Shown here in pieces: positions 1 through 64,000 of a stretch of DNA of 64,000 nt. Numbering within the stretch: the stretch's first letter is position 1; the number at the start of each line of letters is the position of its first letter. Source of the stretch: Candidatus Omnitrophota bacterium (GTDB lineage: Bacteria > Omnitrophota > Gorgyraeia > B26-G9). Location: positions 3,614 through 67,613 of the forward strand of contig JBDRPX010000003.1 of NCBI GenBank assembly GCA_043826565.1, in the 5' to 3' direction. The notes beneath the pieces were generated by a model. That model was not told the origin of the DNA. It saw only the letters and a program-made list of their open reading frames with translations, and did no database searches. The position numbers and the translations under genes were made by a program.

Positions 1-14
1 TGTGGAAAAATAAC

Positions 15-1634
15 ATGAAAGATAAGGGTGTTCAGGACGAGAAGGCTTTAGATGCCTTTGCCCAAGCACTGCGAAATGCGACTGTTACTGGTGACCAGAT
101 TACTATGCAGATTGGCGCAGCTCAGATAGTTGCTTCTGTCCAGGATGGAAAAGTTGCGGTAGTTCCTAGTCAGGGAGAACTTGCCAAAGAATTGGCCAAG
201 ATTACCGGGACTAGTGCTGTTGGACGTTATAATAAGGAAGGAAATACTTCCGCGCAGAACCAGGCAGGTTTTGATAATCTGATGAGTAAAGCCTTTGCGA
301 CATTTCAGACCCGTGATATGAGCGGATTACTGGATGCGATGGAAGCAAGAATTAATAAGAATACTGATCTTGACGCAGCGGGTAAGACAGCTGCTTTGGA
401 AACTCTGGCTAAATTAAGAGCAATGAACGCAGCCGGAAACCTGGGAATGATCGAGTCTCAGGTTGAAGGACAAGAGCAGTATGTTATTGCCGGAAGCAAA
501 GATGGTAAAATTGGTTTAAGCACTGCTTTCTTTGACGGCAATGAATTATCCGCGTTTGGTGAGCAGATACTTTTCCATGAAGCTCAGCCGGAAGGAAGTT
601 ATGCTGATCATCGAGCGGCATATACTACCGGGTTACAGAGCAAAGTTTATGCTGAACAGATCAGGGATGCGGGAAATGCCATGCGTCAACATATTGATGC
701 CCAGGCTCCTCAGGCAGCAGCTGTTGATGTGGACATGAATGTAGCGCTGGGAATTACCAAAATGACCGAAACTCAGGCAGATGCAATTTTAGAAAAAGCT
801 GATATTGATGCGTCTGCTTTAGATGCTCAGCAGAAAATTGATATAACTACACAGATTTTAAGCACTCAGGTTAAGGACGCAATTACTAATCCGGCATCAG
901 TTGCCGCACGTAATACAAGTGCTGGTTTTGCAAAGTTAACATTGACCAGTACTGATGGGGCTAATGCCGCGGTGAGTGTGGCTGCTTTGAGTGGTGAAGA
1001 AGTCAGAGATATGATCGTGAATAAAAGAACTATCGCATTAAGTTCTGAAGCAGGGTTGATTAATAAAGACGGGAAATTAGTACCGAATACAATTCTTGCT
1101 CAGGCAATTTCTATTGCGGTTGATGTAAAAGATGTAACTGTTGCCGAAGGACAGCCGAAACCATTTAATATTATCAATGTTCCTCAGGCTAATGTAGAGC
1201 AGTTAAGCAGAATGTTCATGGCTTTAGGTATTGCGCATTTGTTTGATGTTCGGACTGCTAATGAACAGGTTTTAGCGGATGCGGGTGTGCCGGCGGCTAA
1301 TATATCTGTTGTGTATACACAGGGTGAATCAATTGCTAACATAACCGGAGCATTTTACCTGCAGTTAGATAGTGAAGTATTGAGAACTATGGCATCAGGC
1401 ACGGTTGTTAATGGTACTGTGGTATATGATAGTTTGGGAGTATTCATGGCGGCTGTCTCTCAGGATATTCAGCGCTTAGGATTAAGTGCCGAAGCACAGC
1501 AGGCATATACTTTAGCACGTGCTAAAGGTGAAGTTTTTAATGCAGTACCTCAGCTGACAGTTGCTAATGAAGCCCAGTATCAGGCAGCTTCTAGTGAGTA
1601 CAATAAACTCGTAAGTCTTTGTGAACAGGCATAA
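15..1634 (+). CDS. Hypothetical protein, 539 aa from the first ATG. The frame stays open back to the window edge, so it could be the 3' part of a longer gene.
   Basis: Long ORF with no in-frame stop between nt 3 and 15. No signal peptide and no recognisable motifs. An out-of-frame TAA at 11-13 could be the stop of an upstream gene, which would make 15 a true start. Confidence 0.5.
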   Translation: MKDKGVQDEKALDAFAQALRNATVTGDQITMQIGAAQIVASVQDGKVAVVPSQGELAKELAKITGTSAVGRYNKEGNTSAQNQAGFDNLMSKAFATFQTRDMSGLLDAMEARINKNTDLDAAGKTAALETLAKLRAMNAAGNLGMIESQVEGQEQYVIAGSKDGKIGLSTAFFDGNELSAFGEQILFHEAQPEGSYADHRAAYTTGLQSKVYAEQIRDAGNAMRQHIDAQAPQAAAVDVDMNVALGITKMTETQADAILEKADIDASALDAQQKIDITTQILSTQVKDAITNPASVAARNTSAGFAKLTLTSTDGANAAVSVAALSGEEVRDMIVNKRTIALSSEAGLINKDGKLVPNTILAQAISIAVDVKDVTVAEGQPKPFNIINVPQANVEQLSRMFMALGIAHLFDVRTANEQVLADAGVPAANISVVYTQGESIANITGAFYLQLDSEVLRTMASGTVVNGTVVYDSLGVFMAAVSQDIQRLGLSAEAQQAYTLARAKGEVFNAVPQLTVANEAQYQAASSEYNKLVSLCEQA

Positions 1635-1714
1635 TATATGCCGGGTATACGCCCATTGCTGATGTTCTTGGAAAAATAATAAATACAGCATATAAGATTT
1701 AGAATAGGATGGGA

Positions 1715-1758
1715 GGGTGGGCGAAACACAATAATAATGTTTCGCCCACCCTTTTACC
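1715..1758 (+). terminator. Rho-independent terminator
   Basis: Perfect 14-bp inverted repeat GGGTGGGCGAAACA (1715-1728) / TGTTTCGCCCACCC (1738-1751) with a 9-nt loop, followed by TTTT. It lies inside ORF-track call 1709-3463, which argues that the gene's real start is downstream. Confidence 0.75.
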
Positions 1759-1816
1759 TTTAATGGGTAAAAGGAAAATACTGAAACTAAATATAAATAT
1801 AGAGAAGGAGAAATTG

Positions 1817-3463
1817 ATGAAAGCAACACTAGTGTTACGTAAGTATCTGTTTCTCATCAGAATTCTTCTTCCTTGCCTAATACTGGTTTCCGGTATAGTT
1901 GTAAAAACTTGCTGCGCGGATTCTTTTTTGAAAACACGCGTGGAAAAGATTGACACTCCGCAGCTTAAAGAAGTTAATCGCATAAAGCAGGTTTTGCGCC
2001 ACTTTGATATTCCCAGAGATATCGGGTTTATTAAAGAACTGCATGTTTCCAATCAGCCCAGCGAGAAATTAGTAATTACTATTCAGGATTTGCATTGCCA
2101 TTATCAGGCCCAAAAAAATATTGCGGCTTTATTAGATTATCTCATCAATACTTACGGGCTAAAAGTTGTCAGTGTCGAAGGCGGTTCCGGAAAGATTGAT
2201 ACTACTTTTTATAAAGAATTACCGGATGCGAATGTTAAGGAGCAGGTCGCTGATTATTTTTTAAGAGAAGCCCGGATTAATGGTACGGAATATTTTGCGA
2301 TTACGACAAAAAAAGACATTGCTCTTTACGGAGCCGAAGACGCGAAATATTATGATAAGAATCTGGAAGCATTTTTAAAAGCGCTGCCCAAAAGAGAGAC
2401 TATTTTAGAGGGGATCGCGGTTTTAGAAAATGATTTAAATATATTAAAAGACCGTATCTATAATAAACATTTAAGAGAACTTGATGATCTTGTGGTTGCT
2501 TATGATAACGGAACATTGCCGTTTGAGGATTATGTTTTATATATCGCTGATCATTATTCGCAGGATAAGATAAAAAGTGAATTTACTCAGCTGCCGAATT
2601 TAGTCGATAGTATCAGGATAAAAAAAGATATGGACCTTGAAGAAGCGGAAAAACAGCGCGGGGAGATGATTGATTATTTGACCAACAAGCTTACCCGTTT
2701 GGAACTTGAAGATTTCTTAAAGGTAACCTTGGAATTTAAGTCTAAGAGCATCGATAGTCTCCAGTACCATAACCGGCTTAAGGATTTGTATGCTCAAATG
2801 GAGGTTAAGTCTAAAACTCTTGACCGGGCCTGGCCGGAACTTAGTAAGTATATGGAATATCTGAATAAATATGAAACGTTAGATAAATTTGTTATGTTTC
2901 ATGAGATAAATGAAGTTCTTGATCGGATAAAGGATTCAATGTATACAAGTTATACGCAAAAGGATCTGGATTATTGCTTGAGTACTGTCCGCCTGGCGAG
3001 AAATTTATTTTCCACCAAGCTGCTTACCCGGGATCTTCCGGTTATGGAGAAGCACAAGAGTGATTTTAGCGCTCGTAAGCTTACGAAATTTATTAAAACT
3101 CAAAGCAAAAGATTGAAGTTAAATCTGCCGATTCCGGCAGGAATTAATGAAATGCAGGAAAATCTTCCTATTTTAGAAGATTTTTATGACTATGCTTCCC
3201 GGAGAAATGATGTTTTAGCCGAGAATACTTTGCAGGGGATGAATAATGAGGGAGAATGCATTGGTGTTTTGATAACCGGCGGTTTTCACACGGACGGAAT
3301 ATCCGAGTATTTTAAAGAAAGACGGATCAGCTATGTTGTGATTGCTCCGGTTGTGGATAAATTAGATGAAGATGATACCCGGTATATTCGGGCATTACAG
3401 GGGAAAAAGACTCCGTTTGAATTGCAGCTGGAACAGGAAGAAAAATTGGCGAAACAGGAATAA
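1817..3463 (+). CDS. Hypothetical N-terminally membrane-anchored protein (548 aa)
   Basis: ATG at 1817 preceded by GAAGGAG RBS at a 7-nt spacing. Hydrophobic N-terminus (LFLIRILLPCLILVSGIVV). The start lies downstream of the terminator hairpin. No family recognised. Confidence 0.6.
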   Translation: MKATLVLRKYLFLIRILLPCLILVSGIVVKTCCADSFLKTRVEKIDTPQLKEVNRIKQVLRHFDIPRDIGFIKELHVSNQPSEKLVITIQDLHCHYQAQKNIAALLDYLINTYGLKVVSVEGGSGKIDTTFYKELPDANVKEQVADYFLREARINGTEYFAITTKKDIALYGAEDAKYYDKNLEAFLKALPKRETILEGIAVLENDLNILKDRIYNKHLRELDDLVVAYDNGTLPFEDYVLYIADHYSQDKIKSEFTQLPNLVDSIRIKKDMDLEEAEKQRGEMIDYLTNKLTRLELEDFLKVTLEFKSKSIDSLQYHNRLKDLYAQMEVKSKTLDRAWPELSKYMEYLNKYETLDKFVMFHEINEVLDRIKDSMYTSYTQKDLDYCLSTVRLARNLFSTKLLTRDLPVMEKHKSDFSARKLTKFIKTQSKRLKLNLPIPAGINEMQENLPILEDFYDYASRRNDVLAENTLQGMNNEGECIGVLITGGFHTDGISEYFKERRISYVVIAPVVDKLDEDDTRYIRALQGKKTPFELQLEQEEKLAKQE

Positions 3464-3485
3464 TAAATAAAAATAAAGGAAGATT

Positions 3486-6485
3486 ATGTTTAAGCAAAAA
3501 GAAGGTTTATTGAGAAAAGCATTTATAGTATTCCTTATTAATATATTTATTTTTGCGAATACGCAAGGATCATTTGCGGCACAGGTATATGTTGAACATA
3601 AGAATATGGAGACTTCTACACTGGCTCCGAATCTGCGCATGACCATGGATACGCTGAGAATGGTATTCAATAGTTTTATGAATCCGTCTAAGGAAATTAA
3701 AATTCGCAATTTAAATATTTCCTGCGGAGTATTATCCGATCTGGTTAAAGAAATACAAGCAACTGAAACCGGTTGTATAATCACTAATAAAAATGGTGAT
3801 ACTTTAAATGTAGATGCTATTCAATACGGTGATTTCGATCTATTACAGGTCGGTGACATAAGGTATGTTGTCCGGGATACATCCCAAACAGTTGATCTCG
3901 CTCAGATAAATCCATTGGCAAATACGGCTTATCAGCAGTTTTTCGGAATTGATATTAATGCTATTTCTCCGGAACAGTTGGGATTTGCTCTGCCGGTTGC
4001 CGAAGCAAAAGAAAAAAATAGTGTGGATATGTTCCCGGTACGGGGACAGACTGCGGATACGGTTTTAGCATCCGCGCGTGAGTTTGTTCTAAAAGCACAG
4101 GGAATGGTAGATGCCGGATCTTCACTGAACCGCCGTTTGATAAACGAATTGCTGAATAATATTTTAATTATCGGTTTAAACGGCAGCTGGGAAGATTATT
4201 ATTTAGCTAAGGATGTGCTGGAAAAATATAGGGAAGTGAAGCATTTTTCTGATTATAAGAATATCATGGTCAATATGATGAACGGATTGTTTTTTTCCTA
4301 TGTCAGCTGTGACTGGAGAAAAGTAGAGGAGTACAGCAGGATAATTCTGCAGGGAGAAAAAAGCGTTTCCGGACGCACAAAAACAATGTTTGAATTACCC
4401 ATAGAAAATGCTCGTCTTCCAGTAAATAATACCGTAGATTATGAAGTGGAAAGCATAAAAATACTGGGTGAAGAAGAATTGGAGCATATGGCTACTGATG
4501 ATTCCCGGGAAGAATTTCGTTTAGGACAATCCGCGGTTGAGCAGGGCCGGATTGTTTCTATTCCCTTTTGCGGCGGTTCCGCGACAACAGTAAAAAACCT
4601 TATTGGAGAACATAAATTAGTGCATCAGGCGATTAAAGTGAGGGTGAAAAAAGCCGATGGAACTGAAGAAATAAGATATATAAGTGTTACGGACGCGCGG
4701 TTAGGTTTATTACGCGCGCAGAATCCCAACGCGCAAATTGCTATGGTTACCAGTGTCTCCGAGCCTGGTGGTGTGGATAGTGATAAAAGTATCAGACAGG
4801 CCATATCCAAGCGTTACCCCGGAGCCTTAGCCGACGGTAGAATCAGTATTTCTATGCAGAGAGCGCAAACAGTACTGAATAATAAAACCGGTTATCCTAT
4901 GCGTTTTGACAGCGGTTATACCGCGGCTTGCGCGGAAAACCATATGTGGGCTTTATTAGCGGTATTGATGAATAAAGAGGCGATGATTAATTATTTAAAA
5001 AACAGTGACGGTATTTTTTCTATCGGTAACGGTGATAATATATTGAATATTGTAAAAGAAGGCATGGTCGGCGCTATTTTAAAAGCCAGAGAACAAGGCC
5101 GGGCTTTGGCCACAGTTCCTCTGGCAGCATTATCTGCCGGAGACAGAAAAGGCGGAGTAATGGTGGAAGTTACTTATCGTCATAAAGACAGGCATTCGGA
5201 AAAAATAGTGCAAAAAGAGATCCGTGAGATCAGTGAATTCCCGACACGTCCGGGCAGCGGTTTTTCCGGAGTTACCATTGACGCGGAAAAAGAATTAGAG
5301 GCTTTTCAGTATTTTGAGCAAAAGGGCTGGTTTATTGAAGATTTGTTCGGAAATACCGCGAAAGCGTTTAATGTCGCGTTTTACGCGATTGACGGACGTT
5401 TAATAATTTCCCGAATATTTGGTTTTGATGAAAATAGCGCTGGTTTTATCGAACAGTTGGAAAAGATCAGTGCGGATGAATGGATAAATAGAATACTTGA
5501 TATTGTTTATGAGGTGCAAACTACGGTAAAGCCGTCCAAAGGAGTTCCTAATGAAAATGGAACAGATACGGTAAAAGGACGAATAATTGAAAATGCCGTA
5601 CAGGATTTTATTGTTAATGGCTTGGCATTATTAGCAAAAGAGGGAAAGCCTAATCTGGAAGCAGAGATGCTTATTGCCGACAGAAAGGATATTTTTTTAC
5701 CTTACAAAGGAACGGCCCAGCAGAGATTGGATAAAAAAGGAGAACCGATCCTGGGAACTAATGTTTATGATTTGATCGCCAATCAGGACCGCATTGCCGG
5801 AGTTATTGAGGAAATGGCTGCTCAGGGGCAATTAGCTGATTTAGGTAATGGAGAACAGGTGCTGGAAGCAATCCCGATTTATAATCTTGATGAAATTATG
5901 ATCGCCAGCAGTGATGAGGGTTTAACACCGAGTGATATTAGTGAAGATATGGTCATCCGTCATTCTTTGGCACGTTTGGCAAAACACACTCAATCAACCA
6001 GTGCTAAAATATTAAAATCTTTTGGTTTGATCCCGGATAATAAGGAAAACGCAAAAAAGAACTTATTGAGTATTCGTGATGCGGCGAAGAGCCTGAAAGA
6101 AGAAATCGAAACTATGGCCTATCACCGGGTAATTTATGATACGATTGATAATGTTTTAAGACCGAAATATAAATTAGATGGTATTCTTATTAATATTGAA
6201 ACAACAAGCCAGTTAATTGTCGAGAGGATGGATAGTGAAGGTTTTAATTATGCCGAAGCAATGTTAAGATTATCTGAGGCCTTGGGCGAACTTAGTGTTT
6301 TTGCTCATGATTTTTTAGAAGCATCTTCGCAGGAATTGATTTTAGGGGAAGTTGCTCCGAATAAAACAGCGATCGATATTACCAGGATGGTTTTAAATGG
6401 AAGAGCTCCGGTTGATCAGCAGGAACCGGGTAAAGCAAATGTAGAAGCCCTAGATTCCGTAAATATGGTTTTGCAGGCTATATAG
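3486..6485 (+). CDS. Large secreted or membrane protein (999 aa), member of the leader/LAP-motif family
   Basis: RBS AAAGGAAG before the ATG. N-terminal hydrophobic leader (KAFIVFLINIFIFANTQGSFAAQ) followed by TLAPNLRM, which matches the [C/Y]LAPxV motif that follows the leaders of four other proteins in this window. Confidence 0.65.
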   Translation: MFKQKEGLLRKAFIVFLINIFIFANTQGSFAAQVYVEHKNMETSTLAPNLRMTMDTLRMVFNSFMNPSKEIKIRNLNISCGVLSDLVKEIQATETGCIITNKNGDTLNVDAIQYGDFDLLQVGDIRYVVRDTSQTVDLAQINPLANTAYQQFFGIDINAISPEQLGFALPVAEAKEKNSVDMFPVRGQTADTVLASAREFVLKAQGMVDAGSSLNRRLINELLNNILIIGLNGSWEDYYLAKDVLEKYREVKHFSDYKNIMVNMMNGLFFSYVSCDWRKVEEYSRIILQGEKSVSGRTKTMFELPIENARLPVNNTVDYEVESIKILGEEELEHMATDDSREEFRLGQSAVEQGRIVSIPFCGGSATTVKNLIGEHKLVHQAIKVRVKKADGTEEIRYISVTDARLGLLRAQNPNAQIAMVTSVSEPGGVDSDKSIRQAISKRYPGALADGRISISMQRAQTVLNNKTGYPMRFDSGYTAACAENHMWALLAVLMNKEAMINYLKNSDGIFSIGNGDNILNIVKEGMVGAILKAREQGRALATVPLAALSAGDRKGGVMVEVTYRHKDRHSEKIVQKEIREISEFPTRPGSGFSGVTIDAEKELEAFQYFEQKGWFIEDLFGNTAKAFNVAFYAIDGRLIISRIFGFDENSAGFIEQLEKISADEWINRILDIVYEVQTTVKPSKGVPNENGTDTVKGRIIENAVQDFIVNGLALLAKEGKPNLEAEMLIADRKDIFLPYKGTAQQRLDKKGEPILGTNVYDLIANQDRIAGVIEEMAAQGQLADLGNGEQVLEAIPIYNLDEIMIASSDEGLTPSDISEDMVIRHSLARLAKHTQSTSAKILKSFGLIPDNKENAKKNLLSIRDAAKSLKEEIETMAYHRVIYDTIDNVLRPKYKLDGILINIETTSQLIVERMDSEGFNYAEAMLRLSEALGELSVFAHDFLEASSQELILGEVAPNKTAIDITRMVLNGRAPVDQQEPGKANVEALDSVNMVLQAI

Positions 6486-6494
6486 TAATAAAGT

Positions 6495-6515
6495 TGAGTG
6501 AAGATGTTCTTCACT
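6495..6515 (+). terminator. Weak hairpin after the 3486-6485 gene
   Basis: 8-bp inverted repeat GAGTGAAG/CTTCACTC with a 5-nt loop. There is no U tract, so it may be only a partial terminator or an RNA-processing site. Confidence 0.3.
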
Positions 6516-6583
6516 CAAATACTCATTGGTAGTGCTGGGAAATTTTATGGCCGGTAAATAAATGAGTTTAAAAAGGATGTGTT

Positions 6584-6967
6584 ATGGCTGAAGAAAAACG
6601 CAAATTTATTCGTGTTAAGACCCGCAAGTCTGTAGCTAACTGCCGATTACTCGCAAATGAGAGATCCGGGGAAAGTAAATTCGCGGTTTGGCCGGTTAAA
6701 GATCTTGGAATCGGCGGAGCTGCAGTTTATTGCGAAGATGATATTCCTTTGGAAACCCTGGCCTATTTGAATATGGACCTTGATGTGATCAGAAGAACTA
6801 TTGGGGTTATTGCTAAAGTAATCTGGCGTCAGGCCAAGGATGCCGGATATGAATTAGGTTTGCGGTTTTGCTGGTGGCCGTTGACAGATGACCGGGATGT
6901 CATGGCTGATTATATTGAAAATAAAATAACTTATAACGATACTTCCGAGGAAGTATTACTAGGATAG
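6584..6967 (+). CDS. PilZ-domain protein (putative c-di-GMP receptor), 127 aa
   Basis: N-terminal RxxxR-type motif (KRKFIRVKTRK) and DxSxxG-type motif (DLGIGGAAV), as expected for PilZ. C-terminal FCWWPLTDDRD motif shared with the two other small PilZ proteins here. Confidence 0.7.
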   Translation: MAEEKRKFIRVKTRKSVANCRLLANERSGESKFAVWPVKDLGIGGAAVYCEDDIPLETLAYLNMDLDVIRRTIGVIAKVIWRQAKDAGYELGLRFCWWPLTDDRDVMADYIENKITYNDTSEEVLLG

Positions 6968-6978
6968 AGAACCATTCT

Positions 6979-6997
6979 CTCACCCCCGGGGTGAGGG
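6979..6997. repeat. GC-rich palindromic element CTCACCCC-C-GGGGTGAG(GG)
   Basis: Inverted repeat between the PilZ stop (6967) and the next gene. The same CACCCCCGGGGTGAGGG 17-mer recurs at 63982-63998. Confidence 0.6.
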
Positions 6998-7029
6998 AAT
7001 GGTTGGTAAATCAGGAGGAAATCAGGTTA

Positions 7030-9669
7030 ATGCGTGCTCTGAATTTGAAAAACAGGATGTGTTTCAAAATTACAGCTTTTATTATTTTACAGGTGTTTCT
7101 ATTGTCCAGTACAGTAGGCGCAGCTGGGTTGGATCATTTTGCAGTTAATGATCGCGCGGAGTGTCTTGCGCCGTCTGTGCGTTTGGATAACTCTCTGCTT
7201 ATGGATGTGTTTAAAAGAGCGTCGGAGCAAGGTACTGGGCTAGGGGTATTCTCTATTGAGTCAGAAGATATCAACACGGAAGTTGCTGAAGGACTAGTAA
7301 ATTCTTCAAAACAGGCAGCTGACGAGGGAACTTCCGGGCCGAATAATAGCGGGCAATCAGTTAATGGGACAAACAGTGCTCCCGGGCAGATGTTTTTTGG
7401 CAGCGGTAATCCGGAACAAATTGAAGAGCCGATCTGGCCGCCGCCGCAAGCAGAAGCGATCGTTGTCGGCAATGGAAATAATTTCGGCTTACCTTATTTG
7501 TGGAAAAAAGATGAAATGATCAAAGCTTTAAGAGCCTATGGCTTGGCTTGTAATTGGGATGAGTTTTCCCGGATGGAACTGCGCAGCCTTTTAAAAACAT
7601 TAGGAGAATTAATTGAAAAAGACGGTACTTTTGCCGCGAACTTAGCCGCGGTAAAGCCTTTGGCAGTAACCAGAGGTTCTTATTATGTTAATAAGGGAAG
7701 AAAAGACAGTAATCAGCTGGCAAAAATAGTGCAGAGTAAAGGCGAAACCCGGTTGGTATTGTATAAGCCTTTCTTTTATCAATTGATGTTCATGCCGCAA
7801 AACCGGCAGATGAAAAGAGAAGCTTTACAGCAGATCATTGGTGATTATGCGGAATCAAATTTATTTTTTGATAAGCCGCAAGCTAAAGGTAAAGAGGAAC
7901 AGCCAGTGATGGTTTCTTTTAATGATTTGGAACTTATGTCTGCTGCGGATGGTGACGCGAAATTAATAAAGATCGGAGTTCCGGAACATATGATCCCGAT
8001 CACAAAATATATTGTCTACAGATTAAAGCAGTATCGTGACCCGGCACCAGAACATCAATGGCAAAAGGGATTTTCCAATGTACGGATAGTTCGGGCGCCG
8101 GTTTTTTCCCTTAATGTTTTTGAAGCAGCTTTAAAAGAAGCTAATGTGCCTGCAGAGCATATCGATAGAAATCATATAGAAGAATTGTGTGAACTGATCA
8201 ATAAAGAGATGAAGGACCGGAAAGAAACGAGACTTGAGGTAATGTTTTTTAATAGCGCATTGCGAGTTGTTCCGGCGATCAGTCCTTTAAATGATAAACA
8301 AAAAGAAATAATTGTTAATTATTTAAACAGGGCAATTAGTGAGTTAAAAGAATATGAAAAACGTTTTTGGGTTGTTTGGGAAAAGCCGCGGGAAGACGGT
8401 GACGGCACAGAAACTGTTTTAGATATTTATGTGGATAAAATCCCTTATCTTTATACTCTTTCGCAGGATTGCCTGAAATATCCCGGAGCTCCGGATGGAG
8501 CCCGGATCTGGCGCATTGATCCGGCAAACACCGCAGAGCCGGCTAAGACATTATTAGATTTGGTGCTTGACGCATCTCTGGCTCCGCATGAAGGCGGTAA
8601 ACACGGGCACGCGATGAGAGTTCCGGTTGCGCAGGGAAGCGGTGATGCTTTAGCTATTCCCTGGGATGAGATCGAAGACGCGCAGGATCGGGAAAAAATG
8701 CTTATGGATTTCTTAGTAAGGATCGCGAAAAGAGATTGGCCGCAAATAATTCTGGATGTTTTTAAAGGCCCGCATAAATGGGTACCGGCATTAAATGCTA
8801 TTGGCAATGCTTTAAAACAAAAAGGCCAGGGCCCTTATTTGCCGGGGCCAAGGCCTATTACCCAGTCAATAATCAGAGAAGTTCAGGCTAATGCCGGAGT
8901 ATTTCATGAATCCGGGATCATGGGCCTTGCGGTCGGGCAATGGTTTTTCCATGTTTATTGCGCGGATGATATCGGCCGGATACACGCGAACAATAATATT
9001 GATTATTATTTGGCTACGCGCTGCACATTTTTAGATGCCAAACAGCGTGATGAGGTAAAACGCTGGGTAGTTAAAATTAATAATGCCCACCGCAGTTTAC
9101 TGGGGCAGAAACCGCAGGAATTAAACATTGTATTTGATACTGATGACGGTTATCTGTTTGGGACGAAAGTTCCCACAAATAGCGGCGGGCTGTTTGCGAA
9201 TTTAACAAGTAGAAAAATCGGAACAGGAATGTTTTCTTTACTGGCAAGTATTTTTACGCTCAAGAGTATTTTTGGGGTTCCGGCTGCGGAAGCGGCAGTG
9301 CCCGGAATTGTTAAGGCAGGATTTGCCGGTTCCGGAGGCTCATTACTTTTCGCTGTTGGAATTACTCTGGCGATTGGCGTTCCTCTGGTGATTATTGTTT
9401 TTTCCAGAAGATATCTAAACAGCAGAAGAGTTTCCCTGGCTTTGCGTGCCGGTATTGGCGGGCCGGTAGAATATACTGCTGGTAATAAATATCCTCTGGG
9501 AACAGGATGGGGGGATATTATACCGGCTAATAAAGATATTATTAGCGCAACAGCAGCAGCAGCCAGCGCTTTTGTCCGAAAAAGAGGATCAATGGTAACT
9601 CCTCCGGTTGATAATGGTAGTGGAGTCGGCAGCCGTAATACAGGTGTTTTGATAGAGTCATCAATTTAG
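7030..9669 (+). CDS. Leader-family membrane or secreted protein (about 880 aa) with a C-terminal TM anchor
   Basis: The ORF track starts at GTG 6991. I prefer ATG 7030, which has AGGAGG 11 nt upstream and aligns the leader (KNRMCFKITAFIILQVFLLSSTVGAAG) with the other family members. ECLAPSVRL motif follows. A hydrophobic stretch lies near the C-terminus (LLFAVGITLAIGVPLVIIVF). Confidence 0.6.
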   Translation: MRALNLKNRMCFKITAFIILQVFLLSSTVGAAGLDHFAVNDRAECLAPSVRLDNSLLMDVFKRASEQGTGLGVFSIESEDINTEVAEGLVNSSKQAADEGTSGPNNSGQSVNGTNSAPGQMFFGSGNPEQIEEPIWPPPQAEAIVVGNGNNFGLPYLWKKDEMIKALRAYGLACNWDEFSRMELRSLLKTLGELIEKDGTFAANLAAVKPLAVTRGSYYVNKGRKDSNQLAKIVQSKGETRLVLYKPFFYQLMFMPQNRQMKREALQQIIGDYAESNLFFDKPQAKGKEEQPVMVSFNDLELMSAADGDAKLIKIGVPEHMIPITKYIVYRLKQYRDPAPEHQWQKGFSNVRIVRAPVFSLNVFEAALKEANVPAEHIDRNHIEELCELINKEMKDRKETRLEVMFFNSALRVVPAISPLNDKQKEIIVNYLNRAISELKEYEKRFWVVWEKPREDGDGTETVLDIYVDKIPYLYTLSQDCLKYPGAPDGARIWRIDPANTAEPAKTLLDLVLDASLAPHEGGKHGHAMRVPVAQGSGDALAIPWDEIEDAQDREKMLMDFLVRIAKRDWPQIILDVFKGPHKWVPALNAIGNALKQKGQGPYLPGPRPITQSIIREVQANAGVFHESGIMGLAVGQWFFHVYCADDIGRIHANNNIDYYLATRCTFLDAKQRDEVKRWVVKINNAHRSLLGQKPQELNIVFDTDDGYLFGTKVPTNSGGLFANLTSRKIGTGMFSLLASIFTLKSIFGVPAAEAAVPGIVKAGFAGSGGSLLFAVGITLAIGVPLVIIVFSRRYLNSRRVSLALRAGIGGPVEYTAGNKYPLGTGWGDIIPANKDIISATAAAASAFVRKRGSMVTPPVDNGSGVGSRNTGVLIESSI

Positions 9670-9688
9670 ATTTTAAAAGAGAATTAAA

Positions 9689-10054
9689 ATGTCAGATAAA
9701 GAAAGAAGACAATACAAAAGAATTAAAGTTGAAAAGATTGGGGCGGATTACCGTCTTGTTGACCCTAATTTTTGGGCCCAGTCCAGAGCGCAGGGGAAAA
9801 ACAGTTTGCAGGATATTAGCCTTAGCGGAGCATCGTTTAATACCGGAGATATTTTGCCGGAAGATTCTGTTTTGGATTTAAATCTAAAATTGGGAAGTCT
9901 GATAAATATTGATGGGATTTGCGGCCGCATTGTCCGCGTACGAAAACTCACTAGCGAGAATTTTGAAATTGGGGTTGTTTTTTCCTGGTGGGAAAGAGAA
10001 GAAGATAAGCAAAATCTCGTAAAATTTATGGAACAAACCGGAACTAAACAATAG
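9689..10054 (+). CDS. PilZ-domain protein (putative c-di-GMP receptor), 121 aa
   Basis: ERRQYKRIKVEK (RxxxR) and DISLSGASF (DxSxxG) motifs. C-terminal VFSWWEREEDKQ motif. Confidence 0.7.
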   Translation: MSDKERRQYKRIKVEKIGADYRLVDPNFWAQSRAQGKNSLQDISLSGASFNTGDILPEDSVLDLNLKLGSLINIDGICGRIVRVRKLTSENFEIGVVFSWWEREEDKQNLVKFMEQTGTKQ

Positions 10055-10067
10055 AGCATCCTGAGAG

Positions 10068-10101
10068 GTTCCGCGAGCGAAGCGAAGCGCAAAAGCGGAA
10101 C
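10068..10101 (+). terminator. Candidate hairpin after the PilZ gene
   Basis: GTTCCGC (10068-10074) / GCGGAAC (10095-10101) 7-bp stem with a 20-nt loop and no U tract. Weak. Confidence 0.25.
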
Positions 10102-10369
10102 AGGTTGCCCGCAATCCGATGGTGCGATTTCAACACATCCCCTTCCTTTAATTAGTCTATTATAGAAACAAATTTTTTAGTTATTTGTGATGAATTTGTG
10201 TTTTATTTTAAAAATTTCTTTTAAATATAATTTTTTAAAGTAAAATATTTAGTTAAGAAAATAACGCATTTTTGGGCAAGTCAAGAAATGACTGGTTTTA
10301 GCTGATGGGATATTTTCGTAACTCCTCTATTTTTAGTTAGTTACATTCCGAAGAAAACTCAGATTTTTT

Positions 10370-10398
10370 TTGACACCCCCCACTTTTTATGATATACT
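10370..10398 (+). promoter_or_regulatory. Sigma70-like promoter for the giant gene
   Basis: TTGACA (10370-10375), exact 17-nt spacer, TATACT (10393-10398), with an AT-rich UP-like tract upstream. Predicts a leader of about 150 nt before ATG 10552. Confidence 0.6.
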
Positions 10399-10551
10399 AT
10401 AAATGTGTTAAAAAAGTAGGAAAAAAATAATATAACTTGTTCAAAAATAAGGTAATTACAAAAAACATATATAGATTTTTAGTTGACTGATTAAAGAGCT
10501 GGTAATTCAAATGTTTATTGATTAAATTGAGTGTTATGAAAATCAGGTGAT

Positions 10552-13500
10552 TTGATGTATTACTCAAACAAAAAATTCAGTCTCGGTTTTAAAATAATCG
10601 CTGCGGTGATTATCCAGGCTTTTTTGGTGACTGATATTGTTTGGGCTGCCGGTGGAGATCTCCGCTGGATAAATGATCAGGAGAATACATCACGCTCGGC
10701 TTCTAAAACTTCCTATCTTGCGCCTACCGCAAATATTAACAAAGGCATATTCCGCACAAAATTTGATTTAGTAGTTTCGCTTATTAATGCTATGGAGAAT
10801 CGGGATAATACGGAACTATTGGCTAAACATGGAATTAATGTGTTTAGTGAAAATGTCCTCTCTATTCAGGGTGAAAAAGAAACACTTTATATTTATGATC
10901 GGAATGCTGAGGGTATTCCTTTGTTCATAACCGGGGCAGAGCAAAAGATTATATTTAATGGGTATGTGATTTCTGCTGTGCCCAATGAAAATGCTGATGC
11001 GCAAAGTCTGAATGTTCCGGAGGGTCAGGCAAGTGTTCTGAGCCGGCGTGAATTTAGTGATAAGCTTAAAGTTTTGGAAACGCAGGGAAAGGACTTTAAT
11101 CAGGAGGAGGCTCTGGAATTAGTAAAGCAATCAATACTTTTAAGCGGGCTTACCGGTGGGCAGTGGAAGGATGAAAAGTGGGTTATTCAGAAAGATGCGA
11201 TTGTCTTGATGCAGAGCGGTATGGTTGTTCGGATGCCGACTTCTGCGGGTAAGACATTTGTATTTAACGGTACCGGGATATTAAGAAGCCTGGCCAATAA
11301 ACTAAATCCGGATGCGCAAAGGGAAGTATCTATTGTTCATACTGAAGAAGGCTTGATTGAAAGAGACGCGAGAAATGCCGGAAAAGTAAATGGCCGTTTC
11401 GGGCTGAAAACAGGATATGTTGTTTCACGTGATGGTAAAAGAACAGCTTATTTTGTTGATGCTAATGGACAGGAGCAGGAAACCACCGAGCAGGAGCTTT
11501 ATAAAGAAGCAAATATCGTTTATGTGAATATTTATAATTTCATCCATCGTTTTTTGGATGACCGGTTTACCGCCAGAAAAGCCGGGGATCAGGCTTTACG
11601 CTGGGGAGAGCAGACTTATTTTGTTGCCTTTGACGAAGGTGATGTTCCATTAAAGCACCATGTTTCTACGCCTTGTATAATTTCCGGAGGAGAAACCCTG
11701 AATGCGGATGATCTCGTGAAGCGGGCGGAACAGCTGCTTAAGATGCAGGAAATCATTGATCAGCTTATTCATGAAGGACTCTTGAATGAAGACGGAACCA
11801 GGGCCGAAAATGAATTAGCGGAAGTTAAAACTGGTTCTCAGACCGCGACTCTTACGAGAAAAGGAAAAGCCTGGCTTAAAGATAAACTTCAGCAGGTAGA
11901 GCAATACAAAAATAATCAAGGTAAACAATCTATTTTTGCGGATGATGCTTTATGGGAAGAGCATGTCGAGCAAGCGCTTTCCGCTTATTTATTTTACCGT
12001 AAAGGTGAAGCCTATAATATCTCCGAGAATAATGAAATCGTGATCATTGATAAAGATACCAGCGGTATGCAGTTAGCCGGAAGGCGCTGGAGCCATGGAC
12101 TTGATATTGCGGTAAGGTTAAAAGAAAACAGAACCAGAGATGAAAACAGTAAGCTGGAAATTAAACCTGACCAGATGACGATTGCTTCCATGATGCTTCC
12201 GGAAATCCTCAGCGATACGTTGGGACTTGTTTCCGGAATATGCGCGGCTTCGGCGACGATCAATAAAGATACCGCGGATATGTATGGTTTGGATTTTAAA
12301 TCTCTTAGCGGTGAAGCTTCCAAAAGAACAGAGCGGGTAATTATGAGTTCTGATCAGGCTGAATCAGCGCGGAATGCGCTTAAGGCAATTGATGTTCTAA
12401 AAGCGGGAGTTGCGGCTGATGAATCAATGCAGGATTGGGGCCTTCCGGAAAAATCAGGATCGGTATTAATCCGCTGTGATGGAGAAGTGCAGGTTCGTGA
12501 GTTTGCCGATTTGCTTATAGCAAATACTCAGATGAAGGGCCGGAATATCCGGCGGATTACTCAGGATGGGAAAATACTTGATGCCAGCGGCAAAGAAGTT
12601 CCGGGAATAACTATTGATGATCTTGATTCTTTGGTTAGTGATGAAACAATTGATAATGTAATAATTGAATTTACTTCCCAGAATCGCGAAGTGCCGGCGG
12701 ATGGGAAAATGCTTAAAGATCGGATAGAAGATCTTTCTCAGCATCCTAAAGTTATAATTGTATCCACACACTTAGCCGGACGCGGAGTTGATTTTAAGGG
12801 CGATGATATGGTGGTCATGTCTTTAAGCGCTGACCCGGCTGAAGAAACTGATGTGCAGTTGAGAGGCCGCGGCGGCCGTGACGGCAGAGTGGGTTACTTT
12901 TTCGGATTTTGGTCAGTCCAGGATGCGGTATTTACAAAATATACAAGTCTGGTTAATGAAGAACTGAAATATTTCACCGCTAAGGTTAAACCCGGACAAA
13001 CGCATACTTTTGAGATCACCAATGATAGTAAGACCGCGGGTGATAGTGAAAAAACTGTAATGGCAATGCGCGAAATAATAAACGCGCATAATCAGAATAT
13101 GCGGCGCGCGCAAAAAGCTTTTGGTGAATTATCATGGAATGAGGGGGATGAAAACGGTTTTGGCGAAGGTTTTGCCAGAACGCACTCCAGAGCCAGAGAG
13201 CGGATCATTTCTAAAGGAATAGAAGGATTAAATATTCCGGAGGATGTTTTAGCCGCGATCAAGACTAAAATCAGCAAGGTTGTTAAACAGAAGCGCAAAA
13301 CTCTTACCGGGATACCCAGCTCGGCAACGGTTATTTCGATATTAGAAGATGAGTTTGGGTTAAAGAATGTTGATGCTGATATTGCACAGCAAGCATTAGT
13401 TTCGGCACAATATAACCTGGAAATGGCTTTATTTACGGTTATTGCTGATGTGCTTCAGGCTAGAGCATTACAAATCGTTGATCAGCAATGGATGCGTTTT

Positions 13501-16500
13501 GTTACCGATTCAGAATACCAGAAACATCGGCTGGAAAAAGCACTGGCGAGATCGGGATATCGGAGACAGTTTATTCCCCAACAGCAGTTTGATTCGGAAA
13601 TAAGGCTGGTCATTACGGAAATTTTTGAACGGATAAATAAGGATACCAAACGGCGGCTGGGTGAAGGGGTTATCGGTCTGGCTCATCAACTTGCGGATAA
13701 AACTCCTACGGATACGGAAATGTCCGAAGCTAGCGCTGCCGCTCAACCAGACCGTGTCCCGTTTACGGCGCGCATGAAATTATTGGCATTAAAAATAATT
13801 CCTTCGGCAGTTATGATTGCGGCTAATGTCGGTCTGGCTTATGGACTGGGCTTAGTATTTAAAGGACTTACTTTAGGCGGGGTTGAAGCTGCTTCCGGAT
13901 TACCCATAATCGGAAATTTGATTACATTACTTCTCGGTTTGGGGCCGGTGGCACTTGTGGCGATTACTATTGGTACGATAATTATTGCCTGGTCACTTAA
14001 TTCTCAAATAAAAAGATTATCACAGGTTGATTCTACTATTGCGAAGATGGCTGAAGCTATTTCCTTGGGGCATAGGAAAAAAGCTAAAGAATTAGGAGCA
14101 ACGGTTGTTACTTCTTCATGGCGTAAAACTCTTACGGTTACTGCTACTTTCGCGCCGCTGGTCGCGGCCATGACTCTTTTTTCACTTTTAGGTTCTGCTC
14201 CTTTTACCGCGGGAAGTGTGGGAGTTATTGTCCTGCTGGCTTCAGCGGTATTAGGTATAATAAGTGTTGTTTCTTCCGGATTGCTCTTGGCGACTTCACG
14301 TAAAGATATGAAAAATGCCCCGAAACTTCCCATGACGGCAACAAAAAGATTTTTCCGCGGAATGATCGGAGGAGCTTTAACTATTTTAGGTATGGGAGCA
14401 TTTTTGTTCGCTTCCGGCGGCACTATGGGGCTGCCGATTCTTGCTGGTATCGCGGCGATTATTGCCAGCGGGTTTATTGCCCGTAAAATATTCTCTATAA
14501 GCAGTGATGATGTGGCCGCGAAAAAATGGGTTACTCCGATGGGTTTTGTCGCGGGTATCGCGGTCGGACTGGGAATTATTTTAGGGGTGGTCCCGTTCTT
14601 TGGCGCTCAGGTTTTTGAATCGATGACTACAGCAATGCAGACCGGAGCTATGCCCGGAGGCGGAGTGCTTAAGGTTGTGGGATATCTGGTAATGGGATTG
14701 TTTGCTTTTCAGGGAATAATGTTTGTTGGAGCTCAGCGCTATGCCGCAAAAAGAATTGCCGGGCAGGAAGGCGGGCTTACCGGAGAAACAGGACAGATAA
14801 AGCGTAAACAGCTGGGCTACATGATCAGAGCCTCAGCACTTAATGCCCGCATGGTCATGATCGCTGTCGGTGCAGTTGTCGGAATAGCTTTGCTGCTTAC
14901 CGGAGCATGGGTTGCTCCGGTTGCCGGATGGGGAATCCCGATGTGGGGCGCACGATTACTCGCTGCTTTGCCGGTGATGGCTTTATTTAGTGCCTTGGGA
15001 TTTGTTTTGCAGCGTTTTATTACTCGGGCATTAGATAAACCGGTAAATTATTCCTCTCTTGCCAAACGAAAAAGAAAAGATTTTCTCAGTATCCAATCGC
15101 AGTTAGAAAAGGTTGGCCTTAGAGATTTTTCAAATAATATCGGCGATGTAGTTAATGAATTTAAGAAGGATGTTGCTAAAACAAATAGTCCTTTGGAATT
15201 GGCTTATCAAAAGCTTGGCGGTATTTCTTCGGAAGATAAGCTTTTTCAGGCATTTCTTAATGAACTGCAGAACTCAACGCCTAATGACGGAAGATATTTT
15301 TCTCAGGCAGAGATTGATCATCTGGTTGCCAAAATACCGGAGGCATTATTAACTGCTCAACAGCGCCCGGTTTTCCGAAAAGCCGTTACCGCGGTTTTAG
15401 TTGAACTTAATCTGGCTAAAATCGGATTCGATAGATTATTCTACACTGCTTCCAATCCGGAAAAAATCACCAAAGGAATGAATTCTTTTCTTATGCCGCT
15501 TATGGGCACTTCTATGCTTGTGGCTGCTCCGACTGCTGCGGCAGTTGCCCAAAGCCAATATGCCGGAGTTCCCTATACTAATGTTGAGGTCAATGTCGCG
15601 GAAGCTCCGCAGAAGGTTCGGGATTACTATAGCACTTTAGCGGGGAAGATGTTTGAGACTGTTCCGGCAGAAGAAGATGCTGATGCCCAGGTTCTTCCAC
15701 AGCAGGGAACGATTGATTGGGGGACACAGGTTGAATCATTTACAGCTAAGCAGATAATCAGCCGGATAGAAAAAGACGCGGCGGAAAAATTTAATGCGGA
15801 TATTGAGCAAGCGCGGCAAGAAGCAGAACAAGCGCAGACCGAACGTGAGAAAATAGCGGCTAATCTGAAATTAATGGAGCTTGTTATTAACCGCAAGAAA
15901 TTTATTTTAGACCAGATTGATAAACATGCGGAGGTTACCGCGGAAGATAAACAAAAAGCAAAAGATATTTTAACCGATGTCAGCCGGCTGGAGGCACTTA
16001 TCCAGTATCAGCAGATGATTGATATGCGGGAAGAGATCCTGAATAACCAAAAAGAAAGACTGGATAAACTTCAGAAACAATTAGCTGCCGCAGCGGATCA
16101 GGTGCAAAAAGATATTCTAACGAAAACAATAGAAGATCTTAAAAAACAAATCCAGGAAGCAGAATTGACGGTTACCAGACATCGGGAAGCCTATGCAGCA
16201 CAGGCACAGGAAAAAGGAATCGATCCGCTGCTTTCTACTAAAGAGCTTACCGATCAAAAAGACCGGATGATTGCTTCGGTAATTGGTATTCCTGCCTACA
16301 TTATTAAATTGTCACAGGAAGTTGAAAGAATATTAAGTTCACAGCAGATGCTTAAACAGCAGGAAGAATTGTTGAATCTAAGGGAACAAGCCGAAGCTGA
16401 GCGTAAGAAGCAGGAAGCTGCTGAGCAAGCCAGAAGAGAAGTTGCGGAAAGAGCAGCAGCGGTAACCAGAGTAGATACGGTAACCGATGGTTCCGGACCT

Positions 16501-19500
16501 CCGCCGGAAGATAAAGAGCCGGCAGTTACACGGACAGATCCTGTTGCCGGGCCGGCTCAAAGAAGAGATTTTTCCGTGGCAGAAGTAAGCAGTGCTTATT
16601 TGAATAACGGCTACAGTCCGCAGGATGTTTCCGCTATCCTTAATACAGCAGATGCTCCGGCAACCGAAGCATTCCAGGGAATAATTCAAGCAAAAGGTGT
16701 GGCCTATTCTAAGCAGGCAATCCAGGATTTAATAAACGGCGGTTATAAAGAAGCGGATGTCTATGCCGGGGCAGTTACCGAACTTCAAATCAGAGGCTAT
16801 AATGCCGAACAGATCGTAATATTACTGCTTGATCCTGTAACCGCGGGCACAGAACCTACTGCCGAGCAGATGGAAAGAGCAAAGCTCTTAGCCGGTATAT
16901 TACTTAAAGGAGTAACCGAACAGAATAAATTGCGCGCGGCATTGGATTCTCTAATATTAATTCCGGAAAGATTAGGCGTTGATAGTCCTCCGGTTCAACT
17001 GGGAGCAATGCTTACCGGCCGGCCGTCGCTTAGTGATGTTTCTCTAAAAGCAAAACTTGACGCGCTGCAGCAGAAACTTGATAACAAAGAAAAAATCACA
17101 CAAGGTGATATTGACAGTGCTTATGATTTAGTCGAGAGAGTTCTTAAATGGCGGGTTGCTGAAACCGCATTAAAAGACATGGCTAGACAGCGGCAGCAGC
17201 AAAGGGAGCAATCAGCATCAACATTAGTTGCTCCGGTTGATGCTACAAATATTCCTCGGGCCATAATCGTAGATGAAGACGCGGATACGGTTACTATTCC
17301 CCGGGCAATAATTGTCAGCGAGGATTCAGATAATATTACTATTTCGCGAAAGAGCATTACCGAGGCTTCTCTTCCGGAGTTACCGGCATGGGGGCCTCAG
17401 AATGAAGGGATTTCAGATGTAGGAGTTTTACCGCCAAAAGACGCTATTGGTTCGGATAATATTATTATTCCCCGGGCAATAATTGTCAGTGAAGATGCGG
17501 ATACGGTTACTATTCCTCGGGCAATAATAGTTGAAGAGAATGCCGTGGCTAGCACTCCTCAACCGGATGCAGAACATATTGTCCGAAGCGGAGATCGTGT
17601 CGGTGAAGTCATGGTTGACCTGGCTTCGAATCCTACGCAGTGGCAGGCGATTGTAAATATTTACAATAAATTTGCGCATGATAATCCGCAATTGGGATTA
17701 AAATTAATCAGAGTTTCCGATGGTACTTCCGGAGTTAATATTTCCTGGGTCAATCCTGTGGATGCGGTAAATACTGCCGCGGGCTTGACCGTGACTTCTT
17801 TAGCCGATCAGCTTGCCGGTAAAAAAGCAGTTACTGCGGCAGATTTTGGTATTAGCCTGGATATTGACCTGGTGATTCGCATTGAAAGCAATGCCGACCC
17901 GCGGGCGGAAAACGCTAAGAGTAAAGCCAGAGGGCTGATGCAGATAATGAAAGAAGGAGCATTAGCCGATTGGAATAAATATCATCCGCGGGAACAGTAT
18001 TCTTTTGACGATATGTGGGACGCGGATAAAAATCGGAGAGTAGGCAGTTGGTATCTAAATCTAAGAATACCCCAGATGCTCCAGGCTAGTAATAAAGAGA
18101 TCACTTTGGAAAATATTTTATGGGCTTACAATGGCGGGATTAAAAAGGTGGTTGACGGTGTCCTTCCTAATGAAACCAGAGATTATATTAGAAAATATAG
18201 AGTCGGCCTAATAACAACCGCGGATAATCTTACGGACCGGATTACCGATCTTCTGGTCAGCAATGATATTAGAGGATTGATCCAGGTTGCCAGCGGTGCT
18301 AAGCCCGGGGAAGTCCTCGCAACTACAGCGGCGGCGCCAAAAGAGGGAACAGCAATAACTCAGGCTAAACAGCGGCTTTTAGAAGCTGTGGGGCGTTATC
18401 AGGAAATGGAACAAAGGTATCAGGAACTTGAACTGGAATATTCGCGTTACTTTGATGTTATTCAAAGCGGCGCGTATTTTCTGGATCTTAAAAAAGGTGT
18501 TATTGATGTTAATGCTGTAGCCAAGCTGAAACTGCAGTTGGAAAAGCTAAAGAAAGTTGATCTGGAATTTAGAAGAACCCAGTTGGAATTTATTCAGGAT
18601 TCTCTGGAGGCCTTAGAAGCGGAGATCAAAAAGCTGGAAGAGTCCGCGGAAACTTTACAGAGCAATGATGATATTCTGAATTCTTCCTTAGCCAGACTCC
18701 AGGAACAGATAGAAGAAACCGCAGCTAATATTACTTCTGCCGGAGTACAGATAGAAAAACTAAAGAGTTCATTGAAATTGTGGCAGCAGGCGCTTGCGGA
18801 TGTTAAAGCCGGGAAAAAGGTAAACATACCGCAATTACTGGGAATGGTCAGAGAAGAAGATAAAATATATGCCCAGCAGGTTGCCGCGGCGAAAAAAGGA
18901 GATGTTACACAATTAACCGCGGAGCAGACGAGATTGGGAATTGATCCTGATCGCGCTTTGATTATTACTAATGTACAAATTGATGCTAATGCCGTAATCC
19001 TGAATCAGGCAGGGATAGATATTAAAACGCTTAATTTGATGATCGCGAATAATCAGTGGCTAGTTCATCGTTTAGGTGATCGTGTCGAACTTGCTCCGTT
19101 TGCCGGAAGTTCTCCGGTCAAGATTGAATATTTTATTTTAGGACACAATTTAACACCTCTGGCCCGGGAAAGTGCTTTTAACACGGCGATCACCTATTGG
19201 GAAAAACAGCTCGAATGGGCAATTGCCGATATTCAATATCTGCAAAATATACGGCTTATTTCTCCGGAAGTTTCCGATGAAGAAAAGAAAATCATTCAAG
19301 GTCAGGTAAGTAATCTTCGGGATAAAGTGCAATTTGCTGAAGCTACGATCGCTGATCTTAGGGGTGATCTTGATTATTGGAAATTATCCCCCACCCAAAG
19401 AACTAATGCCCGGGCTCAGCTTGCGGTAAGGAAGTTGAAAGTAGTTAAAGGGAAAGTTTCCTTTTTTACCGACGTGTTAGCTTTGTTGAAGGATATGGAA

Positions 19501-22500
19501 GCTTTTGGCCGGAAGCAGGCCCAGGAAGGAGTAGATTACTGGCAGGTTGAAATAGATAAAGCGATAAACGAGCTTAATTTCTTAAATACAAAGATGTCAT
19601 CTTTACAAGCACAGCTGGCGGCGGATCCTACTAATGAAATGCTCAAGAAACTCATACCTATAGTTGAGCATCAGATCTCCAATAAAAAATTATATAAGAC
19701 TTTTGCCGAACATTCAAAACGGGATACGGAAAAAAATCTGGCTTATATTACTTCCGGCGGTATTGGTGAATCGCGTGCCGCGATCATTTCCCGGTTTAAA
19801 GCTCTGGCTGCCGAAGGGGCTGTTTATTATGAAGATACGACATCTTTAATCACCACCATGCTGCAATACCAGACCCTGGAGATTGATACAGGTATTGCTT
19901 ACTGGACAAAAATGAGATCTGATTCAGCTACCCGGTTAGAGCAGGTAGAAGCATATTTACAGGATTTTAATATTGATAATTTACCACTTGATCATCCGGA
20001 TAATATTTTCGGCGAAGAAGGCATCCCGGTTTCAGTTGACCGGAGAATGGCTTTGCAGCAGGCTATTCTTGATCCTAATAATGAGGCCAAAGATGCTCAG
20101 GGTAATTTTGTTTCCGCGGTCAAAGCTAAAAAATGGGCCCAGGAACAGCTGGCGGTTTTTGAACAGAGAATTACCGATGAGATGGCGAAGCCGGAAGCAG
20201 AAAGAAATCAAAGCAATTTGACTTTATGGCGCGCGGAAGTCCAAAAAAGGAAATTATATATTGCGAATGCCGATACGCAGATCAAGAAAGCAACCATATA
20301 TGTAAATACTCTGGGAATGCTTAAAGCTGCCTATATCGCGGAAAGGACATCCTTAGAATCATTAATTCCTTTATCTCGTTTAGAGCTTGATTCATTGGCA
20401 AAAAATAAGGCCTATGTATTAGGATCATCTTCGGAAACCGACGCGCAGTTTATTCAGAGAAATATTGATCTTATTAATGAAGAATTAAAATTTTATCCTT
20501 TAGCCAGACAAGCCGCGGCTTTGAAATTGGAATGGCTGGATAAAATTAAGCAGGATGCCGCGGTTATCCTTGGTGAAATATCTCCTGATACTCATTCTAC
20601 AATTGCCGCACTTGTGGCTGAGCATGAAAAAACAAAAACCGAACTTGAAAAACAGCTTGCTGAGGCGCAGGAAGGATTGCGTCTGGTCCAGGCTGAGATT
20701 AGTCAGGGCATGGCTTGGCTGGATAAACTGAATAACCGTGATCATGATGTCTTAACCCGTTTGCGGGAAAGACAGGAAAGCCGCCTGGGTCAGCTTGAGC
20801 AAATGATTCGCGCTAAGGGCAGAAAAATATATCAGGCTAATCTGATTAAAGAAGCGCAGCGTCAGATCGGCCAGGAAATTGAACGCTTAAAATCTTTAGG
20901 GGTCAGTGAGATCGCGATCGCGAACATAACCCGTAATCAGCGAAATGATAATTTCCCCATGGTTTTAGATAGAGCTTCGTTAGAAAAGTTTGTCCGTGGC
21001 CTTACCAGCAGTCCGGATGCTCCGCAGGATTTATTAAAGATAGCTCAGGAAGGTTTTACTCCGTCTAATGCCCGGGATATCTTAGCGCAGTTGGGATTGT
21101 CTTTAGAACGTATGGATCTAGGTGAAGATTATTATATTGTTACTCATCTTGGTTTTGGCGGGGAGTGGCAGGAAATGTACTTACGCTTAGGTAACTTCTT
21201 CGGTTCCCATAAAAATATTCAGGTCAGCCCGTTCATTTACACAGTGGAAGCTACGGAACCGCGGCGCGGTGCTGAGGGTATGGGATTGGTCATGGATATT
21301 ACCCCGGAAAATAAACCGATTTATTACGGTTTGGTAGTTGATATTTATAAACCAAAATATCAGCAGCTGGGCTGGGATTATTCCATGACCGAAGAAAAGG
21401 TCCGGTTAATGATCACCCAGGATTATACCATGCTGATGATGCCGGAAAAAGATGAAACCGGTAAACCGACCGGTGAGTATCGCGCGTTTGTCGGCGCGAC
21501 CATGTTCGCGGATATGCCGGCTAATTTGCAAATGGGAGAAGACCTTACAACGATTGGCGGTACTTTGCGCGCTGATCTAAAACTTACCGAAGCATTTAAG
21601 CTTAAAGGAATTATTTCCGGAGCAAGGATTATTGATCCGTATAATAAGAGATTTGAATGGGAGTTTGGGGATCAGCAATTATTCCCGGATGAAGTAAGAC
21701 GTTACGCGGCAACTGTTGAAGGACAGGAAATGAGTATGCTTTATGAACGCCTGGCCTTAGAAGTGGATATGTGGAAGCTTTTGAAAAAGAGCGGTAAACA
21801 GGTAGATACTGATCCGGCAAATAAAGAAAAGCAAGAGCGTCTGGATGCACTGGAACATCAGATCGGTAATATTAATCTGTTCTTAGAATTAGCAAAAGCA
21901 TTGCAGGATCCCCAGCAGGCAGCAACAGATCAGACTCAACAAAGAGCGAGAGAATATTATGCGGATACCACTGCTTTACTGGCTGTTTTGCAAAAGAGCA
22001 AAGATAAAGAATTACAGCCGTATATTGCTTTCTGGAAGAAACAGCAGGAGATCGCTTATATTATTAGTGAAGGTGGAAAACTGCCGCAGGAATGGACTGT
22101 TTATATGCAGGATGCGCAGACTCAGCTGAAAGCTCTTAAGAAAGTTCAGGAAACACTTGATGCCGACTTAAACTTCCAGAGAGAATTTACCATGCAGTTC
22201 TTTGTCCAGAATGAAAATAATACTGAAGGATATGATCAGGCTTCCGTGGGTATTGGGGTGGCTCATTCATTCCGCTGGAATCTGGTCGCTCCGATAGAGA
22301 CAAGAATTGCCGCAGAAGGCGCGGTTGGACAGCAGATGAATCAGGCGAGTATTGAAGTAAATAACCGTATCGGCGGTACTGACGGGGTTGATGTCGGTGT
22401 CCGGGCCAGCAGAAGAGGCGAAAGAAATACTTATATGTTTAGAGTGGCTAAGAAGGTTCTGGGTGTGGACTTAGCCGCTACTTACGGAGATCAATACGGA

Positions 22501-25500
22501 AACGGCCAGCCGAAACTTGGTATTGAAGCCCGTCAGAGAGTTGAAAAAGATGATGTGTTCCGGCAGGCCATAGGTGTTGCCGAAGATATCGACAGAGTAA
22601 CCAGCGGTGTGGATAAATTAAGAGAAAGCGAAGATGCTTTAAGCCGCGCGCTTGTCTATACACTGCGGAACAATTCACAGTTTTATGACACGATGATCGA
22701 AGCCCGGAAGAATGTTGTCGAAGGGTTTAGCCGCTGGGTAGCTGCGGTGGAAGCCCGTTACGGCGGTTCTATAGACACCGCTCAGGTGGAAGCGGAAATT
22801 AAAAAGCGCTTTTCTATTGATCTGGGCATTGATTTTACTTTGGAGCGCCGGGGAAGCCGCGAAGGGGATGAGCTGGCTTTGATCAGATTAAAAAGAGGTA
22901 TGGATCAGAGCAAAATCGTGATGCGCGATGCCATGAACGCGGTGACAAAAGCATATATTGATCTAGTTCAGGCAAAAATGGCTTATGAAGCTATGGATAG
23001 TTCCCGGGTGCGGGAATTGATCGCCGGGTCGGATAGTGAACAGGCTGTGCGCAGTTTGCAGGCGGAGACCACCAGATTAAGGACCGAATTTGAATTGCGC
23101 CGGGGCGCGTTTATCCGGTTGACTGGTATGTCGGAAAAAGAAGTGGATACGATCGTCGCCGCGGTTCCGAAAGTAGAAGTTCCGGAACGCGATGTTCCCA
23201 AAGTTATGGAAGTAGTCAATAAACAGATCCAGATCATGACGGCTCAGTGGGTACCCTTAATGCAGAGCGTGGAAGTAAAAGCGGAATTAAAGAAAGATTC
23301 TTTCCTGCGCAAATTATTCTTCTGGATTCCGGTCAAGAAAATCACGGTAGGATTTAATCCTTCGGATACAGCGTTCCAGATCGGTGATTTTGGTGTGCGT
23401 ATGAGCATACCGCTTACAGTTTATGAAGACGGAGCGGCAAAGAAGGAACGAGAACTTCCAGTTACCGTAGAAGGAAGAGCTTTGACCAGAGAGCAAAGAG
23501 ATTATATTCGGCAGTCCCAGTTTACTATGGGGGTTCTTCCGGAAAAAATGAGACTTACGGATATTACCTTAGGACAATTACGGCAGAGTGAACCTGTGGT
23601 TTTAGGAAGCTTGGAGAGCGCGGTAACCGCATATAATAATGTTCTTGCTTCCAGTGAAACAAATATATGGAGTCAGTTTGAACAGGCATCACGTGCTCTT
23701 TTTGAGAATATTAATCTCACCTTAGATCAGGCAGCTTACAGATCACATTTAGAAAATGAAAGAAAATATTATGAAACACTCCTGCCGGATAAAGACCGGG
23801 AAAAATTAGCTGCTGCGGTAACTCAAGTTACTTCTTCGCCGGCAACCGGTACAAATTTAGAAGAGATATTCAGAACTCACGTTGCTCCGACAAATATTAG
23901 TTTGGCTAATGCCCAGGATAAACTGGATATGGCTCGTCAGATACAGGGGGCAGGGTCTTCCAGTTGGTTTAAGGAATTAGTTGTTGATATCGGCCCGGGA
24001 ATTAGTGTGGGTAAGCCGACGGTATTACCGAGCGTGAATTTGGTTTTTGACCGGGCTCCTCAGGAACGTACTGCTCAGCGCGGATTAAGATCTCTCAGCC
24101 GGGAGCAGGAGACAGCTGTTGTTGCGGCGGAATTAAAAGGACGTTTCTTAGTGGCTTATTTAGATTATAAACGCGCGGAACAGTATCTGGCGTATTTAAG
24201 AAGCCAAAAATCTGATCAACCGACGGTGATTGCTGAGATCGGACAGGTGGAAAGAAATCTGGTGGAACGTAAAGCCGCTTTAAATTATATGCTCGGCCAG
24301 CCGTTTGACGCGGAAATTAAAATCAATCTTTCCTATGCCGAGGTAGAAGGGCAGATGGAAGCGTTATTCGGAACTTCTTTTGATAAGACAGTCTTAGAAG
24401 AAGAAGTTGCCCGGATTAAGATCAGAATTTTAGAAAAGCAATTAGAGATATTGGAAAAAGGCGGTACGGTTCGTCTGGATCTGCCGATTTCGGAAATCAT
24501 TGCTTCGGTTTCTTCGGCAAACCCCGGGCCTTTAGTCTGGTGGGCCGGAGTTAAAGTAGTTAACTGGTTTGTCTGGACATTCAGCGGAGCTAAAGAAAGA
24601 AACGAATCTGAGCAGAGGCAGTTAGTCAATAATGAAATTGCCAAAGCCCGTACGCAATTACAGCAGAGTATTACATTCGCTCAGGTATATAAAGCTCAGG
24701 CGATATCTGATACCGTATATGCCGACGATGATTATGAACAGGCAAAAGCCAGAGTGAGCACACAATTGTACGGTGTTTCCGATGCCGCTGCTGATCCGAA
24801 TCGAACACGCGGTTCTCCGGGACAGGTGCGTATGAGTATTGCTGGTTTTATCGGTAAAGTTGTAGAAAATGATATTCAGGTTACGATTGCCTTTAACAAC
24901 TTAGAATCGGCAAAGCGTGGTACCGGAGTAGATATTATCCCTTCAGTCCGGCCGCGCGGTTTTGAAGAAACCGGGATGAGATTTGGTTCTGATACGACTC
25001 TTTATACCGGCGTATTAGAACTCTTTCCGAATATCGAATACACTTACTTAAGCGATCAGCAGCGATCAGTATTAGAAATTAAAGCAACCGAACGTTTATT
25101 CAGAGCGGCTGTTGATAAAGCCCGTGCGGAAGCCACTTCACTTTTATACCAGCTTGCCTTGATCAATGATATTAGACAATCAATTCCGGGAAGTCAGGAT
25201 ATGGAAGCATTGATTAAACAGCAAAAAACCCTGGAAAAACGTTTAAAAGAATTAGCCCGGGTTGCTCCGGAAGCAGATTTGCAGATCGTGGATATGAATA
25301 CCTTGTCTTTGCAGACACTTGATTATTCACAGGCACAGATCGATGCGATGTCTGTTCCTATTCAGACCGCGCCGGAAATAGAGGCCTTGCAAGCCAGAGT
25401 TGATCAGCAGGTCATTATTGTTAATAATTTATTGAGAAGATTGGGCACTGTAACTCCGCGAACCTTGATCGCTCATATCGGCGGCGGGGATATCAGTGAT

Positions 25501-28500
25501 TTTGCCATGGGGCAGTATTTTGAAATACCGCGGGCCGCGGATATTGCCGATCAGATCCGGCCGCATGTTTACCGGATGATGGAAGATAAACTCCAGCAGG
25601 AAAAATTAACAAATAATCTTACCGCGGAAATACGGACCGCGATCAGTGACCTGAATGCCTATATGCAGCGCATGATCACCAGTAAAGCGGCGATGATGAG
25701 TTTCTACCGGGAATATTTAGCAAGTTTACAGCAGGTCAAGGATAAGCGGCTTACACAGCAAGAGCTTCAGGCTGCGGTTGATCAGTTTACCCGGCATCTA
25801 AAAGCTTATCTGGATAATGTCAATGCTTATCAGACCCGGTTCCATCATCTAAGCGCGGCTTTGAACATGGCGGGTATTGATACAGATACGCTTAGTTCGG
25901 GAACCCCGGCTGTATCCATGACGTCAAAACCGCGTTTCTTTGAATCATTACAGAGACTGGGAGTTAAAGCGGAAGATCAGCAGCGTTTGCTTTCTCCGGA
26001 AGAAGTCAGCACCAGTTTAAAAGCCGCGGAAAGTGATATTATTGTGCAGTTGAGACAGCTTAAAAACCAGATGCATGGAGATAGACAGCAGGTCATGGAG
26101 CTTATTATCGCCAGATATGAAGATATGCTCTCGGCATATCCTGTGGTGGTTAATTCTGTTTTAACTAAAGATGATTATTTTGAAGTAACCGATGAATTTG
26201 TCCGGGTTCAGATTATTCCTTTATATGAACAGCTGGTAGATATTGCTTATGATCAGGCAACGCCTTATGCGGTGCGGCAGAAGCTGGTTAAACTTATCGG
26301 CGAGGATGTTATTAAATACAAAGTGTTATTACGCGAATACCCGCGTGAAGTTGCCCAGGCGGTAATGGTTGAAGATACAATAAAGAAAATATTTGCCAGC
26401 TATAGTTCTCTCATGGGCCAGCTTGTCAGGGGCAGGGCTTTGACTGCCGGACAGCAGGCGGAATTGCAGGATGAGCTTGATGCTTTAAAACAATGGCAGT
26501 TAATTAGTCCGGTGTATAAAAAGCATAATATTGATAAGCAGGATTTACAGAATAAGATTGATGCGGAGCGTATTCTTTGGAATGCCGGTATCCGCCAGAC
26601 CACGATGAGTAATGAAGCTAATCTTCCTGACGCGGAAATCCCGCCGCATTTAGACGCGACTTTGCAGCCGGTTTATGAAACTCCTTTACAGATGATCCAG
26701 GCGGGAGTTCGTAAGGATGAATTAAGTGACCAGTTAAGAACTCAGAATTTTGACCTTGCGGTTGTGGATTGGGCCAGAGGAAACCGCTACAGCGTACTTA
26801 ATTACTTCAGATCGGTCGAAGAATTTGAAGCTTATCTCGCGAAGCATAAATTAAAAATGGAATTTTACGCGGAACTTTCTCCGCTTGAAGCGGCGGAAAA
26901 TCCCCTGGGCCGGGGCGCCAGACTATCCCGTTTTGAACTTGCTCCGCTGGAACGAAATAATATTTCTTATCAGGTATTTATTGTCAGAGAAGACGGAACA
27001 ACTCTGGGCAAGGTTGAATTCAGCAGTGAAATGCTTAAAGATAAGATCGAAAAAAAGCAGGCCTATATCCGGGCTCAGCATGCTCAGGCAGACCAGATGC
27101 TTAATGCCGGTTATGCGGTGCAGATGAGTACAAATCCGAATTATCCGGGATTCTGGGAAACTAAAGTTAGAGATTGGCAGGCCGCGGAGATCATGCCGGA
27201 AGTTGATCTAAAGGATAAATTACCTAAACTTAATGAGCAGGGTTTCCCGATTTTATATCTGGTTACTACAGATGCCCAGGGAGTACAGGTCAAGATCGAA
27301 ATCGGTGCGTACCGTTATATCCAGGGTAAATTGGTGGAAGTTAATCCGGATGAAGAAGATGTTAAATTTATCATTAAATCAACCATAAAGAATAATGACC
27401 CGGAAACCGGAGATCTGATACTTTTCGGAGTTAAGGCTATAGAAAGAAGAATCGCTCTGGTTACTTATGGTGAATATCTTACCCGGCTAAAAGCGATGAA
27501 TATGGCGGATTCAATTAAAGCCGGGGAACTGTGGAAAAAATTTGAAACTCTAACTCCCTTATTCGGGGCGATTACCGAAAGCTATCAGGCGGTCGGTGTT
27601 TCCCGGGTTGGGTTTAATCTGTGGATGGCTTTAAGCGGCTTAGGTTTGCCGAATACTCCAAAAGAAGAAGATATCCTGAATTTCTTTAAACAGAAATGGG
27701 GCGAAGACGATTACGAAAAATTCGTAAAGTTTATCATGGAAGCGCCGAATCCTTCGGATCCGGAACACGAGAAAAAATTATACGAGCATATTAACAGAAC
27801 CCTAGGTTTAAAAACCAAGCAGGAGATCGCTTACGCGAAATGGGTTCTTTACATGGTTGATAGTATCGCGGAGAGCACCGGTAAGACCAGAAATGATGAC
27901 GGCTTATTAAAAGGAGTCTTCTCTTATTTCCGCGGCACAGAAATAAACTTAATGACAATTGCCGGAGATGTATTTAAAGTAACCGATGCTCAAGGGGTAA
28001 AATTCTTAGGTAGAGGGATTACTGCCAGTACCGAAGGATGGCAGCGTTTAGCTACAGCTTATGGAATAACTTTTGATGTTTCCAGTTTATTTGATGTAAT
28101 CCTTACGGATAAAGAATTCCGGGATGTTAATTATGAGGATCTAATCCGTACCTATGCTTTTGGTTATCCGAAATTCGGCAATCCTGCGGATCAGCGTAAA
28201 TATCTCGGTCAATTAATGAATTCTTATGCTTTTGGTATGACCGTAAAACGTGACGGCGGATTCTTAGGCATTGGCGCTAAGACCGAACATTTATTCGGCC
28301 GGGTTTATCAGGATAAAGATGAGTTTAATAGGGCGAATCTGCAAAGAGTCGGCATGATCAGGCTGGCTAAACTGGGAATTGGATGGCCGGTTTATATTAG
28401 CCGTACGCCCGCAACTAATCCTAATACCGGAGCAGTGGAAGTAAGAGAAGAGATCATAATATTCGGCTTAAGAGGATACCATGATAGGCAGACAGAGTTA

Positions 28501-31500
28501 GCTGAAGAAAGCCTTAATAATGCGCATACTTATATCAGCGGACAACAAGGAGAGGGTTTAGTTATCGCCAATACCTATGGCCGAAGCGCGCCGATTGTCC
28601 GCGAGCAAACAGGATCTTTAGATCAGCCGGCACAGCGTCAGCAGATATATGATTTCTTATCATCGAATATAAACGGCCAAAGCGGAACAATTGCCGAGCA
28701 GCATCGTTTTAGCGGTGATAAAGGATTTACTCAGGATGAAGGCCAGGGAACTTTATACGGCAATTCTTTAACCGGATTTGTCTTTGATCTGGTGGACGCA
28801 AGATTAGAACAGCAGGCAATTACGGATTATGTCGTGGATACTCCGAGCTTAATGGTCTATCGTCATGATCCGACTTCTAAGCAGAGAAGCAGAACGAGGT
28901 TGATCGGCATATCTGATTCTTTTGATACCGCTTCTTATACCGGCCGTCCGGAGGAATTGTACGCGACAACCGGTCCGCAGGCATATTATGGCAAGAGATT
29001 ACTCGCGGAATATCAGAGAACCGGAGATAAGAAATATTTAGACCAGGCTTTGGTGATTTACGGATTGCTTAGGGAACGCCAGGTTGCTAACGGCGGTTTT
29101 ATAAAGGCTCCGCAGCGCGGGGATCTCCGGGATAGAGAAGAGGATCAGGATAAGATCATCTCTGGTGAAGAAAATATTGCGGCGCTCAGCTTCTTAAGAG
29201 ATCTTGCGGAAATTATCAAAGGTGATAAACAGTACCGAAAAATTAATAAAGATCTGAGCACAAGATTACATAATGCGGTTAATTTTGTGTATTCATCATT
29301 ATATGACAAACAGACAAATACTTTTACCCGCGGGTTAAACTTTGAGGATAATCAATGGCGCAGGGACGGTGTTATGGCCATAGATGTGCTTAATTTATTG
29401 ATCTTAGAAGAGGGCGCGGATAATCTCGCGCAGCGCATCGGCGCGGATAATCTTATCGTGTTATGGGACCAGAAAGAACGTACAACGCTTGCTGCGGTAA
29501 CAACACAGCGTGCTGACGGAACCAGTGTTACGGTTACCGGTCATGACTGGACAGATAGTACCGGCCGGGGAGATCGTGCTGCCGCGGTGTTTGTCGAACA
29601 GACTTTTATTGATTCTTTAGCGCATTTGGAAATGGCGGCATTATTTAAAAACGCGGGTAATGCGGCTCGTGCGCAGCAGGAATTAAATACCTATAAAACT
29701 CATTTAAGTGAATGTGATAAACTGGCGGTTCATGTCGAAGGCAGAGGAGTTGTTTATCCGTATGCGTCTATGAGCGGGATTAAGCCGTTTAGCGATTCAA
29801 ATCGGATAATCCCGGAGCATTTTGGTAATACTTCCGCTACAGCCTGGGGATTCTTTGCTAAATCCCGGTATAATCTTTTTGGTAATAGAACCCTGGATGC
29901 GGATACTGTTATTGATCGAGTTACTCCGAGTTTTACGAATACTTTGGCCGGCCGGATCCGGGAAGAAGCCGCCAGGCAGATAGAATTATTACCGAATAGA
30001 ATGCAGAACGCGGTGAATGGTTCCTATGAGAAAAAATTAACTTCCGGCCGTCAGTCAATTGATCAGGCCGTAGAAAAATTAGAAGCTTTAATGCTCCGCG
30101 CGGCGGATGATATTACTCCGAGTGTTGATGAAGATTACTTGATCGCTTTTGATAATGAAGCAAGTATATATTGGTTCTGGAGCGCGGAACAGCAGAAAGT
30201 TGTGGAAGTGACCATGATTGCTGATAGCGAGAGTATTAAACGTGACCTGGCGAATCTGCAATTATCTTATGAATACGCCAAATTGCGGCAGTCCATGCGG
30301 CAGGACAATCTAAGTGGTTTGGAAATTACAAGTATTGACGGTGCTCCCATACGTTTACCCAGCGAATTGAACACGCAAACATTAGACGGCCAGCCGTTCC
30401 ATATTCCGGCAGGTTCCGCCGGTGTTGTCATCGGTCATGATCTGCTTTTAAGAAAACTCAATGAAATTGACGCATTGCCTTTAGCGCAGCAGCGTCAAAT
30501 CGAACGCCGCGGCTGGATGCTGGTCGATACTCTCGGCAATATCCTGGGTACGGATGATAAAACACCGGTTCGGGTTCGTTTATTATTCCCTTCAGGCAGT
30601 TGGCAGAGAACCAGAAATAATCCGGATACCGGAGTAGAGGAGACATTACATTTTAGAGGCGGATATGGTTTAGAAAAAGTGGTTACGGATAATTATACTT
30701 CTATAACAAGTTATAATGAGGTCGGCCTTGCAAACCGGGTAATTACTTTTAAACGAGATGCCGGAGAAGAACCAAAAGTAAGAGAGCTTACCGGAAATGC
30801 GCTTGATGAATTCATCATGACCGGTAACTTTAAAGAAATTGCCGGAGTAATTGAAATAAGAAATATTACCGCCCAGGATTTTAAAGGCAGTATTGTTTTA
30901 GCTGATTTAGAGCCGGTAGTCGAAGAGTTTGTCAGAACGCATAGACAATATCTAATTGCCAGAGGTACTCTAAAGCGTGATAGTACCGCGGAAGAAAGAA
31001 AAGCGCTGGTGAAGACAATGTCCGCGGATTTACAGCAGCAGCTTATAGCTAACGGTTATTTAAATGAAAACGGAGATATTTTAGATAAATTTAAAATATT
31101 GCCTGATTCTACCGCGCTTAATATTTCTGATGAATTTACCAGGATGCGGGAAGCTGTTTATAACCGCGTTCTTCGTGCTCTTGATTGGCACAGGATCGGA
31201 TATAGCGTGGATAACCCGGTATTAAACGCGCAGCAGTTGGAAGTATTTACTCCGGCTTCCCGCCAGGCGACCTGGACAATTACCGATACGAAAGTTAAAC
31301 TGGCTTTTCCCAATGAATTCGGACATGTTCAGAGAGCGGATATCTGGCATCAGGATGGAACGATGGATCAGCCGAAGCGCGGTATTTTAGGCTGGCAGGA
31401 AACAACCCTAAACCGGGATAAAACAAATCATGAATTGACAATCCACAGTATTAATCTGCTGAATGACCGGGAAAAAGATACGGTTTTTGATTTATCCTAT

Positions 31501-34500
31501 GCCGGCCGGGAATTGCGCAATAGCATTGCCGGTGCCAATAGAAGACACACCATGCATTATGAGGATGATCATTATTTAGGCCTGGTTCCGAGACTGATCG
31601 ATATCGACGGATTTAATACCGGCAACAGATTAGGATATATTGATATTCGTCCCGGCGGTTATGATCGGGATCAGCGTATGACAACCGGTTATCATTATGA
31701 TGTCAGCAAGATCAATGGTATCGGAACAACCATAACTGATTTTGATAAGGTCAGGCGCGGTGTTCCGACGATGATGATCTGGGATTATCATTATGAATCT
31801 CCGGTTCAGATCCACAGTGCCTTGAGGTCCACTTTTATCGAACATAATCGATATGAAACAGCCTATGATACTCAAAAGAGAGTCCGCGTGCTTAACCTTG
31901 GCAATACCGGAGAGATTATTGAAACCGGTAATGCTTCCTATAATAAGGGAGCAAAACAATGGACAGAAAATACTACTGTATTCCATACTCAAGCTCAGGG
32001 TATTGTAAGCCGCACTCAGCGCAGCCAAAGTAATATCTATGGTAAGCAGAACGCGGTATGGACAGGCAGTGAATTAATGCGTGTTCCGGCATATAACCCT
32101 GACGATATCGAGATCAGGACCGATACCTTCCGGGTAAATCCGGCTAATGGTGAATATGATCTTCTCTACCGTGTGGATGATACTTATGCCTGGAGCAATA
32201 TGCGGCGTACCGCACGTTCGCGTGTTTTTGTTGATGGAAAGCAGTATTCGACAACTTCCATACAGCAGGATATAGAAGGAAGAGATGAATTTTTGACCGT
32301 TACGTTTGATGATCTGATATTCGGCGATTTGATCATTGCCAGAACGACCAATACTTATGACGGAGCGACGGAGCGCAGAAAACAATCAGTTACGGATGTT
32401 AACGGAACGACCAGGACAACAAATGATACAACTGGAGTTACTAAACTTCCGGATGGAAGCTTTATTGAACAAGTTCGGATAACTCCGGCATATGGAATGT
32501 CCCGTGAAGCATTATTTCCGATAACCAATAATTATTACGGCCGGCATTTACGCGAAACCTTGGCCAATGGATATTTTGCTCTGCCGGAATGGATCGAAGG
32601 TACCGGTCTTGCCAGAAATGTGGTCTTAAGTAAGCCGGACGGAACAGTAGTCAATATTTTTGGTAAGAGACTGCATACAGAATTACCGAATAGCGATTAT
32701 GATGAATCCTATATCTACCGCAATGCCGTATTTGATCCGCAGAATAGAATGTCGGAAGATAATATGCTTATGAGCACAAAGGCGATGTATCCGGGCACAG
32801 AATTGGGATTATATAGTATTGCCGGAAAAGAACAGACTTATTTTAATCTGCTGGTTCCTTTTGAATATCCGCTGGTAACCCGCTACGCCGAACAGGGCGG
32901 ATTCAGAGCTCAATTGCACAGAATGTATGATCCTAATGTAACAGCACAGATTAATCGGGTTACCCGGGTATATCAACAGCCGGAAACTCCGGAAGGAGCT
33001 ATCCCGGCCGGCGGAGAAATGCTGGATTTAAGAGATATTGATCTGAGAGGTTTTAAACCGCGGAAGGTCACGGAAAAATCTCAGGATATTCTGGGCGGAT
33101 TAACCGGTTTACAATGGGGAATCACCGAGATCGCTCCCCGGGCGGTCTATGACGGAGCGGATATATTATCCCGTACGGTTACTGAAGAAATAGAAAAAGT
33201 AGGATTTACCTATGCTGCCGGTTTTCTTGTCGATAGAAACAACGGAGAGTATGGATTTGCCGCTTCCAGACAGACAGCGCAGGATATCCCGATTAATCAG
33301 GGTGCCTCAACAGCACAGGATAAAGAGCGGGAAATTCCTACGGCAATGACGATTAAAAAGCTTGACGGAGGAGCATTCCGTACAATTAACCTTACCTTAG
33401 ATAGAGTTTCCCGTAATAATCCTTATTTTCCTTATGTAAAAGGTATGGAATGGAGAGTATATCGAGTAGAGCGGGAAATGGTCAGCGGTAAAAAAGGATA
33501 TACCTCGGAGTATTGGTTTGATGTCCGCGGTAATATGTGGTGCATGATCGATTCTGATTTTGAAGAAGCTGAAGATTACAGTTTGTTTGGTTTTATGAAA
33601 GGGAAAAAAGAAAAAGTAGACCGAAAGAGAATTGTCTATCGTTTACCGGCATCGGAAGAGTATCTTGAGAATTTCCGGCGGGATGCTTTATCTGATCCGA
33701 ATAAATATGTGTTTAGCCGGCCGGATAATTTTGAACTTGCGCAATCTTATTTTCTGGGTTTTTATGTTGGCGATATTGATGTGCAGGAACTTGTGATCAA
33801 AGATGCCAGCGGTAAGGAAGTCCGGGTTGTGCACGGTAAGCCGGATTATAAAAACGGCGTTGCTCCGTTCTATAACCCGCTGATCAGCAGAGAATATGTG
33901 CCCAAGAGTGAAGAGCCGACACGCATTGTTATGGCGGAAGTCGATTCTGATGACTGGGCGAATAATAATGTCTGCATGGTTTCCAGTACTCAGCTGGCTA
34001 AAGCCGGCCTGGATATTTCCCGTATTGTTTCGGTAACGGTAAATTATCAAAGACAAACCGATACCAGCGGCCGTGAAAAACAAGGATGGATTTCCGAAAT
34101 GATTCTCATGGATAATCATGCTTCCGGGAATCGTCAGGTCAAGATGGAAGAGTTTGCCAACCGGACAATGGTTAACCGTAAGGGTATTAATAATGAGCTG
34201 ATAGTTGTCGAACGGCAGAAACCGGAAACGCTTATTGAGCAGGACCCGCTTTTCGGCCGGGATACAACTTATCAGATCTTTTTTAAAGATAAGAATTTGA
34301 AACTGGTTATTTATAACCGCGCGGAAAAGGTCCAGAAATATCCGTTTATGCTGGTCATTGATACGACTCAGCCGGATATGCCTAAACCATTATACGCTTT
34401 ATCTCCGCAGGACGGTGAATTCTACCGCATCAGCGGAGTGCAGGTTGACGGAGACAGGTTGAAGCTGGAAGCTATGCCGATCGGATTCCTGGCTCCGGAA

Positions 34501-37500
34501 TGGTATAATTATAATCCGAATGTTATTACTTTTGAGGTTCCGGAAGAAGTTATTTACGGAGTGGAAAACGCGGTGGAAGTAAAAGCCGGCCGCAGTGATT
34601 CTCTGAACCGGATCTCTTCTAATTTCTTCAGCTGGGCGTATAATAAAGTCGCGCATGGCGATAATTCCTTTAGTGACAGTATTCGTGACGCGGTACAGCT
34701 GGCCGAAGAAATGGATAAATTATATTTATTAGCGGAATCTTTTGTCGATACTGACCTGCCGCTTCCTTCGGCAGCGGCTAAGCCGATCACAATTACTCCC
34801 AGTGATGTTTTGCGGGAAAAGATCACGCCTCATGAAAACGGTCTGATCCTGCACGGAGAAGGAAATCATTATGTAAATACAGGAAAAGAAGCGCAGATGA
34901 TCCTGGAGCTTTTACGTATCGGTTACGTCGGACAGGCAAAGAGCGCGCTGGATTTTTATTGGCTTCGTTTTTATGAGGGCGGTTTGGATATGGTTTCCGG
35001 AACTTATGATGTTGAGTCCGGGGAACCGATCGAGGATGATGTGCGTTTTATCAGAAAGCCGTTCGCGGAAATGACCAGTGATGACCAAATGGCGATTGCC
35101 CGGGCCGCGCTGGCTTATTATGAAAGAACCGGCGATCAGAAATATTACGATCTGGCCAGAGATATCACGATGAGTGTACTGCGTTTATTCTATGTCGGAA
35201 AGATCACTCCGGAAGAAGCCGGCCCATCGCAATTAACGGGATTTGGCGAAGGAGTAAAAGGCCTGGCGAATGCGTACTTTAATCTGGATGAATCAGAAAC
35301 CCCAAAATTTAGACAGACTGATGATCCGCTGGCTTATGGGATTACCAAATACAGATATCGTCCGGACACATCTTTTGTTGACGGTTTTGCGAAATGGGCC
35401 CGTCCGGAAAAATATGAGATAGGTACTCAGCGCACTGCGTATCAGCTGTTAAGACGTTTGAGTACTCATGAGCGGGGAACTGATTTTGGCCGGGAGATCG
35501 CTACTCACTTAGGAGAATTAGAATCCTGGTTTGAAGAGTTTAAAAAACGATATGCCCAAAACGGAGTTGTCCCTAAAGGGATAACGGAAATTATTGAAGT
35601 TAATACCAATACTTCGGCATTGTCCAAAGAGGTTTGGACATCTTCCGCCGACTGGCTGGCCTATATAGAGCAGATGTATGATATTTACACAAAGGATGGC
35701 ATTTTTACTGATGAGGAAAAAGAATATTTAAATACTTGTCTGGACAATTTAAGAAAAGCGCATGGTTTTGAGATTAACGGGTATTGGGGGCTGGATTTTG
35801 GTATACCTTTGAGCCGTTCGCCGGCAATATCACCGGCTTTAACCTACCGGTTTATGAAAATAGCCGAATCTGTGGGCCATGAAAATACTAAGGCAATGGC
35901 CGCGATGGCCTCGGATTCTTTATTCCGCATCAAGCGGGATCTTGGATTTATCCCGGAAGTTTATACTGCTTCCGGAGCCGAACATGTATTAACTTTCCAG
36001 AGAAAAGGAGAGGCTGTCCGCAGGATTAACGGAGAATACGCCGAAGACATATTAACCAGCCTGCGTTTTGTTATTCCGCTGGCTGAGCCGGAAATGCCGG
36101 AACCGGAAACTCTGGGAAGGCAAACTTTATGGACTGCTTTATGGCAGAGAAACGCGGATTTCTGGAAATCTTACGGTTATAAAACTCCGGATCAAATAAA
36201 AGTGAATACCTTAATTAGCGGCACTTTGGTATTTCTGATCATTTGGAGCATGATGTGGTGGACATATTGGAAGATAAAACACAGTAAAAAAACACTGGAT
36301 AAAAAATACGCGAAGTCTAAAGAAAAAGGCGCGTTGATCTATGAAAATCCGAGTATACTGGCAGAGCAGGCGAGAATTGACGCGATGTTCACTCCGGCCG
36401 CGCCGGCGGAAAGTATGTTTAACGGCAGGGTTAATACCGGAGAACTGATCGCGCCTTTTACCGGAGAAATAGAAGCGCGGATCAATGCGGATCATGCTTT
36501 GCTGGAGATCAGAAAGAAAGGGAAAATAGAGCAGGCAAAAAATACGCTATTAAATCTTTTAATTGCCGACCTTGTTTCCCGCGGTTATATTGTGGATTCC
36601 GGCGGAGTAACTAACGCGTTCCTGGCATTATCCGGGCCGGAAGATATGAACTTAAATGACGTATATATGGGGCAGAGGGCCGAGATCTATAAGCTCATCA
36701 AAGCGGCGGCAGATAAATACCGCGGGGATGCGAACCGGCAAAAATATTTAGATGAGTTGAAAGGCCGGGAAGAAGAGCTTAAAAGAGTATTTTTCAGTGA
36801 CGGCCCGGTAGAAGGCAACTTCCTGGCGAATTTAAAAGTATTGTATCAGTTTATCTGGGCCTGGAGAAAAGACGTGCTCCGCAGCAAACTTGCCGAAGAA
36901 GAGGGCCTTACGGATCTTAGCGAAGCAGAGCTTGAAGAACGTTTATATAGTTCTAATGACCAATGGCTCAACGGACTAGGCGAATATTCTCTGGTCATCT
37001 CACTTATATTAAGGAAGATAATTTTTGACCGGAATAAAGACAGTAAGTTAAGTGAAGACGGAAATAAATTTAAATCACGGCTTGACCGTTATCTTGGTGA
37101 ATACGCGTTTAATATTAGAAATCTTTTAGCGGATATGAAAGATGACCCGCAGGCGCTTAATGACCAGATGGAACTTGTGTTAAGGGATATGGGAATTGCT
37201 CCGCGGGAAGATAAAGTCGCCATGGTCAAAAATAATAAGTGGATAGATATTATTTTAAAAGCCGGCGATTGGCGGGGATGGAGCGCCTGGAAAAATTTAA
37301 ATATCCCTGAGGAAAATCCCGAGAAATTCTGGGATTCTTATCAGGCTTTTAAACAGCGAGAGGGAAGTGATATCCTGGCATTGCGTTCCTGGTTCTATGA
37401 CCTGATGTCCATTTTCCCGCATTTATTAGCTTTAGCGATCAGTATTATTGCCGCAAGCAGTGGACAGTTCGGTGCCGGCTCGATATTTACCTATATCAGC

Positions 37501-40500
37501 ACTTCTTTTGCCGGTTTCTTTGCCGCGGGAATCGCTCCCTGGATCTTAGGCGGGATCGCCGCGGTCGCGCTGATCTCCACGGTTGGCGGAAAATTCGTAA
37601 AATACAAAATGCGTTTTGATAAGGATCAGCCTTATCTTGCTAAAGTAAAAGAGGGTAAGATCTGGGACGCGAATCTTTGGGAAAAAGTATCTTTGGCCAG
37701 CAGGATCGCTTTAGCTGTCGGCGCGATCTTTATGGTCCATTCTTTCCCGGCATTTACGCTTTTGCATTATATGATAAACTTTTTGTTTATCTCGGTGGCC
37801 GGGATTGAGCTCATCGGCATGGTCGTTCCGGTGCTGGAAACATTTTTCGGCACCAGATTACAGGATTTTCTGCTTTGGAGAACCGCGGTAGCTAAGAATG
37901 ACCAAGGGTCGATGGCTAAATATAACCGCCTGGAAACAGGCATGTTTAGAATTTTAAATTTTGTGTATAAATTCAAAATCGGCCGCTCAATTTTGGATTT
38001 TATCAACAGCCTGAATTTCGGGCCTTCCAAACCCGGTTCAATTCTTTTTGAATCCACGAAATATTTATTACAGCCTTCAGCTCCTTCCGGCGGTTGGCTG
38101 GGGATGATAATGGCGATAGTATCTTATATAGTCTTGACTGTAAGTTTCTTGTATGTAGGTACGTATGTCGGGCAGGCGGTTATTTCCGGATTTTTCCAGG
38201 ATGCTTTCCTGTTTGCCTGGGATGCCAAGTTCATTCTCGCGGCAGTTATTTTTGCCTTAAATAGTTATTTAATGCGTTATGCTATTTCTGTGGGCTGGTC
38301 GGCAGTGGCTTCTTTGGTCGCTGTTTTTCCGATACGTTTAGGTTTAGTTTTTGTTGTCTTTTATCTTATTTCTTTATTCCCGGTTCTGGGGTCAGGATTT
38401 GTTTTCCTGGGTCTGACCATACCGTATTTTATTCCGATCCTTTTGCTGGCCATGATGTTCGAGGAAGATATTGTAACATGGGTAACTATTCTTCGAGATA
38501 AAAGGAAAAATAAAAATTATAATGACAAACACGAAATGACTTTATTTGAATTTGCCGGCGGTGATGCCATGCGTTCATCAGTTTTTAATGATGCTAAAGA
38601 TAAAGTTGCCGAAGCTACGCATCGGGAACTGGAGCGCTGGGATTTCTTGATAAAGAAAAATGATAAAGGTATTGATTATATAAATAAGTTGCACGGCATC
38701 GAAAATAGAGATAAATTAAAGCTTTTACTGGATAATCTGCACGCGGTGGAATTCTTGCAGGGCACAACCATAGTTGACCCGTCCCAGCTTTTTGTCAAGG
38801 GACAGGAAGAAGAATGGTATGAAGATAATGATTTGCGGATCGTTTTGGAGAATGGGCATATTCCGAAAAATTTATTTGATAAGAGAATATTAGATCTATT
38901 TATAAAGACAGGAACTGTTGCAGAAGATACTAATAATCCGGGATATGTGAGGTTCGCGGAAAGTATAACTGATGAGGCAGGGTTAAATAATAATTTGAGC
39001 ACTGCTGTTACTAAGGAATTGACGGATAGATTAAAAAGAGCCCGGCCGGATTTAACAATAGAAGAGATTGACGTACTTGTTGGAAAAGAATTAGAAGGAA
39101 TAGGGAAAGAAGTAAATGAAATATGGCAGGTTGCTTCGGATATGAAGCAAAGTATTATTACCGCGATGCAGGTCAAGATGTATATGGTTTCCTTGCTTTC
39201 TTATGCCGGAGTTGCCGAAGATACCGGGACTAATTTGATCGAGATGATCCTTTCGGTTGACGGTGATCAAAAGATGAGGAATGCCAACTATGTGGTTAAT
39301 TTAGAGTCAAATTATTTCAAAGAAGATGCTAATGGCCTGCCTTCGGTAACTGATTTTTCCGACACCTCGGAACTTGGCCAGCGTTATAAAATGGCGCGCT
39401 TGATCTCGCGGTTAACTCACCGGGTTAAGCTGGTTGATTTTACAGAAGTTGTTGATGATGATGCCGAAGCTCTTTTGCGGGAATTAGCTGAGCGCGGATA
39501 CATAAACCGCGAAGGCCGGGTGCAGGAGACGTTTAAGAGATTATTGAACCGCCGCATTAACCGGAATGCTTTTAGGAGTGAAGCTTTGGTCCAAAGCCTT
39601 TTATCCGCGGGAATTATTAAGATAGATCCTCAGGATAGTAATTATGTGCGTTTTCACGGAGAAATGAGAAGCCAGTGGCAATTAGCCGAAGCTTTAAAAC
39701 AGATCGGCGGAGTGGACATTGATATGGTCGCATCTCTCTGGCAGCAGTCCAATGATGCTTCGGCAATGGAATTATCCGCCAAGTACGATGATGTTAAACA
39801 GCAGATATTTGACATTATCAAGGACAGCCATGTAAAAGCCCAGGTTGTTTTTGATGTTACTCCGTTCGGGTTTAAGTCCGCGTTTATGACCGGAAAAGAA
39901 ATGAATCCGGAAATGACCAGCCGAATTACTTCGCGTCTGATCTTAGACCGAAACGCGTATGTCGGTGATCTGAACGCGTTTTTAGTTGATTTAAAACGTA
40001 TCCGCACCGATGATACCCTGGTTGTGGTCATTCCCGGAAGAACAACCACGAATACGCTCACCTATGTGGGAAAAGCTTCGGAACTTATTGAAGCCGGGCA
40101 CCGCTCTTTTATCCGGGGCTGTATGATCATCGGCGGCCGTTCCGGAGAAAGTATTTGTACCGGCTGGGGTAATTTCCAGTCCATATCTTTGCAGAAAGTA
40201 ATGAAGATGCTCGGCGATCCGAATCTGGCGATGATGCCGACCAGCTCCCATGCTTACGCGACCCAGGGCGGATTTAAAGCGTTTATGGCCAGATTATTCG
40301 GTTTAGTGGCTTTTGACGCTGATGCCGAGCATATTAGTGAAGATGCCGCGGGTATTCATCAGGAAACAAGGATGAAGATCGGCTTGGGGATCGCGCCTTC
40401 TTTCTGGCGTTCGCGGGCTAAGTGGAGCAAATTAAGAGGAGAGAACTGGAGCCTGATGTCCTGGTTAAGCGCTTACGGCCGCTGGTCCGGAGGCCATCCG

Positions 40501-43500
40501 CAAAAGAGATTTGATAAAACTATCCAGAATATTTTAGAATACGGGCCATTATCGATCTTTGCCAAAGAGGTTAGGGCTAATTCCGGGCGCTTCTTTGACA
40601 TTGTGCTTCCGTCTTTGATTGGTATTGTTACCTATCCTTTAGCGATCAAAGCCGGTGTTTCTCCGTTTGTCGGCATATTGCTTGTTTGCTGGTACGCGTC
40701 ACTTTTATTTAACCAGATCCTGACTTTGCATGGGCTTATCCATTATATGGAAGCTGCCGGATTTAATAAAGTAACCGCGCTTTTGGGTGCGGGGATTGCT
40801 CTGTTCATGGGCTTAAATCCGGCATTTGTGATCATCGGATTCTTAGTCGGCGGGTTTATTATCGGGTTGGGAAGATGGCTGTCCATGATCGGCCCGAACG
40901 CGATCACTTTCGCGTCCCAGCTCATGGTTCATGGATTGTCTCAGCTTATCCGCCAGTCTTTAAAATTTGTCTTATCCGGTGAGGAAAAGACAGATAAAGA
41001 CGGTGTAGACGTGCGCTGGAGAACTACTGTCGGCCCGAATGAAAGTAATAAAGCTAAGCGCTATGAGACTTTTGTAAACTTTAGAACAATGGTGCGTTAT
41101 TTGGGCATAGGTATATTTGTTTTGTATTTATATGTTATTGGAAAAGACCTTGATTTTTTAAATGTTAATATGCTGCTTCCGTTTATCGGCCTGGTTGTCG
41201 GCGGCTTAGTCGGCCCGTTTACCCAAAAAATAAAAGAAGGTAAAGCCACGCCTTTAGGCGCTTTGGGCAGTTTCTTAGGCTGGGTAGCGGGATTCGGCAT
41301 CATGACCTTAGGCACAATGCTTATTCATGCCGGAATGGGTATATTCCCGTTATTAGGAGTTTTGATCATTGTGCTTCCATTTGTCGGTTTTATGGTCTGG
41401 TCTTCTAAGTATTCCCCGATGTTCCATCGGAGGATCGTCGGTTATGCGGATGTTATTAAAAAGTTCGATCTTTTTGATGGCGCAAAATTAAAACAGTTTT
41501 ATGATTTGATCGCTCATGAACCGATGTTTGATGTTAGCGGCCGCGGCCTTAAAGTGACATCTATTGATGATGTCCGGGCTTATCAAGAAAATAATACCAA
41601 GATAATTAAAGAATTCAATAATTTCGTAAAATTATTGAAAGTGCCGGATATTTCGAAAGCAAGTTTTAGCCGGCAGGATCTAGAAGCTATATTCGGAAAC
41701 AATGAAGCCTTATGGACAAAATATTTAAAAGAAGAAGCCGGAGTGTATACCGTAAAAGACGAAGTTAATACAGAGATTAAATTCCGCGTTTATCTTGATG
41801 CCAGATTTGCTAATTTTGTAGACCTGGTCAGAACAAAACAGGAATTAGGGCTTGCTCTTGAATTCAGCGATAAAGAAATTATGGATTGTTTTTATTCTTT
41901 AGACAGATTTCAGAATTTAATTGGTAATGAATTTATGGATAGAAAAAAGCGAAATTTTATCATAAATTTATTGGGGGATAAAAAAGATAAAATTTCTGTG
42001 CCGAATGCAGGAACATTAGAATTCTTTGATGAAAAGAATAAGGGTATTATTGTGGAATATAGTAAGTGGCTGTCAATATTAGAAAAAAATGTGGAATTTG
42101 ACAGGACACAATTAGAAAGAGCATTTGGTGAAAATCAGGAGTTGTGGGATAAATACTTAGAGGCTAAACTTTATGTGCTCAGTGATGGAGTAGATAAGGA
42201 TGAACTTTTGGCGTATGTAGAGAGGGTTTTCTCAGAAGAAAAACGCGAAGAGTTAAAGAAACTGATGGAAAATTCTAGGATTGAATTTAGTAAAGATGAC
42301 CTGCTTGAAATATTTGGTGAAAATGAAGAGTGGATGAAATATTTTAAAGAAGCAAATATTTATATTCTCAAGGAAGGGATTACCCCATACCAGTTTCGTG
42401 ATTATTTGGAAACAGTTATTGATAAGGATAATGAGGAAAGTGTAAGGGGGCTGTTAAATATATTAGAAGATGTTACCAAGGAATTTAGCGAGGAAGCTTT
42501 GAATGTATTGTTTGGGGAAAAGAACAAACAATGGGCTAAGTATTTAGTTGGAGTAAGCGAAGGCAGGTATAGATTTAGAGAAAATATTGTGAGATCTCTT
42601 GTGGAGGAAATAGAATTCCGCAAACATCTGGATAAAAATTTTGCCGGGTTTGCTTTATTTATCAGGGAAGAAGGAGCCTTGAGAAAACTGTTCAGCAAGG
42701 TGGATGTTTCCAAAAAATTTGATGAAGGCCGGGTCGCAAAGGAAGCTTTTGGTAATAAAAAAATAGTCGCATTACTTTTGGATAATAAAATCATTCAAAA
42801 TGATGGTGAAAATAATAAATATGTATATTTTAATAAGGATATATTGGATGAAACAGAATTAAAAAAACGTTTAGGGCAAAAAGAACTGCAGGAAGAATTG
42901 AAGGCAATAAATGCCGATGCTAAAGGTATTATTGTATCTCTTTGGCAGAAAGCTCATAGTAATTTTAGGGGGTATATGAAATGGATATACCAGTCATTTA
43001 TGCGTTCTTTCGCGATTTCCTTCTTCCTGTTCAGTTTCTTATTGGTCGTGCCTTTGCCGAGTATTTTGGTTTTTGATGTGGGAATGTATCATAAAATGGT
43101 ACTTCCGATGATCTTACTGGTGAAGTTTGTCGGCGCTCTTTTAGTAACTGTTTACGGATTTAAGATCTTAGGCCCGGTAGTAACCGGACATATTACCCGA
43201 AAGGTTCTTACCAGTAAGATTAAAGTAGTTGAGGAAAATTTCCGGCAGCTGATCAAAGAAGACCGTTTGGACCGGGCGACTTTGAGCCAGGTCAAGGCTT
43301 TATTACACCATATCAGTGTATGGATGCATCAGGAAAATTACGGCTGGGTAAAAGCGGATCTGGCAACTGTAAAACGTCTGCTTAAAGCTGCTTCTCCGGA
43401 AAGTCCGGATAGTGAAGAAGGATCAGAAATAGAACAGCCTGTACAGCCTGAACCGCAAGCACTTCCTGATGATTTTATTGCTCCGGAAATCCCGCAAGCA

Positions 43501-46218: not shown

Positions 46219-46257
46219 TAGAGATTAAAAGAGCTCATAGTTCATCGCTGATGGCTC

Positions 46258-46641
46258 ATGGGAAGAAGTAGTGTTATGGATATGATACAGGATAAACGTC
46301 AATGCAAAAGGCGGCGCACAAAATACGCGTCCATTAGTTTGCGGTCTCTGGACCCGCAGGCGTGGTTTAAGTTCTGGGGCGGCGCGGAGTGTTTTCTGCG
46401 TGATCTCAGTTTGCTGGGAGTGGGAGTTTACAGCCAGGAAAAGCTTCCTATCGGCACGCGCTTAAGCATTGACCTGCGTTTGGGAAAACAGGCCAGCAGT
46501 ATCCGGGTTTTCGGCCGGATCACCTGGACGGAAAAAGAGGATGATCAGTACCGCTCCGGAGTAAGCTTTTCCTGGTGGAGAGATGACCAGGATAAAAAAA
46601 TTGTCAGTAGTTTTGTGGAAAGACTTGGATTAGTTAACTAA
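46258..46641 (+). CDS. PilZ-domain protein (putative c-di-GMP receptor), about 120-127 aa
   Basis: KRQCKRRRTKY and DLSLLGVGV motifs. C-terminal SFSWWRDDQDKK. The start is ambiguous among ATGs at 46258, 46276 and 46282. Confidence 0.65.
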   Translation: MGRSSVMDMIQDKRQCKRRRTKYASISLRSLDPQAWFKFWGGAECFLRDLSLLGVGVYSQEKLPIGTRLSIDLRLGKQASSIRVFGRITWTEKEDDQYRSGVSFSWWRDDQDKKIVSSFVERLGLVN

Positions 46642-46721
46642 AAATCCTTTTCGAATTTGGTGTTTTTATTATAACATATTGCTCCGCAATTAGTTACACA
46701 CCAAGAAAATTCTGTTTAAAT

Positions 46722-46750
46722 TTGCAAATTCATGATTTATATGGTAAACT
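46722..46750 (+). promoter_or_regulatory. Sigma70-like promoter upstream of 46820
   Basis: TTGCAA, 17-nt spacer, TAAACT. Confidence 0.45.
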
Positions 46751-46819
46751 TTATCACTATTTTGATAAATATTATTAGGTTATAGTTTGTTTTAATGGGT
46801 AAAAACAGGGTGGATAAAA

Positions 46820-48202
46820 ATGAAAAAAAGAATATTCTTAAAGGTTATTTCAGTTGTTTTGATCCAGGCGTTTTTAATGTTGGATTTTTGCTGGGCGGGA
46901 GGTAATGAAATTCAATCAGCCAATGAATATGGGAAACATCATTTAGCTCCGGCACTGCAGCTTACCAACCAAATGATACAACAGGCGCATCAGCAGGTTA
47001 TTATTGGCAATAGGATTTCTGCGCTCAATAAAACTTTTGAGGGATTACCCGCGGATACTTCTGAATATGGAGAGATTTTAAAAGTAAAACCCAAGCAAGA
47101 TTTAGTTGAAAGCTATTTTATAGACTATAAACAGAAATTTTACGGTAGACATCCAATTTTAAATCTTGTGGTTGGAGCATTGAGTTTAGTTGAAGCTATT
47201 GTTTTACCTGTTTGGGCAATGATTCTTCTTAAAATCGATCCTATCCTAATAGTTATAGGTGTTTTTTTTGTGGTTTTTAGTAATCATCCTTTCATCTTTA
47301 TTAGTTTTTTTCTTTGGTTGAATTCACTGCCGTTAGATCTAATTTCACGAAGGAAGTCAATACTTAATGAGCGGCAATGGAGAAAAAGTTTTAGCATATT
47401 GCAAAAACTGAGGAAAGATAAAACTTGGAGGGACGCGAAAGAGAGTTTTATTGAATTACGGAAATTAGGGTTTCCAGAAGATAAAATTAGGGATGAATAC
47501 ATTCAATTTGCATTGAATGATTTGCCGAAAAATAAAGAATTTATTACAGATGAAGATCTTAGTGCTATAGATTCTGCTATGGCTAAATTGAAGGGAGCAG
47601 GTGTGTTACAGAATGAAGTTGTTAAAATTTATGCTAAAGCATTGCTGGATCTTTTAGCTAGAAAAGAAAAACCTGGAGAGTTAAGGGAGATGAAATATGA
47701 TGATATCCTTGATGGGTTTCGTAACGAGTTTAATAATATAATGGAAGAAGTGGGTTTTATGAAAAGCAGCGGGCGTGTTAGTACTAGTAAGGTTGAGACC
47801 TTTTTCTCTAGTAGAGTAGGAGCATTGCTACGCACCTGGGGTAAGGATGATTCGACTTGGTATGAACTTGTTAGGCGTAGTCGTAATCATGAATTTGAGA
47901 TAGGCAGTGCGCCTGTATCCTCGTATGATTGGCGGCCTGAAGGGTCTTTTAGTGTGATTGATGAGTTTGAATCCGGCGGAAAATTTTTAGTTGAAGTTGA
48001 TAGCCATACACAAAGTTGGGAAGGTGGTGTTGATTATTTAACAGGAGAACCATATGAACCGCATTCAACAACATTTTATAGGTCTCTTTGGATAAGAAAG
48101 GTTGTAGATCAAAATTCCCCAGTATCTTTGCAAAATAAAGGAAAAGTTCAGATGGGGGGGAATAGCTTAAATCTCAAACTCTTGGTTGAACAGTCAATTT
48201 AA
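46820..48202 (+). CDS. Leader-family membrane protein (460 aa)
   Basis: GGGTGGA RBS. Leader KKRIFLKVISVVLIQAFLMLDFCWAGG followed by HHLAPALQL. Internal hydrophobic helices (VGALSLVEAIVLPVWAMILL, IVIGVFFVVF). Confidence 0.7.
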   Translation: MKKRIFLKVISVVLIQAFLMLDFCWAGGNEIQSANEYGKHHLAPALQLTNQMIQQAHQQVIIGNRISALNKTFEGLPADTSEYGEILKVKPKQDLVESYFIDYKQKFYGRHPILNLVVGALSLVEAIVLPVWAMILLKIDPILIVIGVFFVVFSNHPFIFISFFLWLNSLPLDLISRRKSILNERQWRKSFSILQKLRKDKTWRDAKESFIELRKLGFPEDKIRDEYIQFALNDLPKNKEFITDEDLSAIDSAMAKLKGAGVLQNEVVKIYAKALLDLLARKEKPGELREMKYDDILDGFRNEFNNIMEEVGFMKSSGRVSTSKVETFFSSRVGALLRTWGKDDSTWYELVRRSRNHEFEIGSAPVSSYDWRPEGSFSVIDEFESGGKFLVEVDSHTQSWEGGVDYLTGEPYEPHSTTFYRSLWIRKVVDQNSPVSLQNKGKVQMGGNSLNLKLLVEQSI

Positions 48203-48261
48203 CTCATGTTTTGCCTAATTTCTCTAAAAATTCACATTATTGTGATCCCGCCTCATTCACC

Positions 48262-48290
48262 TTGACATATTTGCTGATTTATGATATAAA
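48262..48290 (+). promoter_or_regulatory. Sigma70-like promoter for the transporter/glycosidase operon
   Basis: TTGACA (48262-48267), 17-nt spacer, TATAAA (48285-48290). Confidence 0.55.
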
Positions 48291-48430
48291 ATAAACTTCT
48301 AATATAATTATATTAAGGAAGGATAATTGGAATAGCCCTCCACAAAAAACTTGGCTGGGTTCAATTTATCACGCCAAGAGCACTCAAAGAAGTTAACAGT
48401 GGCGGATTAATCGAAGAAAGAGAGGCTTAA

Positions 48431-49918
48431 ATGAGCGAGGCAAAACATTTTCATACCGCTGCGGAAGATCGTATCTCTTTTTCGCAGAAGATTTATTACG
48501 GTCTGGGTATGCTGTGTAACAATTTGATCCCGGCGGCATTGGGATGCATGGTAGTTGTGCTTAATCTTGGGCTGGGAATGAATCCGGTATTAGTCGGTTA
48601 TATCATGTCTTTTCCTCGTCTTACCGATGCTTTCACCGACCCGATAATGGGTTATATTTCTGATAATACAAGGTCTCGCTTTGGCCGGCGGAGGCCTTAT
48701 ATCTTTTTTGGCGCGATTTTCCTGGGCCTGATTTTTGCTTTAATGTGGCAGATCAATACCGGGCATAGCGAAATGTTCTATTTCTGGTTTTTCATGATCG
48801 GATGCATTCTTTTATTTATTGCCAATACCGTGTTTTCCACACCGTTCATTGCTTTCGGCTATGAAATGACCCCGGATTATCATGAAAGAACACGGGTCAT
48901 GGCCTGGGCCAACTGGTTTGGCCAGATACCCTGGCTTTTATGCCCCTGGTTCTGGTGGATGATGGCGAATAAAAAGTTTTTCGAAACCTCGGTTGACGGT
49001 GCCAAGTTCATTGCCCTGGCAGTCGGGGGAGCAGTAGTTGTATTTGGCGTATTGCCGGCGATTTTCTGTAAAGAGAGGTTTAAAACTGTCGCTGAGGGAG
49101 AAGCAGCTAAAGTATATACCAAGGGTATGTTAAATCATATCAAAGAATTCCTTAAAGGTTTTTTCATTACTATTAAATGCCGTCCGTTTTTAAAGATCTG
49201 CACCGCGACTTTTTTCCTTTTTAACGGTTTTATGATGGTGGCCGGATTAGGGCTGTATGTTTTGATTTATTTTGTGTTTGGCGGAGATGAGGTAATGGGC
49301 GGTAAATATAACGGATTGTTTGGGACGACCTCCGCGCTTTCTACGATATTTATTGTTATTCCGATTGTTACAAGGCTGGCGACAAAAATAGGCAAAAGAA
49401 GAGCATTTATAACCTCAACTTCAATCTCCATGATCGGTTTTTTGATCAAATGGTGGTGTTTTAATCCGAAATACTCATCCTTAATAGTAGTTGATATATT
49501 TGGGATAAAAGATGTCCAGATCATCATTCTGCTTCCGGCAATTCTGATTTCCTTTGGTATCGGAGGTTTGTTCACTCTTATGGGCGCGATGATGGCTGAT
49601 ACCTGTGATATTGATGAACTTAACAGCGGCCAGCGCCGGGAAGGTGTGTTTGGCGCTATTTACTGGTGGACGGTCAAATTGGGTATGTCCGTAGCCTTTG
49701 CTCTTTCCGGACATATTCTTAACTTAACGGGTTTTAGTGTGGAATTGGGAAAAGCTCAGACGGCAAAGACACTGGTATTGATGAGAATATTTGATATTTC
49801 CGTTCCGATATTAACGTCTTTGATCGCGATCCTGGCGATTTTCTTTTATAAGATAACCGAACCCAGAGCGCGGGAAATCCGCACTGAACTGGAAAGCCGG
49901 CGCGGTAAGACTGCTTAA
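48431..49918 (+). CDS. GPH-family (MelB-like) glycoside:cation symporter
   Basis: AGAGAGG RBS. N-terminal DPIMGYISDNTRSRFGRRRPYIF is the classic GPH/MelB signature. About 12 hydrophobic helices. Confidence 0.85.
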   Translation: MSEAKHFHTAAEDRISFSQKIYYGLGMLCNNLIPAALGCMVVVLNLGLGMNPVLVGYIMSFPRLTDAFTDPIMGYISDNTRSRFGRRRPYIFFGAIFLGLIFALMWQINTGHSEMFYFWFFMIGCILLFIANTVFSTPFIAFGYEMTPDYHERTRVMAWANWFGQIPWLLCPWFWWMMANKKFFETSVDGAKFIALAVGGAVVVFGVLPAIFCKERFKTVAEGEAAKVYTKGMLNHIKEFLKGFFITIKCRPFLKICTATFFLFNGFMMVAGLGLYVLIYFVFGGDEVMGGKYNGLFGTTSALSTIFIVIPIVTRLATKIGKRRAFITSTSISMIGFLIKWWCFNPKYSSLIVVDIFGIKDVQIIILLPAILISFGIGGLFTLMGAMMADTCDIDELNSGQRREGVFGAIYWWTVKLGMSVAFALSGHILNLTGFSVELGKAQTAKTLVLMRIFDISVPILTSLIAILAIFFYKITEPRAREIRTELESRRGKTA

Positions 49919-49926
49919 ATAAAATT

Positions 49927-51822
49927 ATGAAGAAATTATTAATAATAACGATAACCTGTTTTTACATTCTCAGTATTTACGGAAACAGCGTTTTTGCTTC
50001 CGGAAAACCTGTCTTTGAGCTCGATGACGCGGGGAAAGAAGAAATCGTTGATTACGAGAAATACGGCGAGTTCAAGGATATCGGTAAAGAAGGATATAAA
50101 TATAAAATTACCAAACGTAAAGAACTGGAAGCCGCGGTAGGAGAGGGAATATTCCCGAATACAAAAAGCCTGTCTAAAGATCCTCAATTTAAAAAATTTA
50201 AAGAAGATAAAAAACTTCAAGGCAGCCACTGGGCGTTTGTAAACAGCCCCGATTATCAGGCGAATTTTTATCGTTGGGCCATGGCCGCGGAAAGCCCGGG
50301 AGTGAAATTATTTTATACCGCGCAAGCCTTAGAAGATGCCGGACATATAAAGCATGCGGTTAAGGCTTACTATGCTTTGGTTGTGAATTTTCCCAAAGAA
50401 GTAGGGGTTACCTATTGGGGTACTCCGTGGTATGTGGGCCCGGCTTCCTTAGACAGAATCTTGTATCTAACCCGGAAACATCCGGAATTGGGAATAAAAC
50501 TTATTGATGCTAAGATCAGCGTGGAAAACCGCTATGATGATGACCGCCGGAATGATGTATTTATTGTAACTCCGGGTAAGTTGATCGCCTGTGATCCCCA
50601 GAAAGTCACGGATAAACCTATAGAATTGAAAGCTCTGGATATAATCGAACGCAAAGATTTTGGACAGGTAAGTTTAGTTAAATATAAAAACAGCCACTGG
50701 AAAATGCTTCTTAACAATGAACAGTTTATGATAAAAAGTATTGCTTATCAGCCGAGTATGGTCGGGCAAAGCCCGGATATCGGGACTTTAGAAGACTGGT
50801 CGTTAATGGATAAGAATAAAAACGGAAAAATTGATAGCCCTTATGATTCCTGGGTTGATAAAAATAAGAACAATATCCAAGACGCGGATGAGCCAGCCAT
50901 AGGTGATTTTCAATTGATGGCTGATATGGGGGTAAATGTACTCAGGATTTATCATCATTCTTTTGTGGGAAATAAAGAGCTATTCCAGGACTTGTATAAA
51001 AATTACGGTATTCGTATCATAATCGGAGATTTTCTCGGTATGTATGCGGTTGGTTCGCAAGCGGCCTGGAACCCCGGGACTAATTATTCTGACCCGCAGC
51101 AGCAGAGGAATATGCTTGATTCAGTGATGAAGATGGTCAATGACTACAAAGACGAACCTTGTGTATTAATGTGGATCCTCGGTAATGAAAATAACTATGG
51201 CACAGCGAATAATTCCAATAAAGAACCAAAAGCATATTATCATTTTGTTAATGAAGTGGCTAAGAAAATAAAGGAAGTAGATCCCGATCATCCGGTAGCA
51301 ATTTGCAATGGAGATATCCAGTTTTTGGATATTTTTGCCGAGCAGTGTCCGGATGTCGATGTTTTTGGAGTTAATTCATATCGCGGTAAACAAGGGTTTG
51401 GCTATTACAATTTCTGGCTTCCGGTCAAAGAAGTTGCTGATAAGCCGGCATTTGTTACCGAGTATGGATGCCCGGCCTATGGGCATAAAAAATCCCGGGA
51501 ATACGCGGAGAACTTTCAATCGGAATATGCAGTTAATAATTGGATGGATATAGTTAATAATAGTGCCGGTTTAGGAGCAGGCAATGCTCTGGGCGGGTCA
51601 TTGTTTGAGTTTCTTGATGAATGGTGGAAAACCGGCGCGCCGCCGGGATATCCGGATATTATTCAGGATGTAGTACCTAATGTGGGAGGGCCTTATGTTG
51701 ACGGCTGGTATTATGAGGAATGGTTTGGTATTGCTAGCCAGGGAGACGGTACTGATTCTCCGTTTATGCGTCAATTAAGAAAAGCCTATTTTGATCTACA
51801 AAAGATTTGGAAAAAGAAATGA
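49927..51822 (+). CDS. Secreted clan GH-A (GH5/GH2/GH72-like) TIM-barrel glycosidase with a dockerin-like Ca-binding insert
   Basis: Signal peptide. WILGNENNYG (acid/base Glu) and VTEYGCPAYG (nucleophile Glu) motifs. MADMGVNVLRIY strand. DKNKNGKIDSPYD...DKNKNNIQDADE resembles paired EF-hand/dockerin loops. Confidence 0.7.
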   Translation: MKKLLIITITCFYILSIYGNSVFASGKPVFELDDAGKEEIVDYEKYGEFKDIGKEGYKYKITKRKELEAAVGEGIFPNTKSLSKDPQFKKFKEDKKLQGSHWAFVNSPDYQANFYRWAMAAESPGVKLFYTAQALEDAGHIKHAVKAYYALVVNFPKEVGVTYWGTPWYVGPASLDRILYLTRKHPELGIKLIDAKISVENRYDDDRRNDVFIVTPGKLIACDPQKVTDKPIELKALDIIERKDFGQVSLVKYKNSHWKMLLNNEQFMIKSIAYQPSMVGQSPDIGTLEDWSLMDKNKNGKIDSPYDSWVDKNKNNIQDADEPAIGDFQLMADMGVNVLRIYHHSFVGNKELFQDLYKNYGIRIIIGDFLGMYAVGSQAAWNPGTNYSDPQQQRNMLDSVMKMVNDYKDEPCVLMWILGNENNYGTANNSNKEPKAYYHFVNEVAKKIKEVDPDHPVAICNGDIQFLDIFAEQCPDVDVFGVNSYRGKQGFGYYNFWLPVKEVADKPAFVTEYGCPAYGHKKSREYAENFQSEYAVNNWMDIVNNSAGLGAGNALGGSLFEFLDEWWKTGAPPGYPDIIQDVVPNVGGPYVDGWYYEEWFGIASQGDGTDSPFMRQLRKAYFDLQKIWKKK

Positions 51823-52484
51823 TGAAAAAGTCTCAGGTCTCAAGTCGCAAGTCACAAGTTAGCAGTAAAAAACCAATACTTTTAATTTTATTTTTTGTTT
51901 TCTGTCTATGGTCTATGGTCTATGGTCTATGGTCTAGTTTCGCGCAAGAGGCTTCGGAAGTCAAACCGGAAGAAGCCAAGCATATTTTTGTCTATGCGGA
52001 TAAAGATTCTCCGGAAAATAGTTTTTCTCCGTCGGAATGGATCGGAGATAAAGAAGCTTTAAGTTTTAATGACGGTTGGGAAAAAGACCCCCAGCAGGGA
52101 AAAACTTGTATAAGAATAGACTATAAGGCCATGGGTAGTTTTGGCTGGGCGGGTATTTACTGGGTTAATCCTCAAGGTAATTGGGGCAATGAAAGAGGCG
52201 GATATGACCTGCGTTTTGCTAAAAAACTTACTTTTTGGGTCCGGGGTGAAAAAGGCGGAGAACATATCGCGGTATTTAAGTTCGGGGGATTAAAAGGAGT
52301 ATTTCCGGATTCAGATAACCACGGCATCGGCCCGATAATATTGACCCCCCAATGGCAGGAAATAAGCGTGGATGTATCCCCAAGAGACATGAAATATATT
52401 GGTGCCGGATTTAGTTTCGCGATTAGTAAAGCTTATAATCGTCAGGGTTGTGTTTTTTATATTGATAATATAAAATATGAGTAG
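51819..52484 (+). CDS. Secreted CBM-like beta-sandwich protein, paralog 1
   Basis: The ORF track begins at TTG 51807. The first ATG (51819) overlaps the upstream stop as ATGA. Signal peptide. Conserved core GWAGIYWVNPQGNWG...KLTFWVRGEKGGE...VFYIDNIKYE shared with the next two genes. Confidence 0.6.
   Translation: MMKKSQVSSRKSQVSSKKPILLILFFVFCLWSMVYGLWSSFAQEASEVKPEEAKHIFVYADKDSPENSFSPSEWIGDKEALSFNDGWEKDPQQGKTCIRIDYKAMGSFGWAGIYWVNPQGNWGNERGGYDLRFAKKLTFWVRGEKGGEHIAVFKFGGLKGVFPDSDNHGIGPIILTPQWQEISVDVSPRDMKYIGAGFSFAISKAYNRQGCVFYIDNIKYE
51894..51926 (+). repeat. Heptanucleotide tandem repeat (GTCTATG) x4.7 inside the signal-peptide coding region
   Basis: gtctatggtctatggtctatggtctatggtcta read directly. 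Encodes LWSMVYGLWSS. Confidence 0.85.
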
Positions 52485-52487
52485 GGA

Positions 52488-52503
52488 CAGGGCATGCCCT
52501 GTT
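52488..52503. repeat. Perfect 16-bp palindrome ACAGGGCATGCCCTGT
   Basis: Self-complementary sequence 4 nt after the stop of paralog 1, with no U tract. It could be a weak terminator or a protein-binding site. Confidence 0.5.
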
Positions 52504-52567
52504 CGGTATAAAGGGTATATCCGCCAAAAAAACTTGGCGGATCATTTAAGAAAGGAGGAGAAAGGTT

Positions 52568-53218
52568 ATGAAAAAATTAATTTTGGTTGCAGCAATGGTA
52601 GTTTTGGGATTGTTTTTAGTTGTAAATGTCCAAGCGCAGGACATGACTGATGATTCTCAGGAAGAAGCTGCATTAGTCGGCAGGCCGGCTAATTTTGTCG
52701 ATGGTGTCTTCGGAGTTTATTATGATCGGGGTGATCGTAATAATCATTATATCCCCTCGGGATGGATGGGGGATTACGGGGATATCAAAATGAATGATAA
52801 TTATAAAGAAAACCCGCATAGTGGGAAAACCAGTATACAATTTAATTATTCGGCTAAAGGAAAACAGGGAGCCAACTGGTGCGGAGTAGCTTGGCAAAAC
52901 CCGGCAAATAACTGGGGAGAAAAAGACGGTGGGAAAGATTTACGCGGAGCAACAAAATTGACTTTCTGGGCCCGGGGAGAACTGGGGAATGAACGGATTT
53001 TGGAGGTTAAGTTTGGCGGTATCGGCGGAACTTACGCGGATTCTGATTCTGTAGGTATCGGGCCGGTTGATTTGACTGCGGAGTGGAAGCAATATACTAT
53101 CGACTTAGCGGATTGTGATTTATCTTATATAATCGGAGGGTTTTGCTGGTCGACAAGTGCTGATGCTAATCCGGAAGGATGTACATTTTATTTTGATGAT
53201 ATACAGTTTGAAAAATAA
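52568..53218 (+). CDS. Secreted CBM-like beta-sandwich protein, paralog 2
   Basis: AGGAGGAG RBS. Signal peptide. Collinear with paralog 3 (GWMGDYGD...NPHSGKT...GANWCGVAWQNPANNWGEK...KLTFWARGE...GFCWSTSADANPEGCTFYFDDIQFE). Confidence 0.7.
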   Translation: MKKLILVAAMVVLGLFLVVNVQAQDMTDDSQEEAALVGRPANFVDGVFGVYYDRGDRNNHYIPSGWMGDYGDIKMNDNYKENPHSGKTSIQFNYSAKGKQGANWCGVAWQNPANNWGEKDGGKDLRGATKLTFWARGELGNERILEVKFGGIGGTYADSDSVGIGPVDLTAEWKQYTIDLADCDLSYIIGGFCWSTSADANPEGCTFYFDDIQFEK

Positions 53219-53242
53219 TCATTTAGTTTGATTGATTTGTAA

Positions 53243-53282
53243 AAAGGGTAGGGGCAAAAATAATAGCTTCTACCCTTTTTTC
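53243..53282 (+). terminator. Rho-independent terminator
   Basis: AAAGGGTAG / CTACCCTTT 9-bp stem followed by TTTT. Confidence 0.6.
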
Positions 53283-53387
53283 GCCTGTTTTATTGCGGAA
53301 AATCTGGGTTGAATTTTTTAGCCGGATGATATAAAATATAAACAATAGCCGGATATACGGCAGCCATTAAAAAAGGGAGGATGGAAA

Positions 53388-54044
53388 ATGAAAAAAATAG
53401 GTTTACTGGTATTTGCGATTATCGCTATCTTAAATTTTTCCTTATTTGTTCATGCCCAGGAACAAGAGTCTGAAAGTGATGAGGCTGTGTATGAAGAATT
53501 AATGGGTATGCCGGGAAAATTCACAGATGGGGTATTTGGGGTCTATTATGACCGCGGCAACCGGAATAATCATTTTGTGCCTTCAGGATGGATGGGGGAT
53601 TTCGGCGATGTTCAGATGAATGAGCGCGCTGAAGAAAATCCGCATAGCGGTAAGACCTGTATCAAGTTTACTTATTCGGCCAAAGGAAAACAAGGAGCAA
53701 ATTGGTGCGGAGTTTTTTGGCAGAACCCGGCAAATAATTGGGGTGAGAAAAAAGGCGGGTTTGATCTGCGGGAAGCTACTAAGCTGACATTCTGGGCCCG
53801 GGGAGAAAAAGGCGACGAGCGTATCCAGGAGTTTAAATTCGGCGGTATCGGCGGAACTTACGCGGATTCTGATTCTATGGGTATTGGCCCTATTGATCTG
53901 ACTGCGGAGTGGAAACAATATACTATCGACTTAGCTGATGTGGATCTTTCCTATGTTAACGGTGGCTTCTGCTGGGCGACAAATGCGGATGCTAATCCGG
54001 AAGGAGCGGTATTTTACTTGGATGATATTCAGTACGAACTATAA
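53388..54044 (+). CDS. Secreted CBM-like beta-sandwich protein, paralog 3
   Basis: GGGAGGATGG RBS. Signal peptide. High identity to paralog 2. Confidence 0.7.
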   Translation: MKKIGLLVFAIIAILNFSLFVHAQEQESESDEAVYEELMGMPGKFTDGVFGVYYDRGNRNNHFVPSGWMGDFGDVQMNERAEENPHSGKTCIKFTYSAKGKQGANWCGVFWQNPANNWGEKKGGFDLREATKLTFWARGEKGDERIQEFKFGGIGGTYADSDSMGIGPIDLTAEWKQYTIDLADVDLSYVNGGFCWATNADANPEGAVFYLDDIQYEL

Positions 54045-54068
54045 TTTTACATATTAACAATATAATCA

Positions 54069-54110
54069 GAAGGGTAGGGGCTCTGTTAGTGTTGCTTCTA
54101 CCCTTGTTTT
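54069..54110 (+). terminator. Rho-independent terminator, sequence-related to the one at 53243
   Basis: AAGGGTAG / CTACCCTT stem followed by GTTTT. Confidence 0.6.
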
Positions 54111-54164
54111 AAAATAACTCAAAAGTATCAATTTTTGGAAAGGGGTTTAAAAAAGGATTTTATT

Positions 54165-55421
54165 ATGAAAAGACTGGGACTTGTTATATTTTTATGTTTC
54201 TTTGTAATGGCCGGCTGCGGGGACAAGGGCCCTAAAAAGGATAGGATAAGCATAGAGCAATTGCCTAATGGGCATTATCGTTTACTTCTTAATAAGGAAC
54301 TGTTTATTGTTAAGGGAGTTTGCTATGCTCCGGTTCCGATTGGAAAAAGCCATCTTTTCAATTTTACATGTGATCCTAACCGTCCCTGGATAGCTGACGG
54401 AAAGCTGATGCAAGACATGGGGGTAAATACTATTCGTCTATACCAGGCGGGTGACGAGTTGGGGACTTGTAAAGAGATGATCGAGGACCTATATAAGCTT
54501 TACGGGATAAGAACGATTATGGGCCATAGCCTGGGGTTTTGGGATTATCCGCCGCCAAATTATGGAGACCAGCAGTTTCTTGATGAAGTCACGGAAAGCG
54601 TAATAAGTATGGTTATGTATTTTAAAGATACTCCCGGCATCCTGATTTGGAACTTAGGGAATGAAAATAATTATAGTTTTGACGGCCGGATCAATCCCTG
54701 GACAACTCCGGAAATAGATGCTATGGAAAGTTATCGGGACCAGACTGATGAAAGAGCCAGGCTGTATTATAGTTTTGTAAATCAGCTTGCCGGGAAAATA
54801 AAGCAAATCGATAAATATCACCCGGTATCTTTGGGGAACGGGGAAACTGTGGGGTTAAAGATTGCCGCGCAGAATTGTCCGGAGGTGGATCTTTTAGGCT
54901 GCATTGTCTACCGGGGCAAAGTATTCGGTACATTTTTTAAAGAAGTAAAACGTAAGTTTGATAAGCCGGTAGTTTTAACGGAATTCGGCTGTGATGCTTT
55001 TAATGCGGAAAAACAAAAAGAAGATCAGAAAAATCAGGCAAAATTTTTAAAAAGCCAGTGGCTGGATATAGAAAAAAATCTCGCCGGCAATGAAGGTATC
55101 GGTAATTGTATCGGCGGAGCAGTATTTGAATGGACTGATGAATGGTGGAAGACTTCCGAAAGCGACCGGGACAGCTGGCTGGTGCATGATACCAGTGCCG
55201 GATGGGGCATGGGAGCGTATGATTTTGACGCCCGGGCCGGGAAGAATATGAATGAAGAATGGTTTGGAATTGTCGCCTTGTCTGAAGAATTAGAAGATGG
55301 TATCAATAAAAGAATTCCGCGTAAAGCGTATTTTGAATTAAGAGAGTTATGGAAGGAACCAGAGACTAGTTACAAGTCTCAAGCCGCAAGTCACAAGTTG
55401 AAGAAAAAAGATAAAAAATAA
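54165..55421 (+). CDS. Lipoprotein clan GH-A glycosidase, paralog of 49927-51822
   Basis: The ORF track begins at TTG 54135. ATG 54165 has an AAAGGA RBS and yields the lipobox MKRLGLVIFLCFFVMAGCG. WNLGNENNYSF and VLTEFGCDAF catalytic motifs. C-terminal SYKSQAASHK tail. Confidence 0.7.
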   Translation: MKRLGLVIFLCFFVMAGCGDKGPKKDRISIEQLPNGHYRLLLNKELFIVKGVCYAPVPIGKSHLFNFTCDPNRPWIADGKLMQDMGVNTIRLYQAGDELGTCKEMIEDLYKLYGIRTIMGHSLGFWDYPPPNYGDQQFLDEVTESVISMVMYFKDTPGILIWNLGNENNYSFDGRINPWTTPEIDAMESYRDQTDERARLYYSFVNQLAGKIKQIDKYHPVSLGNGETVGLKIAAQNCPEVDLLGCIVYRGKVFGTFFKEVKRKFDKPVVLTEFGCDAFNAEKQKEDQKNQAKFLKSQWLDIEKNLAGNEGIGNCIGGAVFEWTDEWWKTSESDRDSWLVHDTSAGWGMGAYDFDARAGKNMNEEWFGIVALSEELEDGINKRIPRKAYFELRELWKEPETSYKSQAASHKLKKKDKK

Positions 55422-55525
55422 ATGGCAAATTGCAGATTAAATAGGTATTTCAAAAATTTTATATTTGGTTTTTTACATTACACGTTACACTTTTAACTTT
55501 ACACAGATAAAGAAGGGTTGTTGTT

Positions 55526-57355
55526 ATGAAGAGAGTTAATATTGTTTTGCTTGTACTTGGGGGAATGCTGCTTTTATGCGCAGCAGAAGTTAGAGCTGCG
55601 GATAACCCGTCTGCTGATGAAGCATTCCTTAAAAGACTTACCGAAACAGTATCAAATTTTTTGAAAGACGAACAATTTCTGGAGGCAGTAGAGTATTTGG
55701 ATAAGATGCATCAGCAAAAGGATGCCGGAGAGGTCAATGATCTTTTCTACATAGAATATTATATACTGCTGACAAAATCCCAATACCTTGATTATTTGGC
55801 GATCAAGGAAGATTGGCAGGATTACTATAATTCCTATCATGATTTAGATACGCAAATAATCAATAAAGCTAAACAGCTTGTGGATAAATATCCTTTAGCG
55901 ATGACATCGATAGATATTCAGTACTTAGCCTGGAAAGCATATGTGCGGGAAGAGGATGAAGCGGAAAGTTCTGTTTTTGATAAACTGGTGAGCATGGTTA
56001 TTTCTTATACCGCAAAAAAAGGGGATATTGTTAAATTTAAAGAAGTTGCGGATCTGGTGGGCCATGAGTCAGGCGGTGCTTATTTAGAAAAATTGTTTAA
56101 GGGATATCAGGATTATCTTATTAGTAAAAAAGCCGATATCCCCGGTATTGAAAGTTTAGCGGAAATTGCGCAACGCTATATGGAAGAAGGCCGCAATGAT
56201 ATGTCCCGGGTTGTCTATGAACGGTATATGAGCCTTATTCGAGGGCGTTATCCCCGGGAACAGGGGATTGCCAAGCTTTCCTTGGTTGCGGATAAGTTTC
56301 GGGCGGATGGCTTTTCTCAAGCTAAAGATGCCGAGTTCGCGGAAATTGTCTACTCTTATATAGAGGAGCATTTCGGTAGTGATGCTTTAGCAGAAAAAGA
56401 AGTTTTTTCCCGGGCCTATAATTTAGAACTTAGCGGTAATTATGAAAGAGCTGTTGAAGAGTATAAAAAGTTTGTTAAAACATATAAAGAAAGTGATTTT
56501 TTAGCCGAAGCCTATTCTCGCTTAGGTATAATTAATTTCTATGTTTTGGCTGCGCCGGAACAGGCAATTGCTTTTTTCCAGAAAGCTATGGATATATCTC
56601 CGGAATCACCGTTAGTATTGTTATGTATTTATGAAACAGCATTGTATTTTCAGTGGAAAGAAGAAAATGAGAAGGCCAGGGAGCTTTATACCCGTTTAGT
56701 AGAAAGCAATGATAACTTAGCTGCTTTGGCAAAACAGCGTTTAGAAGAAATCGATTCCGGGGCCGGGATGCCGGAGAATCTTAAAAATTTATTTAATATT
56801 ATATTTACGCCGGTTCAAGAGTCTACAGTAGTCTTGACTTTAACCGCAGAGCCGGAGAAGAGTTTTGTAAATCAGCCGGTTAAAATTATTGCCACGGCAC
56901 AGGATTTTGCGGCCGGAACAGTTCAGCCTTTATTTGTCTATGATTGGTTAAGAGATACCGGTAAAACAATTAATCCCGGGAATGTAACGGAATTCACTAC
57001 GGAATATGAATCTGCCGGGCCGAAAGTTGTTTGTTTTATCGCCACTTTAGGGGATTCTAAGTCGGCGATATGCCGGGCTCCGGTTGTTTATGATGTTAAA
57101 ATCTCTTCTCCCCTAAAAGGAGCGGTTTTAAAAATAGGAGAGCAAATTGATTTTAAAGCGGAATTTTTCCCCTTCACTTACGAAGATGAAAAAGTTACCT
57201 GGCAGTGGAATATCAGCGGCCCGGAAACAATTTCCGGAGCGGGTAAGGTTTTTTCGGGTGTTTTAAATACCCTGGGTACATATACCGGAGAATTAAAGGG
57301 TTCTCTGGGTGCGGCGCATCAGATAAAGAAATTTGATTTCAAAATCGGGGAATAA
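55526..57355 (+). CDS. Hypothetical secreted protein (609 aa)
   Basis: Signal peptide MKRVNIVLLVLGGMLLLCAAEVRA. Helical repeat-rich N-terminal half and a beta-rich C-terminal region. No family recognised. Confidence 0.6.
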   Translation: MKRVNIVLLVLGGMLLLCAAEVRAADNPSADEAFLKRLTETVSNFLKDEQFLEAVEYLDKMHQQKDAGEVNDLFYIEYYILLTKSQYLDYLAIKEDWQDYYNSYHDLDTQIINKAKQLVDKYPLAMTSIDIQYLAWKAYVREEDEAESSVFDKLVSMVISYTAKKGDIVKFKEVADLVGHESGGAYLEKLFKGYQDYLISKKADIPGIESLAEIAQRYMEEGRNDMSRVVYERYMSLIRGRYPREQGIAKLSLVADKFRADGFSQAKDAEFAEIVYSYIEEHFGSDALAEKEVFSRAYNLELSGNYERAVEEYKKFVKTYKESDFLAEAYSRLGIINFYVLAAPEQAIAFFQKAMDISPESPLVLLCIYETALYFQWKEENEKARELYTRLVESNDNLAALAKQRLEEIDSGAGMPENLKNLFNIIFTPVQESTVVLTLTAEPEKSFVNQPVKIIATAQDFAAGTVQPLFVYDWLRDTGKTINPGNVTEFTTEYESAGPKVVCFIATLGDSKSAICRAPVVYDVKISSPLKGAVLKIGEQIDFKAEFFPFTYEDEKVTWQWNISGPETISGAGKVFSGVLNTLGTYTGELKGSLGAAHQIKKFDFKIGE

Positions 57356-57373
57356 TCGCGGGATCATATTATA

Positions 57374-59344
57374 ATGAAGAATACAGATAGAAGAAAATAC
57401 ATCCGCTTAAACAAGATTTTTCCTGTTGAAATTCAGGTCATTGACCTTCAAAACAAACCGATAAGTGATCTTTTGCAGGGATTTACCAGAGATGTCGGGT
57501 TTGAAGGTGTCTGTGTGGAAATTAATAATTTAAAAGAATCCTATCGGGAAGTGCTTAGCAATAAACAAGCAAAGCTTCTGCTTTTTATTAATATCCCTTT
57601 TAAACATAAGCCGGTAAAAGCAATAGCCCAGTTAACGTGGATGCAAAGAGCGGCTAAACCTTACGCGGATAGTTATCGTTTAGGCCTTAGCTATGAATTT
57701 ATAAGTATCCCGGAACAAAAACATATAATGCGGCATGCCCGGTTTACAAAATATTTTCCGCGTTTTTTAGCGGTATGTTTTCTGTTTTGTTTTATGTTTG
57801 CCGGGTATTTACTGTTTGAAAATATAAAACTTACCCAGGATAATAAGGCCCTGGTGCTGAAACTTACGGCTCTTTCTGAAAAACAGGCTCAGATAAATAC
57901 ATCTTTGGATAAGATCCAGGCAGAAAAAGTTGTGGTTGCCGGGTTATTAAAGAATATCGCTCTCAGCAGGAGGCAATTGGAAGCTCAGATCACTTCTTTA
58001 GAACAAAAACAAAGAGAGAAGGAAATACAGGCCATAGAGGTATATGACCGTCAGACCATAGATTTACTTATCAGTCAGCGTAAAGGAGCGGAACATAAAC
58101 TATCGCTGGTTATGAAAGAAAAGCTTCAGTTAGAAGAGAAATTAAATGATTATAATGAAAGTGAGAGGGGATTAAAAATGGAACTGGCCGCGCTTCAAGG
58201 AAAAAAGAAGGTTTTGGCAAACCGAAGCTTAGAATTAATGTATCAGTGGATTGTCTCGTCTCAGAGCAGTAAGACCGGGCTGGTGGGCAGTTATGATAAT
58301 GATATTAAGTTTATGGATGTGGGCTTTACTTATGATCAGGCTTTAAGCGCGTTTACATTTATTAATTATGAAGAATATAAAAAAGCAAAAGATATATTTA
58401 ATTTTTTTAAAGACACAGCGCAAAGATTTGACGGCGGATTTGCCAATGCCTATGATATTATTACCGGGAAAGTATCCGAGTATATTGTGCATACCGGCCC
58501 CTCTATTTATCTGGGGCTGGCGATGATGCATTATCAGGATAATACCAGTAAAGATACTTATCTGGAATTGACCCGGGAAATCGGAGACTGGCTGTTAATT
58601 CTGCAGAAGGAAGAGTTCAAAGGGGCTTTGCCCGGAGGCCCGGAGTTAACCTGGACCAGTACTGAGCAGAATATTGCCGGATATGTGTTTTTAAATAAAT
58701 TATTTAAAATTACCAGAGAGAAAAAATATAAAATAGCCGCGGATAAGATATTTTACTGGATAAAAAATACCGCTTATAACAGTAAGCTGAAAAGATTTAA
58801 CCGGGGAGAAGGTGACCGGATGATCGCGACGGATACCGTGGCTTTGAGCATTCTGGCGTTTGGCCCGGAGCGTTTGAAAAATATGGGAGTTTCCGTGGAT
58901 GATCTTTTAAATTGTGTTGAAGAGAATTGCCGGGCCAGAGTTAATTATGTGAATATGTTCGGTAAAAATGTAAGTGTTACCGGTTATGATTTTTGCAGTC
59001 CGTCCAGTATCAGCAGATCCGGGGTGATCTGTGTGGAGTGGACAGCGCAGATGGTTGTGGCGTTTAAGGAATTAAGTAATTATTACTTAAGACATGATGA
59101 TGCGGCCAAAGCTAAGGAGTTTATGCGTCAGGCTGAGTATTATATCGGAGAACTGGACAAACTTTTACTGATACGTTCAACCGGATTCGGCGCGAGAAAA
59201 GGCATGGCGGGTTTGCCGTACGCGACGCACAGCGGAGTGGATACCGGCCATGGGTGGGTTACTCCGGATAATATTTCGATTTCCGCGGCCGGGACAAATT
59301 TTGCAATTCTCGCTAAAGAAGAGTATAATATTTTTAGACAGTAA
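57374..59344 (+). CDS. PilZ domain fused to a TM helix, a coiled coil and a six-hairpin glycosidase/epimerase-like domain
   Basis: N-terminal DRRKYIRL and TRDVGFEGV PilZ motifs. TM helix FLAVCFLFCFMFAGYLLF. A coiled coil follows, then FDGGF...ITREKKYKIAADKIFYWI motifs shared with the giant protein. Confidence 0.6.
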   Translation: MKNTDRRKYIRLNKIFPVEIQVIDLQNKPISDLLQGFTRDVGFEGVCVEINNLKESYREVLSNKQAKLLLFINIPFKHKPVKAIAQLTWMQRAAKPYADSYRLGLSYEFISIPEQKHIMRHARFTKYFPRFLAVCFLFCFMFAGYLLFENIKLTQDNKALVLKLTALSEKQAQINTSLDKIQAEKVVVAGLLKNIALSRRQLEAQITSLEQKQREKEIQAIEVYDRQTIDLLISQRKGAEHKLSLVMKEKLQLEEKLNDYNESERGLKMELAALQGKKKVLANRSLELMYQWIVSSQSSKTGLVGSYDNDIKFMDVGFTYDQALSAFTFINYEEYKKAKDIFNFFKDTAQRFDGGFANAYDIITGKVSEYIVHTGPSIYLGLAMMHYQDNTSKDTYLELTREIGDWLLILQKEEFKGALPGGPELTWTSTEQNIAGYVFLNKLFKITREKKYKIAADKIFYWIKNTAYNSKLKRFNRGEGDRMIATDTVALSILAFGPERLKNMGVSVDDLLNCVEENCRARVNYVNMFGKNVSVTGYDFCSPSSISRSGVICVEWTAQMVVAFKELSNYYLRHDDAAKAKEFMRQAEYYIGELDKLLLIRSTGFGARKGMAGLPYATHSGVDTGHGWVTPDNISISAAGTNFAILAKEEYNIFRQ

Positions 59345-59355
59345 ATCCAAGGACG

Positions 59356-61542
59356 GTGTTAAAATTGAAAAAAGTTATTTTTCTCTGTATCTGTGTATTA
59401 TTATTAAGGGGAATTTGTCTGGGGCAGGATTTATCTGAGACAGAAACACTGGATGAAGAAGAGTATAATCCTCTAAATGAATATGATGACCTGCTGCTTG
59501 AACCGGTAGTGCAGGGAAGCTTTCGTTTCAATTTTGGGTTTGAAGATAGTGAAGGTATCGTTAAGAAAGCTAATTATTCACAGCAGGAAGAGACCTGGCG
59601 GTATCTATTCGGGGAAGATAAATACAATACCTATGACCCGGCGATTTTTAATCAGTTTAAATTAAGTATTCTTAGCCCGATCGATGAAAGATTATCGGTT
59701 TATACAAAGATAGTTATTGATCCGTGGGCTTTTGTCGGCACTTCCCAAACCATAACTCTTCCTACCTGGTATGGAGCCGGTGATGCGAATGACCCGGTGG
59801 AACTTCAGCTTAAATACTTCTCCAGTAATACCCGCACATACGCGCAAACCGTGCGTTCAGCATCCGGGGATTCTTTTGATCTGCCGGAATCAAAAGTCGT
59901 TAAAGGAAACTCCCGTCCGGGGAGTGACCTGGGATCTTTCGGTTTTGGAACACATCGTTTGGATATCCCGGAGTTGGATATTGACATGGAATTTAAACCT
60001 ATAAGATCTTTCTGGCTTGATTTCCGGGAAGATGAATACCGGGTAAGATTTTTTCTTTACGCGGAAGATTCTATGGGATTGTATTTTGATGATCCGTTAC
60101 GTTTGTGCGGTAATCACATAAACTGGGAACCAAGTCCCTGGTTTGATAAATGGCAGCCGGGAAGACTTTATACGGCCACCGGATGGGCCAGGGGAGAATG
60201 GATCAGAGATTATTTATTGAGAAACAGCCAGGAGGAATTTCTTAATCTATTGCGGGGAATCCGGCTGGATATAAATGGGATCGAGTATGACGGAAGTTTT
60301 ATGATCGCCGCTCCGGTTGACCCCTGGGAAGATTATGATGATATTAATAATGTGCCGGTGGCATTAAGGTTAAAAAAGCATATTAGTGATGAGCTTACTC
60401 TCGGTACACTTTATACAGCCCGGACCGGATATAATAAAGATAGTTTAGATGCTTTTGACCAGGTTTTAGGTATTGATTCTAAATTAAAATTTTTAGATGA
60501 ATATTCACTGGCTTTAGAAACTGCGGTTTCTAAAAACGGCCGGCATCTTAATGATGAAGATTTTAAGACCTATGAAGATGATTTTGCGTATGCGGCGATT
60601 TTCGGGGCGAATATTCAGCCGTTTGAACTTAATCTGGCTTCCAAGCTTTCCTATGTGTATATGGGCCGGGAATTTGACCCGCCCTTGTCAAATTATGATC
60701 AAACCCGTAATGATCAGTCCTGGGGAGAGCATATCTGGTTTTCTAACCGAAGCCGTGCCGAAGAAACCTACCGGATCGGAAATAGTATTGACCAGGACCG
60801 GAAAGTAGCGGCTTTAGCCATGAATCTGGGGCCTATGGAAGGATTTAATTACTTTTTTGATCTGCGTAATGTCCGTACAGCTTGTGATGATGCGTTTGTG
60901 GAAAATGTATTCCGGAATGAGATGTCTTATAAAGCGGATAAGAATTTATTATACAAATTTTTATATATTTTTAATAAACGTCCGAAAACAACTGAGGGAA
61001 AGCAGCAGGATACAAATACTGTTTCCGGCGGCGTTAAATATGATTTCCTCGAAGATTTTAGTATTGAGGAAATTTTAGAGCGGACCAATAAGTATCCGGC
61101 TTATCCGGGTGAACTTTATGACTGGCTGACGATTAATCCGATAGCGCCGTATCCGTATTACTCTATGTCTAAAACAAGGTTGATCTATAACCCTTATCAT
61201 TGGGTAGAGGTGGCTTTTGAACATACTTATAATGAGTTTGATCACGCGACAACCCTGGATGACTTTATGAACTATTCCGGAATAGACGCGTTTTTCCGGC
61301 CGTTTGATGATTTGACGGCCCGGTTTGTGTACCGGTACAGCCGGGTGGCGGATTACTCAGATAACAATAATGTCAAAGGCCATCATAATTTTTATGTTGA
61401 CCTTATGTATGATCTGGATGAAGATGCTCAGATCGGGATCAGATTTAGTGAAATTGTCAGTGACTTTTACGGTTTAGGATGGGAATCCACGGTTTTAGAT
61501 ACTCAGAAGATTATCCGCGTAGTTTACCAGGGAAAATTCTAA
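59356..61542 (+). CDS. Probable outer-membrane beta-barrel protein (728 aa)
   Basis: GTG start (TTG 59365 is an alternative). Signal peptide. Alternating-hydrophobicity Y/F-rich strands. C-terminal ...VVYQGKF ends in Phe, the classic OMP C-terminal signature. Confidence 0.5.
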   Translation: MLKLKKVIFLCICVLLLRGICLGQDLSETETLDEEEYNPLNEYDDLLLEPVVQGSFRFNFGFEDSEGIVKKANYSQQEETWRYLFGEDKYNTYDPAIFNQFKLSILSPIDERLSVYTKIVIDPWAFVGTSQTITLPTWYGAGDANDPVELQLKYFSSNTRTYAQTVRSASGDSFDLPESKVVKGNSRPGSDLGSFGFGTHRLDIPELDIDMEFKPIRSFWLDFREDEYRVRFFLYAEDSMGLYFDDPLRLCGNHINWEPSPWFDKWQPGRLYTATGWARGEWIRDYLLRNSQEEFLNLLRGIRLDINGIEYDGSFMIAAPVDPWEDYDDINNVPVALRLKKHISDELTLGTLYTARTGYNKDSLDAFDQVLGIDSKLKFLDEYSLALETAVSKNGRHLNDEDFKTYEDDFAYAAIFGANIQPFELNLASKLSYVYMGREFDPPLSNYDQTRNDQSWGEHIWFSNRSRAEETYRIGNSIDQDRKVAALAMNLGPMEGFNYFFDLRNVRTACDDAFVENVFRNEMSYKADKNLLYKFLYIFNKRPKTTEGKQQDTNTVSGGVKYDFLEDFSIEEILERTNKYPAYPGELYDWLTINPIAPYPYYSMSKTRLIYNPYHWVEVAFEHTYNEFDHATTLDDFMNYSGIDAFFRPFDDLTARFVYRYSRVADYSDNNNVKGHHNFYVDLMYDLDEDAQIGIRFSEIVSDFYGLGWESTVLDTQKIIRVVYQGKF

Positions 61543-62189
61543 TGAACAAAAAAGGTCTTACTCTTATTGAAATCCTTGTTTCCATGGGGATTTTAGTTAT
61601 GCTGGTAGCGATTTTATATTCTGTGTTTAGTCTGGCTTTACGCGGCTGGAAAAAATCCGATAATATGCTGGAAAACTCAGCCCAAGCCCGCACCATCTTA
61701 GAACGTATGTCCCGGGAAATATCTTCGGCTGTAGTTAAGCCTTCTGCGGGAATTCAATGCCGGGGATATAATACCGGAAGCGGCATAAAATCTAATAGTA
61801 TTGCGGATGAGTTTTTCTTTATTGCACCGCTTAAGCAGGATAATAAAGATGGTTCGGATCTGTGTGAAGTTGGTTATTGGCTGGATAATACTAATGCTTT
61901 ACGACGACATTATAAAATTGATGAAAGAGGAGCCGGAAGTTCCGAACTGGATTTTAATTTTTCCACGGGAACGAGCAATACTTTTGCCGAAGAAATTACG
62001 GATCTGCAGTTTGAATACTACTCGGGGAGTGACCTGGTAAATCCGGTTATGGCCTGGGATTCACAGACAGACGGCGTTCCGGCAAAGATCAAGATAACGA
62101 TTACAGTGGAAACCGGAAAAGGCTCAGCAGTGACAAATCCCGATTTTTTATCCCGCAGTTATAGTGTTATTGTATCACTTCCTCAATAA
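61542..62189 (+). CDS. Prepilin-type N-terminal cleavage/methylation domain protein (T2SS pseudopilin or T4P minor pilin-like)
   Basis: ATG 61542 overlaps the upstream TAA (TAATG). MNKKGLTLIEILVSMGILVMLVAIL has the G|(L/F)TLIE prepilin motif with a Glu at position +5. Confidence 0.7.
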   Translation: MNKKGLTLIEILVSMGILVMLVAILYSVFSLALRGWKKSDNMLENSAQARTILERMSREISSAVVKPSAGIQCRGYNTGSGIKSNSIADEFFFIAPLKQDNKDGSDLCEVGYWLDNTNALRRHYKIDERGAGSSELDFNFSTGTSNTFAEEITDLQFEYYSGSDLVNPVMAWDSQTDGVPAKIKITITVETGKGSAVTNPDFLSRSYSVIVSLPQ

Positions 62190-62256
62190 TGCCCAAATAT
62201 TGTGCATTTAAACTCATAACATATTTATTACCAATAGGTTAAGTTTTAAAAATTAT

Positions 62257-62285
62257 TTGCAATTTCCGCTTATGTGTGGTATACT
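62257..62285 (+). promoter_or_regulatory. Sigma70-like promoter upstream of 62335
   Basis: TTGCAA (62257-62262), 17-nt spacer, TATACT (62280-62285). Confidence 0.55.
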
Positions 62286-62334
62286 TACTCGTCTTTTACA
62301 AAATTGCAAATTTTTAGCATTTTAAAAGGAGTTT

Positions 62335-63813
62335 ATGATAATGATTTCTAGTATTACCAAGAAAAAATGGTTTAAAACTATATCTTTTTTGCTGATCCAT
62401 GCTTTTTTACTTCTGGATATTGCCTGGGCCGGGGGAACAGAGATATTGTCTAGTAAAAATAATGATTGTTTGTCTCCGATGGTACAGATCGGCAATGATT
62501 CTTTGCAGGTTTATTTTAATTCTGCTTATGACGTTCCATCGTCCGCGCGTACTGCCCGGATGCCTGGGCATTATAAATATAAAAACTCTATATTAAAAAA
62601 ACTAATTGTATTTAATCAGGCAAAAATTGCCAGTATTGGGGATTCAACGAAGCGATATGTAAATAGAATTAAATATCTGGTCCCGGTTCTTTTACTGCTT
62701 TGCGCGCTGGTCTATGGTTTTTTCCATTGGGACAAGTTATCTCCGTTCGGTAAAAAAGCGTTATCTTTTTTTCCGGTGATCATCGGGATAATTCCCGTGG
62801 TGTTTTTGATCATAGCGGAATTTGTTCTAGAGGCTGGTTTCTATATACGTGATTATTTTAAAGACTTAATTGATTTATTTAAATATTCACAGGAAGACTA
62901 TTTTAAAAGCAGAGCAAAGCTTATAACAGACTTTCCGGATCCTTATCATCGGTCACCGTTCTTCTCGGTTACCGATGATAGTACTACTTCCCGTTGCCTG
63001 CGTTTGAAGGCGATCCATAACCGGCAGAAAAAAATAGAGGCTATAAAAATAATTGAAAAATTAGAGCCGGAGAATGCCGTAAGGCTGTTTCTTCATGGGA
63101 TAATCCGAGATCGAGAAAACGAGGTTGTTGAACAAGTAATAATTTCATTAAATAAATTAGGTTTGGATACGGAATTAGTTGTGCTGGCATGTTTAGCTAA
63201 TTATAGACGCGAGGCCATGGTTAAAATCCTACATAAACGTGACCAGGTGAGATTTGATGAATTAATGAAAAAATTTAAAACCTCAAAAGCCGAAAAAAGC
63301 GAACAAGCTAAAGAAAAATTCAAACAACATGCCCAAGATCAAAAGCTGGAAATTTTTTGCCGGGAAATTATTCCGGTTATGAATAATCTGGATTTTTCCA
63401 CAATCGAAAAATTGAGAATTATTTTCACCTTCAGCTCGAGTTATGCAGAGATTTTGCGGATATTAACAGGCTGGATGAAAAAATCCTTACAGGATGGATT
63501 TGAGTTTGACACCGCATCACTGGCCCGATTATTATCCGGCGCGGAAACAAGAGTAGATCTCGTGAGAATTTTACAATATGAAGAACAGCGTTTTGGGAAC
63601 AATACAAAGTATGTTCTTGACCGTTCCGGCCGGCATCTGGTTAGCCGCGTTTATTTTTCCGATCCGGATATAGTGACCGCTCAGGTAATTGATAAAACTC
63701 TTACTGATAGTAAGAAAGAAAGACAGGATCTGGATTTCTCATATACGCTACCGCAGCCTTGGTTAAATAAAATTACTTTTACCCAGGAATTGGCTGTTTT
63801 ACACTCAATTTAA
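62335..63813 (+). CDS. Leader-family membrane protein (492 aa)
   Basis: AAAGGAG RBS. Leader KKKWFKTISFLLIHAFLLLDIAWAGG followed by DCLSPMVQI. Internal TM helices. Confidence 0.7.
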   Translation: MIMISSITKKKWFKTISFLLIHAFLLLDIAWAGGTEILSSKNNDCLSPMVQIGNDSLQVYFNSAYDVPSSARTARMPGHYKYKNSILKKLIVFNQAKIASIGDSTKRYVNRIKYLVPVLLLLCALVYGFFHWDKLSPFGKKALSFFPVIIGIIPVVFLIIAEFVLEAGFYIRDYFKDLIDLFKYSQEDYFKSRAKLITDFPDPYHRSPFFSVTDDSTTSRCLRLKAIHNRQKKIEAIKIIEKLEPENAVRLFLHGIIRDRENEVVEQVIISLNKLGLDTELVVLACLANYRREAMVKILHKRDQVRFDELMKKFKTSKAEKSEQAKEKFKQHAQDQKLEIFCREIIPVMNNLDFSTIEKLRIIFTFSSSYAEILRILTGWMKKSLQDGFEFDTASLARLLSGAETRVDLVRILQYEEQRFGNNTKYVLDRSGRHLVSRVYFSDPDIVTAQVIDKTLTDSKKERQDLDFSYTLPQPWLNKITFTQELAVLHSI

Positions 63814-63904
63814 AAGCCCAAGTTGTCAGTCTTATCTTTCTAAAACCATAAAACCATTTCTCTAACCTGTTTGTTTTTAGTTGCTTATATTTACCCATTT
63901 TGCG

Positions 63905-63933
63905 TTGACAAATCCTGCCTTTTTTGATATATT
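63905..63933 (+). promoter_or_regulatory. Sigma70-like promoter directed at a gene beyond the window end
   Basis: TTGACA (63905-63910), 17-nt spacer, TATATT (63928-63933). Confidence 0.5.
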
Positions 63934-63981
63934 AAACCTATTATAAAATACGTTAATCCACCATTATCGCACCCTTTATCG

Positions 63982-63998
63982 CACCCCCGGGGTGAGGG
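63982..63998. repeat. Second copy of the GC-rich palindromic element CACCCCCGGGGTGAGGG
   Basis: Identical 17-mer to 6981-6997. It lies in the transcribed leader downstream of the 63905 promoter and is preceded by a duplicated ATCGCACCC motif. Confidence 0.6.
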
Positions 63999-64000
63999 GG

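Follow-up and report, generated by a model that had tools for sequence, protein, structure and literature searches.

Why do genes for small PilZ proteins alternate with genes for large, hypervariable proteins, and does each PilZ protein act as the sensor of one neighbor? The window, a 64,000-nucleotide stretch of a Candidatus Omnitrophota contig, carries on its + strand three small PilZ genes interleaved with five leader-family genes, including one that encodes an 11,888-residue giant. An initial annotation, whose ORF coordinates were borne out, all on the + strand, had read this layout as a recurrent module in which a small PilZ gene sits immediately upstream of a leader-family gene. We favor, at a probability of roughly 55%, a different reading: two conserved cassettes carry three ancient PilZ paralogs that may act as c-di-GMP-dependent adaptors for envelope proteins or their export.

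As first proposed, the small proteins are genuine PilZ domains that carry c-di-GMP-binding motifs. Against a Pfam PilZ (PF07238) cut-off of 22.5 bits, scores were 31.1 for PilZ-1 (type A; 6584..6967, +; 127 aa; RKFIR, DLGIGG, GLRFCWWPLTDDR), 35.8 for PilZ-2 (type B; 9689..10054, +; 121 aa; RQYKR, DISLSG, GVVFSWWEREEDK) and 38.2 for PilZ-3 (type C; 46258..46641, +, 3' of the giant gene; 127 aa, shortened to 121 aa in the NCBI annotation, which begins at the ATG at 46276; RQCKR, DLSLLG, GVSFSWWRDDQDK). All three are stand-alone proteins with no export signal in their sequences. An AF2 model of PilZ-2 has the PilZ fold (pLDDT 84.6), and its best PDB fold matches are c-di-GMP-bound PilZ domains – MotI at the top, with MrkH, Alg44, YcgR, BcsA and MapZ. 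The RxxxR motif is present in all three window proteins and in 20/20 family members, and [DN]xSxxG in 18/20, including every type B and type C member. The expectation that both motifs would survive careful alignment held for RxxxR and only in part for DxSxxG, which is canonical in two of the three window proteins; in PilZ-1 the motif Ser is replaced by Gly, and several type A representatives have A, G or C at this position. These motifs suggest that the PilZ proteins bind c-di-GMP.

The small PilZ proteins also share a family-specific Trp signature, G-x-x-F-x-W-W-x4-D-[KR]. Across the 20 locus-derived sequences, which span all three types, the G, F, D and second W never vary, and conservation of the first W is at least 90%; among wider relatives, the second Trp alone is constant. 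The tail pattern as first written fits PilZ-3, though not PilZ-1 or PilZ-2. The argument that this tail is absent from a PilZ-like domain fused to a membrane protein, and hence forms a dedicated surface, is not supported: the segment lies within the Pfam PilZ envelope, where it represents the last beta-strand and C-terminal helix of a canonical PilZ, and the fused copy keeps a homologous counterpart that lacks the Trp pair.

At the head of the first gene cassette is a conserved 584-aa single-pass membrane protein (1709..3463, +), whose gene immediately precedes that of L1, with one hydrophobic segment (aa 40-74), an invariant TGGFHT motif and no Pfam family above threshold; homologs occupy the same position in L004, L013, L008 and L007 (57-64% identical) and in L002 (30%). 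The first leader protein, L1 (3486..6485, +; 999 aa; leader HMM E = 1e-24; ending ...VLQAI), has no hydrophobic segment besides its leader by hydropathy, and its body has no BLAST match in relatives. L2 (7030..9669, +; 879 aa; E = 5e-26), located between PilZ-1 and PilZ-2, has AGGAGG 11 nt 5' of its ATG at 7030 and finds full-length similarity only at L009 2923-5475 (32%). PilZ-2 begins 19 bp after L2 and is separated from the giant gene by 497 bp. This AT-rich spacer (10055..10551, +) contains a strong sigma70-like site at 10370-10398 (TTGACA-17-TATACT with TG upstream; 11/12 matches), with no Rfam family or riboswitch and no significant terminator fold, and is likely a boundary of transcription units ahead of the giant gene.

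The giant (10555..46218, +; 11,887-11,888 aa; E = 4e-23; ending ...LAETGV) carries SecA-like DEAD/PPXD and Helicase_C domains, matched by NCBIfam SecA (87 bits, aa 209-581) and by Pfam SecA_PP_bind and Helicase_C, together with a lytic transglycosylase domain of the Pfam SLT family, and has many hydrophobic segments (63 overlapping hydrophobic windows). A SecA-like domain is lacking in L1, L2 and L4. PilZ-3 lies 39-57 bp 3' of the giant's stop and 178 bp 5' of the gene for L4 (46820..48202, +; E = 3e-28; ending ...LVEQSI), a 460-aa membrane protein with a leader, 2-3 more hydrophobic segments (aa 111-176), a K/R-rich stretch and a C-terminal domain; its positional equivalent in L010 has 490 aa and ends ...IEQSI. 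The last leader protein, L5 (62335..63813, +; 492 aa; E = 3e-26; ending ...VLHSI), follows a GspJ-like pseudopilin gene (61479-62189) and has a PilZ gene on neither side, with no ORF start within 187 bp downstream. All genes share one strand with short gaps, and from this spacing the PilZ genes may be co-transcribed with their neighbors.

The five leader-bearing ORFs (starting at 3486, 7030, 10555, 46820 and 62335; HMM E-values 4e-23 to 3e-28) constitute one family, giant included, that is defined only by its two ends. The N-terminal leader consists of a K/R n-region, a hydrophobic core and small residues at -3 and -1, followed by a [TC]-L-[AS]-P motif. A shared C-terminal end, phi-phi-x-x-[AS]-I, is a new point: it co-occurs with the leader (21/25 versus 6/65, Fisher p = 1.5e-11), and Ile is the last residue of 29/35 leader ORFs versus 8/82 other ORFs. 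Between these ends the bodies are hypervariable and evolve too fast for alignment between genomes, with matches limited to the leader, whereas the PilZ proteins and the 584-aa protein are conserved. Because the leader is similar to a Sec-type signal or membrane anchor, the region behind it is probably outside the cytoplasm; with no export signal on the PilZ proteins, binding of a PilZ to the leader N-domain is topologically doubtful. In L2, L4 and L5, positive-inside residues behind the final hydrophobic segment lead us to predict that the C-terminal parts of these proteins are cytoplasmic, within reach of a PilZ protein.

We compared the window with 23 related Omnitrophota loci, including L025. 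The PilZ genes fall into three old orthogroups (44-67% identity within, 23-32% between). Type A genes (PilZ-1 orthologs at 44-50% identity in 10 loci) are directly 5' of an L2-type leader gene in 10/10 loci, with gaps of 1-62 bp (1 bp in L016 and L017). Type B genes (PilZ-2 orthologs, 49-60% identity) are 3' of a leader-tail gene in 10/10 loci, and a PAS-HD-GYP phosphodiesterase gene comes next in six; the closest relative has no type B gene upstream of its giant gene. Type C genes follow a giant or leader-tail ORF in 5/6 loci, with PilZ-3 orthologs (52-67% identity) so placed in L006, L010, L020 and L021 and an Avd-like gene inserted between the two in L011. In three loci type C lies 14-63 bp from the giant's stop and 123-467 bp from the next gene, which belongs to the leader family in 4/6 loci and not in 2/6. 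The closest relative preserves the order giant, type C PilZ, L4-like, MFS and GH; in L021, where no island can be seen, type C stands behind a leader-tail protein of 326 aa. In a further locus, L005, two WW-type PilZ genes adjoin no giant or leader gene and instead have a PGI-like gene upstream and a sugar ABC system downstream.

The linkage of PilZ and leader genes, giant included, is non-random and kept in related genomes, which bears out this part of the initial reading. When the 20 window genes were shuffled 1e6 times, the probability of all six PilZ-leader adjacencies was 4.7e-5 and that of a leader gene following all three PilZ genes was 0.009. What the comparison supports of the proposed module is the pair of PilZ-1 and the gene at 7030; a uniform PilZ-upstream module is not supported, since type B is tied to the preceding gene and type C trails giants. 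The leader genes at 3486 and 62335 have no PilZ gene upstream, and those at 46820 and 62335 have none downstream. Even among loci fetched by their PilZ, 19/41 leader-family genes have no PilZ neighbor, which leaves the claim that c-di-GMP gates each family member individually without support: the layout does not show one sensor per family member.

Under the reading that we favor, cassette 1 would comprise the 584-aa membrane protein, L1, type A PilZ, L2 and type B PilZ, to which relatives mostly add the PAS-HD-GYP gene, missing from the window. Cassette 2, with its own promoter-like site, would comprise the giant SecA-domain protein, type C PilZ, L4 and a sugar-transporter and glycoside-hydrolase island. 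The PilZ proteins would be cytoplasmic, most likely c-di-GMP-dependent adaptors whose partner may be the cytoplasmic part of leader-family envelope proteins or the export and assembly machinery of those proteins, and they could in this way couple deployment or activity of envelope proteins to the c-di-GMP level. The PilZ proteins Alg44, BcsA, YcgR/MotI and MapZ work this way on other targets. Several observations count against an adaptor role: 19/41 family genes, L5 included, are unpaired, L1 has no predicted cytoplasmic part apart from its leader, PilZ-1 has the Gly substitution, and L005 has WW-type PilZ genes without a leader gene. Across the whole window, searches found no GGDEF, EAL or HD-GYP domain. 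The absence of type B from the closest relative and of PAS-HD-GYP from the window implies that parts are dispensable.

Could each small PilZ be the dedicated gate of the leader protein encoded immediately downstream, acting through its WW tail on the N-terminal leader domain? As a rule for all members we find this unlikely. The tight type A spacing in 10/10 loci, the leader gene after all three window PilZ genes (P = 0.009) and the conservation of the F, Trp and D residues across types speak for it, but PAS-HD-GYP follows type B in six loci, no PilZ precedes the giant gene in the closest relative, and in the window PilZ-2 and the giant gene are set apart by the 497-bp spacer with its promoter-like site. 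The non-family genes after type C, the 19/41 family genes with no PilZ neighbor, the canonical nature of the 'tail' and the probably extracytoplasmic location of the post-leader region argue against it as well, and the sampled loci suggest that most leader-tail genes have no upstream PilZ. It is very improbable that the PilZ proteins are degenerate, non-nucleotide-binding adaptors kept only for protein-protein interaction, like XAC1133 of Xanthomonas and PA2960 of Pseudomonas. The Gly at the motif Ser in PilZ-1 and the fused copy would fit, as would the type A substitutions, yet RxxxR is invariant in the 20 members, [DN]xSxxG is kept in 18 of them and throughout types B and C, and six loci co-encode a c-di-GMP phosphodiesterase.

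PilZ proteins can also act on secretion or pilus ATPases, as in PilZ-FimX-PilB of Xanthomonas and Pseudomonas. An explanation that is likewise unlikely, if slightly less so than individual gating, is that the window's PilZ proteins regulate shared machinery – a type II/type IV-pilus-like secretion ATPase or the giant's SecA-like motor – and that co-location reflects a single predation or attachment island. Such a conserved partner would be expected to leave PilZ far more conserved than its hypervariable neighbors, as observed, and the 584-aa cassette-head protein is equally conserved; the window has its GspJ-like pseudopilin and L005 a pilin-like gene, and a conserved T2SS/T4P-like locus lies beside giant genes (West-Roberts et al. 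2023). The window, however, encodes no GspE- or PilB-type ATPase, L1, L2 and L4 lack the SecA-like domain, and the tight conservation of individual gene junctions, with type A ahead of L2 and type C behind giants, exceeds what an island requires. It is quite improbable that at least the type C and L005-type PilZ genes are part of a downstream island that takes up and hydrolyzes glycans (small secreted paralogs, GH2-like hydrolases, MFS or ABC sugar transporter) and tune it to c-di-GMP, with the post-giant position incidental. Consistent with this idea, the L005 PilZ pair is directly 5' of an SBP/ABC system, L005 shares a GH and about 220-aa gene set with window positions 49927-55421, the PilZ-TM fusion at 57374 lies within the island, and pilZ and carbohydrate transport systems occur together downstream of giants (West-Roberts et al. 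2023). Type C nevertheless sits close to the giant's stop and farther from the next gene, which is a leader-family gene and no transporter in 4/6 loci; L021 shows no island, and types A and B have none nearby.

The view that this is not a described system is not supported: most Omnitrophota giant genes have one or more small pilZ homologs immediately 3' (West-Roberts et al. 2023, bioRxiv 10.1101/2023.11.21.568195), and the layout is partly reported there already. As an independent observation of pilZ after giants, this also counts for the adaptor reading. The phylum is the same, as is the succession of a multi-TM SecA-DEAD/PPXD giant, small pilZ, then sugar transporters and glycoside hydrolases, and PilZ-3 and its orthologs match the description exactly. 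The preprint suggests a link between pilZ and GGDEF domains inside giant proteins, whereas no GGDEF domain was detected in the window giant. In a text search, the preprint did not describe pilZ beside ordinary-sized proteins, the three orthogroups, the cassette of type A, L2, type B and PAS-HD-GYP, the Trp signature, or the shared leader and C-terminal end of neighboring proteins.

Other c-di-GMP systems offer partial parallels. MotI/DgrA, YcgR and MapZ-CheR1 involve stand-alone or two-domain PilZ adaptors that work through protein-protein contact: they are small c-di-GMP receptors of the cytoplasm, lack an output domain and engage their partner only in the loaded state. MotI and MapZ are, respectively, the top match and a further match of the PilZ-2 model; their partners are flagellar or chemotaxis proteins, for which there are no genes here, and the Trp-Trp at the strand-helix junction is specific to this lineage. 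The Pseudomonas Lap system (LapA giant adhesin, LapD c-di-GMP receptor, LapG protease) is alike in concept and not in family, with a nearby gene encoding the receptor through which c-di-GMP sets the fate of a giant surface protein. In the window this receptor is a PilZ, and Pfam and NCBIfam searches found no type I secretion genes, no LapG-type protease and no LapD-like GGDEF-EAL receptor there. In alginate and cellulose secretion, a cytoplasmic PilZ in Alg44 (PilZ-TM-periplasmic) or BcsA (C-terminal PilZ) controls envelope-spanning export or synthesis, and the PilZ domains of both rank with the best fold matches of the window models. In the window, by contrast, three of the four PilZ domains stand as proteins of their own, their surroundings show no evident glycosyltransferase or MFP partner, and what adjoins them is a set of hypervariable proteins, not a polysaccharide synthase.

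The fourth domain belongs to the PilZ-TM fusion (57374..59344, +), which runs from a PilZ-like region (aa 1-125) through a single TM segment (aa 128-151) and a coiled coil to a C-terminal domain. Its description as a fourth PilZ fused to a membrane protein agrees with the TM segment, the RxxxR motif (with DxGxxG) and an AF2 model of a PilZ barrel (pLDDT 83.6, PilZ fold matches), but at 15.1 bits the domain does not reach the Pfam cut-off (hhalign gives E = 0.002 at 13% probability), and the model is not independent evidence because its MSA consisted of PilZ homologs. The order of PilZ, one TM segment and extracytoplasmic domain resembles Alg44. Residues 315-654 match aa 6056-6443 of the giant (24% identity, E = 1e-13); this fusion in cis of a PilZ-like domain, one TM segment and a domain also found in the giant counts for the adaptor reading.

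The three small proteins within the window are members of the PilZ family and predicted c-di-GMP receptors. PilZ-1 (6584-6967), PilZ-2 (9689-10054), and PilZ-3 (46258-46641; NCBI start 46276) are 100% identical to their NCBI entries and score 31.1, 35.8, and 38.2 bits, respectively, against the Pfam PilZ model (PF07238) – all above its curated cut-off of 22.5 bits. The initial annotation had implied that c-di-GMP acts through them. An RxxxR motif occurs in all three (RKFIR, RQYKR, and RQCKR) and in a PilZ-like/transmembrane fusion protein encoded further downstream (RKYIR; 57374-59344, hereafter the fused copy), and it is kept in 20/20 family members from related loci. The second motif, DxSxxG, is canonical in PilZ-2 (DISLSG) and PilZ-3 (DLSLLG), carries glycine at the serine position in PilZ-1 (DLGIGG) and the fused copy (DVGFEG), and is retained as [D/N]xSxxG in 18 of the 20 members across loci. 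Since RxxxR begins at about residue 6 and no hydrophobic segment is present, the proteins are probably cytoplasmic.

An AlphaFold2 model of PilZ-2 (pLDDT 84.6) has six strands and a C-terminal helix (residues 104-120). Foldseek returned 5vx6 (MotI), 5ejl (MrkH), 4xrn, and 4rt1 (Alg44) as best matches at TM-scores of ~0.7, and the best PDB matches of the model are c-di-GMP-binding PilZ domains (MotI/DgrA, MrkH, P. aeruginosa PilZ, Alg44, YcgR, BcsA, and MapZ). These relatives came from the fold search; a sequence-profile query of the PDB, made with the PilZ family, gave nothing at E ≤ 0.01. The subfamily is small: among 1.84 billion representatives, 847 matched at E ≤ 1e-3 and only 41 at E ≤ 1e-10, and a word-indexed homologue search with PilZ-2 as sole query gave two matches.

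The sequence comes from an Omnitrophota MAG, and all genes described here lie on the + strand. A 543-aa ORF, open at the left edge, and a 584-aa single-pass membrane protein (1709-3463) precede a series in which leader-family genes alternate with PilZ genes: L1 (999 aa, 3486-6485), PilZ-1, L2 (7030-9669, with AGGAGG 11 nt 5′ of its ATG), PilZ-2, a 497-bp AT-rich spacer, a giant ORF of 11,888 aa (10552/10555-46218), PilZ-3, and L4 (46820-48202). Then come an MFS sugar transporter, two GH2-like hydrolases, and three small secreted paralogues, a TPR protein, the fused copy, a 728-aa protein with a signal peptide (59356-61542), a GspJ-like pseudopilin (61479-62189), and the last leader-family gene, L5 (62335-63813). 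Scanning six frames for motifs and applying a leader HMM identified exactly five ORFs with the leader and three proteins with F-x-W-W in the window, and permutation of the 20 window genes gave P = 4.7e-5 for the full PilZ-leader interleaving. We looked for a PilZ gene 3′ of L5 at the window end and found none, and no GGDEF, EAL, or HD-GYP domain was detected anywhere in the 64 kb.

To place this order in a comparative context, we collected related loci through pattern scans (one genome per species, and JGI metagenomes) and individual homologue look-ups, which left 23 distinct loci after removal of duplicates. ORFs were called, HMMs were built for the PilZ subfamily and the leader, and neighbors were tabulated. 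Organism-labelled loci carry the names Omnitrophota, Omnitrophica, or "PVC group". Three orthogroups were distinguished among the PilZ genes, 44-67% identical internally and 23-32% identical to one another. For type A (PilZ-1; 11 loci), the next gene is a leader gene in 10/10 determinable cases (gap 1-62 bp), and the gene before it is a leader-tail gene – one encoding both the leader and the C-terminal motif described below – in 9/10 (gap 41-220 bp). Type B (PilZ-2; 10 loci) has a leader-tail gene ahead of it in all 10 (gap 19-163 bp); the next gene encodes a PAS-HD-GYP protein (Pfam HD_5/HD and PAS) in six loci and a leader protein in only two, one of them the window. Type C (PilZ-3; 8 loci) lies after a giant or leader-tail ORF in 5/6 cases, with an Avd-like gene intervening in the sixth, and has a family gene next in 4/6 (gap 123-237 bp). 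GCA_024231215.1, the closest relative to offer a long contig, has in succession genes for a 563-aa protein and two leader-family proteins, then PilZ-A and L2; a 694-bp spacer leads to the gene for a 10,644-aa giant, and PilZ-C, a 490-aa protein, MFS, and GH follow.

The three PilZ types are ancient paralogues, each fixed in its position, rather than copies accompanying every family member. The initial annotation had proposed three tandem pairs, each a PilZ gene directly upstream of a leader gene. That arrangement is conserved for type A and for most type C genes but does not hold for type B. From comparative gene order, the first pair is correctly polarized, the second is accidental, and PilZ-3 is the giant's own PilZ. 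A type B gene was not found before the giant gene in the closest relative by tblastn of that stretch, and the PilZ-2/giant pairing is an accident that reflects loss of the HD-GYP gene from the window's genome. Window gaps alone had suggested that every PilZ belongs to the gene preceding it; this was rejected because type A lies nearer to the following gene in the comparative table.

The gene after type B in the six related loci (L001 4437-6986; L002 10482-12299; L003 2015-4279; L013 8213-10048; L015 8053-9945; L016 7906-9780) encodes a membrane-anchored multi-PAS HD-GYP protein of the c-di-GMP phosphodiesterase type. We found no remnant of it in the 64-kb window by tblastn, and some genomes do without type B PilZ and some without HD-GYP. 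In one locus (L006 10548-11186), an IS200/Y1-type transposase gene lies directly after PilZ-C; because it occupies the place of the L4-like leader gene found in others, it suggests a recent insertion at this junction.

The 497-bp spacer upstream of the giant gene holds the best σ70-like site of the region (TTGACA-17-TATACT with TG, 11/12 matches). No c-di-GMP riboswitch or other Rfam family was found in the window or this spacer. After PilZ-2, a terminator scan found no intrinsic terminator, and the fold there is no better than shuffles (z = 0).

The small PilZ proteins had been described as bearing a distinctive C-terminal tail that the fused copy lacks. The tryptophan pair is family-specific, but the segment carrying it is canonical PilZ strand and helix: the Pfam match spans it (profile positions 1-100 of 102), in the PilZ-2 model it makes up the last β-strand (residues 91-101) and the first part of the C-terminal helix, and a homologous G-[LV]-x-F-x-x-φ...helix segment without the pair is present in the fused copy and in unrelated PilZ proteins. 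The family-specific signature is G-x-x-F-x-W-W-x4-D-[KR]. Across 20 related-locus sequences its G, F, second W, and D are invariant and its first W is at least 90% conserved; among the wider representatives, the second Trp is the only constant signature residue.

The fused copy scores 15.1 bits against Pfam PilZ, under the cut-off, and its profile-profile match to PilZ is weak (E = 0.002, probability 13%). Its motifs are in register, and it models as a PilZ barrel (pLDDT 83.6) with the same fold matches, although the MSA behind this model was composed of PilZ homologues. A single transmembrane segment joins this PilZ-like domain to a domain also present in the giant: residues 315-654 (58316-59335) are homologous to giant residues 6056-6443 (28717-29880; 24% identity, E = 1e-13), a segment that no Pfam family matches in either protein.

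Leader-family proteins share two ends around a hypervariable body. The leader opens with K/R-rich sequence, continues with a ~20-residue hydrophobic stretch in which Q-x-F and D are conserved, and then has W/x-A-[AG]-G, with a [TC]-L-[AS]-P motif 10-25 residues later. Its alignment shows V/C/A-W-A and then G/A, with small residues at -3 and -1, and the leader looks like a Sec signal or anchor; against this stand the conserved Q and D of its h-region and, in the giant, the SecA-like ATPase that comes right behind it. The family falls outside all Pfam and NCBIfam models, and a word-indexed search with the 61-column leader profile gave one match.

At the other end, the five window ORFs terminate in ...VLQAI, ...LIESSI, ...LAETGV, ...LVEQSI, and ...VLHSI (+ strand codons 6471-6485, 9655-9669, 46204-46218, 48188-48202, and 63799-63813). 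The consensus across loci, giants included, is approximately L-[IV]-[EG]-[QS]-[AS]-I-COOH. This motif was present in 21/25 complete leader ORFs versus 6/65 others (Fisher p = 1.5e-11), several of these six being split or divergent family members, and the last residue is Ile in 29/35 leader ORFs versus 8/82 others. The C-terminal motif looks like a second recognition signal. In L005 (3516-5439), a leader-bearing 310-aa ORF overlaps an ORF ending in ...LIESAI; the pair has the appearance of a single leader-tail gene that a frameshift or assembly error has broken in two.

Between these ends, inter-genome BLAST matches cover only the first ~60 residues, except for one 32% full-length L2 match. The leader and C-terminal end are the only features common to these otherwise unalignable neighbors. 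Identity between genomes is 45-65% for the PilZ proteins and for the 584-aa protein. K/R-rich stretches follow the last hydrophobic segment in L2, L4, and L5, which suggests that their C-terminal regions are cytoplasmic; L1 has no predicted cytoplasmic part.

Residues ~209-800 of the giant (residues 1-800 correspond to window 10555-13000) contain a SecA-like DEAD motor, a preprotein cross-linking domain, and Helicase_C. This ATPase comes directly after the signal-like leader, and the next hydrophobic segment is at residue ~1075. Were the leader to export the sequence behind it, this ATPase would end up on the far side of the membrane from the cytoplasm. The start of PilZ-3 lies 39-57 bp beyond the giant's stop codon, and a PilZ gene also lies downstream of a giant in L006, L010, L020, and L011. 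In the L011/L012 locus a gene for a 117-aa Avd-like/23S rRNA intervening-sequence protein (9595-9948) separates the giant gene from its PilZ-C. Avd-like proteins are a four-helix-bundle family and often accessories of diversity-generating retroelements; no reverse transcriptase was seen within this locus.

Within the cassette, the gene for the 584-aa protein is the most strongly conserved (57-64% identity), and its place is always immediately upstream of the first leader gene (window 1709-3463; L004 1-1395; L013 1-1011; L008 2-586; L002 1378-3186; L025 3136-4827). The protein has an invariant TGGFHT near its C-terminus. Compared with known families, it gave no PDB relative and, for a single homologue, only a faint ChaN/Tiki-superfamily match (E = 0.035). 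It may serve in processing or docking.

Direct observation covers the identity, fold, and motifs of the PilZ proteins, their three orthogroups with conserved junctions, the phosphodiesterase co-encoded in six relatives, and the two-ended signature. Building on them, we propose that the PilZ proteins, when loaded with c-di-GMP, would serve as adaptors on the cytoplasmic face of leader-family envelope proteins or of their export/assembly apparatus. Speaking against this proposal, or sitting uneasily with it, are the lack of a predicted cytoplasmic part in L1, the position of the giant's SecA-like ATPase right behind a signal-like leader, the missing motif Ser of PilZ-1, the absence of type B PilZ or of HD-GYP from some genomes, and the two L005 PilZ genes without a family neighbor. 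An unlikely alternative is that they regulate shared secretion machinery. The initial annotation favored one-to-one gating of each family member by its own PilZ, which we consider quite unlikely: the PilZ types are fixed in position, and 19/41 leader-tail genes lack a flanking PilZ, even though fetching loci through PilZ genes biases the sample towards adjacency. Such genes include four to five in tandem in L011, as well as L5. That the PilZ proteins regulate the glycan-uptake island is suggested by L005, where two WW-type PilZ genes adjoin a sugar ABC/GH island and have no family gene as neighbor; we find this very doubtful. The absent motif serine of PilZ-1 would fit adaptors that bind no c-di-GMP, a highly improbable reading.

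A broader and rather unlikely extension of the adaptor proposal, drawn from sequence, is that leader-tail proteins, giants included, are cargo of an undescribed, Omnitrophota-specific sorting/export route. Such a route would recognize the shared leader with its L-A-P motif plus a C-terminal φ-φ-x-x-[AS]-I, with the Trp-signature PilZ paralogues as c-di-GMP-dependent gatekeepers or pilot proteins. PilZ would bind the C-terminal end, the sole cytoplasm-exposed feature common to otherwise unrelated cargo, and the 584-aa protein with its TGGFHT motif would have a processing or docking role. A fast-evolving surface/predation arsenal might then be deployed only at the right c-di-GMP level.

PilZ receptors next to envelope machinery are well known. 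The proposed adaptor role would be analogous in principle to that of Alg44/BcsA and MotI/YcgR/MapZ. Lap-type c-di-GMP control of a giant adhesin is alike in concept only; Pfam and NCBIfam searches found no LapD-like GGDEF-EAL receptor, LapG-type protease, or type I secretion component in any window ORF. The initial annotation did not recognize the architecture as a described system, yet PilZ-3, directly 3′ of a giant gene whose multi-TM product contains a SecA domain, fits the pattern of small pilZ genes after Omnitrophota giant genes reported in a preprint (West-Roberts et al. 2023, bioRxiv 10.1101/2023.11.21.568195). The pilZ-giant gene link is thus already reported, and a new kind of regulator is not established. 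New relative to the searchable literature text are the three orthogroups and fixed junctions, the PilZ-A/L2/PilZ-B/PAS-HD-GYP cassette headed by the 584-aa protein, the inclusion of ordinary-sized proteins alongside giants, and the shared C-terminal end.

Omnitrophota giant proteins rank among the largest known, in a phylum with almost no cultured members, and to our knowledge nobody understands their export and regulation. Our results narrow this problem to a few conserved parts – three 120-aa PilZ paralogues, the PAS-HD-GYP protein of relatives, the 584-aa protein, and the two-ended signature – that provide concrete peptides and proteins for binding assays. The leader and C-terminal end link the giants to ordinary-sized hypervariable envelope proteins, and the signature offers a means to find the whole cargo family in genomes.

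Two further features of the downstream region were observed. Three tandem secreted paralogues of ~216-225 aa (51807-54044), which match no Pfam family and end in ...DDIQ[YF]E, sit between the two GH2-like hydrolase genes; conservation of the set extends to L010 and L005. The 728-aa protein (59356-61542), without a Pfam match, ends in ...YQGKF, an aromatic last residue typical of outer-membrane β-barrels, and its gene overlaps the 5′ end of the GspJ-like pseudopilin gene just upstream of L5.

Follow-up and report, generated by a model that had tools for sequence, protein, structure and literature searches.

Does the 35.7-kb stop-free frame that runs through the 64-kb stretch of DNA analysed here (the window) encode one very long protein, and what might such a protein do at the cell envelope? 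No feature of Omnitrophota, ultra-small bacteria regarded as living on other microbes or preying on them, is as conspicuous or as little understood as their giant membrane proteins. By the standards of its class, the predicted giant is small and compact, nearly repeat-free and built of few well-ordered parts (a leader, a motor, a membrane block, putative wall-cutting domains, a second membrane machine and a tail), making it tractable for dissecting export and role. We favour a model in which a single gene of a member or close relative of Omnitrophota probably encodes a giant envelope protein of the divergent-SecA sub-type, which is anchored in the inner membrane and acts in the manner proposed below.

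The frame is a genuine gene that is protein-coding over its entire length. Window positions 10552-46218 (+ strand) form a single frame of 11,888 codons uninterrupted by stops and listed with a TTG start, and the translation contains one stop codon only, at its terminus; at the base composition of the window, 11,888 codons without a stop have a probability of ~1e-354. A codon-usage log-odds score, for which the training set was the 16 flanking ORFs only, is above zero for frame 0 in 24/24 tiles of 1.5 kb (0.24-0.39 bits/codon; the flanks score in this range too) and negative for the other two frames, which hold 19-61 stops per tile. GC stays at 0.39-0.46 across the ORF. The original prediction of one uninterrupted frame of uniform composition therefore holds. 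An artefact of assembly, be it a chimera joining genes from several organisms or a frame from which polishing removed frameshifts, would be in keeping with the metagenomic source of the window and with the absence of a colinear homologue bridging aa ~4800-6050. We nevertheless consider it highly improbable because codon usage and GC equal those of both flanks, a random join breaks the frame with a two-in-three chance, and two relatives join distant parts of the protein: the 6,383-aa P0008 carries the leader together with the GH76-like and beta-rich region, and the giant ORF of a marine Omnitrophota MAG locus (L003) joins leader and SecA with aa 2587-4795. Moreover, DNA repeats within the ORF amount to just a 77-nt triplet (17239-17531) and a 122-nt pair (44605/45736), and the collapsed repeat that had been feared at the outset is therefore unlikely. 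Finally, the independently assembled 13.5-kb Logan contig SRR26275510_83405 shows 100% identity across the fetched 6,221 bp (window 45431-51651), a span that takes in the final ~0.8 kb of the ORF together with genes downstream of it. Among the genes called on this contig is a truncated C-terminal piece of the giant ORF, 2,681 aa in length. For 10.5-38 kb, assembly support consists of the uniform coding statistics and colinear homologues only.

A Shine-Dalgarno sequence, AGGTGA (10545-10550, +), lies 1 nt from the TTG at 10552 and 4 nt from an ATG at 10555, and homologues of the protein start with M-x-x-x-x-K-x-Y/F in register with this ATG. Because the spacing of the ribosome-binding site and the homologue N-termini fit it, the ATG is most likely the true start, so that the gene spans 10555-46218 (+) and encodes 11,887 aa, as opposed to 11,888 aa from the TTG. 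The good ribosome-binding site proposed earlier is thus in place, and the start at 10552 given with it yields to the ATG. A sigma-70-like promoter candidate, TTGACA-17-TATACT with an extended TG (10370-10398, +), has 11/12 consensus matches, on which its assignment is based, and is the sole such site within 9600-10700, in line with the near-consensus promoter placed 180 nt upstream by the original prediction. We found no Rfam family in the 5' leader of the gene, no tRNAs and no terminator-like site past the stop codon.

The relatives of the protein point to Omnitrophota. For the N-terminal 1,049 aa, the only word-index homologue is an Omnitrophica MAG protein, and an exhaustive search of 1.84 billion representatives returned 24 relatives at E<=1e-10; the 10 with source names checked are nearly all Omnitrophota MAG fragments of 1,000-6,400 aa. 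Looking for synteny in related genomes, a check suggested beforehand, was productive: both related loci among the GTDB species representatives are Omnitrophota MAGs, one with a colinear giant ORF. Identity to homologues is just 24-43%, and with no phylogenetic marker gene in the 64-kb window, the taxonomy read from it rests on homologues at this distance.

Of the complete Omnitrophota genomes, 93.8% encode proteins of >=10,000 aa, of which 3,650 have been catalogued (Nielsen & Lui 2026, bioRxiv 10.64898/2026.06.07.730766), ORFs of >20 kb have been reported in most Velamenicoccia and Omnitrophia genomes (PMC10066038), and a signature of these giant genes, SecA_DEAD/TM/PilZ/GH/T2SS, has been published (Seymour 2023; West-Roberts 2023; Nielsen & Lui 2026). 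The earlier view that genes of this size are extremely rare and essentially uncharacterised is thus outdated for Omnitrophota, and its description of an envelope or cell-cell-interaction machine matches what has been hypothesised in print for the class. The giant is an additional example of the Omnitrophota giant membrane proteins already described, not a new kind. Its relatives are from Omnitrophota and, as in the SecA_DEAD/PPXD giants of West-Roberts et al. 2023 (bioRxiv 10.1101/2023.11.21.568195), there is a multi-TM, mostly unannotated giant ORF, a divergent SecA_DEAD plus PPXD without scaffold/wing, a PilZ gene directly downstream and, in the vicinity, a pilin-type gene, a transporter for carbohydrates and glycoside hydrolases; in Nielsen & Lui 2026, the same class appears as the PF07517 architecture cluster. 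At 11.9 kAA, the protein passes the >=10 kAA threshold of Nielsen & Lui and is far under the 30 kAA of West-Roberts et al., and its ~26-28 TM helices compare with a catalogue mean of 22 (Nielsen & Lui 2026). In contrast to published SecA-type giants, the SecA module is at the extreme N-terminus, directly behind a conserved leader, and the protein carries an SLT and a GH76-like domain; moreover, whereas the typical published arrangement has a multi-gene T2SS cluster upstream, no T2SS secretin, ATPase or platform genes were found in the 10.5 kb upstream of the giant. Pfam tiles at E<=0.1 contain none of the Archaeovorin domain set (GT, methyltransferase, NUDIX, SAM-methylase, peptidase, GGDEF), and the dockerin and TSP3 repeats of dockerin-type giants have no Pfam matches in this protein, in which internal repeats are nearly absent. 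The giant of Velamenicoccus archaeovorus LiM, as relayed from Kizina et al. 2022 by PMC10066038 and West-Roberts et al., is 3.3x longer (39,678 aa, 42 TM helices) and differs in domain repertoire, and there is proteomic evidence for it; in these accounts it is likewise a giant with many TM helices at the surface of an Omnitrophota cell that lives as an episymbiont or predator, and its proposed role is to break down surface polymers of the target cell; we liken the two by description.

The SecA-like motor named in the original prediction is borne out. Residues 154-800 (11011-12951, +) comprise NBD1, PPXD and NBD2 according to Pfam (SecA_DEAD, PF07517, 4.7e-14; SecA_PP_bind, PF01043, 6.8e-10; Helicase_C), and SecA fragments are the only PDB sequences matched by the whole protein in phmmer. 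The layout and motor motifs are those of canonical SecA: GKT 233-235, DEGD 361, TPCIISG 373, AGRGVD 742 and RGRGGRDG 771 are all intact when set beside TxxGKT, DExD, TPxIISG, AGRGxD and RGRxGRxG, the corresponding motifs of E. coli SecA. Unlike canonical SecA, the motor is fused into a membrane protein and lacks the helical scaffold/wing (SecA_SW has no Pfam match at E<=0.1 on the giant protein). NCBIfam SecA models align to it over positions ~80-384 of ~800 only, and it scores 52-88 bits with SecA/SecA2 equivalog models that have cutoffs of 800-1,085 (87.8 vs 814 for NF009538 and 80.4 vs 800 for TIGR00963, both SecA; 61 vs 930 for the SecA2 model TIGR03714). The motor is directly followed by polytopic TM block 1, with 8-10 helices by Kyte-Doolittle analysis (aa 1077-1487; 13780-15012, +), which is kept with the motor in relatives; the cassette recurs in other Omnitrophota giant fragments, and one relative joins it to a Peptidase_M23 wall hydrolase. 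The idea that TM block 1 is a SecY-like channel was rejected: phmmer detected no likeness to the SecY of a relative (P0067), a five-sequence profile none in the PDB, and hhalign gave a probability of 0.3%. The giant protein and the flanking ORFs scanned contain no SecY domain.

In front of the motor is a conserved leader (aa 2-61; 10555-10734, +), KKFSLGFKIIAAVIIQAFLVTDIVWAAGGDLRW ... SYLAPTANI, with a hydrophobic stretch at aa 15-33, in agreement with the leader annotated originally. Its consensus is YNLWFKIIAxxIIQAFLxxDIxWAAGGDLRW...SxLAPxxxI, and it is ~50% identical to the N-termini of P0008, P0035, P0042, P0046, P0067 and P0079; the leader-bearing proteins span 330 to 11,888 aa and are unrelated over the remainder of their sequences. 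A leader HMM also matches three neighbouring window genes, all on the + strand, at 6991-9669 (8.9e-6), 46820-48202 (9.1e-10) and 62335-63813 (1.6e-11), for which the leader is the sole similarity, as well as genes adjoining SecA-type giants in loci L003 and L006, and a metagenome scan with the leader alignment confirmed at least one short contig. In P0067, leader, SecY (3.6e-36), SecA_DEAD and PPXD are predicted in a single chain. Neither this leader-SecY-SecA fusion nor a leader common to the giant and at least three neighbours and recurring at related loci is present in Seymour 2023, West-Roberts 2023 or Nielsen & Lui 2026, and together they offer a testable handle on the export question left open by West-Roberts et al.

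These observations make it tempting to speculate that the N-terminal cassette is a dedicated accessory-Sec-like translocase and that the giant is primarily an export machine also carrying cargo. PPXD would bind the ~60-aa leader that marks clients, and the neighbours and the giant's own ectodomain would be pushed through the 8-10-helix block, or through SecY where fused. The conservation of the SecA and TM-block cassette, the P0067 chain and the spread of the leader over otherwise unrelated proteins would fit such a machine, and West-Roberts et al. already propose that SecA-like domains serve the giant's own export. By analogy, the putative leader-bearing clients resemble those of the Gram-positive accessory SecA2/SecY2 system in having an unusually long, conserved N-terminal signal, although SecY2, Asp1-3 and Gtf genes are missing from the window and the leader lacks the KxYKxGKxW motif. 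Against this stand the lack of SecY likeness in TM block 1, the conjectural nature of motor-leader binding, and the location of the P0067 cluster on contigs of <=5.8 kb with uncertain taxonomy; the leader could also be an ordinary Sec signal peptide spread by local gene duplication, yet the neighbours are alike in the leader only. We therefore regard this reading as rather doubtful, and only tentatively suggest that the leader is a lineage-specific targeting signal for a small co-encoded secretome including the giant, with the motor and membrane block (or a fused SecY) as the dedicated translocase of a self-contained accessory-Sec-like pathway. If true, leader secretome and built-in motor would constitute an export pathway inside Omnitrophota giant genes.

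Beyond the cassette, recognisable domains are few. Pfam tiles match the SecA motor and the SLT domain, and by these and PDB sequence searches ~85% of the giant protein is without a recognisable domain. The ~7,000 aa after TM block 1 are mostly unannotated and hold the SLT and GH76-like domains. Kyte-Doolittle analysis yields 26-28 hydrophobic 19-mers in five groups, namely the three polytopic TM blocks foreseen originally (aa 1077-1487, 8951-9301 and 10014-10282), one single TM and one TM pair. Of the long coiled coils in the same forecast, a heptad-register proxy recovers coiled-coil-like stretches, e.g., aa 1793-1960 (15928-16431, +), which sum to just ~680 aa. Short repeats with an IPRAIIV-EDADTVT motif lie at aa ~2231-2327 (17239-17531, +; blastp pair aa 2234-2259/2306-2331). 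The SLT lytic transglycosylase domain (aa 2440-2533; 17869-18150, +) is clearly identified, as anticipated, by a Pfam match (PF01464, 1.4e-10) of 41.2 bits vs a gathering cutoff of 21.3, and IES 2444 (E2445-S), GLMQ 2461 and AYNGG 2525 are intact with respect to the catalytic Glu-Ser, GLMQ and AYNxG motifs of this family. It precedes a long, largely helical region (aa 2587-4795; 18310-24936, +) that is colinear with the giant ORF of L003.

Regarding the two glycosidase-like segments, one retained support and one did not. A three-sequence profile of aa 6056-6443 (28717-29880, +) and two homologues matches GH76-type chains only (1.4e-4 to 6e-4), with only two helical hairpins aligned, and supports a GH76-like (alpha/alpha)6 domain here; the sole family matched is that of the alpha-1,6-mannanases (Bacillus circulans Aman6, PDB 4d4a; BT_3782, PDB 4mu9). 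Foldseek top entries for this segment are GH76 as well, but non-significant, for a model of pLDDT 45. The Asp-Asp pair that is catalytic in GH76 enzymes is apparently replaced by Gly-Pro (aa 6141-6142), as judged by an ungapped extension past the HMM-aligned region, opposite D124-D125 of BcGH76. The second segment, aa 8080-8495, was dismissed after a two-sequence profile matched nothing in the PDB.

The module at aa 6517-10946 (30100-43389, +) consists of a beta-rich ectodomain, a second alpha-helical-repeat segment, the single TM, TM blocks 2 and 3, and the TM pair. TM block 2 has eight helices by Kyte-Doolittle analysis (aa 8951-9301; 37402-38454, +), and the best-conserved stretch of the protein (aa 9762-10293; 39835-41430, +) combines a soluble domain with invariant SED and RWSGG and the six helices of TM block 3 (aa 10014-10282). 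A 14-sequence profile of this stretch finds nothing in PDB or Pfam; TM blocks 2 and 3 around this conserved domain of unknown fold form what appears to be the second membrane machine. SED and RWSGG before a TM bundle recall the TED and QxxRW motifs, from which the idea of a processive glycosyltransferase arose; it was dropped with the null profile, an AlphaFold model of pLDDT 47 and Foldseek matches at noise level (E>=2.8). AlphaFold modelling per domain, envisaged as a check, thus covered two segments, and the pLDDT of ~45-47 of both models reflects shallow alignments. The tail is a duplicated module (aa 11035-11459 and 11477-11836; 43654-46059, +) with a coiled-coil-like part and an HhH-like element, GITANALGxTVG...ERGANGAFTS, in each copy. 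The assignment of C-terminal HhH modules, a ComEA-like DNA-binding type, is weak: HHH_6 reaches 25.4 bits vs a Pfam cutoff of 25.6 in one copy, and a two-copy profile had no match in the PDB.

The C-terminal ~4,400 aa have a stand-alone counterpart, P0002, a gene of 4,358 aa amid ribosomal-protein genes. Such ~4,300-aa membrane proteins of PVC-group bacteria (GCA_034680565.1, JAXOUH010009119.1) are colinear with aa 6517-10946, and P0002 shares 41% identity with the giant in the core that surrounds TM block 3. In contrast to the giant, P0002 has its own signal peptide and housekeeping neighbours and is without the SecA cassette, SLT and HhH tail. Because this part stands alone in another genome, the comparison indicates that the giant gene arose by fusing modules that elsewhere are separate genes, a pattern that bears on how giant genes get built; the stand-alone counterpart, as identified by this alignment, is absent from Seymour 2023, West-Roberts 2023 and Nielsen & Lui 2026. 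The same modularity (P0002 with its own signal peptide; recombined modules in P0008, P0001 and L003) could mean that the frame never acts as a single chain and yields, through proteolysis or internal starts, independent products: a membrane ATPase resembling SecA, a secreted protein with SLT and coiled coil, a membrane protein of the P0002 type and an HhH tail. West-Roberts et al. 2023 raised proteolytic processing of giants as a possibility. Here, Pfam found no peptidase domain in the giant, module borders show neither in-frame stops nor intergenic-like composition breaks, and peptides reportedly map to the V. archaeovorus giant ORF, though a full-length chain is not thereby proven. We consider this reading improbable and retain that of a single functional chain.

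How might this single chain work? We infer its function along the lines of West-Roberts et al. 2023 and of Kizina et al., whom they cite, by extrapolation from its domains and from a single cultured relative whose giant protein has a different domain content. The motor and membrane block may drive or assist insertion and export of the giant's extracytoplasmic parts, and possibly export the leader-tagged neighbours too. The exported part on the cell surface would assist in attachment to host or prey cells and in opening their walls, SLT targeting peptidoglycan, and the GH76-like domain and neighbouring glycoside hydrolases targeting glycans. These neighbours include the two paralogous TIM-barrel enzymes at 49927-51822 (+; GH2_C/GH72-like) and 54135-55421 (+; GH2_C-like), and an adjacent MFS_2 sugar-type transporter (48431-49918, +; 7.5e-57) may take up freed sugars. 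PilZ proteins might gate activity through c-di-GMP, their paralogous genes lying directly upstream (9689-10054, +; PF07238, 1.1e-8) and downstream (46258-46641, +; PF07238, 1.9e-9) of the giant. The predicted topology is partly paradoxical: the leader resembles an N-in signal/anchor, which would place the ATPase outside the cell, and an even helix count in TM block 1 would keep SLT cytoplasmic.

All genes in the window share one strand, for which reason a phage origin was weighed; a phage or mobile-element origin was discarded, with no PHROG match save a TPR family of unknown function and a null megablast against phage genomes. Farther downstream, domain matches (N_methyl and T2SSJ) identify a GspJ-like type II secretion pseudopilin (61479-62189, +), and the gene at 57374-59344 (+) encodes a separate protein that is paralogous to the GH76-like segment of the giant and has an N-terminus weakly resembling PilZ.

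Our results indicate that the giant ORF (10552..46218, + strand; 11,888 codons counted from the TTG, which is codon 1 in the amino-acid numbering used here) is very probably a genuine gene and belongs to the SecA-type class of Omnitrophota giants. Its translation contains one stop, the terminal one, and such a stop-free run has a chance of ~1e-354. In a codon-usage log-odds model trained on the 16 flanking ORFs only, frame 0 scores +0.24 to +0.39 bits/codon in 24/24 tiles of 1.5 kb, the same range as the flanking ORFs (0.20-0.38 bits/codon); frames 1 and 2 have negative scores and 19-61 stops per 1.5-kb tile. GC content is 0.39-0.46 throughout, and the ORFs of at least 150 aa in the window (n=18) are all on the + strand bar one shadow ORF. 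The original prediction of a single uninterrupted 35.7-kb frame of uniform composition is thus borne out at the level of the assembled sequence. Over the 6,221 bp fetched, a contig assembled by Logan from SRR26275510 matches window 45431-51651 at 100% identity, and its gene calls include a 2,681-aa truncated C-terminal piece of the giant ORF. Repetition inside the giant is minimal and comprises a duplication of the C-terminal module (aa 11035-11459 versus 11477-11836; 204 aa aligned at 44% identity), a repeat of 26 aa found close to aa 2234 and again close to aa 2306, and weak repeat modules at aa 10344-10665. The near-consensus promoter and the ribosome-binding site that had been proposed upstream were also recovered, as a promoter-like TTGACA-17-TATACT with an extended TG at 10370-10398 and as the Shine-Dalgarno sequence AGGTGA at 10545-10550. 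Because the TTG is 1 nt and the ATG at 10555 is 4 nt from AGGTGA, and this ATG lines up with the Met of all homologues, we take 10555 as the start.

The protein begins with a leader (aa 2-61) consisting of a basic N-terminus, a hydrophobic helix (aa 15-33) and GGDLRW and S-Y-L-A-P motifs. The SecA-like motor follows at aa 154-800 (Pfam SecA_DEAD 4.7e-14, SecA_PP_bind 6.8e-10, Helicase_C 1.5e-5) with its motifs intact (GKT at 233-235, DEGD at 361, TPCIISG at 373, AGRGVD at 742 and RGRGGRDG at 771), pointing to an apparently competent SecA-type ATPase. SecA fragments are the only PDB sequence matches within the first 5,000 aa. The NCBIfam SecA and SecA2 models align with the motor at model positions ~80-384 only, scoring 52-88 bits against cutoffs of 800-1,085, and Pfam detected no scaffold/wing domain (SecA_SW). 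TM block 1 (aa 1077-1487) has 8-10 helices; a SecY-like identity was considered for it and rejected, the block having no detectable likeness to SecY. Further along are coiled-coil-like stretches (aa 1793-1960, 2661-2730 and 3347-3416) and an SLT domain (aa 2440-2533; 1.4e-10) that scores above Pfam's gathering threshold and contains E2445-S, GLMQ and AYNGG. Leader, SecA-like motor and SLT lytic transglycosylase, the last with its catalytic motif present, had all been predicted and all stand.

In its testable defining features, the window protein agrees with the SecA_DEAD-type Omnitrophota giants. It does not fit the Archaeovorin or Dockerin sub-type, canonical SecA or SecA2/SecY2. A word-index search with aa 2-1050 returned one protein, P0001, a partial chain of 1,726 aa from a Candidatus Omnitrophica MAG with 38-43% identity along the whole query, TM block 1 included. 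An exhaustive HMMER search of 1.84 billion representatives gave 392 matches at E<=1e-3, 24 at <=1e-10 and 3 at <=1e-30, and of the ten relatives whose source was checked, nearly all are fragments from Omnitrophota MAGs, 1,241-6,383 aa long. Among GTDB species-representative genomes, two related loci were confirmed, both in Omnitrophota MAGs. In the related locus L003, a giant ORF of at least 4,263 aa runs colinear with the window protein, starting at the leader and reaching aa 4795, and a SecA-like module followed by an 8-10-helix block recurs in the homologues P0004, P0006, P0009, P0010, P0012 and P0015, with the block aligning with TM block 1 in P0006, P0009 and P0015. Related locus L006 holds a SecA-type giant fragment that also has Peptidase_M23, and a PilZ gene after the preceding long ORF. 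Of complete Omnitrophota genomes, 93.8% encode proteins of at least 10 kAA, which average 22 TM helices, and the catalogue of Nielsen & Lui 2026 (bioRxiv 10.64898/2026.06.07.730766) includes a PF07517 architecture cluster. The extreme rarity and "essentially uncharacterised" status originally claimed for genes of this size are thus not supported for this lineage. The new details are the leader, a SecY-SecA relative and a fusion with a PVC-wide ~4,300-aa family, and they leave the class assignment unchanged.

A leader HMM made from the giant's leader (10555-10734) together with seven N-termini from outside the window detects three further window genes, 62335-63813 (1.6e-11), 46820-48202 (9.1e-10) and 6991-9669 (8.9e-6), and gives a marginal, weak match to 3486-6485. 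The motif is FKIIAxxIIQAFLxxDIxWAGG ... S-x-L-A/S-P-x-x-x-I, and outside the leader these neighbours share no similarity with each other or with the giant. The same leader is found at the N-terminus of proteins of 330, 1,141, 1,527 and 6,383 aa, and leader-like N-termini occur again on genes adjoining the SecA-type giants of L003 and L006; leader-bearing genes in other loci are L003:3-1868, L006:5005-7239 and 7706-9469, and L004:2555-3238. The curated libraries Pfam and NCBIfam do not recognise the leader. In the homologue P0067, leader, SecY (PF00344, 3.6e-36), SecA_DEAD and PPXD are combined in one chain. Neither a SecY fusion nor the conserved leader is mentioned in Seymour et al. 2023 (PMC10066038), West-Roberts et al. 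2023 (bioRxiv 10.1101/2023.11.21.568195) or Nielsen & Lui, and a full-text literature search for Omnitrophota with SecY returned only West-Roberts et al., who report that SecYEG is not syntenic with giant genes. P0067 and its counterpart P0155 are on ENA contigs of 5.2-5.8 kb, the contig end cutting the chain, and their NCBI cluster members carry the label Candidatus Pacebacteria. At L006:10001-18464 (GCA_022013205.1, JAKLQT010000110.1), P0079, which is the leader protein of 330 aa, shares 40 nt, read in a different frame, with the beginning of the SecA-type gene (SecA_DEAD/Peptidase_M23; at least 2,503 aa). A frameshift or a sequencing error may have divided a single giant gene here.

For about 85% of the giant chain, neither Pfam nor the PDB offers a sequence relative. 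With a two-sequence profile of aa 6140-6480, the only matches were to GH88 and fell short of significance (E ~0.05). ORF 57374-59344 is a paralogue of aa 6056-6443 (1.6e-14), and a three-sequence profile of this segment matched GH76-type (alpha/alpha)6 enzymes only, with nine GH76 entries at the top of the list, the best being BT_3782 (4mu9; 1.4e-4) and Bacillus circulans Aman6 entries (~5e-4). The AlphaFold model is poor (pLDDT 45) and gave no significant Foldseek match, the same GH76 entries leading, followed by GH88 and GH105. A GH76-like fold is thus supported for this segment. Gly-Pro (aa 6141-6142), also present in the paralogue, would lie opposite the catalytic Asp-Asp of BcGH76 in an ungapped extension outside the HMM-aligned part. 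A second helical-repeat segment (aa 8080-8495), after a beta-rich region, could be assigned to no family, a two-sequence profile of it matching nothing in the PDB; of the proposed glycosidase-like segments, the GH76-like one is supported. ORF 57374-59344 itself encodes 656 aa, of which the C-terminal 340 form the paralogous part, and shows a faint PilZ likeness at its N-terminus (E 0.03); the product may bind or cleave glycans in response to c-di-GMP.

Towards the C-terminus, a single TM (aa 8551-8569) is followed by the eight-helix TM block 2 (aa 8951-9301), a soluble domain that is conserved, the six-helix TM block 3 (aa 10014-10282) and a pair of TMs (aa 10822-10867); as predicted, there are three polytopic blocks. 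The homologue P0002 (4,358 aa) has its own signal peptide and is colinear with aa 6517-10946 (E 7e-99 over aa 6959-8594; 41% identity over aa 9762-10293). Its gene stands alone among rpsI, rplM, DUF1501 and DUF7133 genes on a 40-kb contig of GCA_034680565.1. In the homologue P0008 (6,383 aa), the leader is combined with a part that is GH76-like and beta-rich. The stand-alone P0002 and this different combination argue that the giant gene is a combination of modules that are separate or otherwise combined elsewhere. The aa 9700-10300 core recurs at 40-45% identity in 13 further fragments, labeled variously Verrucomicrobia, Binatia or Omnitrophica and free of Pfam domains. Invariant SED and RWSGG motifs lie ahead of the six-helix bundle in aa 9762-10293 (39835-41430), P0157-P0169 and P0002. 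This membrane-associated domain has no Pfam or PDB relative and seems to represent a separate, uncharacterised family. The tail contains two copies of a unit in which a coiled-coil-like part is combined with a GITANALGxTVG...ERGANGAFTS element. The proposed HhH modules find an echo in Pfam HHH_6 (25.4 bits) that stays under the cutoff of 25.6, and a profile of both copies found no PDB relative.

PilZ-domain paralogues flank the giant at 9689-10054 (1.1e-8) and 46258-46641 (1.9e-9). No intrinsic-terminator-like site was found after the giant's stop codon (46219-46257, 46642-46819), and the downstream PilZ gene begins 40 nt 3' of the giant, so that the two may be co-transcribed. Also downstream are an MFS_2 transporter (7.5e-57), two paralogous TIM-barrel glycoside hydrolases (GH2_C/GH72-like), a TPR protein, ORF 57374 and a T2SS GspJ-like pseudopilin. 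Omnitrophota giant genes are as a rule flanked by T2SS/pilus and GH2 genes; the T2SS gene cluster usual upstream is absent from window 15-9669, where four large ORFs (539, 584, 999 and 892 aa) have no Pfam, NCBIfam or PHROGs match. The window contains no tRNA, Rfam family or phage similarity.

Following West-Roberts et al., and observations on V. archaeovorus that they and Seymour et al. cite, we propose that the giant would be anchored in the inner membrane, that its own motor would help thread its extracytoplasmic parts and perhaps leader-tagged neighbours too, and that its exposed part would bind and open the wall of a host or prey cell, with the MFS transporter taking up sugars and c-di-GMP acting via the PilZ proteins. 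We consider this full mechanism somewhat probable overall, self-export and wall-attack being its weakest steps. With the leader as an N-in anchor, the ATPase would lie outside the cell, and an even helix count in TM block 1 would place the SLT domain inside; similarly implausible topology predictions for giant proteins were reported by West-Roberts et al. Finally, three tandem paralogous small proteins (51807-52484, 52568-53218 and 53388-54044) without a family match have signal-peptide-like N-termini, are 40-71% identical, share a GVFGVYYDRG.RNNH..PSGWMGD.GD motif and sit between the two glycoside hydrolase genes.

Follow-up and report, generated by a model that had tools for sequence, protein, structure and literature searches.

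A complete, divergent SecA-type ATPase module fused to a ten-helix membrane block in an Omnitrophota giant protein

How proteins of 10,000 to 150,000 residues are inserted into membranes and exported is a question raised by both preprints on the giant proteins of Omnitrophota (West-Roberts et al. 2023, bioRxiv 10.1101/2023.11.21.568195; Nielsen & Lui 2026, bioRxiv 10.64898/2026.06.07.730766). The locus studied here, a 64-kb stretch of DNA referred to as the window, poses it in a specific form, for its giant protein carries a secretion-type leader ahead of a cytoplasm-type ATPase resembling SecA. On which side of the membrane does this ATPase lie, and what does it move?

The giant ORF is genuine (Table 1). 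Reading from a TTG at 10552, the ORF listing gives 11,888 aa; the true start is likely the ATG at 10555, from which all residues are numbered here and which is preceded, at a spacing of 8 nt, by an AGGTGA ribosome-binding site (10541-10546). The close relatives of the protein are all Candidatus Omnitrophota MAG proteins; searches for homologous proteins returned almost nothing (P0001, P0002 and P0034), and a scan of metagenome contigs yielded 0 relatives. All conclusions on the giant protein are drawn from sequence analysis and predicted structure.

Table 1 Features of the giant protein and its locus (slashes within motifs mark the site position; empty cells, no entry)
Feature	Position (nt)	Strand	Residues	Evidence
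Giant ORF, Omnitrophota-type long membrane protein	10555..46218	+	11,887 aa	ATG 10555
Conserved N-terminal leader module	10555..10794	+	1-80	alignment of 11 sequences
Complete divergent SecA-type ATPase module (NBD1, PPXD, NBD2, helical scaffold/wing/two-helix finger)	11047..13704	+	~165-1050	
Walker A (motif I) MPTSAGKTF	11233..11259	+	227-235	alignment to canonical SecA
Walker B DEGD, then SecA-specific TPCIISG	11632..11688	+	360-363; 372-378	alignment to SecA
PPXD inserted in NBD1, including GRRWSHGLDIAVRLKE	11707..12144	+	~385-530	PF01043; alignments to E. coli SecA
NBD2	12322..12954	+	~590-800	Pfam; SecA alignments
AGRGVD in NBD2	12775-12792	+	741-746	alignment to canonical SecA
Motif VI QLRGRGGRDGRVG in NBD2	12856-12894	+	768-780	alignment to canonical SecA
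Helical scaffold, wing and two-helix-finger region, with LQIVDQQW	13042..13704	+	~830-1050	hhalign, AF2, Foldseek
Fingertip RSGYRR, aligned with E. coli SecA RGY794	13549-13566	+	999-1004	hhalign
Membrane block 1: 10 predicted TM helices, both ends on SecA side	13780..15015	+	1076-1487	hydropathy
Small conserved helical linker domain after TM10, predicted cytoplasmic	15016..15489	+	~1488-1645	K/R-rich flank, AF2
Candidate 11th TM or internal signal-like segment LMPLMGTSMLVAAPTAAAVA/QSQ, AxA-like site	15490..15558	+	1646-1668	kept in P0003
SLT lytic transglycosylase domain	17869..18150	+	~2439-2532	PF01464, E 2.8e-10
Single TM, strongly basic C-terminal flank (out-to-in)	36211..36270	+	8553-8572	hydropathy
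Further TM blocks	37402..43182	+	8950-9313; 10013-10281; 10821-10876	hydropathy
~880-aa upstream neighbour, leader variant ILQVFLLSSTVGAAG ... CLAPSVRL	7030..9669	+		leader HMM, E 1.2e-8
PilZ-domain gene, immediately upstream of giant gene	9689..10055	+		PF07238, E 1.1e-8
PilZ-domain gene, immediately downstream of giant gene	46258..46641	+		
460-aa neighbour with the giant protein's leader module, LIQAFLMLDFCWAGG ... HHLAPALQL	46820..48202	+		leader HMM
MFS_2 sugar transporter gene	48431-49918			
GH2-like genes	49927-51822; 54135-55421			
N_methyl/T2SSJ gene (T2SS pseudopilin)	61479-62189			
492-aa neighbour with the giant protein's leader module, LIHAFLLLDIAWAGG ... CLSPMVQI	62335..63813	+		leader HMM

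The ATPase module is almost certainly a SecA homologue with a full core. In Pfam, the giant protein matches SecA_DEAD (PF07517; E 9.5e-14, 51.8 bits against a cut-off of 24.6), SecA_PP_bind (PF01043; E 8.3e-10, 39.7 bits against 23.5) and Helicase_C (E 2e-5, 25.2 bits against 23.5), with P-loop_SecA below its cut-off at E 0.011 and no direct match to SecA_SW. The best 10 matches of a PDB sequence search with the module are SecA without exception (10/10), and NCBIfam SecA models match it at up to E 3e-25; the equivalog cut-offs are missed by far (TIGR00963, 88.4 bits against 814; NF009538, 80.9 against 800), as are those of the SecA2 models (TIGR03714, 61.8 bits against 930; TIGR04397, 52.7 against 1085). 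Identity to canonical SecA is ~16-23%, and NBD2 carries large insertions in the alignment.

MPTSAGKTF and DEGD of the window protein align with MRTGEGKT and DEVD of SecA, and within the PPXD the segment GRRWSHGLDIAVRLKE is matched by GRRWSDGLHQAVEAKE. Walker A, Walker B, TPxIISG, GRGxD and Q.RGR..R.G are kept in the window protein and in its relatives, a retention that, judged from the motifs, would imply ATP use. The region of aa ~830-1050 corresponds to residues 661-826 of E. coli SecA, which comprise the wing, scaffold and two-helix finger (hhalign probability 87.8%, E 3e-6), and places its SGY on RGY794; an HMM of the canonical SecA C-terminus, however, matches the relatives P0003 and P0001 and has no match in the window protein. 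Assignment of the module as a generic DEAD/SF2 helicase was rejected, since it possesses the PPXD, TPxIISG and a two-helix finger, and since its SecA matches outrank every helicase.

The AF2 model of the module (pLDDT 88.2, pTM 0.89) shows long helices at the helical scaffold/wing/two-helix-finger region. The top 34 Foldseek matches of this model are all SecA or SecA2, over full SecA length, and the leading non-SecA match is weaker by 20 orders of magnitude; the best TM-scores come from SecY-bound SecA (5eul_A, 0.71; 6itc_A, 0.70), and the model is nearest to the SecY-engaged conformation. A preliminary description of the DNA had already read this region as SecA-specific and not merely helicase-like, which is borne out by the profile, PDB and structural matches, by the PPXD insert and by Walker motifs that are not degenerate. 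The hallmark motifs that it listed are present and align with canonical SecA, save that the first reads LMQSG....M.TSAGKT and not L.QG; likewise, the interval 11150-12920 (aa 199-788) to which it assigned SecA does carry SecA, and the homology reaches beyond it to aa ~1050, through the scaffold, wing and two-helix finger.

Like canonical SecA (E. coli SecA, PDB 2fsf; B. subtilis SecA-SecY complexes, 5eul and 6itc), the module has NBD1, PPXD, NBD2, HSD/HWD and two-helix finger in the same order and fold, and shares both the catalytic and the SecA-specific motifs. Unlike it, the module sits inside an ORF of 11,887 aa instead of being a free soluble protein, has a hydrophobic leader and a ~130-aa N-domain ahead of it, and is devoid of the C-terminal linker or zinc-finger tail, in place of which the 10-TM block is fused.

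A SecA fusion in an Omnitrophota giant protein has precedents. West-Roberts et al. (2023) reported SecA_DEAD and PPXD domains in such proteins, together with a phylogeny in which these SecA domains have long branches and the proposal that neighbouring TM regions serve as their anchors in self-export; a PF07517 architecture cluster in Omnitrophota long proteins was described by Nielsen & Lui (2026). Like its published counterparts, the window protein is multi-kiloresidue, multi-TM and very divergent, and combines SecA_DEAD and SecA_PP_bind with adjacent TM regions and an SLT domain; at 11.9 kaa, it lies under the >30 kaa focus of the former study and inside the >=10 kaa set of the latter. In the published Archaeovorin and Dockerin types, however, TM anchors precede the SecA domains, which are close to the C-terminus, whereas the window module is N-terminal, straight after the leader and N-domain, and comprises the full SecA core including the two-helix finger, not merely motor and PPXD. 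By term search, neither preprint contains the leader family, the cassette of SecA and TM block or the SecY-SecA fusion described below: "leader" is not mentioned in West-Roberts et al., where "SecY" occurs only as a separate non-syntenic gene, and "SecY" is absent from Nielsen & Lui.

From its finger helices, the module runs straight into TM1 at aa 1076. By our hydropathy and positive-inside analysis, the loops of the 10-helix block carry 37 K+R on the SecA side versus 1 on the opposite side, an asymmetry that argues for placing the motor on the cytoplasmic face. The preliminary description had counted 12 helices; 10 are clear, and one further candidate (aa 1646-1665) is weakly hydrophobic (KD 1.51). 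Its "channel-like" label for the block finds no backing either: there is no Pfam match at E<=10, phmmer with E. coli SecY and with the SecY domain of the relative P0067 finds nothing in the giant protein, hhalign of the block against SecY returns a probability of 0.1-0.2% with shallow profiles, and a PDB sequence search yields only chance CD47 matches. A second AF2 model, of aa 1050-1680 from a 4-sequence alignment, has a pLDDT of 50.7, too low for fold comparison of the block. SecY likewise has ten TM helices and two cytoplasmic termini, but this count alone is not SecY-specific; an assignment of the block as SecY finds no support, the sequence comparisons being all negative or uninformative.

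Both the block and the linker domain that follows it are conserved in P0001 and P0003, and the second AF2 model is at its best in the linker (pLDDT 70-86). The segment beyond, aa 1646-1668, would be either a TM helix or a cleavage site. Between it and the next TM extends a ~6,900-aa segment that contains coiled coils and the SLT lytic transglycosylase domain; for SLT to be outside and SecA inside, parity requires that the weakly hydrophobic aa 1646-1665 truly span the membrane. The further TM blocks have no Pfam match.

The arrangement recurs: at least 13 long proteins of Omnitrophota (P0001, P0003, P0005, P0006, P0007, P0010, P0011, P0013, P0014, P0018, P0021, P0053 and P0149) carry a SecA-like domain followed ~150-250 aa later by a block of 5-11 helices, and SecA-specific elements are kept across divergent relatives, always beside membrane blocks. 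Membrane block 1 gives weak colinear matches to the post-SecA blocks of distant relatives (P0006, E 0.03; P0010, domain E 0.008 in a 151-sequence database), which are suggestive only of sequence homology between them. In a subfamily represented by P0009 and the locus L003, the SecA domain is followed by a single N-in TM and then by thousands of residues, an arrangement that, like the SecY fusions below, speaks for a link to protein translocation. Pfam scans find no SecY in P0005, P0006, P0010, P0011, P0014, P0018 or the L003 giant ORF. Two other relatives, the unannotated metagenomic proteins P0067 and P0155, each unite the leader of the giant protein, a SecY domain (PF00344, E 3.6e-36; phmmer with E. 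coli SecY, E 3.5e-24), SecA_DEAD and PPXD in one polypeptide. The window protein resembles these fusions in joining leader, SecA_DEAD, PPXD and a multi-helix membrane domain, and differs in that its 10-helix block lies downstream of the SecA-like domain and has no SecY similarity, whereas their recognisable SecY lies upstream.

We consider it on balance probable that the SecA-like region is a membrane-tethered, dedicated Sec-type motor for the downstream ~6,900-aa part of its own protein. The SecA-like domain and TM block form a cassette recurring in Omnitrophota long and giant proteins; in the window protein, only the soluble C-terminal tail of canonical SecA is missing, and the 10-helix block stands in its place. 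The motor would most likely face the cytoplasm and remain tethered to the membrane at all times. From the signal-anchor-like segment at aa 1646-1665 onwards, it would drive the downstream residues of its own polypeptide across the cytoplasmic membrane, with passage through either the housekeeping SecYEG or the fused membrane block. That the motor is cytoplasmic and tethered appears likely; that it serves self-export is a more tentative proposal, held at slightly below even probability. The motor would thus differ from accessory SecA2 (SecA2/SecY2 of Gram-positives; mycobacterial SecA2, PDB 4uaq) in being covalently part of its presumed cargo. The preliminary description had weighed an ATPase that stays in the cytoplasm, joined to the membrane block of its own protein and with the leader as a putative uncleaved anchor, against an exported one; the former location fits better, given the 37 versus 1 K+R, the retained catalytic motifs, the cassette in many relatives and the SecY-SecA fusion with the same leader.

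The leader itself, whose hydrophobic stretch (aa 14-34) ends in VWA/AGG (aa 29-34) and contains the WAAGG site already pointed out in the preliminary description, is conserved like a domain over ~75 aa, with an invariant Asp inside the helix and a downstream LAP box. It consists of a K-rich n-region, the hydrophobic helix IIAAVIIQAFLVTDIVWAAGG, DLRW and an S.LAP box at aa 55-57; F23, L24, D27, A31, G33, L55 and P57 are invariant (11/11 sequences), and the consensus reads as a basic n-region, an IIQAFLxxDIxWAxGG helix and an S.LAP box. No NCBIfam or Pfam model covers it. By inspection, its form fits a Sec-type (signal peptidase I) signal peptide (KK..K, IIAAVIIQAFLV, TDIVWA/A). On the same basis, other classes were rejected: type IV prepilin/class III, as there is no G/FTLIE; twin-arginine, as there is no RR; and double-glycine (C39), as the acidic/hydrophobic spacing to GG varies between paralogues (WAAGG vs WAGG). 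Were it an ordinary N-in/C-out Sec signal, aa 35-1075 would come to lie outside the cytoplasm, as the next hydrophobic segment begins only at aa 1076; read in this way, the leader conflicts in parity with a cytoplasmic SecA-like motor.

Many different proteins encoded in clusters around SecA-like giant genes, both in the window and at loci L002, L003 and L006, also carry the leader, some matches of a representative search covering the leader alone; of the three neighbours that carry it in the window, the one at 7030..9669 lies outside the training set of the leader HMM. In addition, it is unlike the ordinary signal peptides of other window ORFs, which are mutually dissimilar. These features, along with the union of leader, SecY and SecA in P0067 and P0155 and the conservation of the cassette, speak for an alternative in which the SecA-like motor and fused membrane block would act as an autonomous accessory-Sec-like translocase, exporting clients that bear the leader and LAP/TLSP box: the neighbours at 7030-9669, 46820-48202 and 62335-63813 and possibly the giant protein in trans. 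The parallel would be SecA2/SecY2, where recognition depends on a special signal peptide together with a motif in the mature region. Such a translocase is nevertheless unlikely, because its membrane block has no detectable SecY similarity, the SecA2 models of NCBIfam score far below cut-off, some leader-bearing proteins have SAM-dependent methyltransferase or P-loop domains and so do not look like obvious cargo, and a leader on the motor itself is awkward for an exporter of leader proteins. No SecY-family match is found in the window ORFs scanned, and the window shows neither SecY2 nor Asp genes.

Quite unlikely is the stronger form of this idea, a previously undescribed, SecYEG-independent accessory-Sec-like pathway of Omnitrophota built from motor and 10-helix block, in which the ~75-aa module would be the targeting signal marking the giant protein and its co-clustered clients, P0067 and P0155 the evolutionary link, and the block a SecY diverged beyond recognition. 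Engineered SecA-substrate fusions have been used to trap SecA-SecY complexes; by analogy, the leader of the giant protein could then be loop-inserted in the channel, docking the motor permanently.

A different answer to the parity conflict takes the leader as a cleaved Sec signal, so that the SecA-like region would act after delivery into prey, with ATP available there, and the TM blocks would insert into prey membranes. The textbook n-h-c form of the leader, with small residues at -3 and -1 of its c-region, is consistent with this, as are the SAM- or NTP-dependent domains of other leader-bearing proteins and the description of Omnitrophota as predatory or episymbiotic, with giant proteins proposed to act on prey envelopes; moreover, DeepTMHMM assigned SP+TM to 39% of long proteins and placed cytoplasm-type enzymes outside (Nielsen & Lui 2026). 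Yet the 37:1 positive-inside bias argues for co-translational insertion in the producer's own membrane with the SecA side cytoplasmic, a folded ~900-aa ATPase could not pass SecYEG unless kept unfolded, the SecY domain of P0067 needs cytoplasmic ends to function, and no apparatus that could deliver a 1.3-MDa protein is apparent. An exported ATPase is hence disfavoured and, in our estimation, very unlikely.

Finally, a repurposed or relic module that acts as a structural clamp, chaperone or generic SF2 helicase-type ATPase and translocates no polypeptide, as the low identity, long published branches, scores far under the equivalog cut-offs and large NBD2 insertions might suggest, is highly improbable, for all catalytic motifs are retained, and divergent relatives share, always next to membrane blocks, SecA-specific elements for which nucleic-acid helicases have no use: the PPXD (GRRWS.GL), TPxIISG and the two-helix finger, including the Tyr at its tip.

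For the preferred reading, a membrane-tethered motor dedicated to its own polypeptide, the window locus offers a compact, complete 11.9-kaa example in which the motor closely precedes the segment to be moved across the membrane. Since motor, conserved membrane block and the segment to be exported are adjacent, the idea of a self-export motor becomes concrete and testable, with the first ~1,700 residues as a tractable construct. The shared leader and the natural SecY-SecA fusions suggest that the Sec system has undergone a lineage-specific elaboration, which, if confirmed, would represent a new accessory export route tied to a predatory or episymbiotic lifestyle. The surroundings of the giant gene, with PilZ, T2SS/pilin-like, sugar-import and glycoside-hydrolase genes, are like those of published giant loci.

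The homology of region 11150-12920 (giant protein aa 199-788), which the preliminary description had assigned specifically to SecA, is borne out by Pfam, PDB sequence matches, NCBIfam, aligned motifs and fold. In profile searches, SecA_DEAD (E 9.5e-14; 51.8 bits against a Pfam gathering threshold of 24.6) and the SecA preprotein cross-linking domain (PPXD; E 8.3e-10; 39.7 bits against 23.5) exceed their cut-offs, Helicase_C being only the next Pfam match (E 2e-5), and the ten best PDB sequence matches to the giant protein are all SecA (top E 1.8e-10). NCBIfam SecA models match it at E 3e-25, yet the score is 88 bits where the trusted cut-off is 814, and it falls likewise far under the cut-offs of the SecA2 models; because of these scores, the module is best described as a SecA homologue that is neither a housekeeping SecA nor a SecA2 equivalog. 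When the module is aligned to 60 relatives and E. coli SecA, the expected motifs are all present: Walker A (MPTSAGKTF), motif Ia (ERDARNAG), Walker B (DEGD), the SecA-specific TPCIISG, the PPXD signature GRRWSHGLDIAVRLKE, motif III (ASAT), AGRGVD and QLRGRGGRDGRVG.

An AlphaFold2 model of aa 140-1075, computed from 62 aligned sequences (mean pLDDT 88.2, pTM 0.89), retrieves SecA or SecA2 as its first 34 Foldseek matches in the PDB (E 4e-28 to 3e-16, whole target covered), with the top TM-scores for SecY-engaged SecA (5eul_A 0.71, 6itc_A 0.70, 3dl8_A 0.68) and MDA5 as the first non-SecA match (3e-8). Long helices make up the C-terminal third of the model. There, SecA_SW of Pfam has no match, and an HMM of the canonical SecA C-terminus, which finds the region in relatives P0003 (E 1.5e-6) and P0001 (E 8.6e-4), does not match the window protein directly; a profile of aa 820-1075 and the two nearest relatives matches E. 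coli SecA 661-826 (wing, scaffold and two-helix finger; hhalign probability 87.8%, E 3e-6), where LQIVDQQW corresponds to LQTLDSLW and the loop SGY falls on RGY794, which holds the fingertip tyrosine. Alignment and model together show a full SecA core, beyond motor and PPXD alone.

The membrane block that follows, previously counted as 12 helices, comprises ten clear helices by hydropathy (aa 1076-1487). Their number and the orientation of both ends equal those of SecY, a likeness that is not specific. Tests of its suggested channel-like character are negative or uninformative: the block has no Pfam match, two SecY phmmer queries match nowhere in the giant protein, hhalign of SecY against the block gives a probability of 0.1-0.2% with shallow profiles, a PDB sequence search with it returns nothing meaningful, and an AlphaFold2 model of aa 1050-1680 reaches a pLDDT of 50.7. 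A HMMER scan of 1.84 billion representatives yields 387 proteins at E<=1e-3, the close relatives all being fragments from Candidatus Omnitrophota MAGs. Because a 5-11-helix block trails the SecA-like domain by ~150-250 residues in P0001, P0003, P0005, P0006, P0007, P0010, P0011, P0013, P0014, P0018, P0021, P0053 and P0149, both where the domain is N-terminal and where it begins only after thousands of residues, motor and membrane block form a conserved cassette. A second subfamily (loci L003 and L006, protein P0009) has a much more canonical SecA domain (PF07517 E 3e-68), followed by a single transmembrane (TM) helix with a more basic N-terminal flank and then thousands of residues. In both subfamilies, the motor lies directly ahead of the site at which a very long stretch of protein would need to pass through the membrane.

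The preliminary description, whose interpretation is supported in part, had left open whether the ATPase is a tethered cytoplasmic motor or is exported. Of 169 residues in the SecA-side loops and flanks of the ten-helix block, 37 are Lys or Arg, against 1 of 55 on the opposite face, and because of this 37:1 bias the positive-inside rule places the SecA module and both block ends in the cytoplasm; together with the intact ATP-binding motifs, this favours the tethered motor and disfavours export. The leader, however, has a form that predicts N-in/C-out insertion or cleavage between VWA and A, and since no other hydrophobic segment precedes aa 1076, either outcome would leave the ATPase outside, contradicting both the charge bias and the conserved motifs. 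The leader might instead be an N-out/C-in anchor, as most members of the family have R and K in its C-terminal flank too; it could insert as a looped hairpin, with the conserved post-leader segment inside a channel; or it may serve for recognition and be bound instead of inserting.

This N-terminus is a conserved ~75-aa module, and appears not to be a generic signal peptide; Pfam and NCBIfam hold no model for it, and it may act as a sorting signal, an anchor or a recognition tag. It runs from a basic n-region through the helix IIAAVIIQAFLVTDIVWAAGG, DLRW and a spacer to an S.LAP box and an amphipathic helix; the family consensus is a helix (I/V)IQAFLxxDIxWAxGG followed at 10-25 residues by an (S/T)L(A/S)P box, and F23, L24, D27, A31, G33, L55 and P57 show no variation among 11 sequences. 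The ORF that it opens likely starts at ATG 10555 (11,887 aa), since 8 nt ahead of this codon, after an AT-rich spacer of ~500 nt, there is an AGGTGA ribosome-binding site. The leader recurs in the window (see table) and at the start of ORFs adjoining SecA-like giant genes elsewhere (upstream ORFs of L002 and L003; L006 2719, 5056, 7736 and 10001), some leader-bearing proteins having SAM-methyltransferase or P-loop domains; the ordinary signal peptides of other window ORFs resemble neither one another nor the module. In two metagenomic proteins from the scan of representatives, P0067 (1527 aa) and P0155 (1619 aa), both cut at a contig end and with other cluster members binned as Candidatus Paceibacterota, one polypeptide carries the leader, a SecY domain (PF00344 E 3.6e-36, full model length; E. 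coli SecY phmmer E 3.5e-24) and SecA_DEAD/PPXD. These fusions, in which a bona fide SecY follows the leader and precedes SecA_DEAD/PPXD, are independent evidence that the modules belong to protein translocation. Within L006, leader-bearing P0079 (10001-10993, 330 aa) overlaps a 2,503-aa SecA_DEAD/Peptidase_M23 ORF (10954-18464); the two appear to be a single gene broken by a frameshift (EIEWRAAQEGFDVKTLRELK in L003 versus ELQWRVEQEK / GDVKSLKAL in L006), which could be real or a sequencing error.

Features of the giant gene and its surroundings
Feature	Window (nt)	Strand	Giant protein (aa)	Details
Giant ORF	10552/10555-46218	+		single, uninterrupted; 11,888 aa if counted from TTG
Leader, giant ORF	10555-10794	+		
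Leader, ORF 46820-48202	46820-47030			clear
Leader, ORF 62335-63813	62335-62560			clear
Leader, ORF 7030-9669	7030-7210			clear
Leader, ORF 3486-6485	3486-3700			only box seen
Ala/Pro-rich, weakly hydrophobic segment	15490-15558		1646-1668	LMPLMGTSMLVAAPTAAAVA before QSQ (QSQYAGV); KD 1.51; kept in P0003
SLT lytic transglycosylase			~2439-2532	PF01464, E 2.8e-10
Next unambiguous TM			8553-8572	C-terminal flank very basic
Further TM blocks			8950-9313, 10013-10281, 10821-10876	no Pfam family for any
PilZ genes	9689-10055, 46258-46641			directly upstream and downstream of giant gene, as in other giant-gene loci
MFS_2	48431-49918			
GH2-like genes	49927-51822, 54135-55421			
Pseudopilin	61479-62189			

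Downstream of the ten-helix block, a small conserved helical domain leads to the Ala/Pro-rich segment, which is similar to an internal signal anchor bearing an AxA site of the cleavage type; its cleavage would split motor and membrane cassette from the rest of the giant protein. The next unambiguous TM probably runs out-to-in because of its basic C-terminal flank, so that, should the Ala/Pro-rich segment cross the membrane, the intervening ~6,900 residues, which include coiled coils and the transglycosylase, would be extracytoplasmic, a sensible arrangement that leaves the ATPase inside and puts the murein-cleaving domain on the outside. About 100 residues ahead of that domain, IPRAIIV(D/S/E)E(D/N)(A/S)D..TI occurs four times, in two pairs (17251-17532, aa 2233-2326). 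Near the C-terminus, two ~90-aa repeats (~44600-44900 and ~45730-46030; aa ~11350-11440 and ~11730-11820), each of which follows a long stretch of coiled coil, share the consensus GITANALG.TVG.MAL.II.ERGANGAFTS..NFI.R.A..S.SSNARK.AAQIYN.L..QGI.F, their sole Pfam match being a weak HHH_6 (E 4e-4, under the cut-off).

SecA domains in Omnitrophota giant proteins are already known in kind. West-Roberts et al. 2023 (bioRxiv 10.1101/2023.11.21.568195) found divergent SecA_DEAD and PPXD in most of these proteins, forming a separate long-branch clade, with normal SecA and SecYEG encoded elsewhere in the same genomes, and proposed that the domains are anchored by neighbouring TM regions and might act in the export of accessory proteins or of the very giant protein that contains them; Nielsen & Lui 2026 (bioRxiv 10.64898/2026.06.07.730766) report a PF07517 architecture cluster (20 of 916 long proteins) and an SP+TM class comprising 39% of the 916 (DeepTMHMM). 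Term searches of both preprints find none of four details seen here: the full SecA core with its two-helix finger, the motor and membrane-block cassette, the shared leader and the natural leader-SecY-SecA fusions. These details sharpen the self-export hypothesis and bring it within reach of experiment.

The window matches the published locus context (PilZ, T2SS/pilin-like, sugar-import and glycoside-hydrolase genes, with occasional SLT domains; West-Roberts et al. 2023) in its PilZ, sugar-transport, glycoside-hydrolase and pseudopilin genes, and a 13.5-kb piece of it is on record in run SRR26275510. Lineage-specific proteins are abundant at the locus; for four large upstream ORFs (15-9669; 539, 584, 999 and 892 aa), Pfam gives no family at E<=0.01. 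ORF 57374-59344 (656 aa) starts with a PilZ-like RRKYIRL motif. Three small paralogous ORFs (51807-54044; 225, 216 and 218 aa) with ordinary signal peptides and no Pfam match have a GH2/GH72-like glycoside-hydrolase gene on either side; GVFGVYYDRG.RNNH..PSGWMGD.GD is common to the 216- and 218-aa ORFs, and the 225-aa ORF has SPSEWIGD.

What the first reader, a model, noticed from the sequence alone, without database searches (positions are those of the whole stretch)
10552..10760. Family-specific N-terminal leader shared by five proteins (KxxFK-x-I-x-IQAFLxxDxxWAAGG then [C/Y]LAPxV)
The shared leaders are KKFSLGFKIIAAVIIQAFLVTDIVWAAGG, KKRIFLKVISVVLIQAFLMLDFCWAGG, KKKWFKTISFLLIHAFLLLDIAWAGG and KNRMCFKITAFIILQVFLLSSTVGAAG, with a looser version in 3486-6485. 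Each is followed 10-20 residues later by a conserved CLAP/YLAP/HLAP/TLAP/CLSP motif. Generic Sec signals are not conserved in their h-region, so this looks like a dedicated sorting or recognition signal, analogous to YSIRK or KxYKxGKxW signals, and possibly the element the paired PilZ proteins read.
Basis: seen in the sequence. Interest (0 to 1): 0.8.

Follow-up and report, generated by a model that had tools for sequence, protein, structure and literature searches.

The report
Conserved export leader of Omnitrophota giant-protein family
Five proteins in this window, one of them 11,888 residues long, start with the same 60-residue two-part signal, which marks hundreds of otherwise unrelated proteins in the uncultured phylum Omnitrophota and is often encoded next to a previously unnoticed protease-like gene.

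Summary
A profile built from the five N-termini finds 250 protein clusters among 1.84 billion, almost always at residue 1. Every named hit is Candidatus Omnitrophota.

The module has two parts:
- A Sec-like signal peptide with an unusually fixed core, F-[KR]-I-I-x-x-x-L-I-[QN]-A-F-L-L-L-D-I-A-W-A. The -3/-1 cleavage rule is met after AWA in 144 of 150 sequences.
- A "LAP box" 8-21 residues later: [T/C/H]-L-[A/S]-P-x-[LVI]-Q-I-[ND]-x3-[FL]-x3-F.

The protein bodies are unrelated. They include SecA-like giants, GGDEF proteins, glycosyltransferases, PPDK, methyltransferases and HEAT repeats. Leader genes form tandem arrays of up to six. Synonymous sites have diverged, so selection acts on the peptide.

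Neither Pfam nor NCBIfam has a matching model, and neither giant-gene preprint mentions the leader.

The PilZ idea is not supported. Only 5 of 58 leader genes are followed by a PilZ gene, and 3 of those are in this window.

A better candidate partner turned up. Window 1817-3463 encodes a secreted protein with a TIKI/TraB/ChaN/erythromycin-esterase fold and near-invariant D-x-H, E and H residues. Relatives (about 27-68% identical) sit directly upstream of leader arrays in 12 loci.

Best reading: a lineage-specific, two-part export and sorting signal. The mechanism is inferred, not shown.

The parts
10555..10764 (+). Leader module of the 11,888-aa giant. Signal peptide is aa 1-31 (K6 K7 ... F12 K13, IIAAVIIQAFLVTD, VWA|AGG). 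A 21-residue spacer follows, then the LAP box at aa 53-70 (SYLAPTANINKGIFRTKF).
   Evidence: leader HMM E 9e-18 at the ORF start. A 10,644-aa giant in syntenic L027 carries the same GGDL[RS]W leader subtype.
3486..3668 (+). Leader module of the 999-aa protein. The h-region is degenerate (generic-looking signal, SFA|AQ) but the LAP box is intact (STLAPNLRMTMDTLRMVF).
   Evidence: E 1e-9; scores with the LAP-only HMM, not with the h-region HMM.
7030..7212 (+). Leader module of the 879-aa protein (FKITAFIILQVFLLSSTVGA|AG ... ECLAPSVRLDNSLLMDVF).
   Evidence: E 1e-15. The database representative P0002 starts at this Met.
46820..46993 (+). Leader module of the 460-aa protein (KKRIFLKVISVVLIQAFLMLDFCWA|GG ... 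HHLAPALQLTNQMIQQAH).
   Evidence: E 7e-23. AF2 of aa 1-70: helix 2-36, disordered 37-49, helix 50-69, mean pLDDT 67.
62335..62517 (+). Leader module of the 492-aa protein (KKKWFKTISFLLIHAFLLLDIAWA|GGTE ... DCLSPMVQIGNDSLQVYF). This is close to the family consensus.
   Evidence: E 5e-24.
10555..46218 (+). Giant ORF. Leader first, then a SecA-like motor at about aa 200-800 (Walker A SAGKT, Walker B DEGD, GRRWSHGL, RGRGGRDG, and the PPXD preprotein-binding domain). No hydrophobic segment follows until aa 1074, then about 31 predicted TM segments. SLT lytic transglycosylase at aa 2439-2532.
1817..3463 (+). p584/P0161: a secreted or membrane-anchored protein with a TIKI/EreA/ChaN/TraB-fold core and a ~300-aa helical insertion. 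It is the candidate hydrolase encoded at the head of leader-gene arrays.
6584..6967 (+). PilZ protein 1 (RKFIR, DLGIGG), downstream of the 999-aa leader protein.
   Evidence: Pfam PF07238, E 3e-7.
9689..10054 (+). PilZ protein 2 (RQYKR, DISLSG), downstream of the 879-aa leader protein.
   Evidence: Pfam PF07238, E 1e-8.
46258..46641 (+). PilZ protein 3 (RQCKR, DLSLLG), downstream of the giant. This is the arrangement already reported for Omnitrophota giants.
   Evidence: Pfam PF07238, E 2e-9; 10.1101/2023.11.21.568195 section 11.
61479..62189 (+). T2SS pseudopilin-J-like gene with a prepilin N-methylation motif, just upstream of the fifth leader gene. It is a possible element of a second secretion step.
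   Evidence: Pfam N_methyl 6e-6, T2SSJ 2e-4.

Best explanation
The element is a two-part N-terminal export and sorting module specific to Candidatus Omnitrophota.

**Part 1** is a Sec-type signal peptide. It has a basic n-region ending in an almost invariant F-[K/R]. A 13-residue hydrophobic core follows with fixed residues (I-I-x-x-x-L-I-[Q/N]-A-F-L-L-L). The c-region is D-I-A-W-A, and its A-x-A fits signal peptidase I cleavage before G-G.

**Part 2** lies 8-21 residues into the mature chain. This is the LAP box ([T/C/H]-L-[A/S]-P-x-[L/V/I]-Q-I-[N/D]-x3-[F/L]-x3-F): an extended stretch followed by an amphipathic helix.

**Proposed action.** The module takes the N-terminus across the cytoplasmic membrane with the N-terminus inside, exposing the LAP box on the outer face. 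There a dedicated factor recognises or processes it. The best candidate is the secreted TIKI/TraB-fold hydrolase encoded at the head of many leader-gene arrays. The neighbouring T2SS/Tad-like machinery is a possible next step. The rest of the protein is either exported whole (27% have no further TM segment) or stitched into the membrane (73% have more TM segments, and 43% have one within aa 80-200).

**What it tags.** The module marks a large, fast-diverging, tandemly arrayed gene family, at least 11 genes in this MAG. The family includes the giant proteins.

**Shown:** the conservation, the N-terminal position, the Sec-like anatomy, restriction to the phylum as far as sampled, the arrays, and adjacency to the TIKI-fold gene.

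**Inferred:** actual export, cleavage at AWA, any role of the TIKI-fold protein, and the final destination of the cargo.
For: - **Reach of the profile.** 250 clusters among 1.84e9 proteins, with matches at the N-terminus.
- **Taxonomy.** All 14 named cluster representatives (of 20 looked up) are Candidatus Omnitrophota; one non-representative cluster member is filed as Paceibacterota. 12 of 13 GTDB loci are Omnitrophota MAGs.
- **Column conservation** and the bipartite consensus.
- **Signal-peptide anatomy.** The -3/-1 rule is met at AWA| in 144/150, against 9-107/150 at neighbouring positions. The n-region net charge is +3.2, and the next 12 residues average -0.3.
- **Unrelated bodies**.
- **No gene conversion**.
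- **Modules are coupled but separable.** 59 genes have both parts. 8 score with the LAP-box model only; 7 of these have it behind a generic signal peptide and one is a start-calling artefact.
- **Generic signal peptides nearby are not hit.** 59 signal-like N-termini in the same loci do not match the leader HMM.
- **Arrays** of up to 6 leader genes.
- **TIKI-fold partner.** Fold and motif. It has its own N-terminal signal or anchor, so it faces the same side as the LAP box. It lies directly upstream of the first leader gene in the window and in L002, L005, L008, L012, L013, L020, L024, L027, L029, L032 and L033.
- **Precedent.** Tiki/TraB peptidases have been proposed as leader-cleaving enzymes in RiPP loci (PMC8939145).
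Against: - **Cytoplasmic-type cargo.** Many cargo domains need cytoplasmic cofactors: GT4/TreT, PPDK, SAM methyltransferase, RelA/SpoT-type HD, NUDIX, AAA ATPases. Several such proteins have no TM segment between leader and enzyme.
- **The giant's own motor.** An apparently intact SecA-like ATPase follows the leader with no TM segment for 1,040 residues. A plain export signal would put these enzymes where they have no ATP, SAM or NDP-sugar. That only makes sense if they act in another cell.
- **No experimental data.** No SignalP or DeepTMHMM run, and no proteomic N-termini.
- **Incomplete linkage.** The TIKI-fold gene is absent upstream of several arrays (L006, L015, L021, L022), and the link rests on adjacency alone.
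- **Narrow sampling.** Loci were recovered with a single peptide pattern (LIQAFL[VLI][LM]D), so the context statistics cover only part of the family.
Confidence: 0.5

Rival explanations
1. The leader is an uncleaved signal-anchor that works as an intramembrane assembly tag. It stays in the membrane as TM1. Its fixed polar residues (Q/N, D) and the W pair with a common partner helix, for instance in the TM clusters of the giants. The short periplasmic LAP loop serves as a docking handle. A TM2 at about aa 90-200 returns the chain to the cytoplasm, so the enzyme domains work inside the cell as a membrane-tethered assembly.
For: - 85 of 117 family members of at least 300 aa have further TM segments, and 50 have one within aa 80-200.
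- GGDEF-type members have several TM segments before the cytoplasmic GGDEF domain.
- This would explain the cytoplasm-type domains.
- Polar residues fixed inside a hydrophobic helix are typical of helix-helix contacts (general knowledge).
Against: - The hydrophobic core is only 13 residues long, interrupted by Q/N and followed by D. That length fits a cleaved signal, not an anchor.
- Small residues at -3/-1 are conserved in 96% of sequences, which an uncleaved anchor does not need.
- 32 of 117 members, and the first 1,040 residues of the giant, have no TM2. Their ATP-, SAM- or NDP-sugar-dependent domains would still end up outside.
- The LAP box survives behind replaced, generic signal peptides.
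Confidence: 0.27
2. The conservation has no special function. It is simply the slowest-evolving part of one old paralogous family of surface proteins whose bodies diverge quickly under diversifying selection. The multigene surface-protein families of mycoplasmas behave this way (own knowledge).
For: - The genes lie in tandem arrays, as products of duplication would.
- Leader subtypes follow body types: the GGDLRW leaders on giants, the KSKFSLIFR leaders on GGDEF proteins.
Against: - Ordinary signal peptides drift freely. Here specific residues (F, K/R, Q/N, F, D, W, A) are kept in 73-99% of 150 clusters that share less than 50% identity.
- Synonymous sites have diverged.
- A second motif in the mature chain is conserved at a variable distance, and it persists where the h-region has been replaced.
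- Bodies contain unrelated Pfam domains, which implies domain shuffling onto a retained leader.
Confidence: 0.1
3. It is a double-glycine-type leader, cut after G-G by a C39 peptidase domain and exported by that machinery. C39 domains are present in some neighbouring giants.
For: - G-G follows AWA or AWAA in roughly half of the family.
- In the WAAGG variant, the D at -8 and the hydrophobic residues at -7, -12 and -15 fit the classical GG-leader register (own reading against the Havarstein consensus, from memory).
- Giants carrying Peptidase_C39 lie upstream in L027 and L028.
- C39 domains near giant N-termini are reported in 10.1101/2023.11.21.568195.
Against: - Classical GG leaders are amphipathic. 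They lack a basic n-region and a 13-residue hydrophobic core.
- The AWA residues are more conserved (126/150 A at -1) than either G (76 and 81/150).
- In the commoner WAGG variant the register is off by one.
- No C39 domain was found in this window, including the giant.
Confidence: 0.07
4. The leader is the element bound by the neighbouring PilZ proteins, giving c-di-GMP-gated recognition of the nascent N-terminus.
For: - In this window three leader genes are each followed by a canonical PilZ gene with RxxxR and D/NxSxxG motifs.
- The same arrangement occurs in L004, L017 and L027.
- About 9 of 150 leader proteins carry GGDEF motifs, so c-di-GMP signalling is part of the family's biology.
Against: - Only 5 of 58 complete leader genes are followed by PilZ.
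- Long leader arrays contain none.
- The PilZ association tracks giant genes, as already published.
- A cytoplasmic PilZ could only reach the short n-region before export.
Confidence: 0.04

Closest known systems
KxYKxGKxW signal peptide plus AST domain of accessory-Sec (SecA2/SecY2) substrates such as GspB (own knowledge)
   Same: - A family-specific signal peptide is combined with a conserved stretch at the start of the mature protein.
- It is found on very large surface proteins.
- It is linked to a second, divergent SecA-type motor. Here the SecA-like module sits inside the giant.
   Different: - There is no sequence relation: no NCBIfam or Pfam hit at E<=10.
- The conserved residues here lie in the h- and c-regions, not the n-region.
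- The lineage appears Gram-negative-like (T2SS/secretin genes reported near giants).
- No SecY2 or Asp genes were seen.
- The SecA-like module is part of a cargo protein, not a separate ATPase.
YSIRK-G/S signal peptides of Gram-positive surface proteins (own knowledge)
   Same: A conserved motif inside a Sec signal peptide routes a subset of secreted proteins to a particular destination.
   Different: - The motif and its position differ, and there are no LPXTG cargos.
- No model match.
- This module has a second box in the mature chain.
ESPR (extended signal peptide region) of autotransporters and TpsA proteins (own knowledge)
   Same: A conserved N-terminal signal extension is found preferentially on very long secreted proteins and is thought to control the pace or route of inner-membrane targeting.
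   Different: - ESPR is an extra segment in front of a normal signal peptide. Here the normal h- and c-regions themselves are conserved.
- No model match.
Double-glycine leaders cut by C39 peptidase domains
   Same: - G-G lies at the end of the leader in about half of the members.
- C39 domains occur in giants of related loci.
   Different: - The leader is hydrophobic and Sec-like.
- AWA is better conserved than GG.
- There is no C39 domain in this window.
TIKI/TraB/PrgY/ChaN/erythromycin-esterase superfamily (for the partner gene at 1817-3463)
   Same: - D-x-H, E and H lie at the C-terminal ends of strands, like the 2His/2Glu motif described in PMC6254334.
- Tiki trims the N-terminus of mature Wnt, and TraB/PrgY act on signal-peptide-derived pheromones (own knowledge).
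- Tiki/TraB peptidases are proposed leader-cleaving enzymes in RiPP loci (PMC8939145).
   Different: - There is no sequence-level match to Pfam or to PDB sequences.
- Asp replaces the first Glu.
- A ~300-residue helical insertion is present.
- Substrate and activity are unknown.
Omnitrophota giant-gene loci (West-Roberts et al. 2023, 10.1101/2023.11.21.568195; 10.64898/2026.06.07.730766)
   Same: The window is such a locus. It has a giant ORF with a SecA-like domain and many TM segments. PilZ lies directly downstream, followed by an MFS transporter, glycoside hydrolases and a pseudopilin.
   Different: Those papers report predicted signal peptides only as a topology class. They do not describe a conserved leader, the LAP box, the arrays of smaller leader genes or the TIKI-fold genes.

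Membership tests
Sec-type, signal-peptidase-I-cleaved signal peptide | Positively charged n-region at the extreme N-terminus | tested here: met
   Mean net charge +3.2 over a ~11-residue n-region. K/R at the position before the core in 148/150.
Sec-type, signal-peptidase-I-cleaved signal peptide | Hydrophobic core of about 10-15 residues | tested here: met
   13 residues (I-I-x-x-x-L-I-Q-A-F-L-L-L). Kyte-Doolittle 19-mer scores are 1.7-2.2 in the window proteins.
Sec-type, signal-peptidase-I-cleaved signal peptide | Small residues at -3 and -1 of a c-region | tested here: met
   144/150 obey the rule at A-W-A|; the neighbouring registers score 9-107/150.
Sec-type, signal-peptidase-I-cleaved signal peptide | Actual translocation and cleavage | not testable with these tools
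   Needs N-terminal proteomics or reporter fusions. SignalP and DeepTMHMM were not available.
YSIRK-G/S, KxYKxGKxW, ESPR, Tat, prepilin (N_methyl) and lipoprotein signals | Match to the family's curated model or motif | tested here: not met
   Seven leader peptides gave no NCBIfam hit and no relevant Pfam hit at E<=10. There is no RR, no lipobox L-x-x-C at the cleavage site and no G|FTLxE.
Double-glycine leader / C39 system | G-G at the cleavage site, with an amphipathic leader that is not Sec-like | tested here: inconclusive
   G-G is present in roughly half (G 76/150 and 81/150). But the leader has a full Sec-like n/h/c structure, and AWA is better conserved.
Double-glycine leader / C39 system | C39 peptidase encoded with the substrates | tested here: not met
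   No Peptidase_C39 in any window protein, including the giant. It is present in giants of L027 and L028.
   5 of 58 followed by PilZ and 7 of 58 preceded, in 24 loci.
   The structure tool takes single chains from the window only, so no complex could be modelled.
TIKI/EreA/ChaN/TraB superfamily (gene 1817-3463) | Parallel beta-sheet core flanked by helices | tested here: met
   [not shown]
TIKI/EreA/ChaN/TraB superfamily (gene 1817-3463) | 2His/2Glu catalytic motif (PMC6254334) | tested here: inconclusive
   D91-x-H93, E121 and H491 are conserved in at least 90% of 31 homologs, and each lies at the C-terminal end of a strand. The first acid is Asp, not Glu. Model coordinates could not be inspected for clustering of these residues.
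TIKI/EreA/ChaN/TraB superfamily (gene 1817-3463) | Sequence-profile membership (Pfam TraB_PrgY_gumN, Cofac_haem_bdg, Erythro_esteras) | tested here: not met
   No such Pfam hit at E<=10 for four homologs. No PDB sequence hit at E<=10 with the family profile.
Omnitrophota giant-gene locus | ORF over 10,000 aa with a divergent SecA DEAD/PPXD module and many TM segments, PilZ downstream, and glycoside hydrolases and transporters further downstream | tested here: met
   P0161 identifies the source as a Candidatus Omnitrophota MAG, locus tags ABII88_.

The most novel reading that the evidence does not exclude
The leader plus LAP box may be the address label of a previously unrecognised secretion route by which predatory or epibiotic Omnitrophota deliver dozens of enzymes, and the giants themselves, to the surface or into the cytoplasm of a prey cell. 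The enzymes include glycosyltransferases, PPDK, methyltransferases, (p)ppGpp-type HD hydrolases, patatin, NUDIX and AAA ATPases. This would explain why enzymes that need ATP, SAM or NDP-sugars sit behind a signal peptide. In this reading the TIKI-fold hydrolase trims or licenses the LAP-tagged N-terminus. The divergent SecA-like motor embedded in the giants would be the dedicated translocase that reads the conserved h-region, and the nearby T2SS/Tad-like apparatus would complete the export.
Probability: 0.2. Interest if true: 0.9.

Novelty: new variant of a known kind. Interest (0 to 1): 0.72.

Why it matters
- **A searchable label.** It gives a simple sequence tag (a 60-position HMM) for what may be the exported or prey-directed proteome of a whole uncultured phylum of ultra-small predators and symbionts. 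Most of its large proteins are currently "hypothetical".
- **A marker for true N-termini.** It marks the real start of giant genes, which helps judge whether a giant ORF in a fragmented assembly is complete.
- **A sharper, testable paradox.** Both giant-gene preprints raised the question of cytoplasm-type enzymes and a SecA-like ATPase sitting behind a signal peptide. This finding turns that into concrete experiments.
- **A concrete candidate partner.** The TIKI/TraB-fold family can be expressed and assayed.
- **A rare kind of signal.** Conserved sorting signals inside Sec leaders are few (YSIRK, KxYKxGKxW, ESPR), and each one has revealed a distinct pathway.

Tried and rejected
- **Word-indexed protein search with the short leaders.** It returned one hit each time, so it is unsuited to 60-residue queries. 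The exhaustive HMMER search was used in its place.
- **The search for related loci with broad alignments.** A seven-sequence subset worked, but only through the single pattern LIQAFL[VLI][LM]D. The locus sample is therefore biased toward one leader subtype.
- **Pfam and NCBIfam.** Neither gave a hit on whole leader proteins or on leader peptides.
- **Gene conversion as the cause of conservation.** Rejected by codon comparison.
- **PilZ pairing.** Rejected as a general feature.
- **A lineage-typical signal peptide.** Rejected, because GH, TPR, TIKI-fold and other secreted proteins in the same loci have unrelated signal peptides.
- **Sequence searches for the TIKI-fold protein.** Pfam and PDB sequences gave nothing. 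Only the fold search was informative.
- **AF2 of the 70-residue leader with five sequences.** Low confidence (pLDDT 67). It says only helix, disordered spacer including LAP, then helix.
- **The first domain census.** The alignment-mode Pfam scan returns counts only, without per-protein positions. A second scan of ten proteins lacking further TM segments was needed.
- **TM prediction.** All TM calls are Kyte-Doolittle windows (19 residues, threshold 1.6), not a trained predictor.
Full report
**1. What is in the window**

The 64-kb window has 42% GC, and its long ORFs all lie on the + strand. Protein P0161 is 100% identical to the product of 1817-3463. It is annotated [quoted passage not shown] on a 206-kb contig.

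The centre of the window is an 11,888-residue ORF (10552-46218). It carries:
- a SecA preprotein-binding domain (aa 421-520)
- a helicase C domain (aa 722-777)
- an SLT lytic transglycosylase (aa 2439-2532)
- about 31 predicted TM segments after the N-terminal one

A PilZ gene, an MFS transporter, GH2/GH72-like hydrolases and a T2SS-J-like pseudopilin follow it. This matches the published picture of Omnitrophota giant-gene loci (10.1101/2023.11.21.568195).

**2.

Between the five proteins, BLASTP similarity is limited to the first 25-66 residues.

A profile of the five leaders (A2) was searched by HMMER against 1.84 billion representative proteins. It found 250 clusters at E<=1e-3 and 26 at E<=1e-10. 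In 142 of the best 150 the match begins within the first 12 residues. The other eight look like mis-called starts. Hit lengths run from 55 to 6,383 residues.

A family HMM (A3, 133 sequences) was searched against all six frames of the window. It hits only the five reported ORFs, each at its start.

All 14 cluster representatives that carry a source name (of 20 looked up) are Candidatus Omnitrophota; one further member of one cluster is filed under Paceibacterota, probably a mis-binned contig. Twelve of 13 loci found in the GTDB species genomes are Omnitrophota MAGs, and the thirteenth is labelled Planctomycetia.

**3. Anatomy**

Column counts over 150 sequences give this consensus:

M-x(2-10)-[KR-rich]-[FL]-[KR]-[IV]-I-[SA]-x-[IV]-L-I-[QN]-[AS]-F-L-[LV]-[LM]-D-[IF]-A-W-A-[GA]-G-x-[ED]-x-[LI] ... 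[ST]-[TCH]-L-[AS]-P-x-[LVI]-Q-[IL]-[ND]-x-x-x-[FL]-x-x-x-F

The most conserved positions are:

| Position | Count (of 150) |
|---|---|
| F in the core | 146 |
| Basic residue before the core | 148 |
| D | 119 (plus 21 N) |
| W | 110 |
| A at -1 | 126 |
| L of LAP | 149 |
| P of LAP | 131 |
| Final F | 117 |

The first part has the full layout of a Sec signal peptide:
- The n-region has net charge +3.2.
- The hydrophobic core is 13 residues long.
- The c-region is D-I-A-W-A.
- The -3/-1 rule is met at AWA| in 144 of 150 sequences, against 9-107 at neighbouring registers.
- The 12 residues after the site are slightly acidic.

The spacer from AWA to the L of LAP is 8-21 residues, median 13.

AF2 on the 70-residue leader of the 460-aa protein, with only five sequences, gives helix 2-36, a disordered stretch 37-49 that includes LAP, and helix 50-69. 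Confidence is low.

The two parts are coupled but separable. Among 226 called genes in 24 non-redundant loci, 59 have both parts. Eight score with the LAP-box model but not the h-region model. Seven of these have a LAP box behind a generic-looking signal peptide, including window 3486-6485; the eighth (L027_06) is a start-calling artefact. Three have only the h-region part.

**4. It is selection on the peptide, not recent copying and not a generic signal**

Where two window leaders share a residue, they share the codon in only 5/14 to 8/12 cases.

The other secreted proteins of the window have ordinary, unrelated signal peptides. These are 49927, 52568, 53388, 54135 (probable lipoprotein), 55526 and 59356. 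In the 24 loci, 59 of 128 signal-like N-termini do not hit the leader HMM. That sample is enriched for leader genes, so the true fraction of leader-type signals per genome is lower.

No Pfam or NCBIfam model matches the leader peptides even at E<=10. The two Omnitrophota giant-protein preprints mention predicted signal peptides only as a topology class.

**5. Cargo**

The bodies are heterogeneous. Among 63 family members, Pfam finds HEAT repeats (5), DUF218 (4), HD, several SAM methyltransferases, FBPase_glpX, TreT/GT4 glycosyltransferases, PPDK_N, patatin, GDPD and NUDIX. Longer members carry AAA_5, UPF1-like helicase domains and cNMP-binding plus GGDEF. Nine of 150 contain a GGDEF motif.

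By Kyte-Doolittle windows, 85 of 117 members of at least 300 aa have further TM segments. Fifty have one within aa 80-200, and 32 have none.

Members with no further hydrophobic segment still carry cofactor-dependent enzymes behind the leader:
- GT4/TreT (P0039)
- PPDK (P0058)
- RelA/SpoT-type HD (P0092)
- Methyltransf_28 (P0106)

In the window's giant, the leader is followed by a SecA-like motor with no TM segment until aa 1074. The motor has:
- Walker A (SAGKT)
- Walker B (DEGD)
- GRRWSHGL
- RGRGGRDG

This is the main difficulty for a plain export model. Both preprints note the same puzzle for giant proteins.

**6. Genomic organisation**

Leader genes form tandem arrays:
- six in a row in L020
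- five in L015
- four same-strand in L022, with a fifth divergent gene beside them
- four in L002, L006 and L021
- four in L009, three of them consecutive

The window's own MAG has leader genes on other contigs as well: P0050 (ABII88_05355), P0121 (ABII88_09075) and four more in L032. That makes at least 11 per genome.

An iterated PilZ HMM finds a PilZ gene directly after only 5 of 58 complete leader genes, three of them in this window, and directly before 7. PilZ therefore accompanies giants and a few neighbours, not the leader family as such.

**7. A co-localised candidate factor**

The gene just upstream of the first leader gene in the window is 1709/1817-3463.

- It has 28 homologs 57-68% identical and three more distant ones (29-41%). 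All that carry a name are Omnitrophota or "PVC group" hypotheticals. This contrasts with the unalignable leader-protein bodies.
- A relative lies directly upstream of a leader gene in the window and in L002, L005, L008, L012, L013, L020, L024, L027, L029, L032 and L033. The L029 copy is about 30% identical, and the gene after it has only a weak, h-region-only leader match (E 2e-4).
- Two or three paralogs of about 29-37% identity occur per locus. One lies just upstream of the window in L031.
- AF2 with 31 sequences gives a confident model (pLDDT 84). It has an N-terminal helix, a small parallel beta-sheet and a ~300-residue helical insertion.
- D91-x-H93, E121 and H491 are conserved in at least 90% of homologs. 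Each lies at the C-terminal end of a strand. The pattern resembles the 2His/2Glu motif of that superfamily (PMC6254334).
- No sequence-level match to Pfam or PDB exists.
- Its own signal or anchor places the fold on the same side of the membrane as an exported LAP box.

Tiki/TraB peptidases have been proposed as leader-cleaving enzymes in RiPP loci (PMC8939145). Tiki trimming the N-terminus of mature Wnt is recalled from my own knowledge.

The link to the leader family rests on adjacency and shared phyletic range only. Several arrays (L006, L015, L021, L022) have no such gene directly upstream.

**8. Interpretation**

The best-supported reading (confidence about 0.5) is a lineage-specific, two-part export and sorting module. 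A Sec-type signal peptide with a constrained core puts the N-terminus across the membrane. A LAP box in the mature N-terminus is then read outside the cytoplasm. The TIKI-fold protein is the leading candidate reader or processor, and the T2SS/Tad-like machinery known to flank giants is a possible next step.

It works like the KxYKxGKxW signal plus AST domain of accessory-Sec substrates, like YSIRK, or like ESPR. It is not a member of any of them.

Rival readings:
- **Uncleaved anchor and assembly tag (0.27).** This would keep TM2-containing enzymes in the cytoplasm. It fails for members without a TM2 and does not explain the conserved A-x-A.
- **No special function, only slow drift in an old paralog family (0.10).**
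- **Double-glycine/C39 leader (0.07).**
- **PilZ recognition (0.04).**

The most novel reading not excluded is that the module labels prey-directed effectors of a new secretion route in which the giants' SecA-like motor takes part (probability about 0.2).

**9. Limits**

- No trained signal or topology predictor was available.
- No complex modelling was possible.
- No whole genomes could be scanned.
- Locus sampling used a single peptide pattern.
- Every step beyond conservation, anatomy and gene neighbourhood is inference.

Noticed in passing
window 1817-3463; L031 1277-2854; L027 1670-5899, 6098-7687, 10001-11692; L028 6058-9891, 10001-11608: An Omnitrophota-restricted family of secreted proteins with a TIKI/EreA/ChaN/TraB-fold core and the motifs IQD[AL]HC, [VL]EG[GA][ST]G and GGFHT. 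It has 2-3 paralogs per locus and no Pfam or PDB sequence match. It often lies between a C39-bearing giant and the leader-gene arrays.
   Followed up: yes
window 57374-59344: A 656-aa protein. Its N-terminus looks like a PilZ domain (RKYIR, DVGFEG) but misses the Pfam threshold. One TM segment follows, then a C-terminal ~300 aa that is 24% identical to giant residues ~6056-6443 (E about 1e-13).
   Followed up: partly
window 51807-52484, 52568-53218, 53388-54044: Three tandem paralogs of 216-225 aa with ordinary signal peptides and no Pfam hit. They lie between two GH2_C/GH72-like genes and after an MFS_2 transporter. One homologous copy lies in the syntenic L003 block; L015 shares the MFS and GH genes before its sequence ends. 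They may be carbohydrate-binding proteins.
   Followed up: no
window 61479-62189 and 59356-61542: A T2SS-J-like pseudopilin gene with an N-methylation motif overlaps the last 64 nt of the preceding 728-aa secreted-protein ORF. It sits directly before the fifth leader gene.
   Followed up: no
L005 435-2974, L006 6065-8627, L013 4200-7243, L024 2-955, L033 6895-9395: A TPR protein of ~455 aa (Pfam Peptidase_MA_2 on record for the L033 copy) and a HemN-like radical-SAM gene (~379 aa) are conserved just upstream of one leader array in L005, L006, L013 and L033. L024 holds only the HemN-like gene, cut at the locus end. This could be plain synteny or a second candidate processing enzyme.
   Followed up: partly
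L029 3536-13500 (also L030): In a more distant lineage, a 30%-identical TIKI-fold gene is followed by three long proteins: FBPase_glpX plus aldolase (1,269 aa), PPDK (1,484 aa) and TIM plus PGK (2,182 aa). Each begins with a signal-like hydrophobic segment. Only the first gives a weak leader hit, and none has a LAP box.
   Followed up: partly
L027 1-1605 and L028 1-5738: Giants of ~7,800 aa carrying Peptidase_C39 lie upstream of the TIKI-fold genes and leader arrays in two MAGs. L027 is syntenic with the window's left half.
   Followed up: partly
L003/L019 12566-13204: A leader h-region (44-aa ORF) and a LAP box (start of the next ORF) lie in different reading frames next to a short transposase-like fragment. 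This is probably a frameshifted or disrupted leader gene.
   Followed up: no
window 1817-1960; L028 10001-10130: The TIKI-fold proteins have a conserved motif right after their own signal peptide: SFLKT[KR]VE.I, or SFLAPKTREI in L028. It loosely resembles the LAP box.
   Followed up: no
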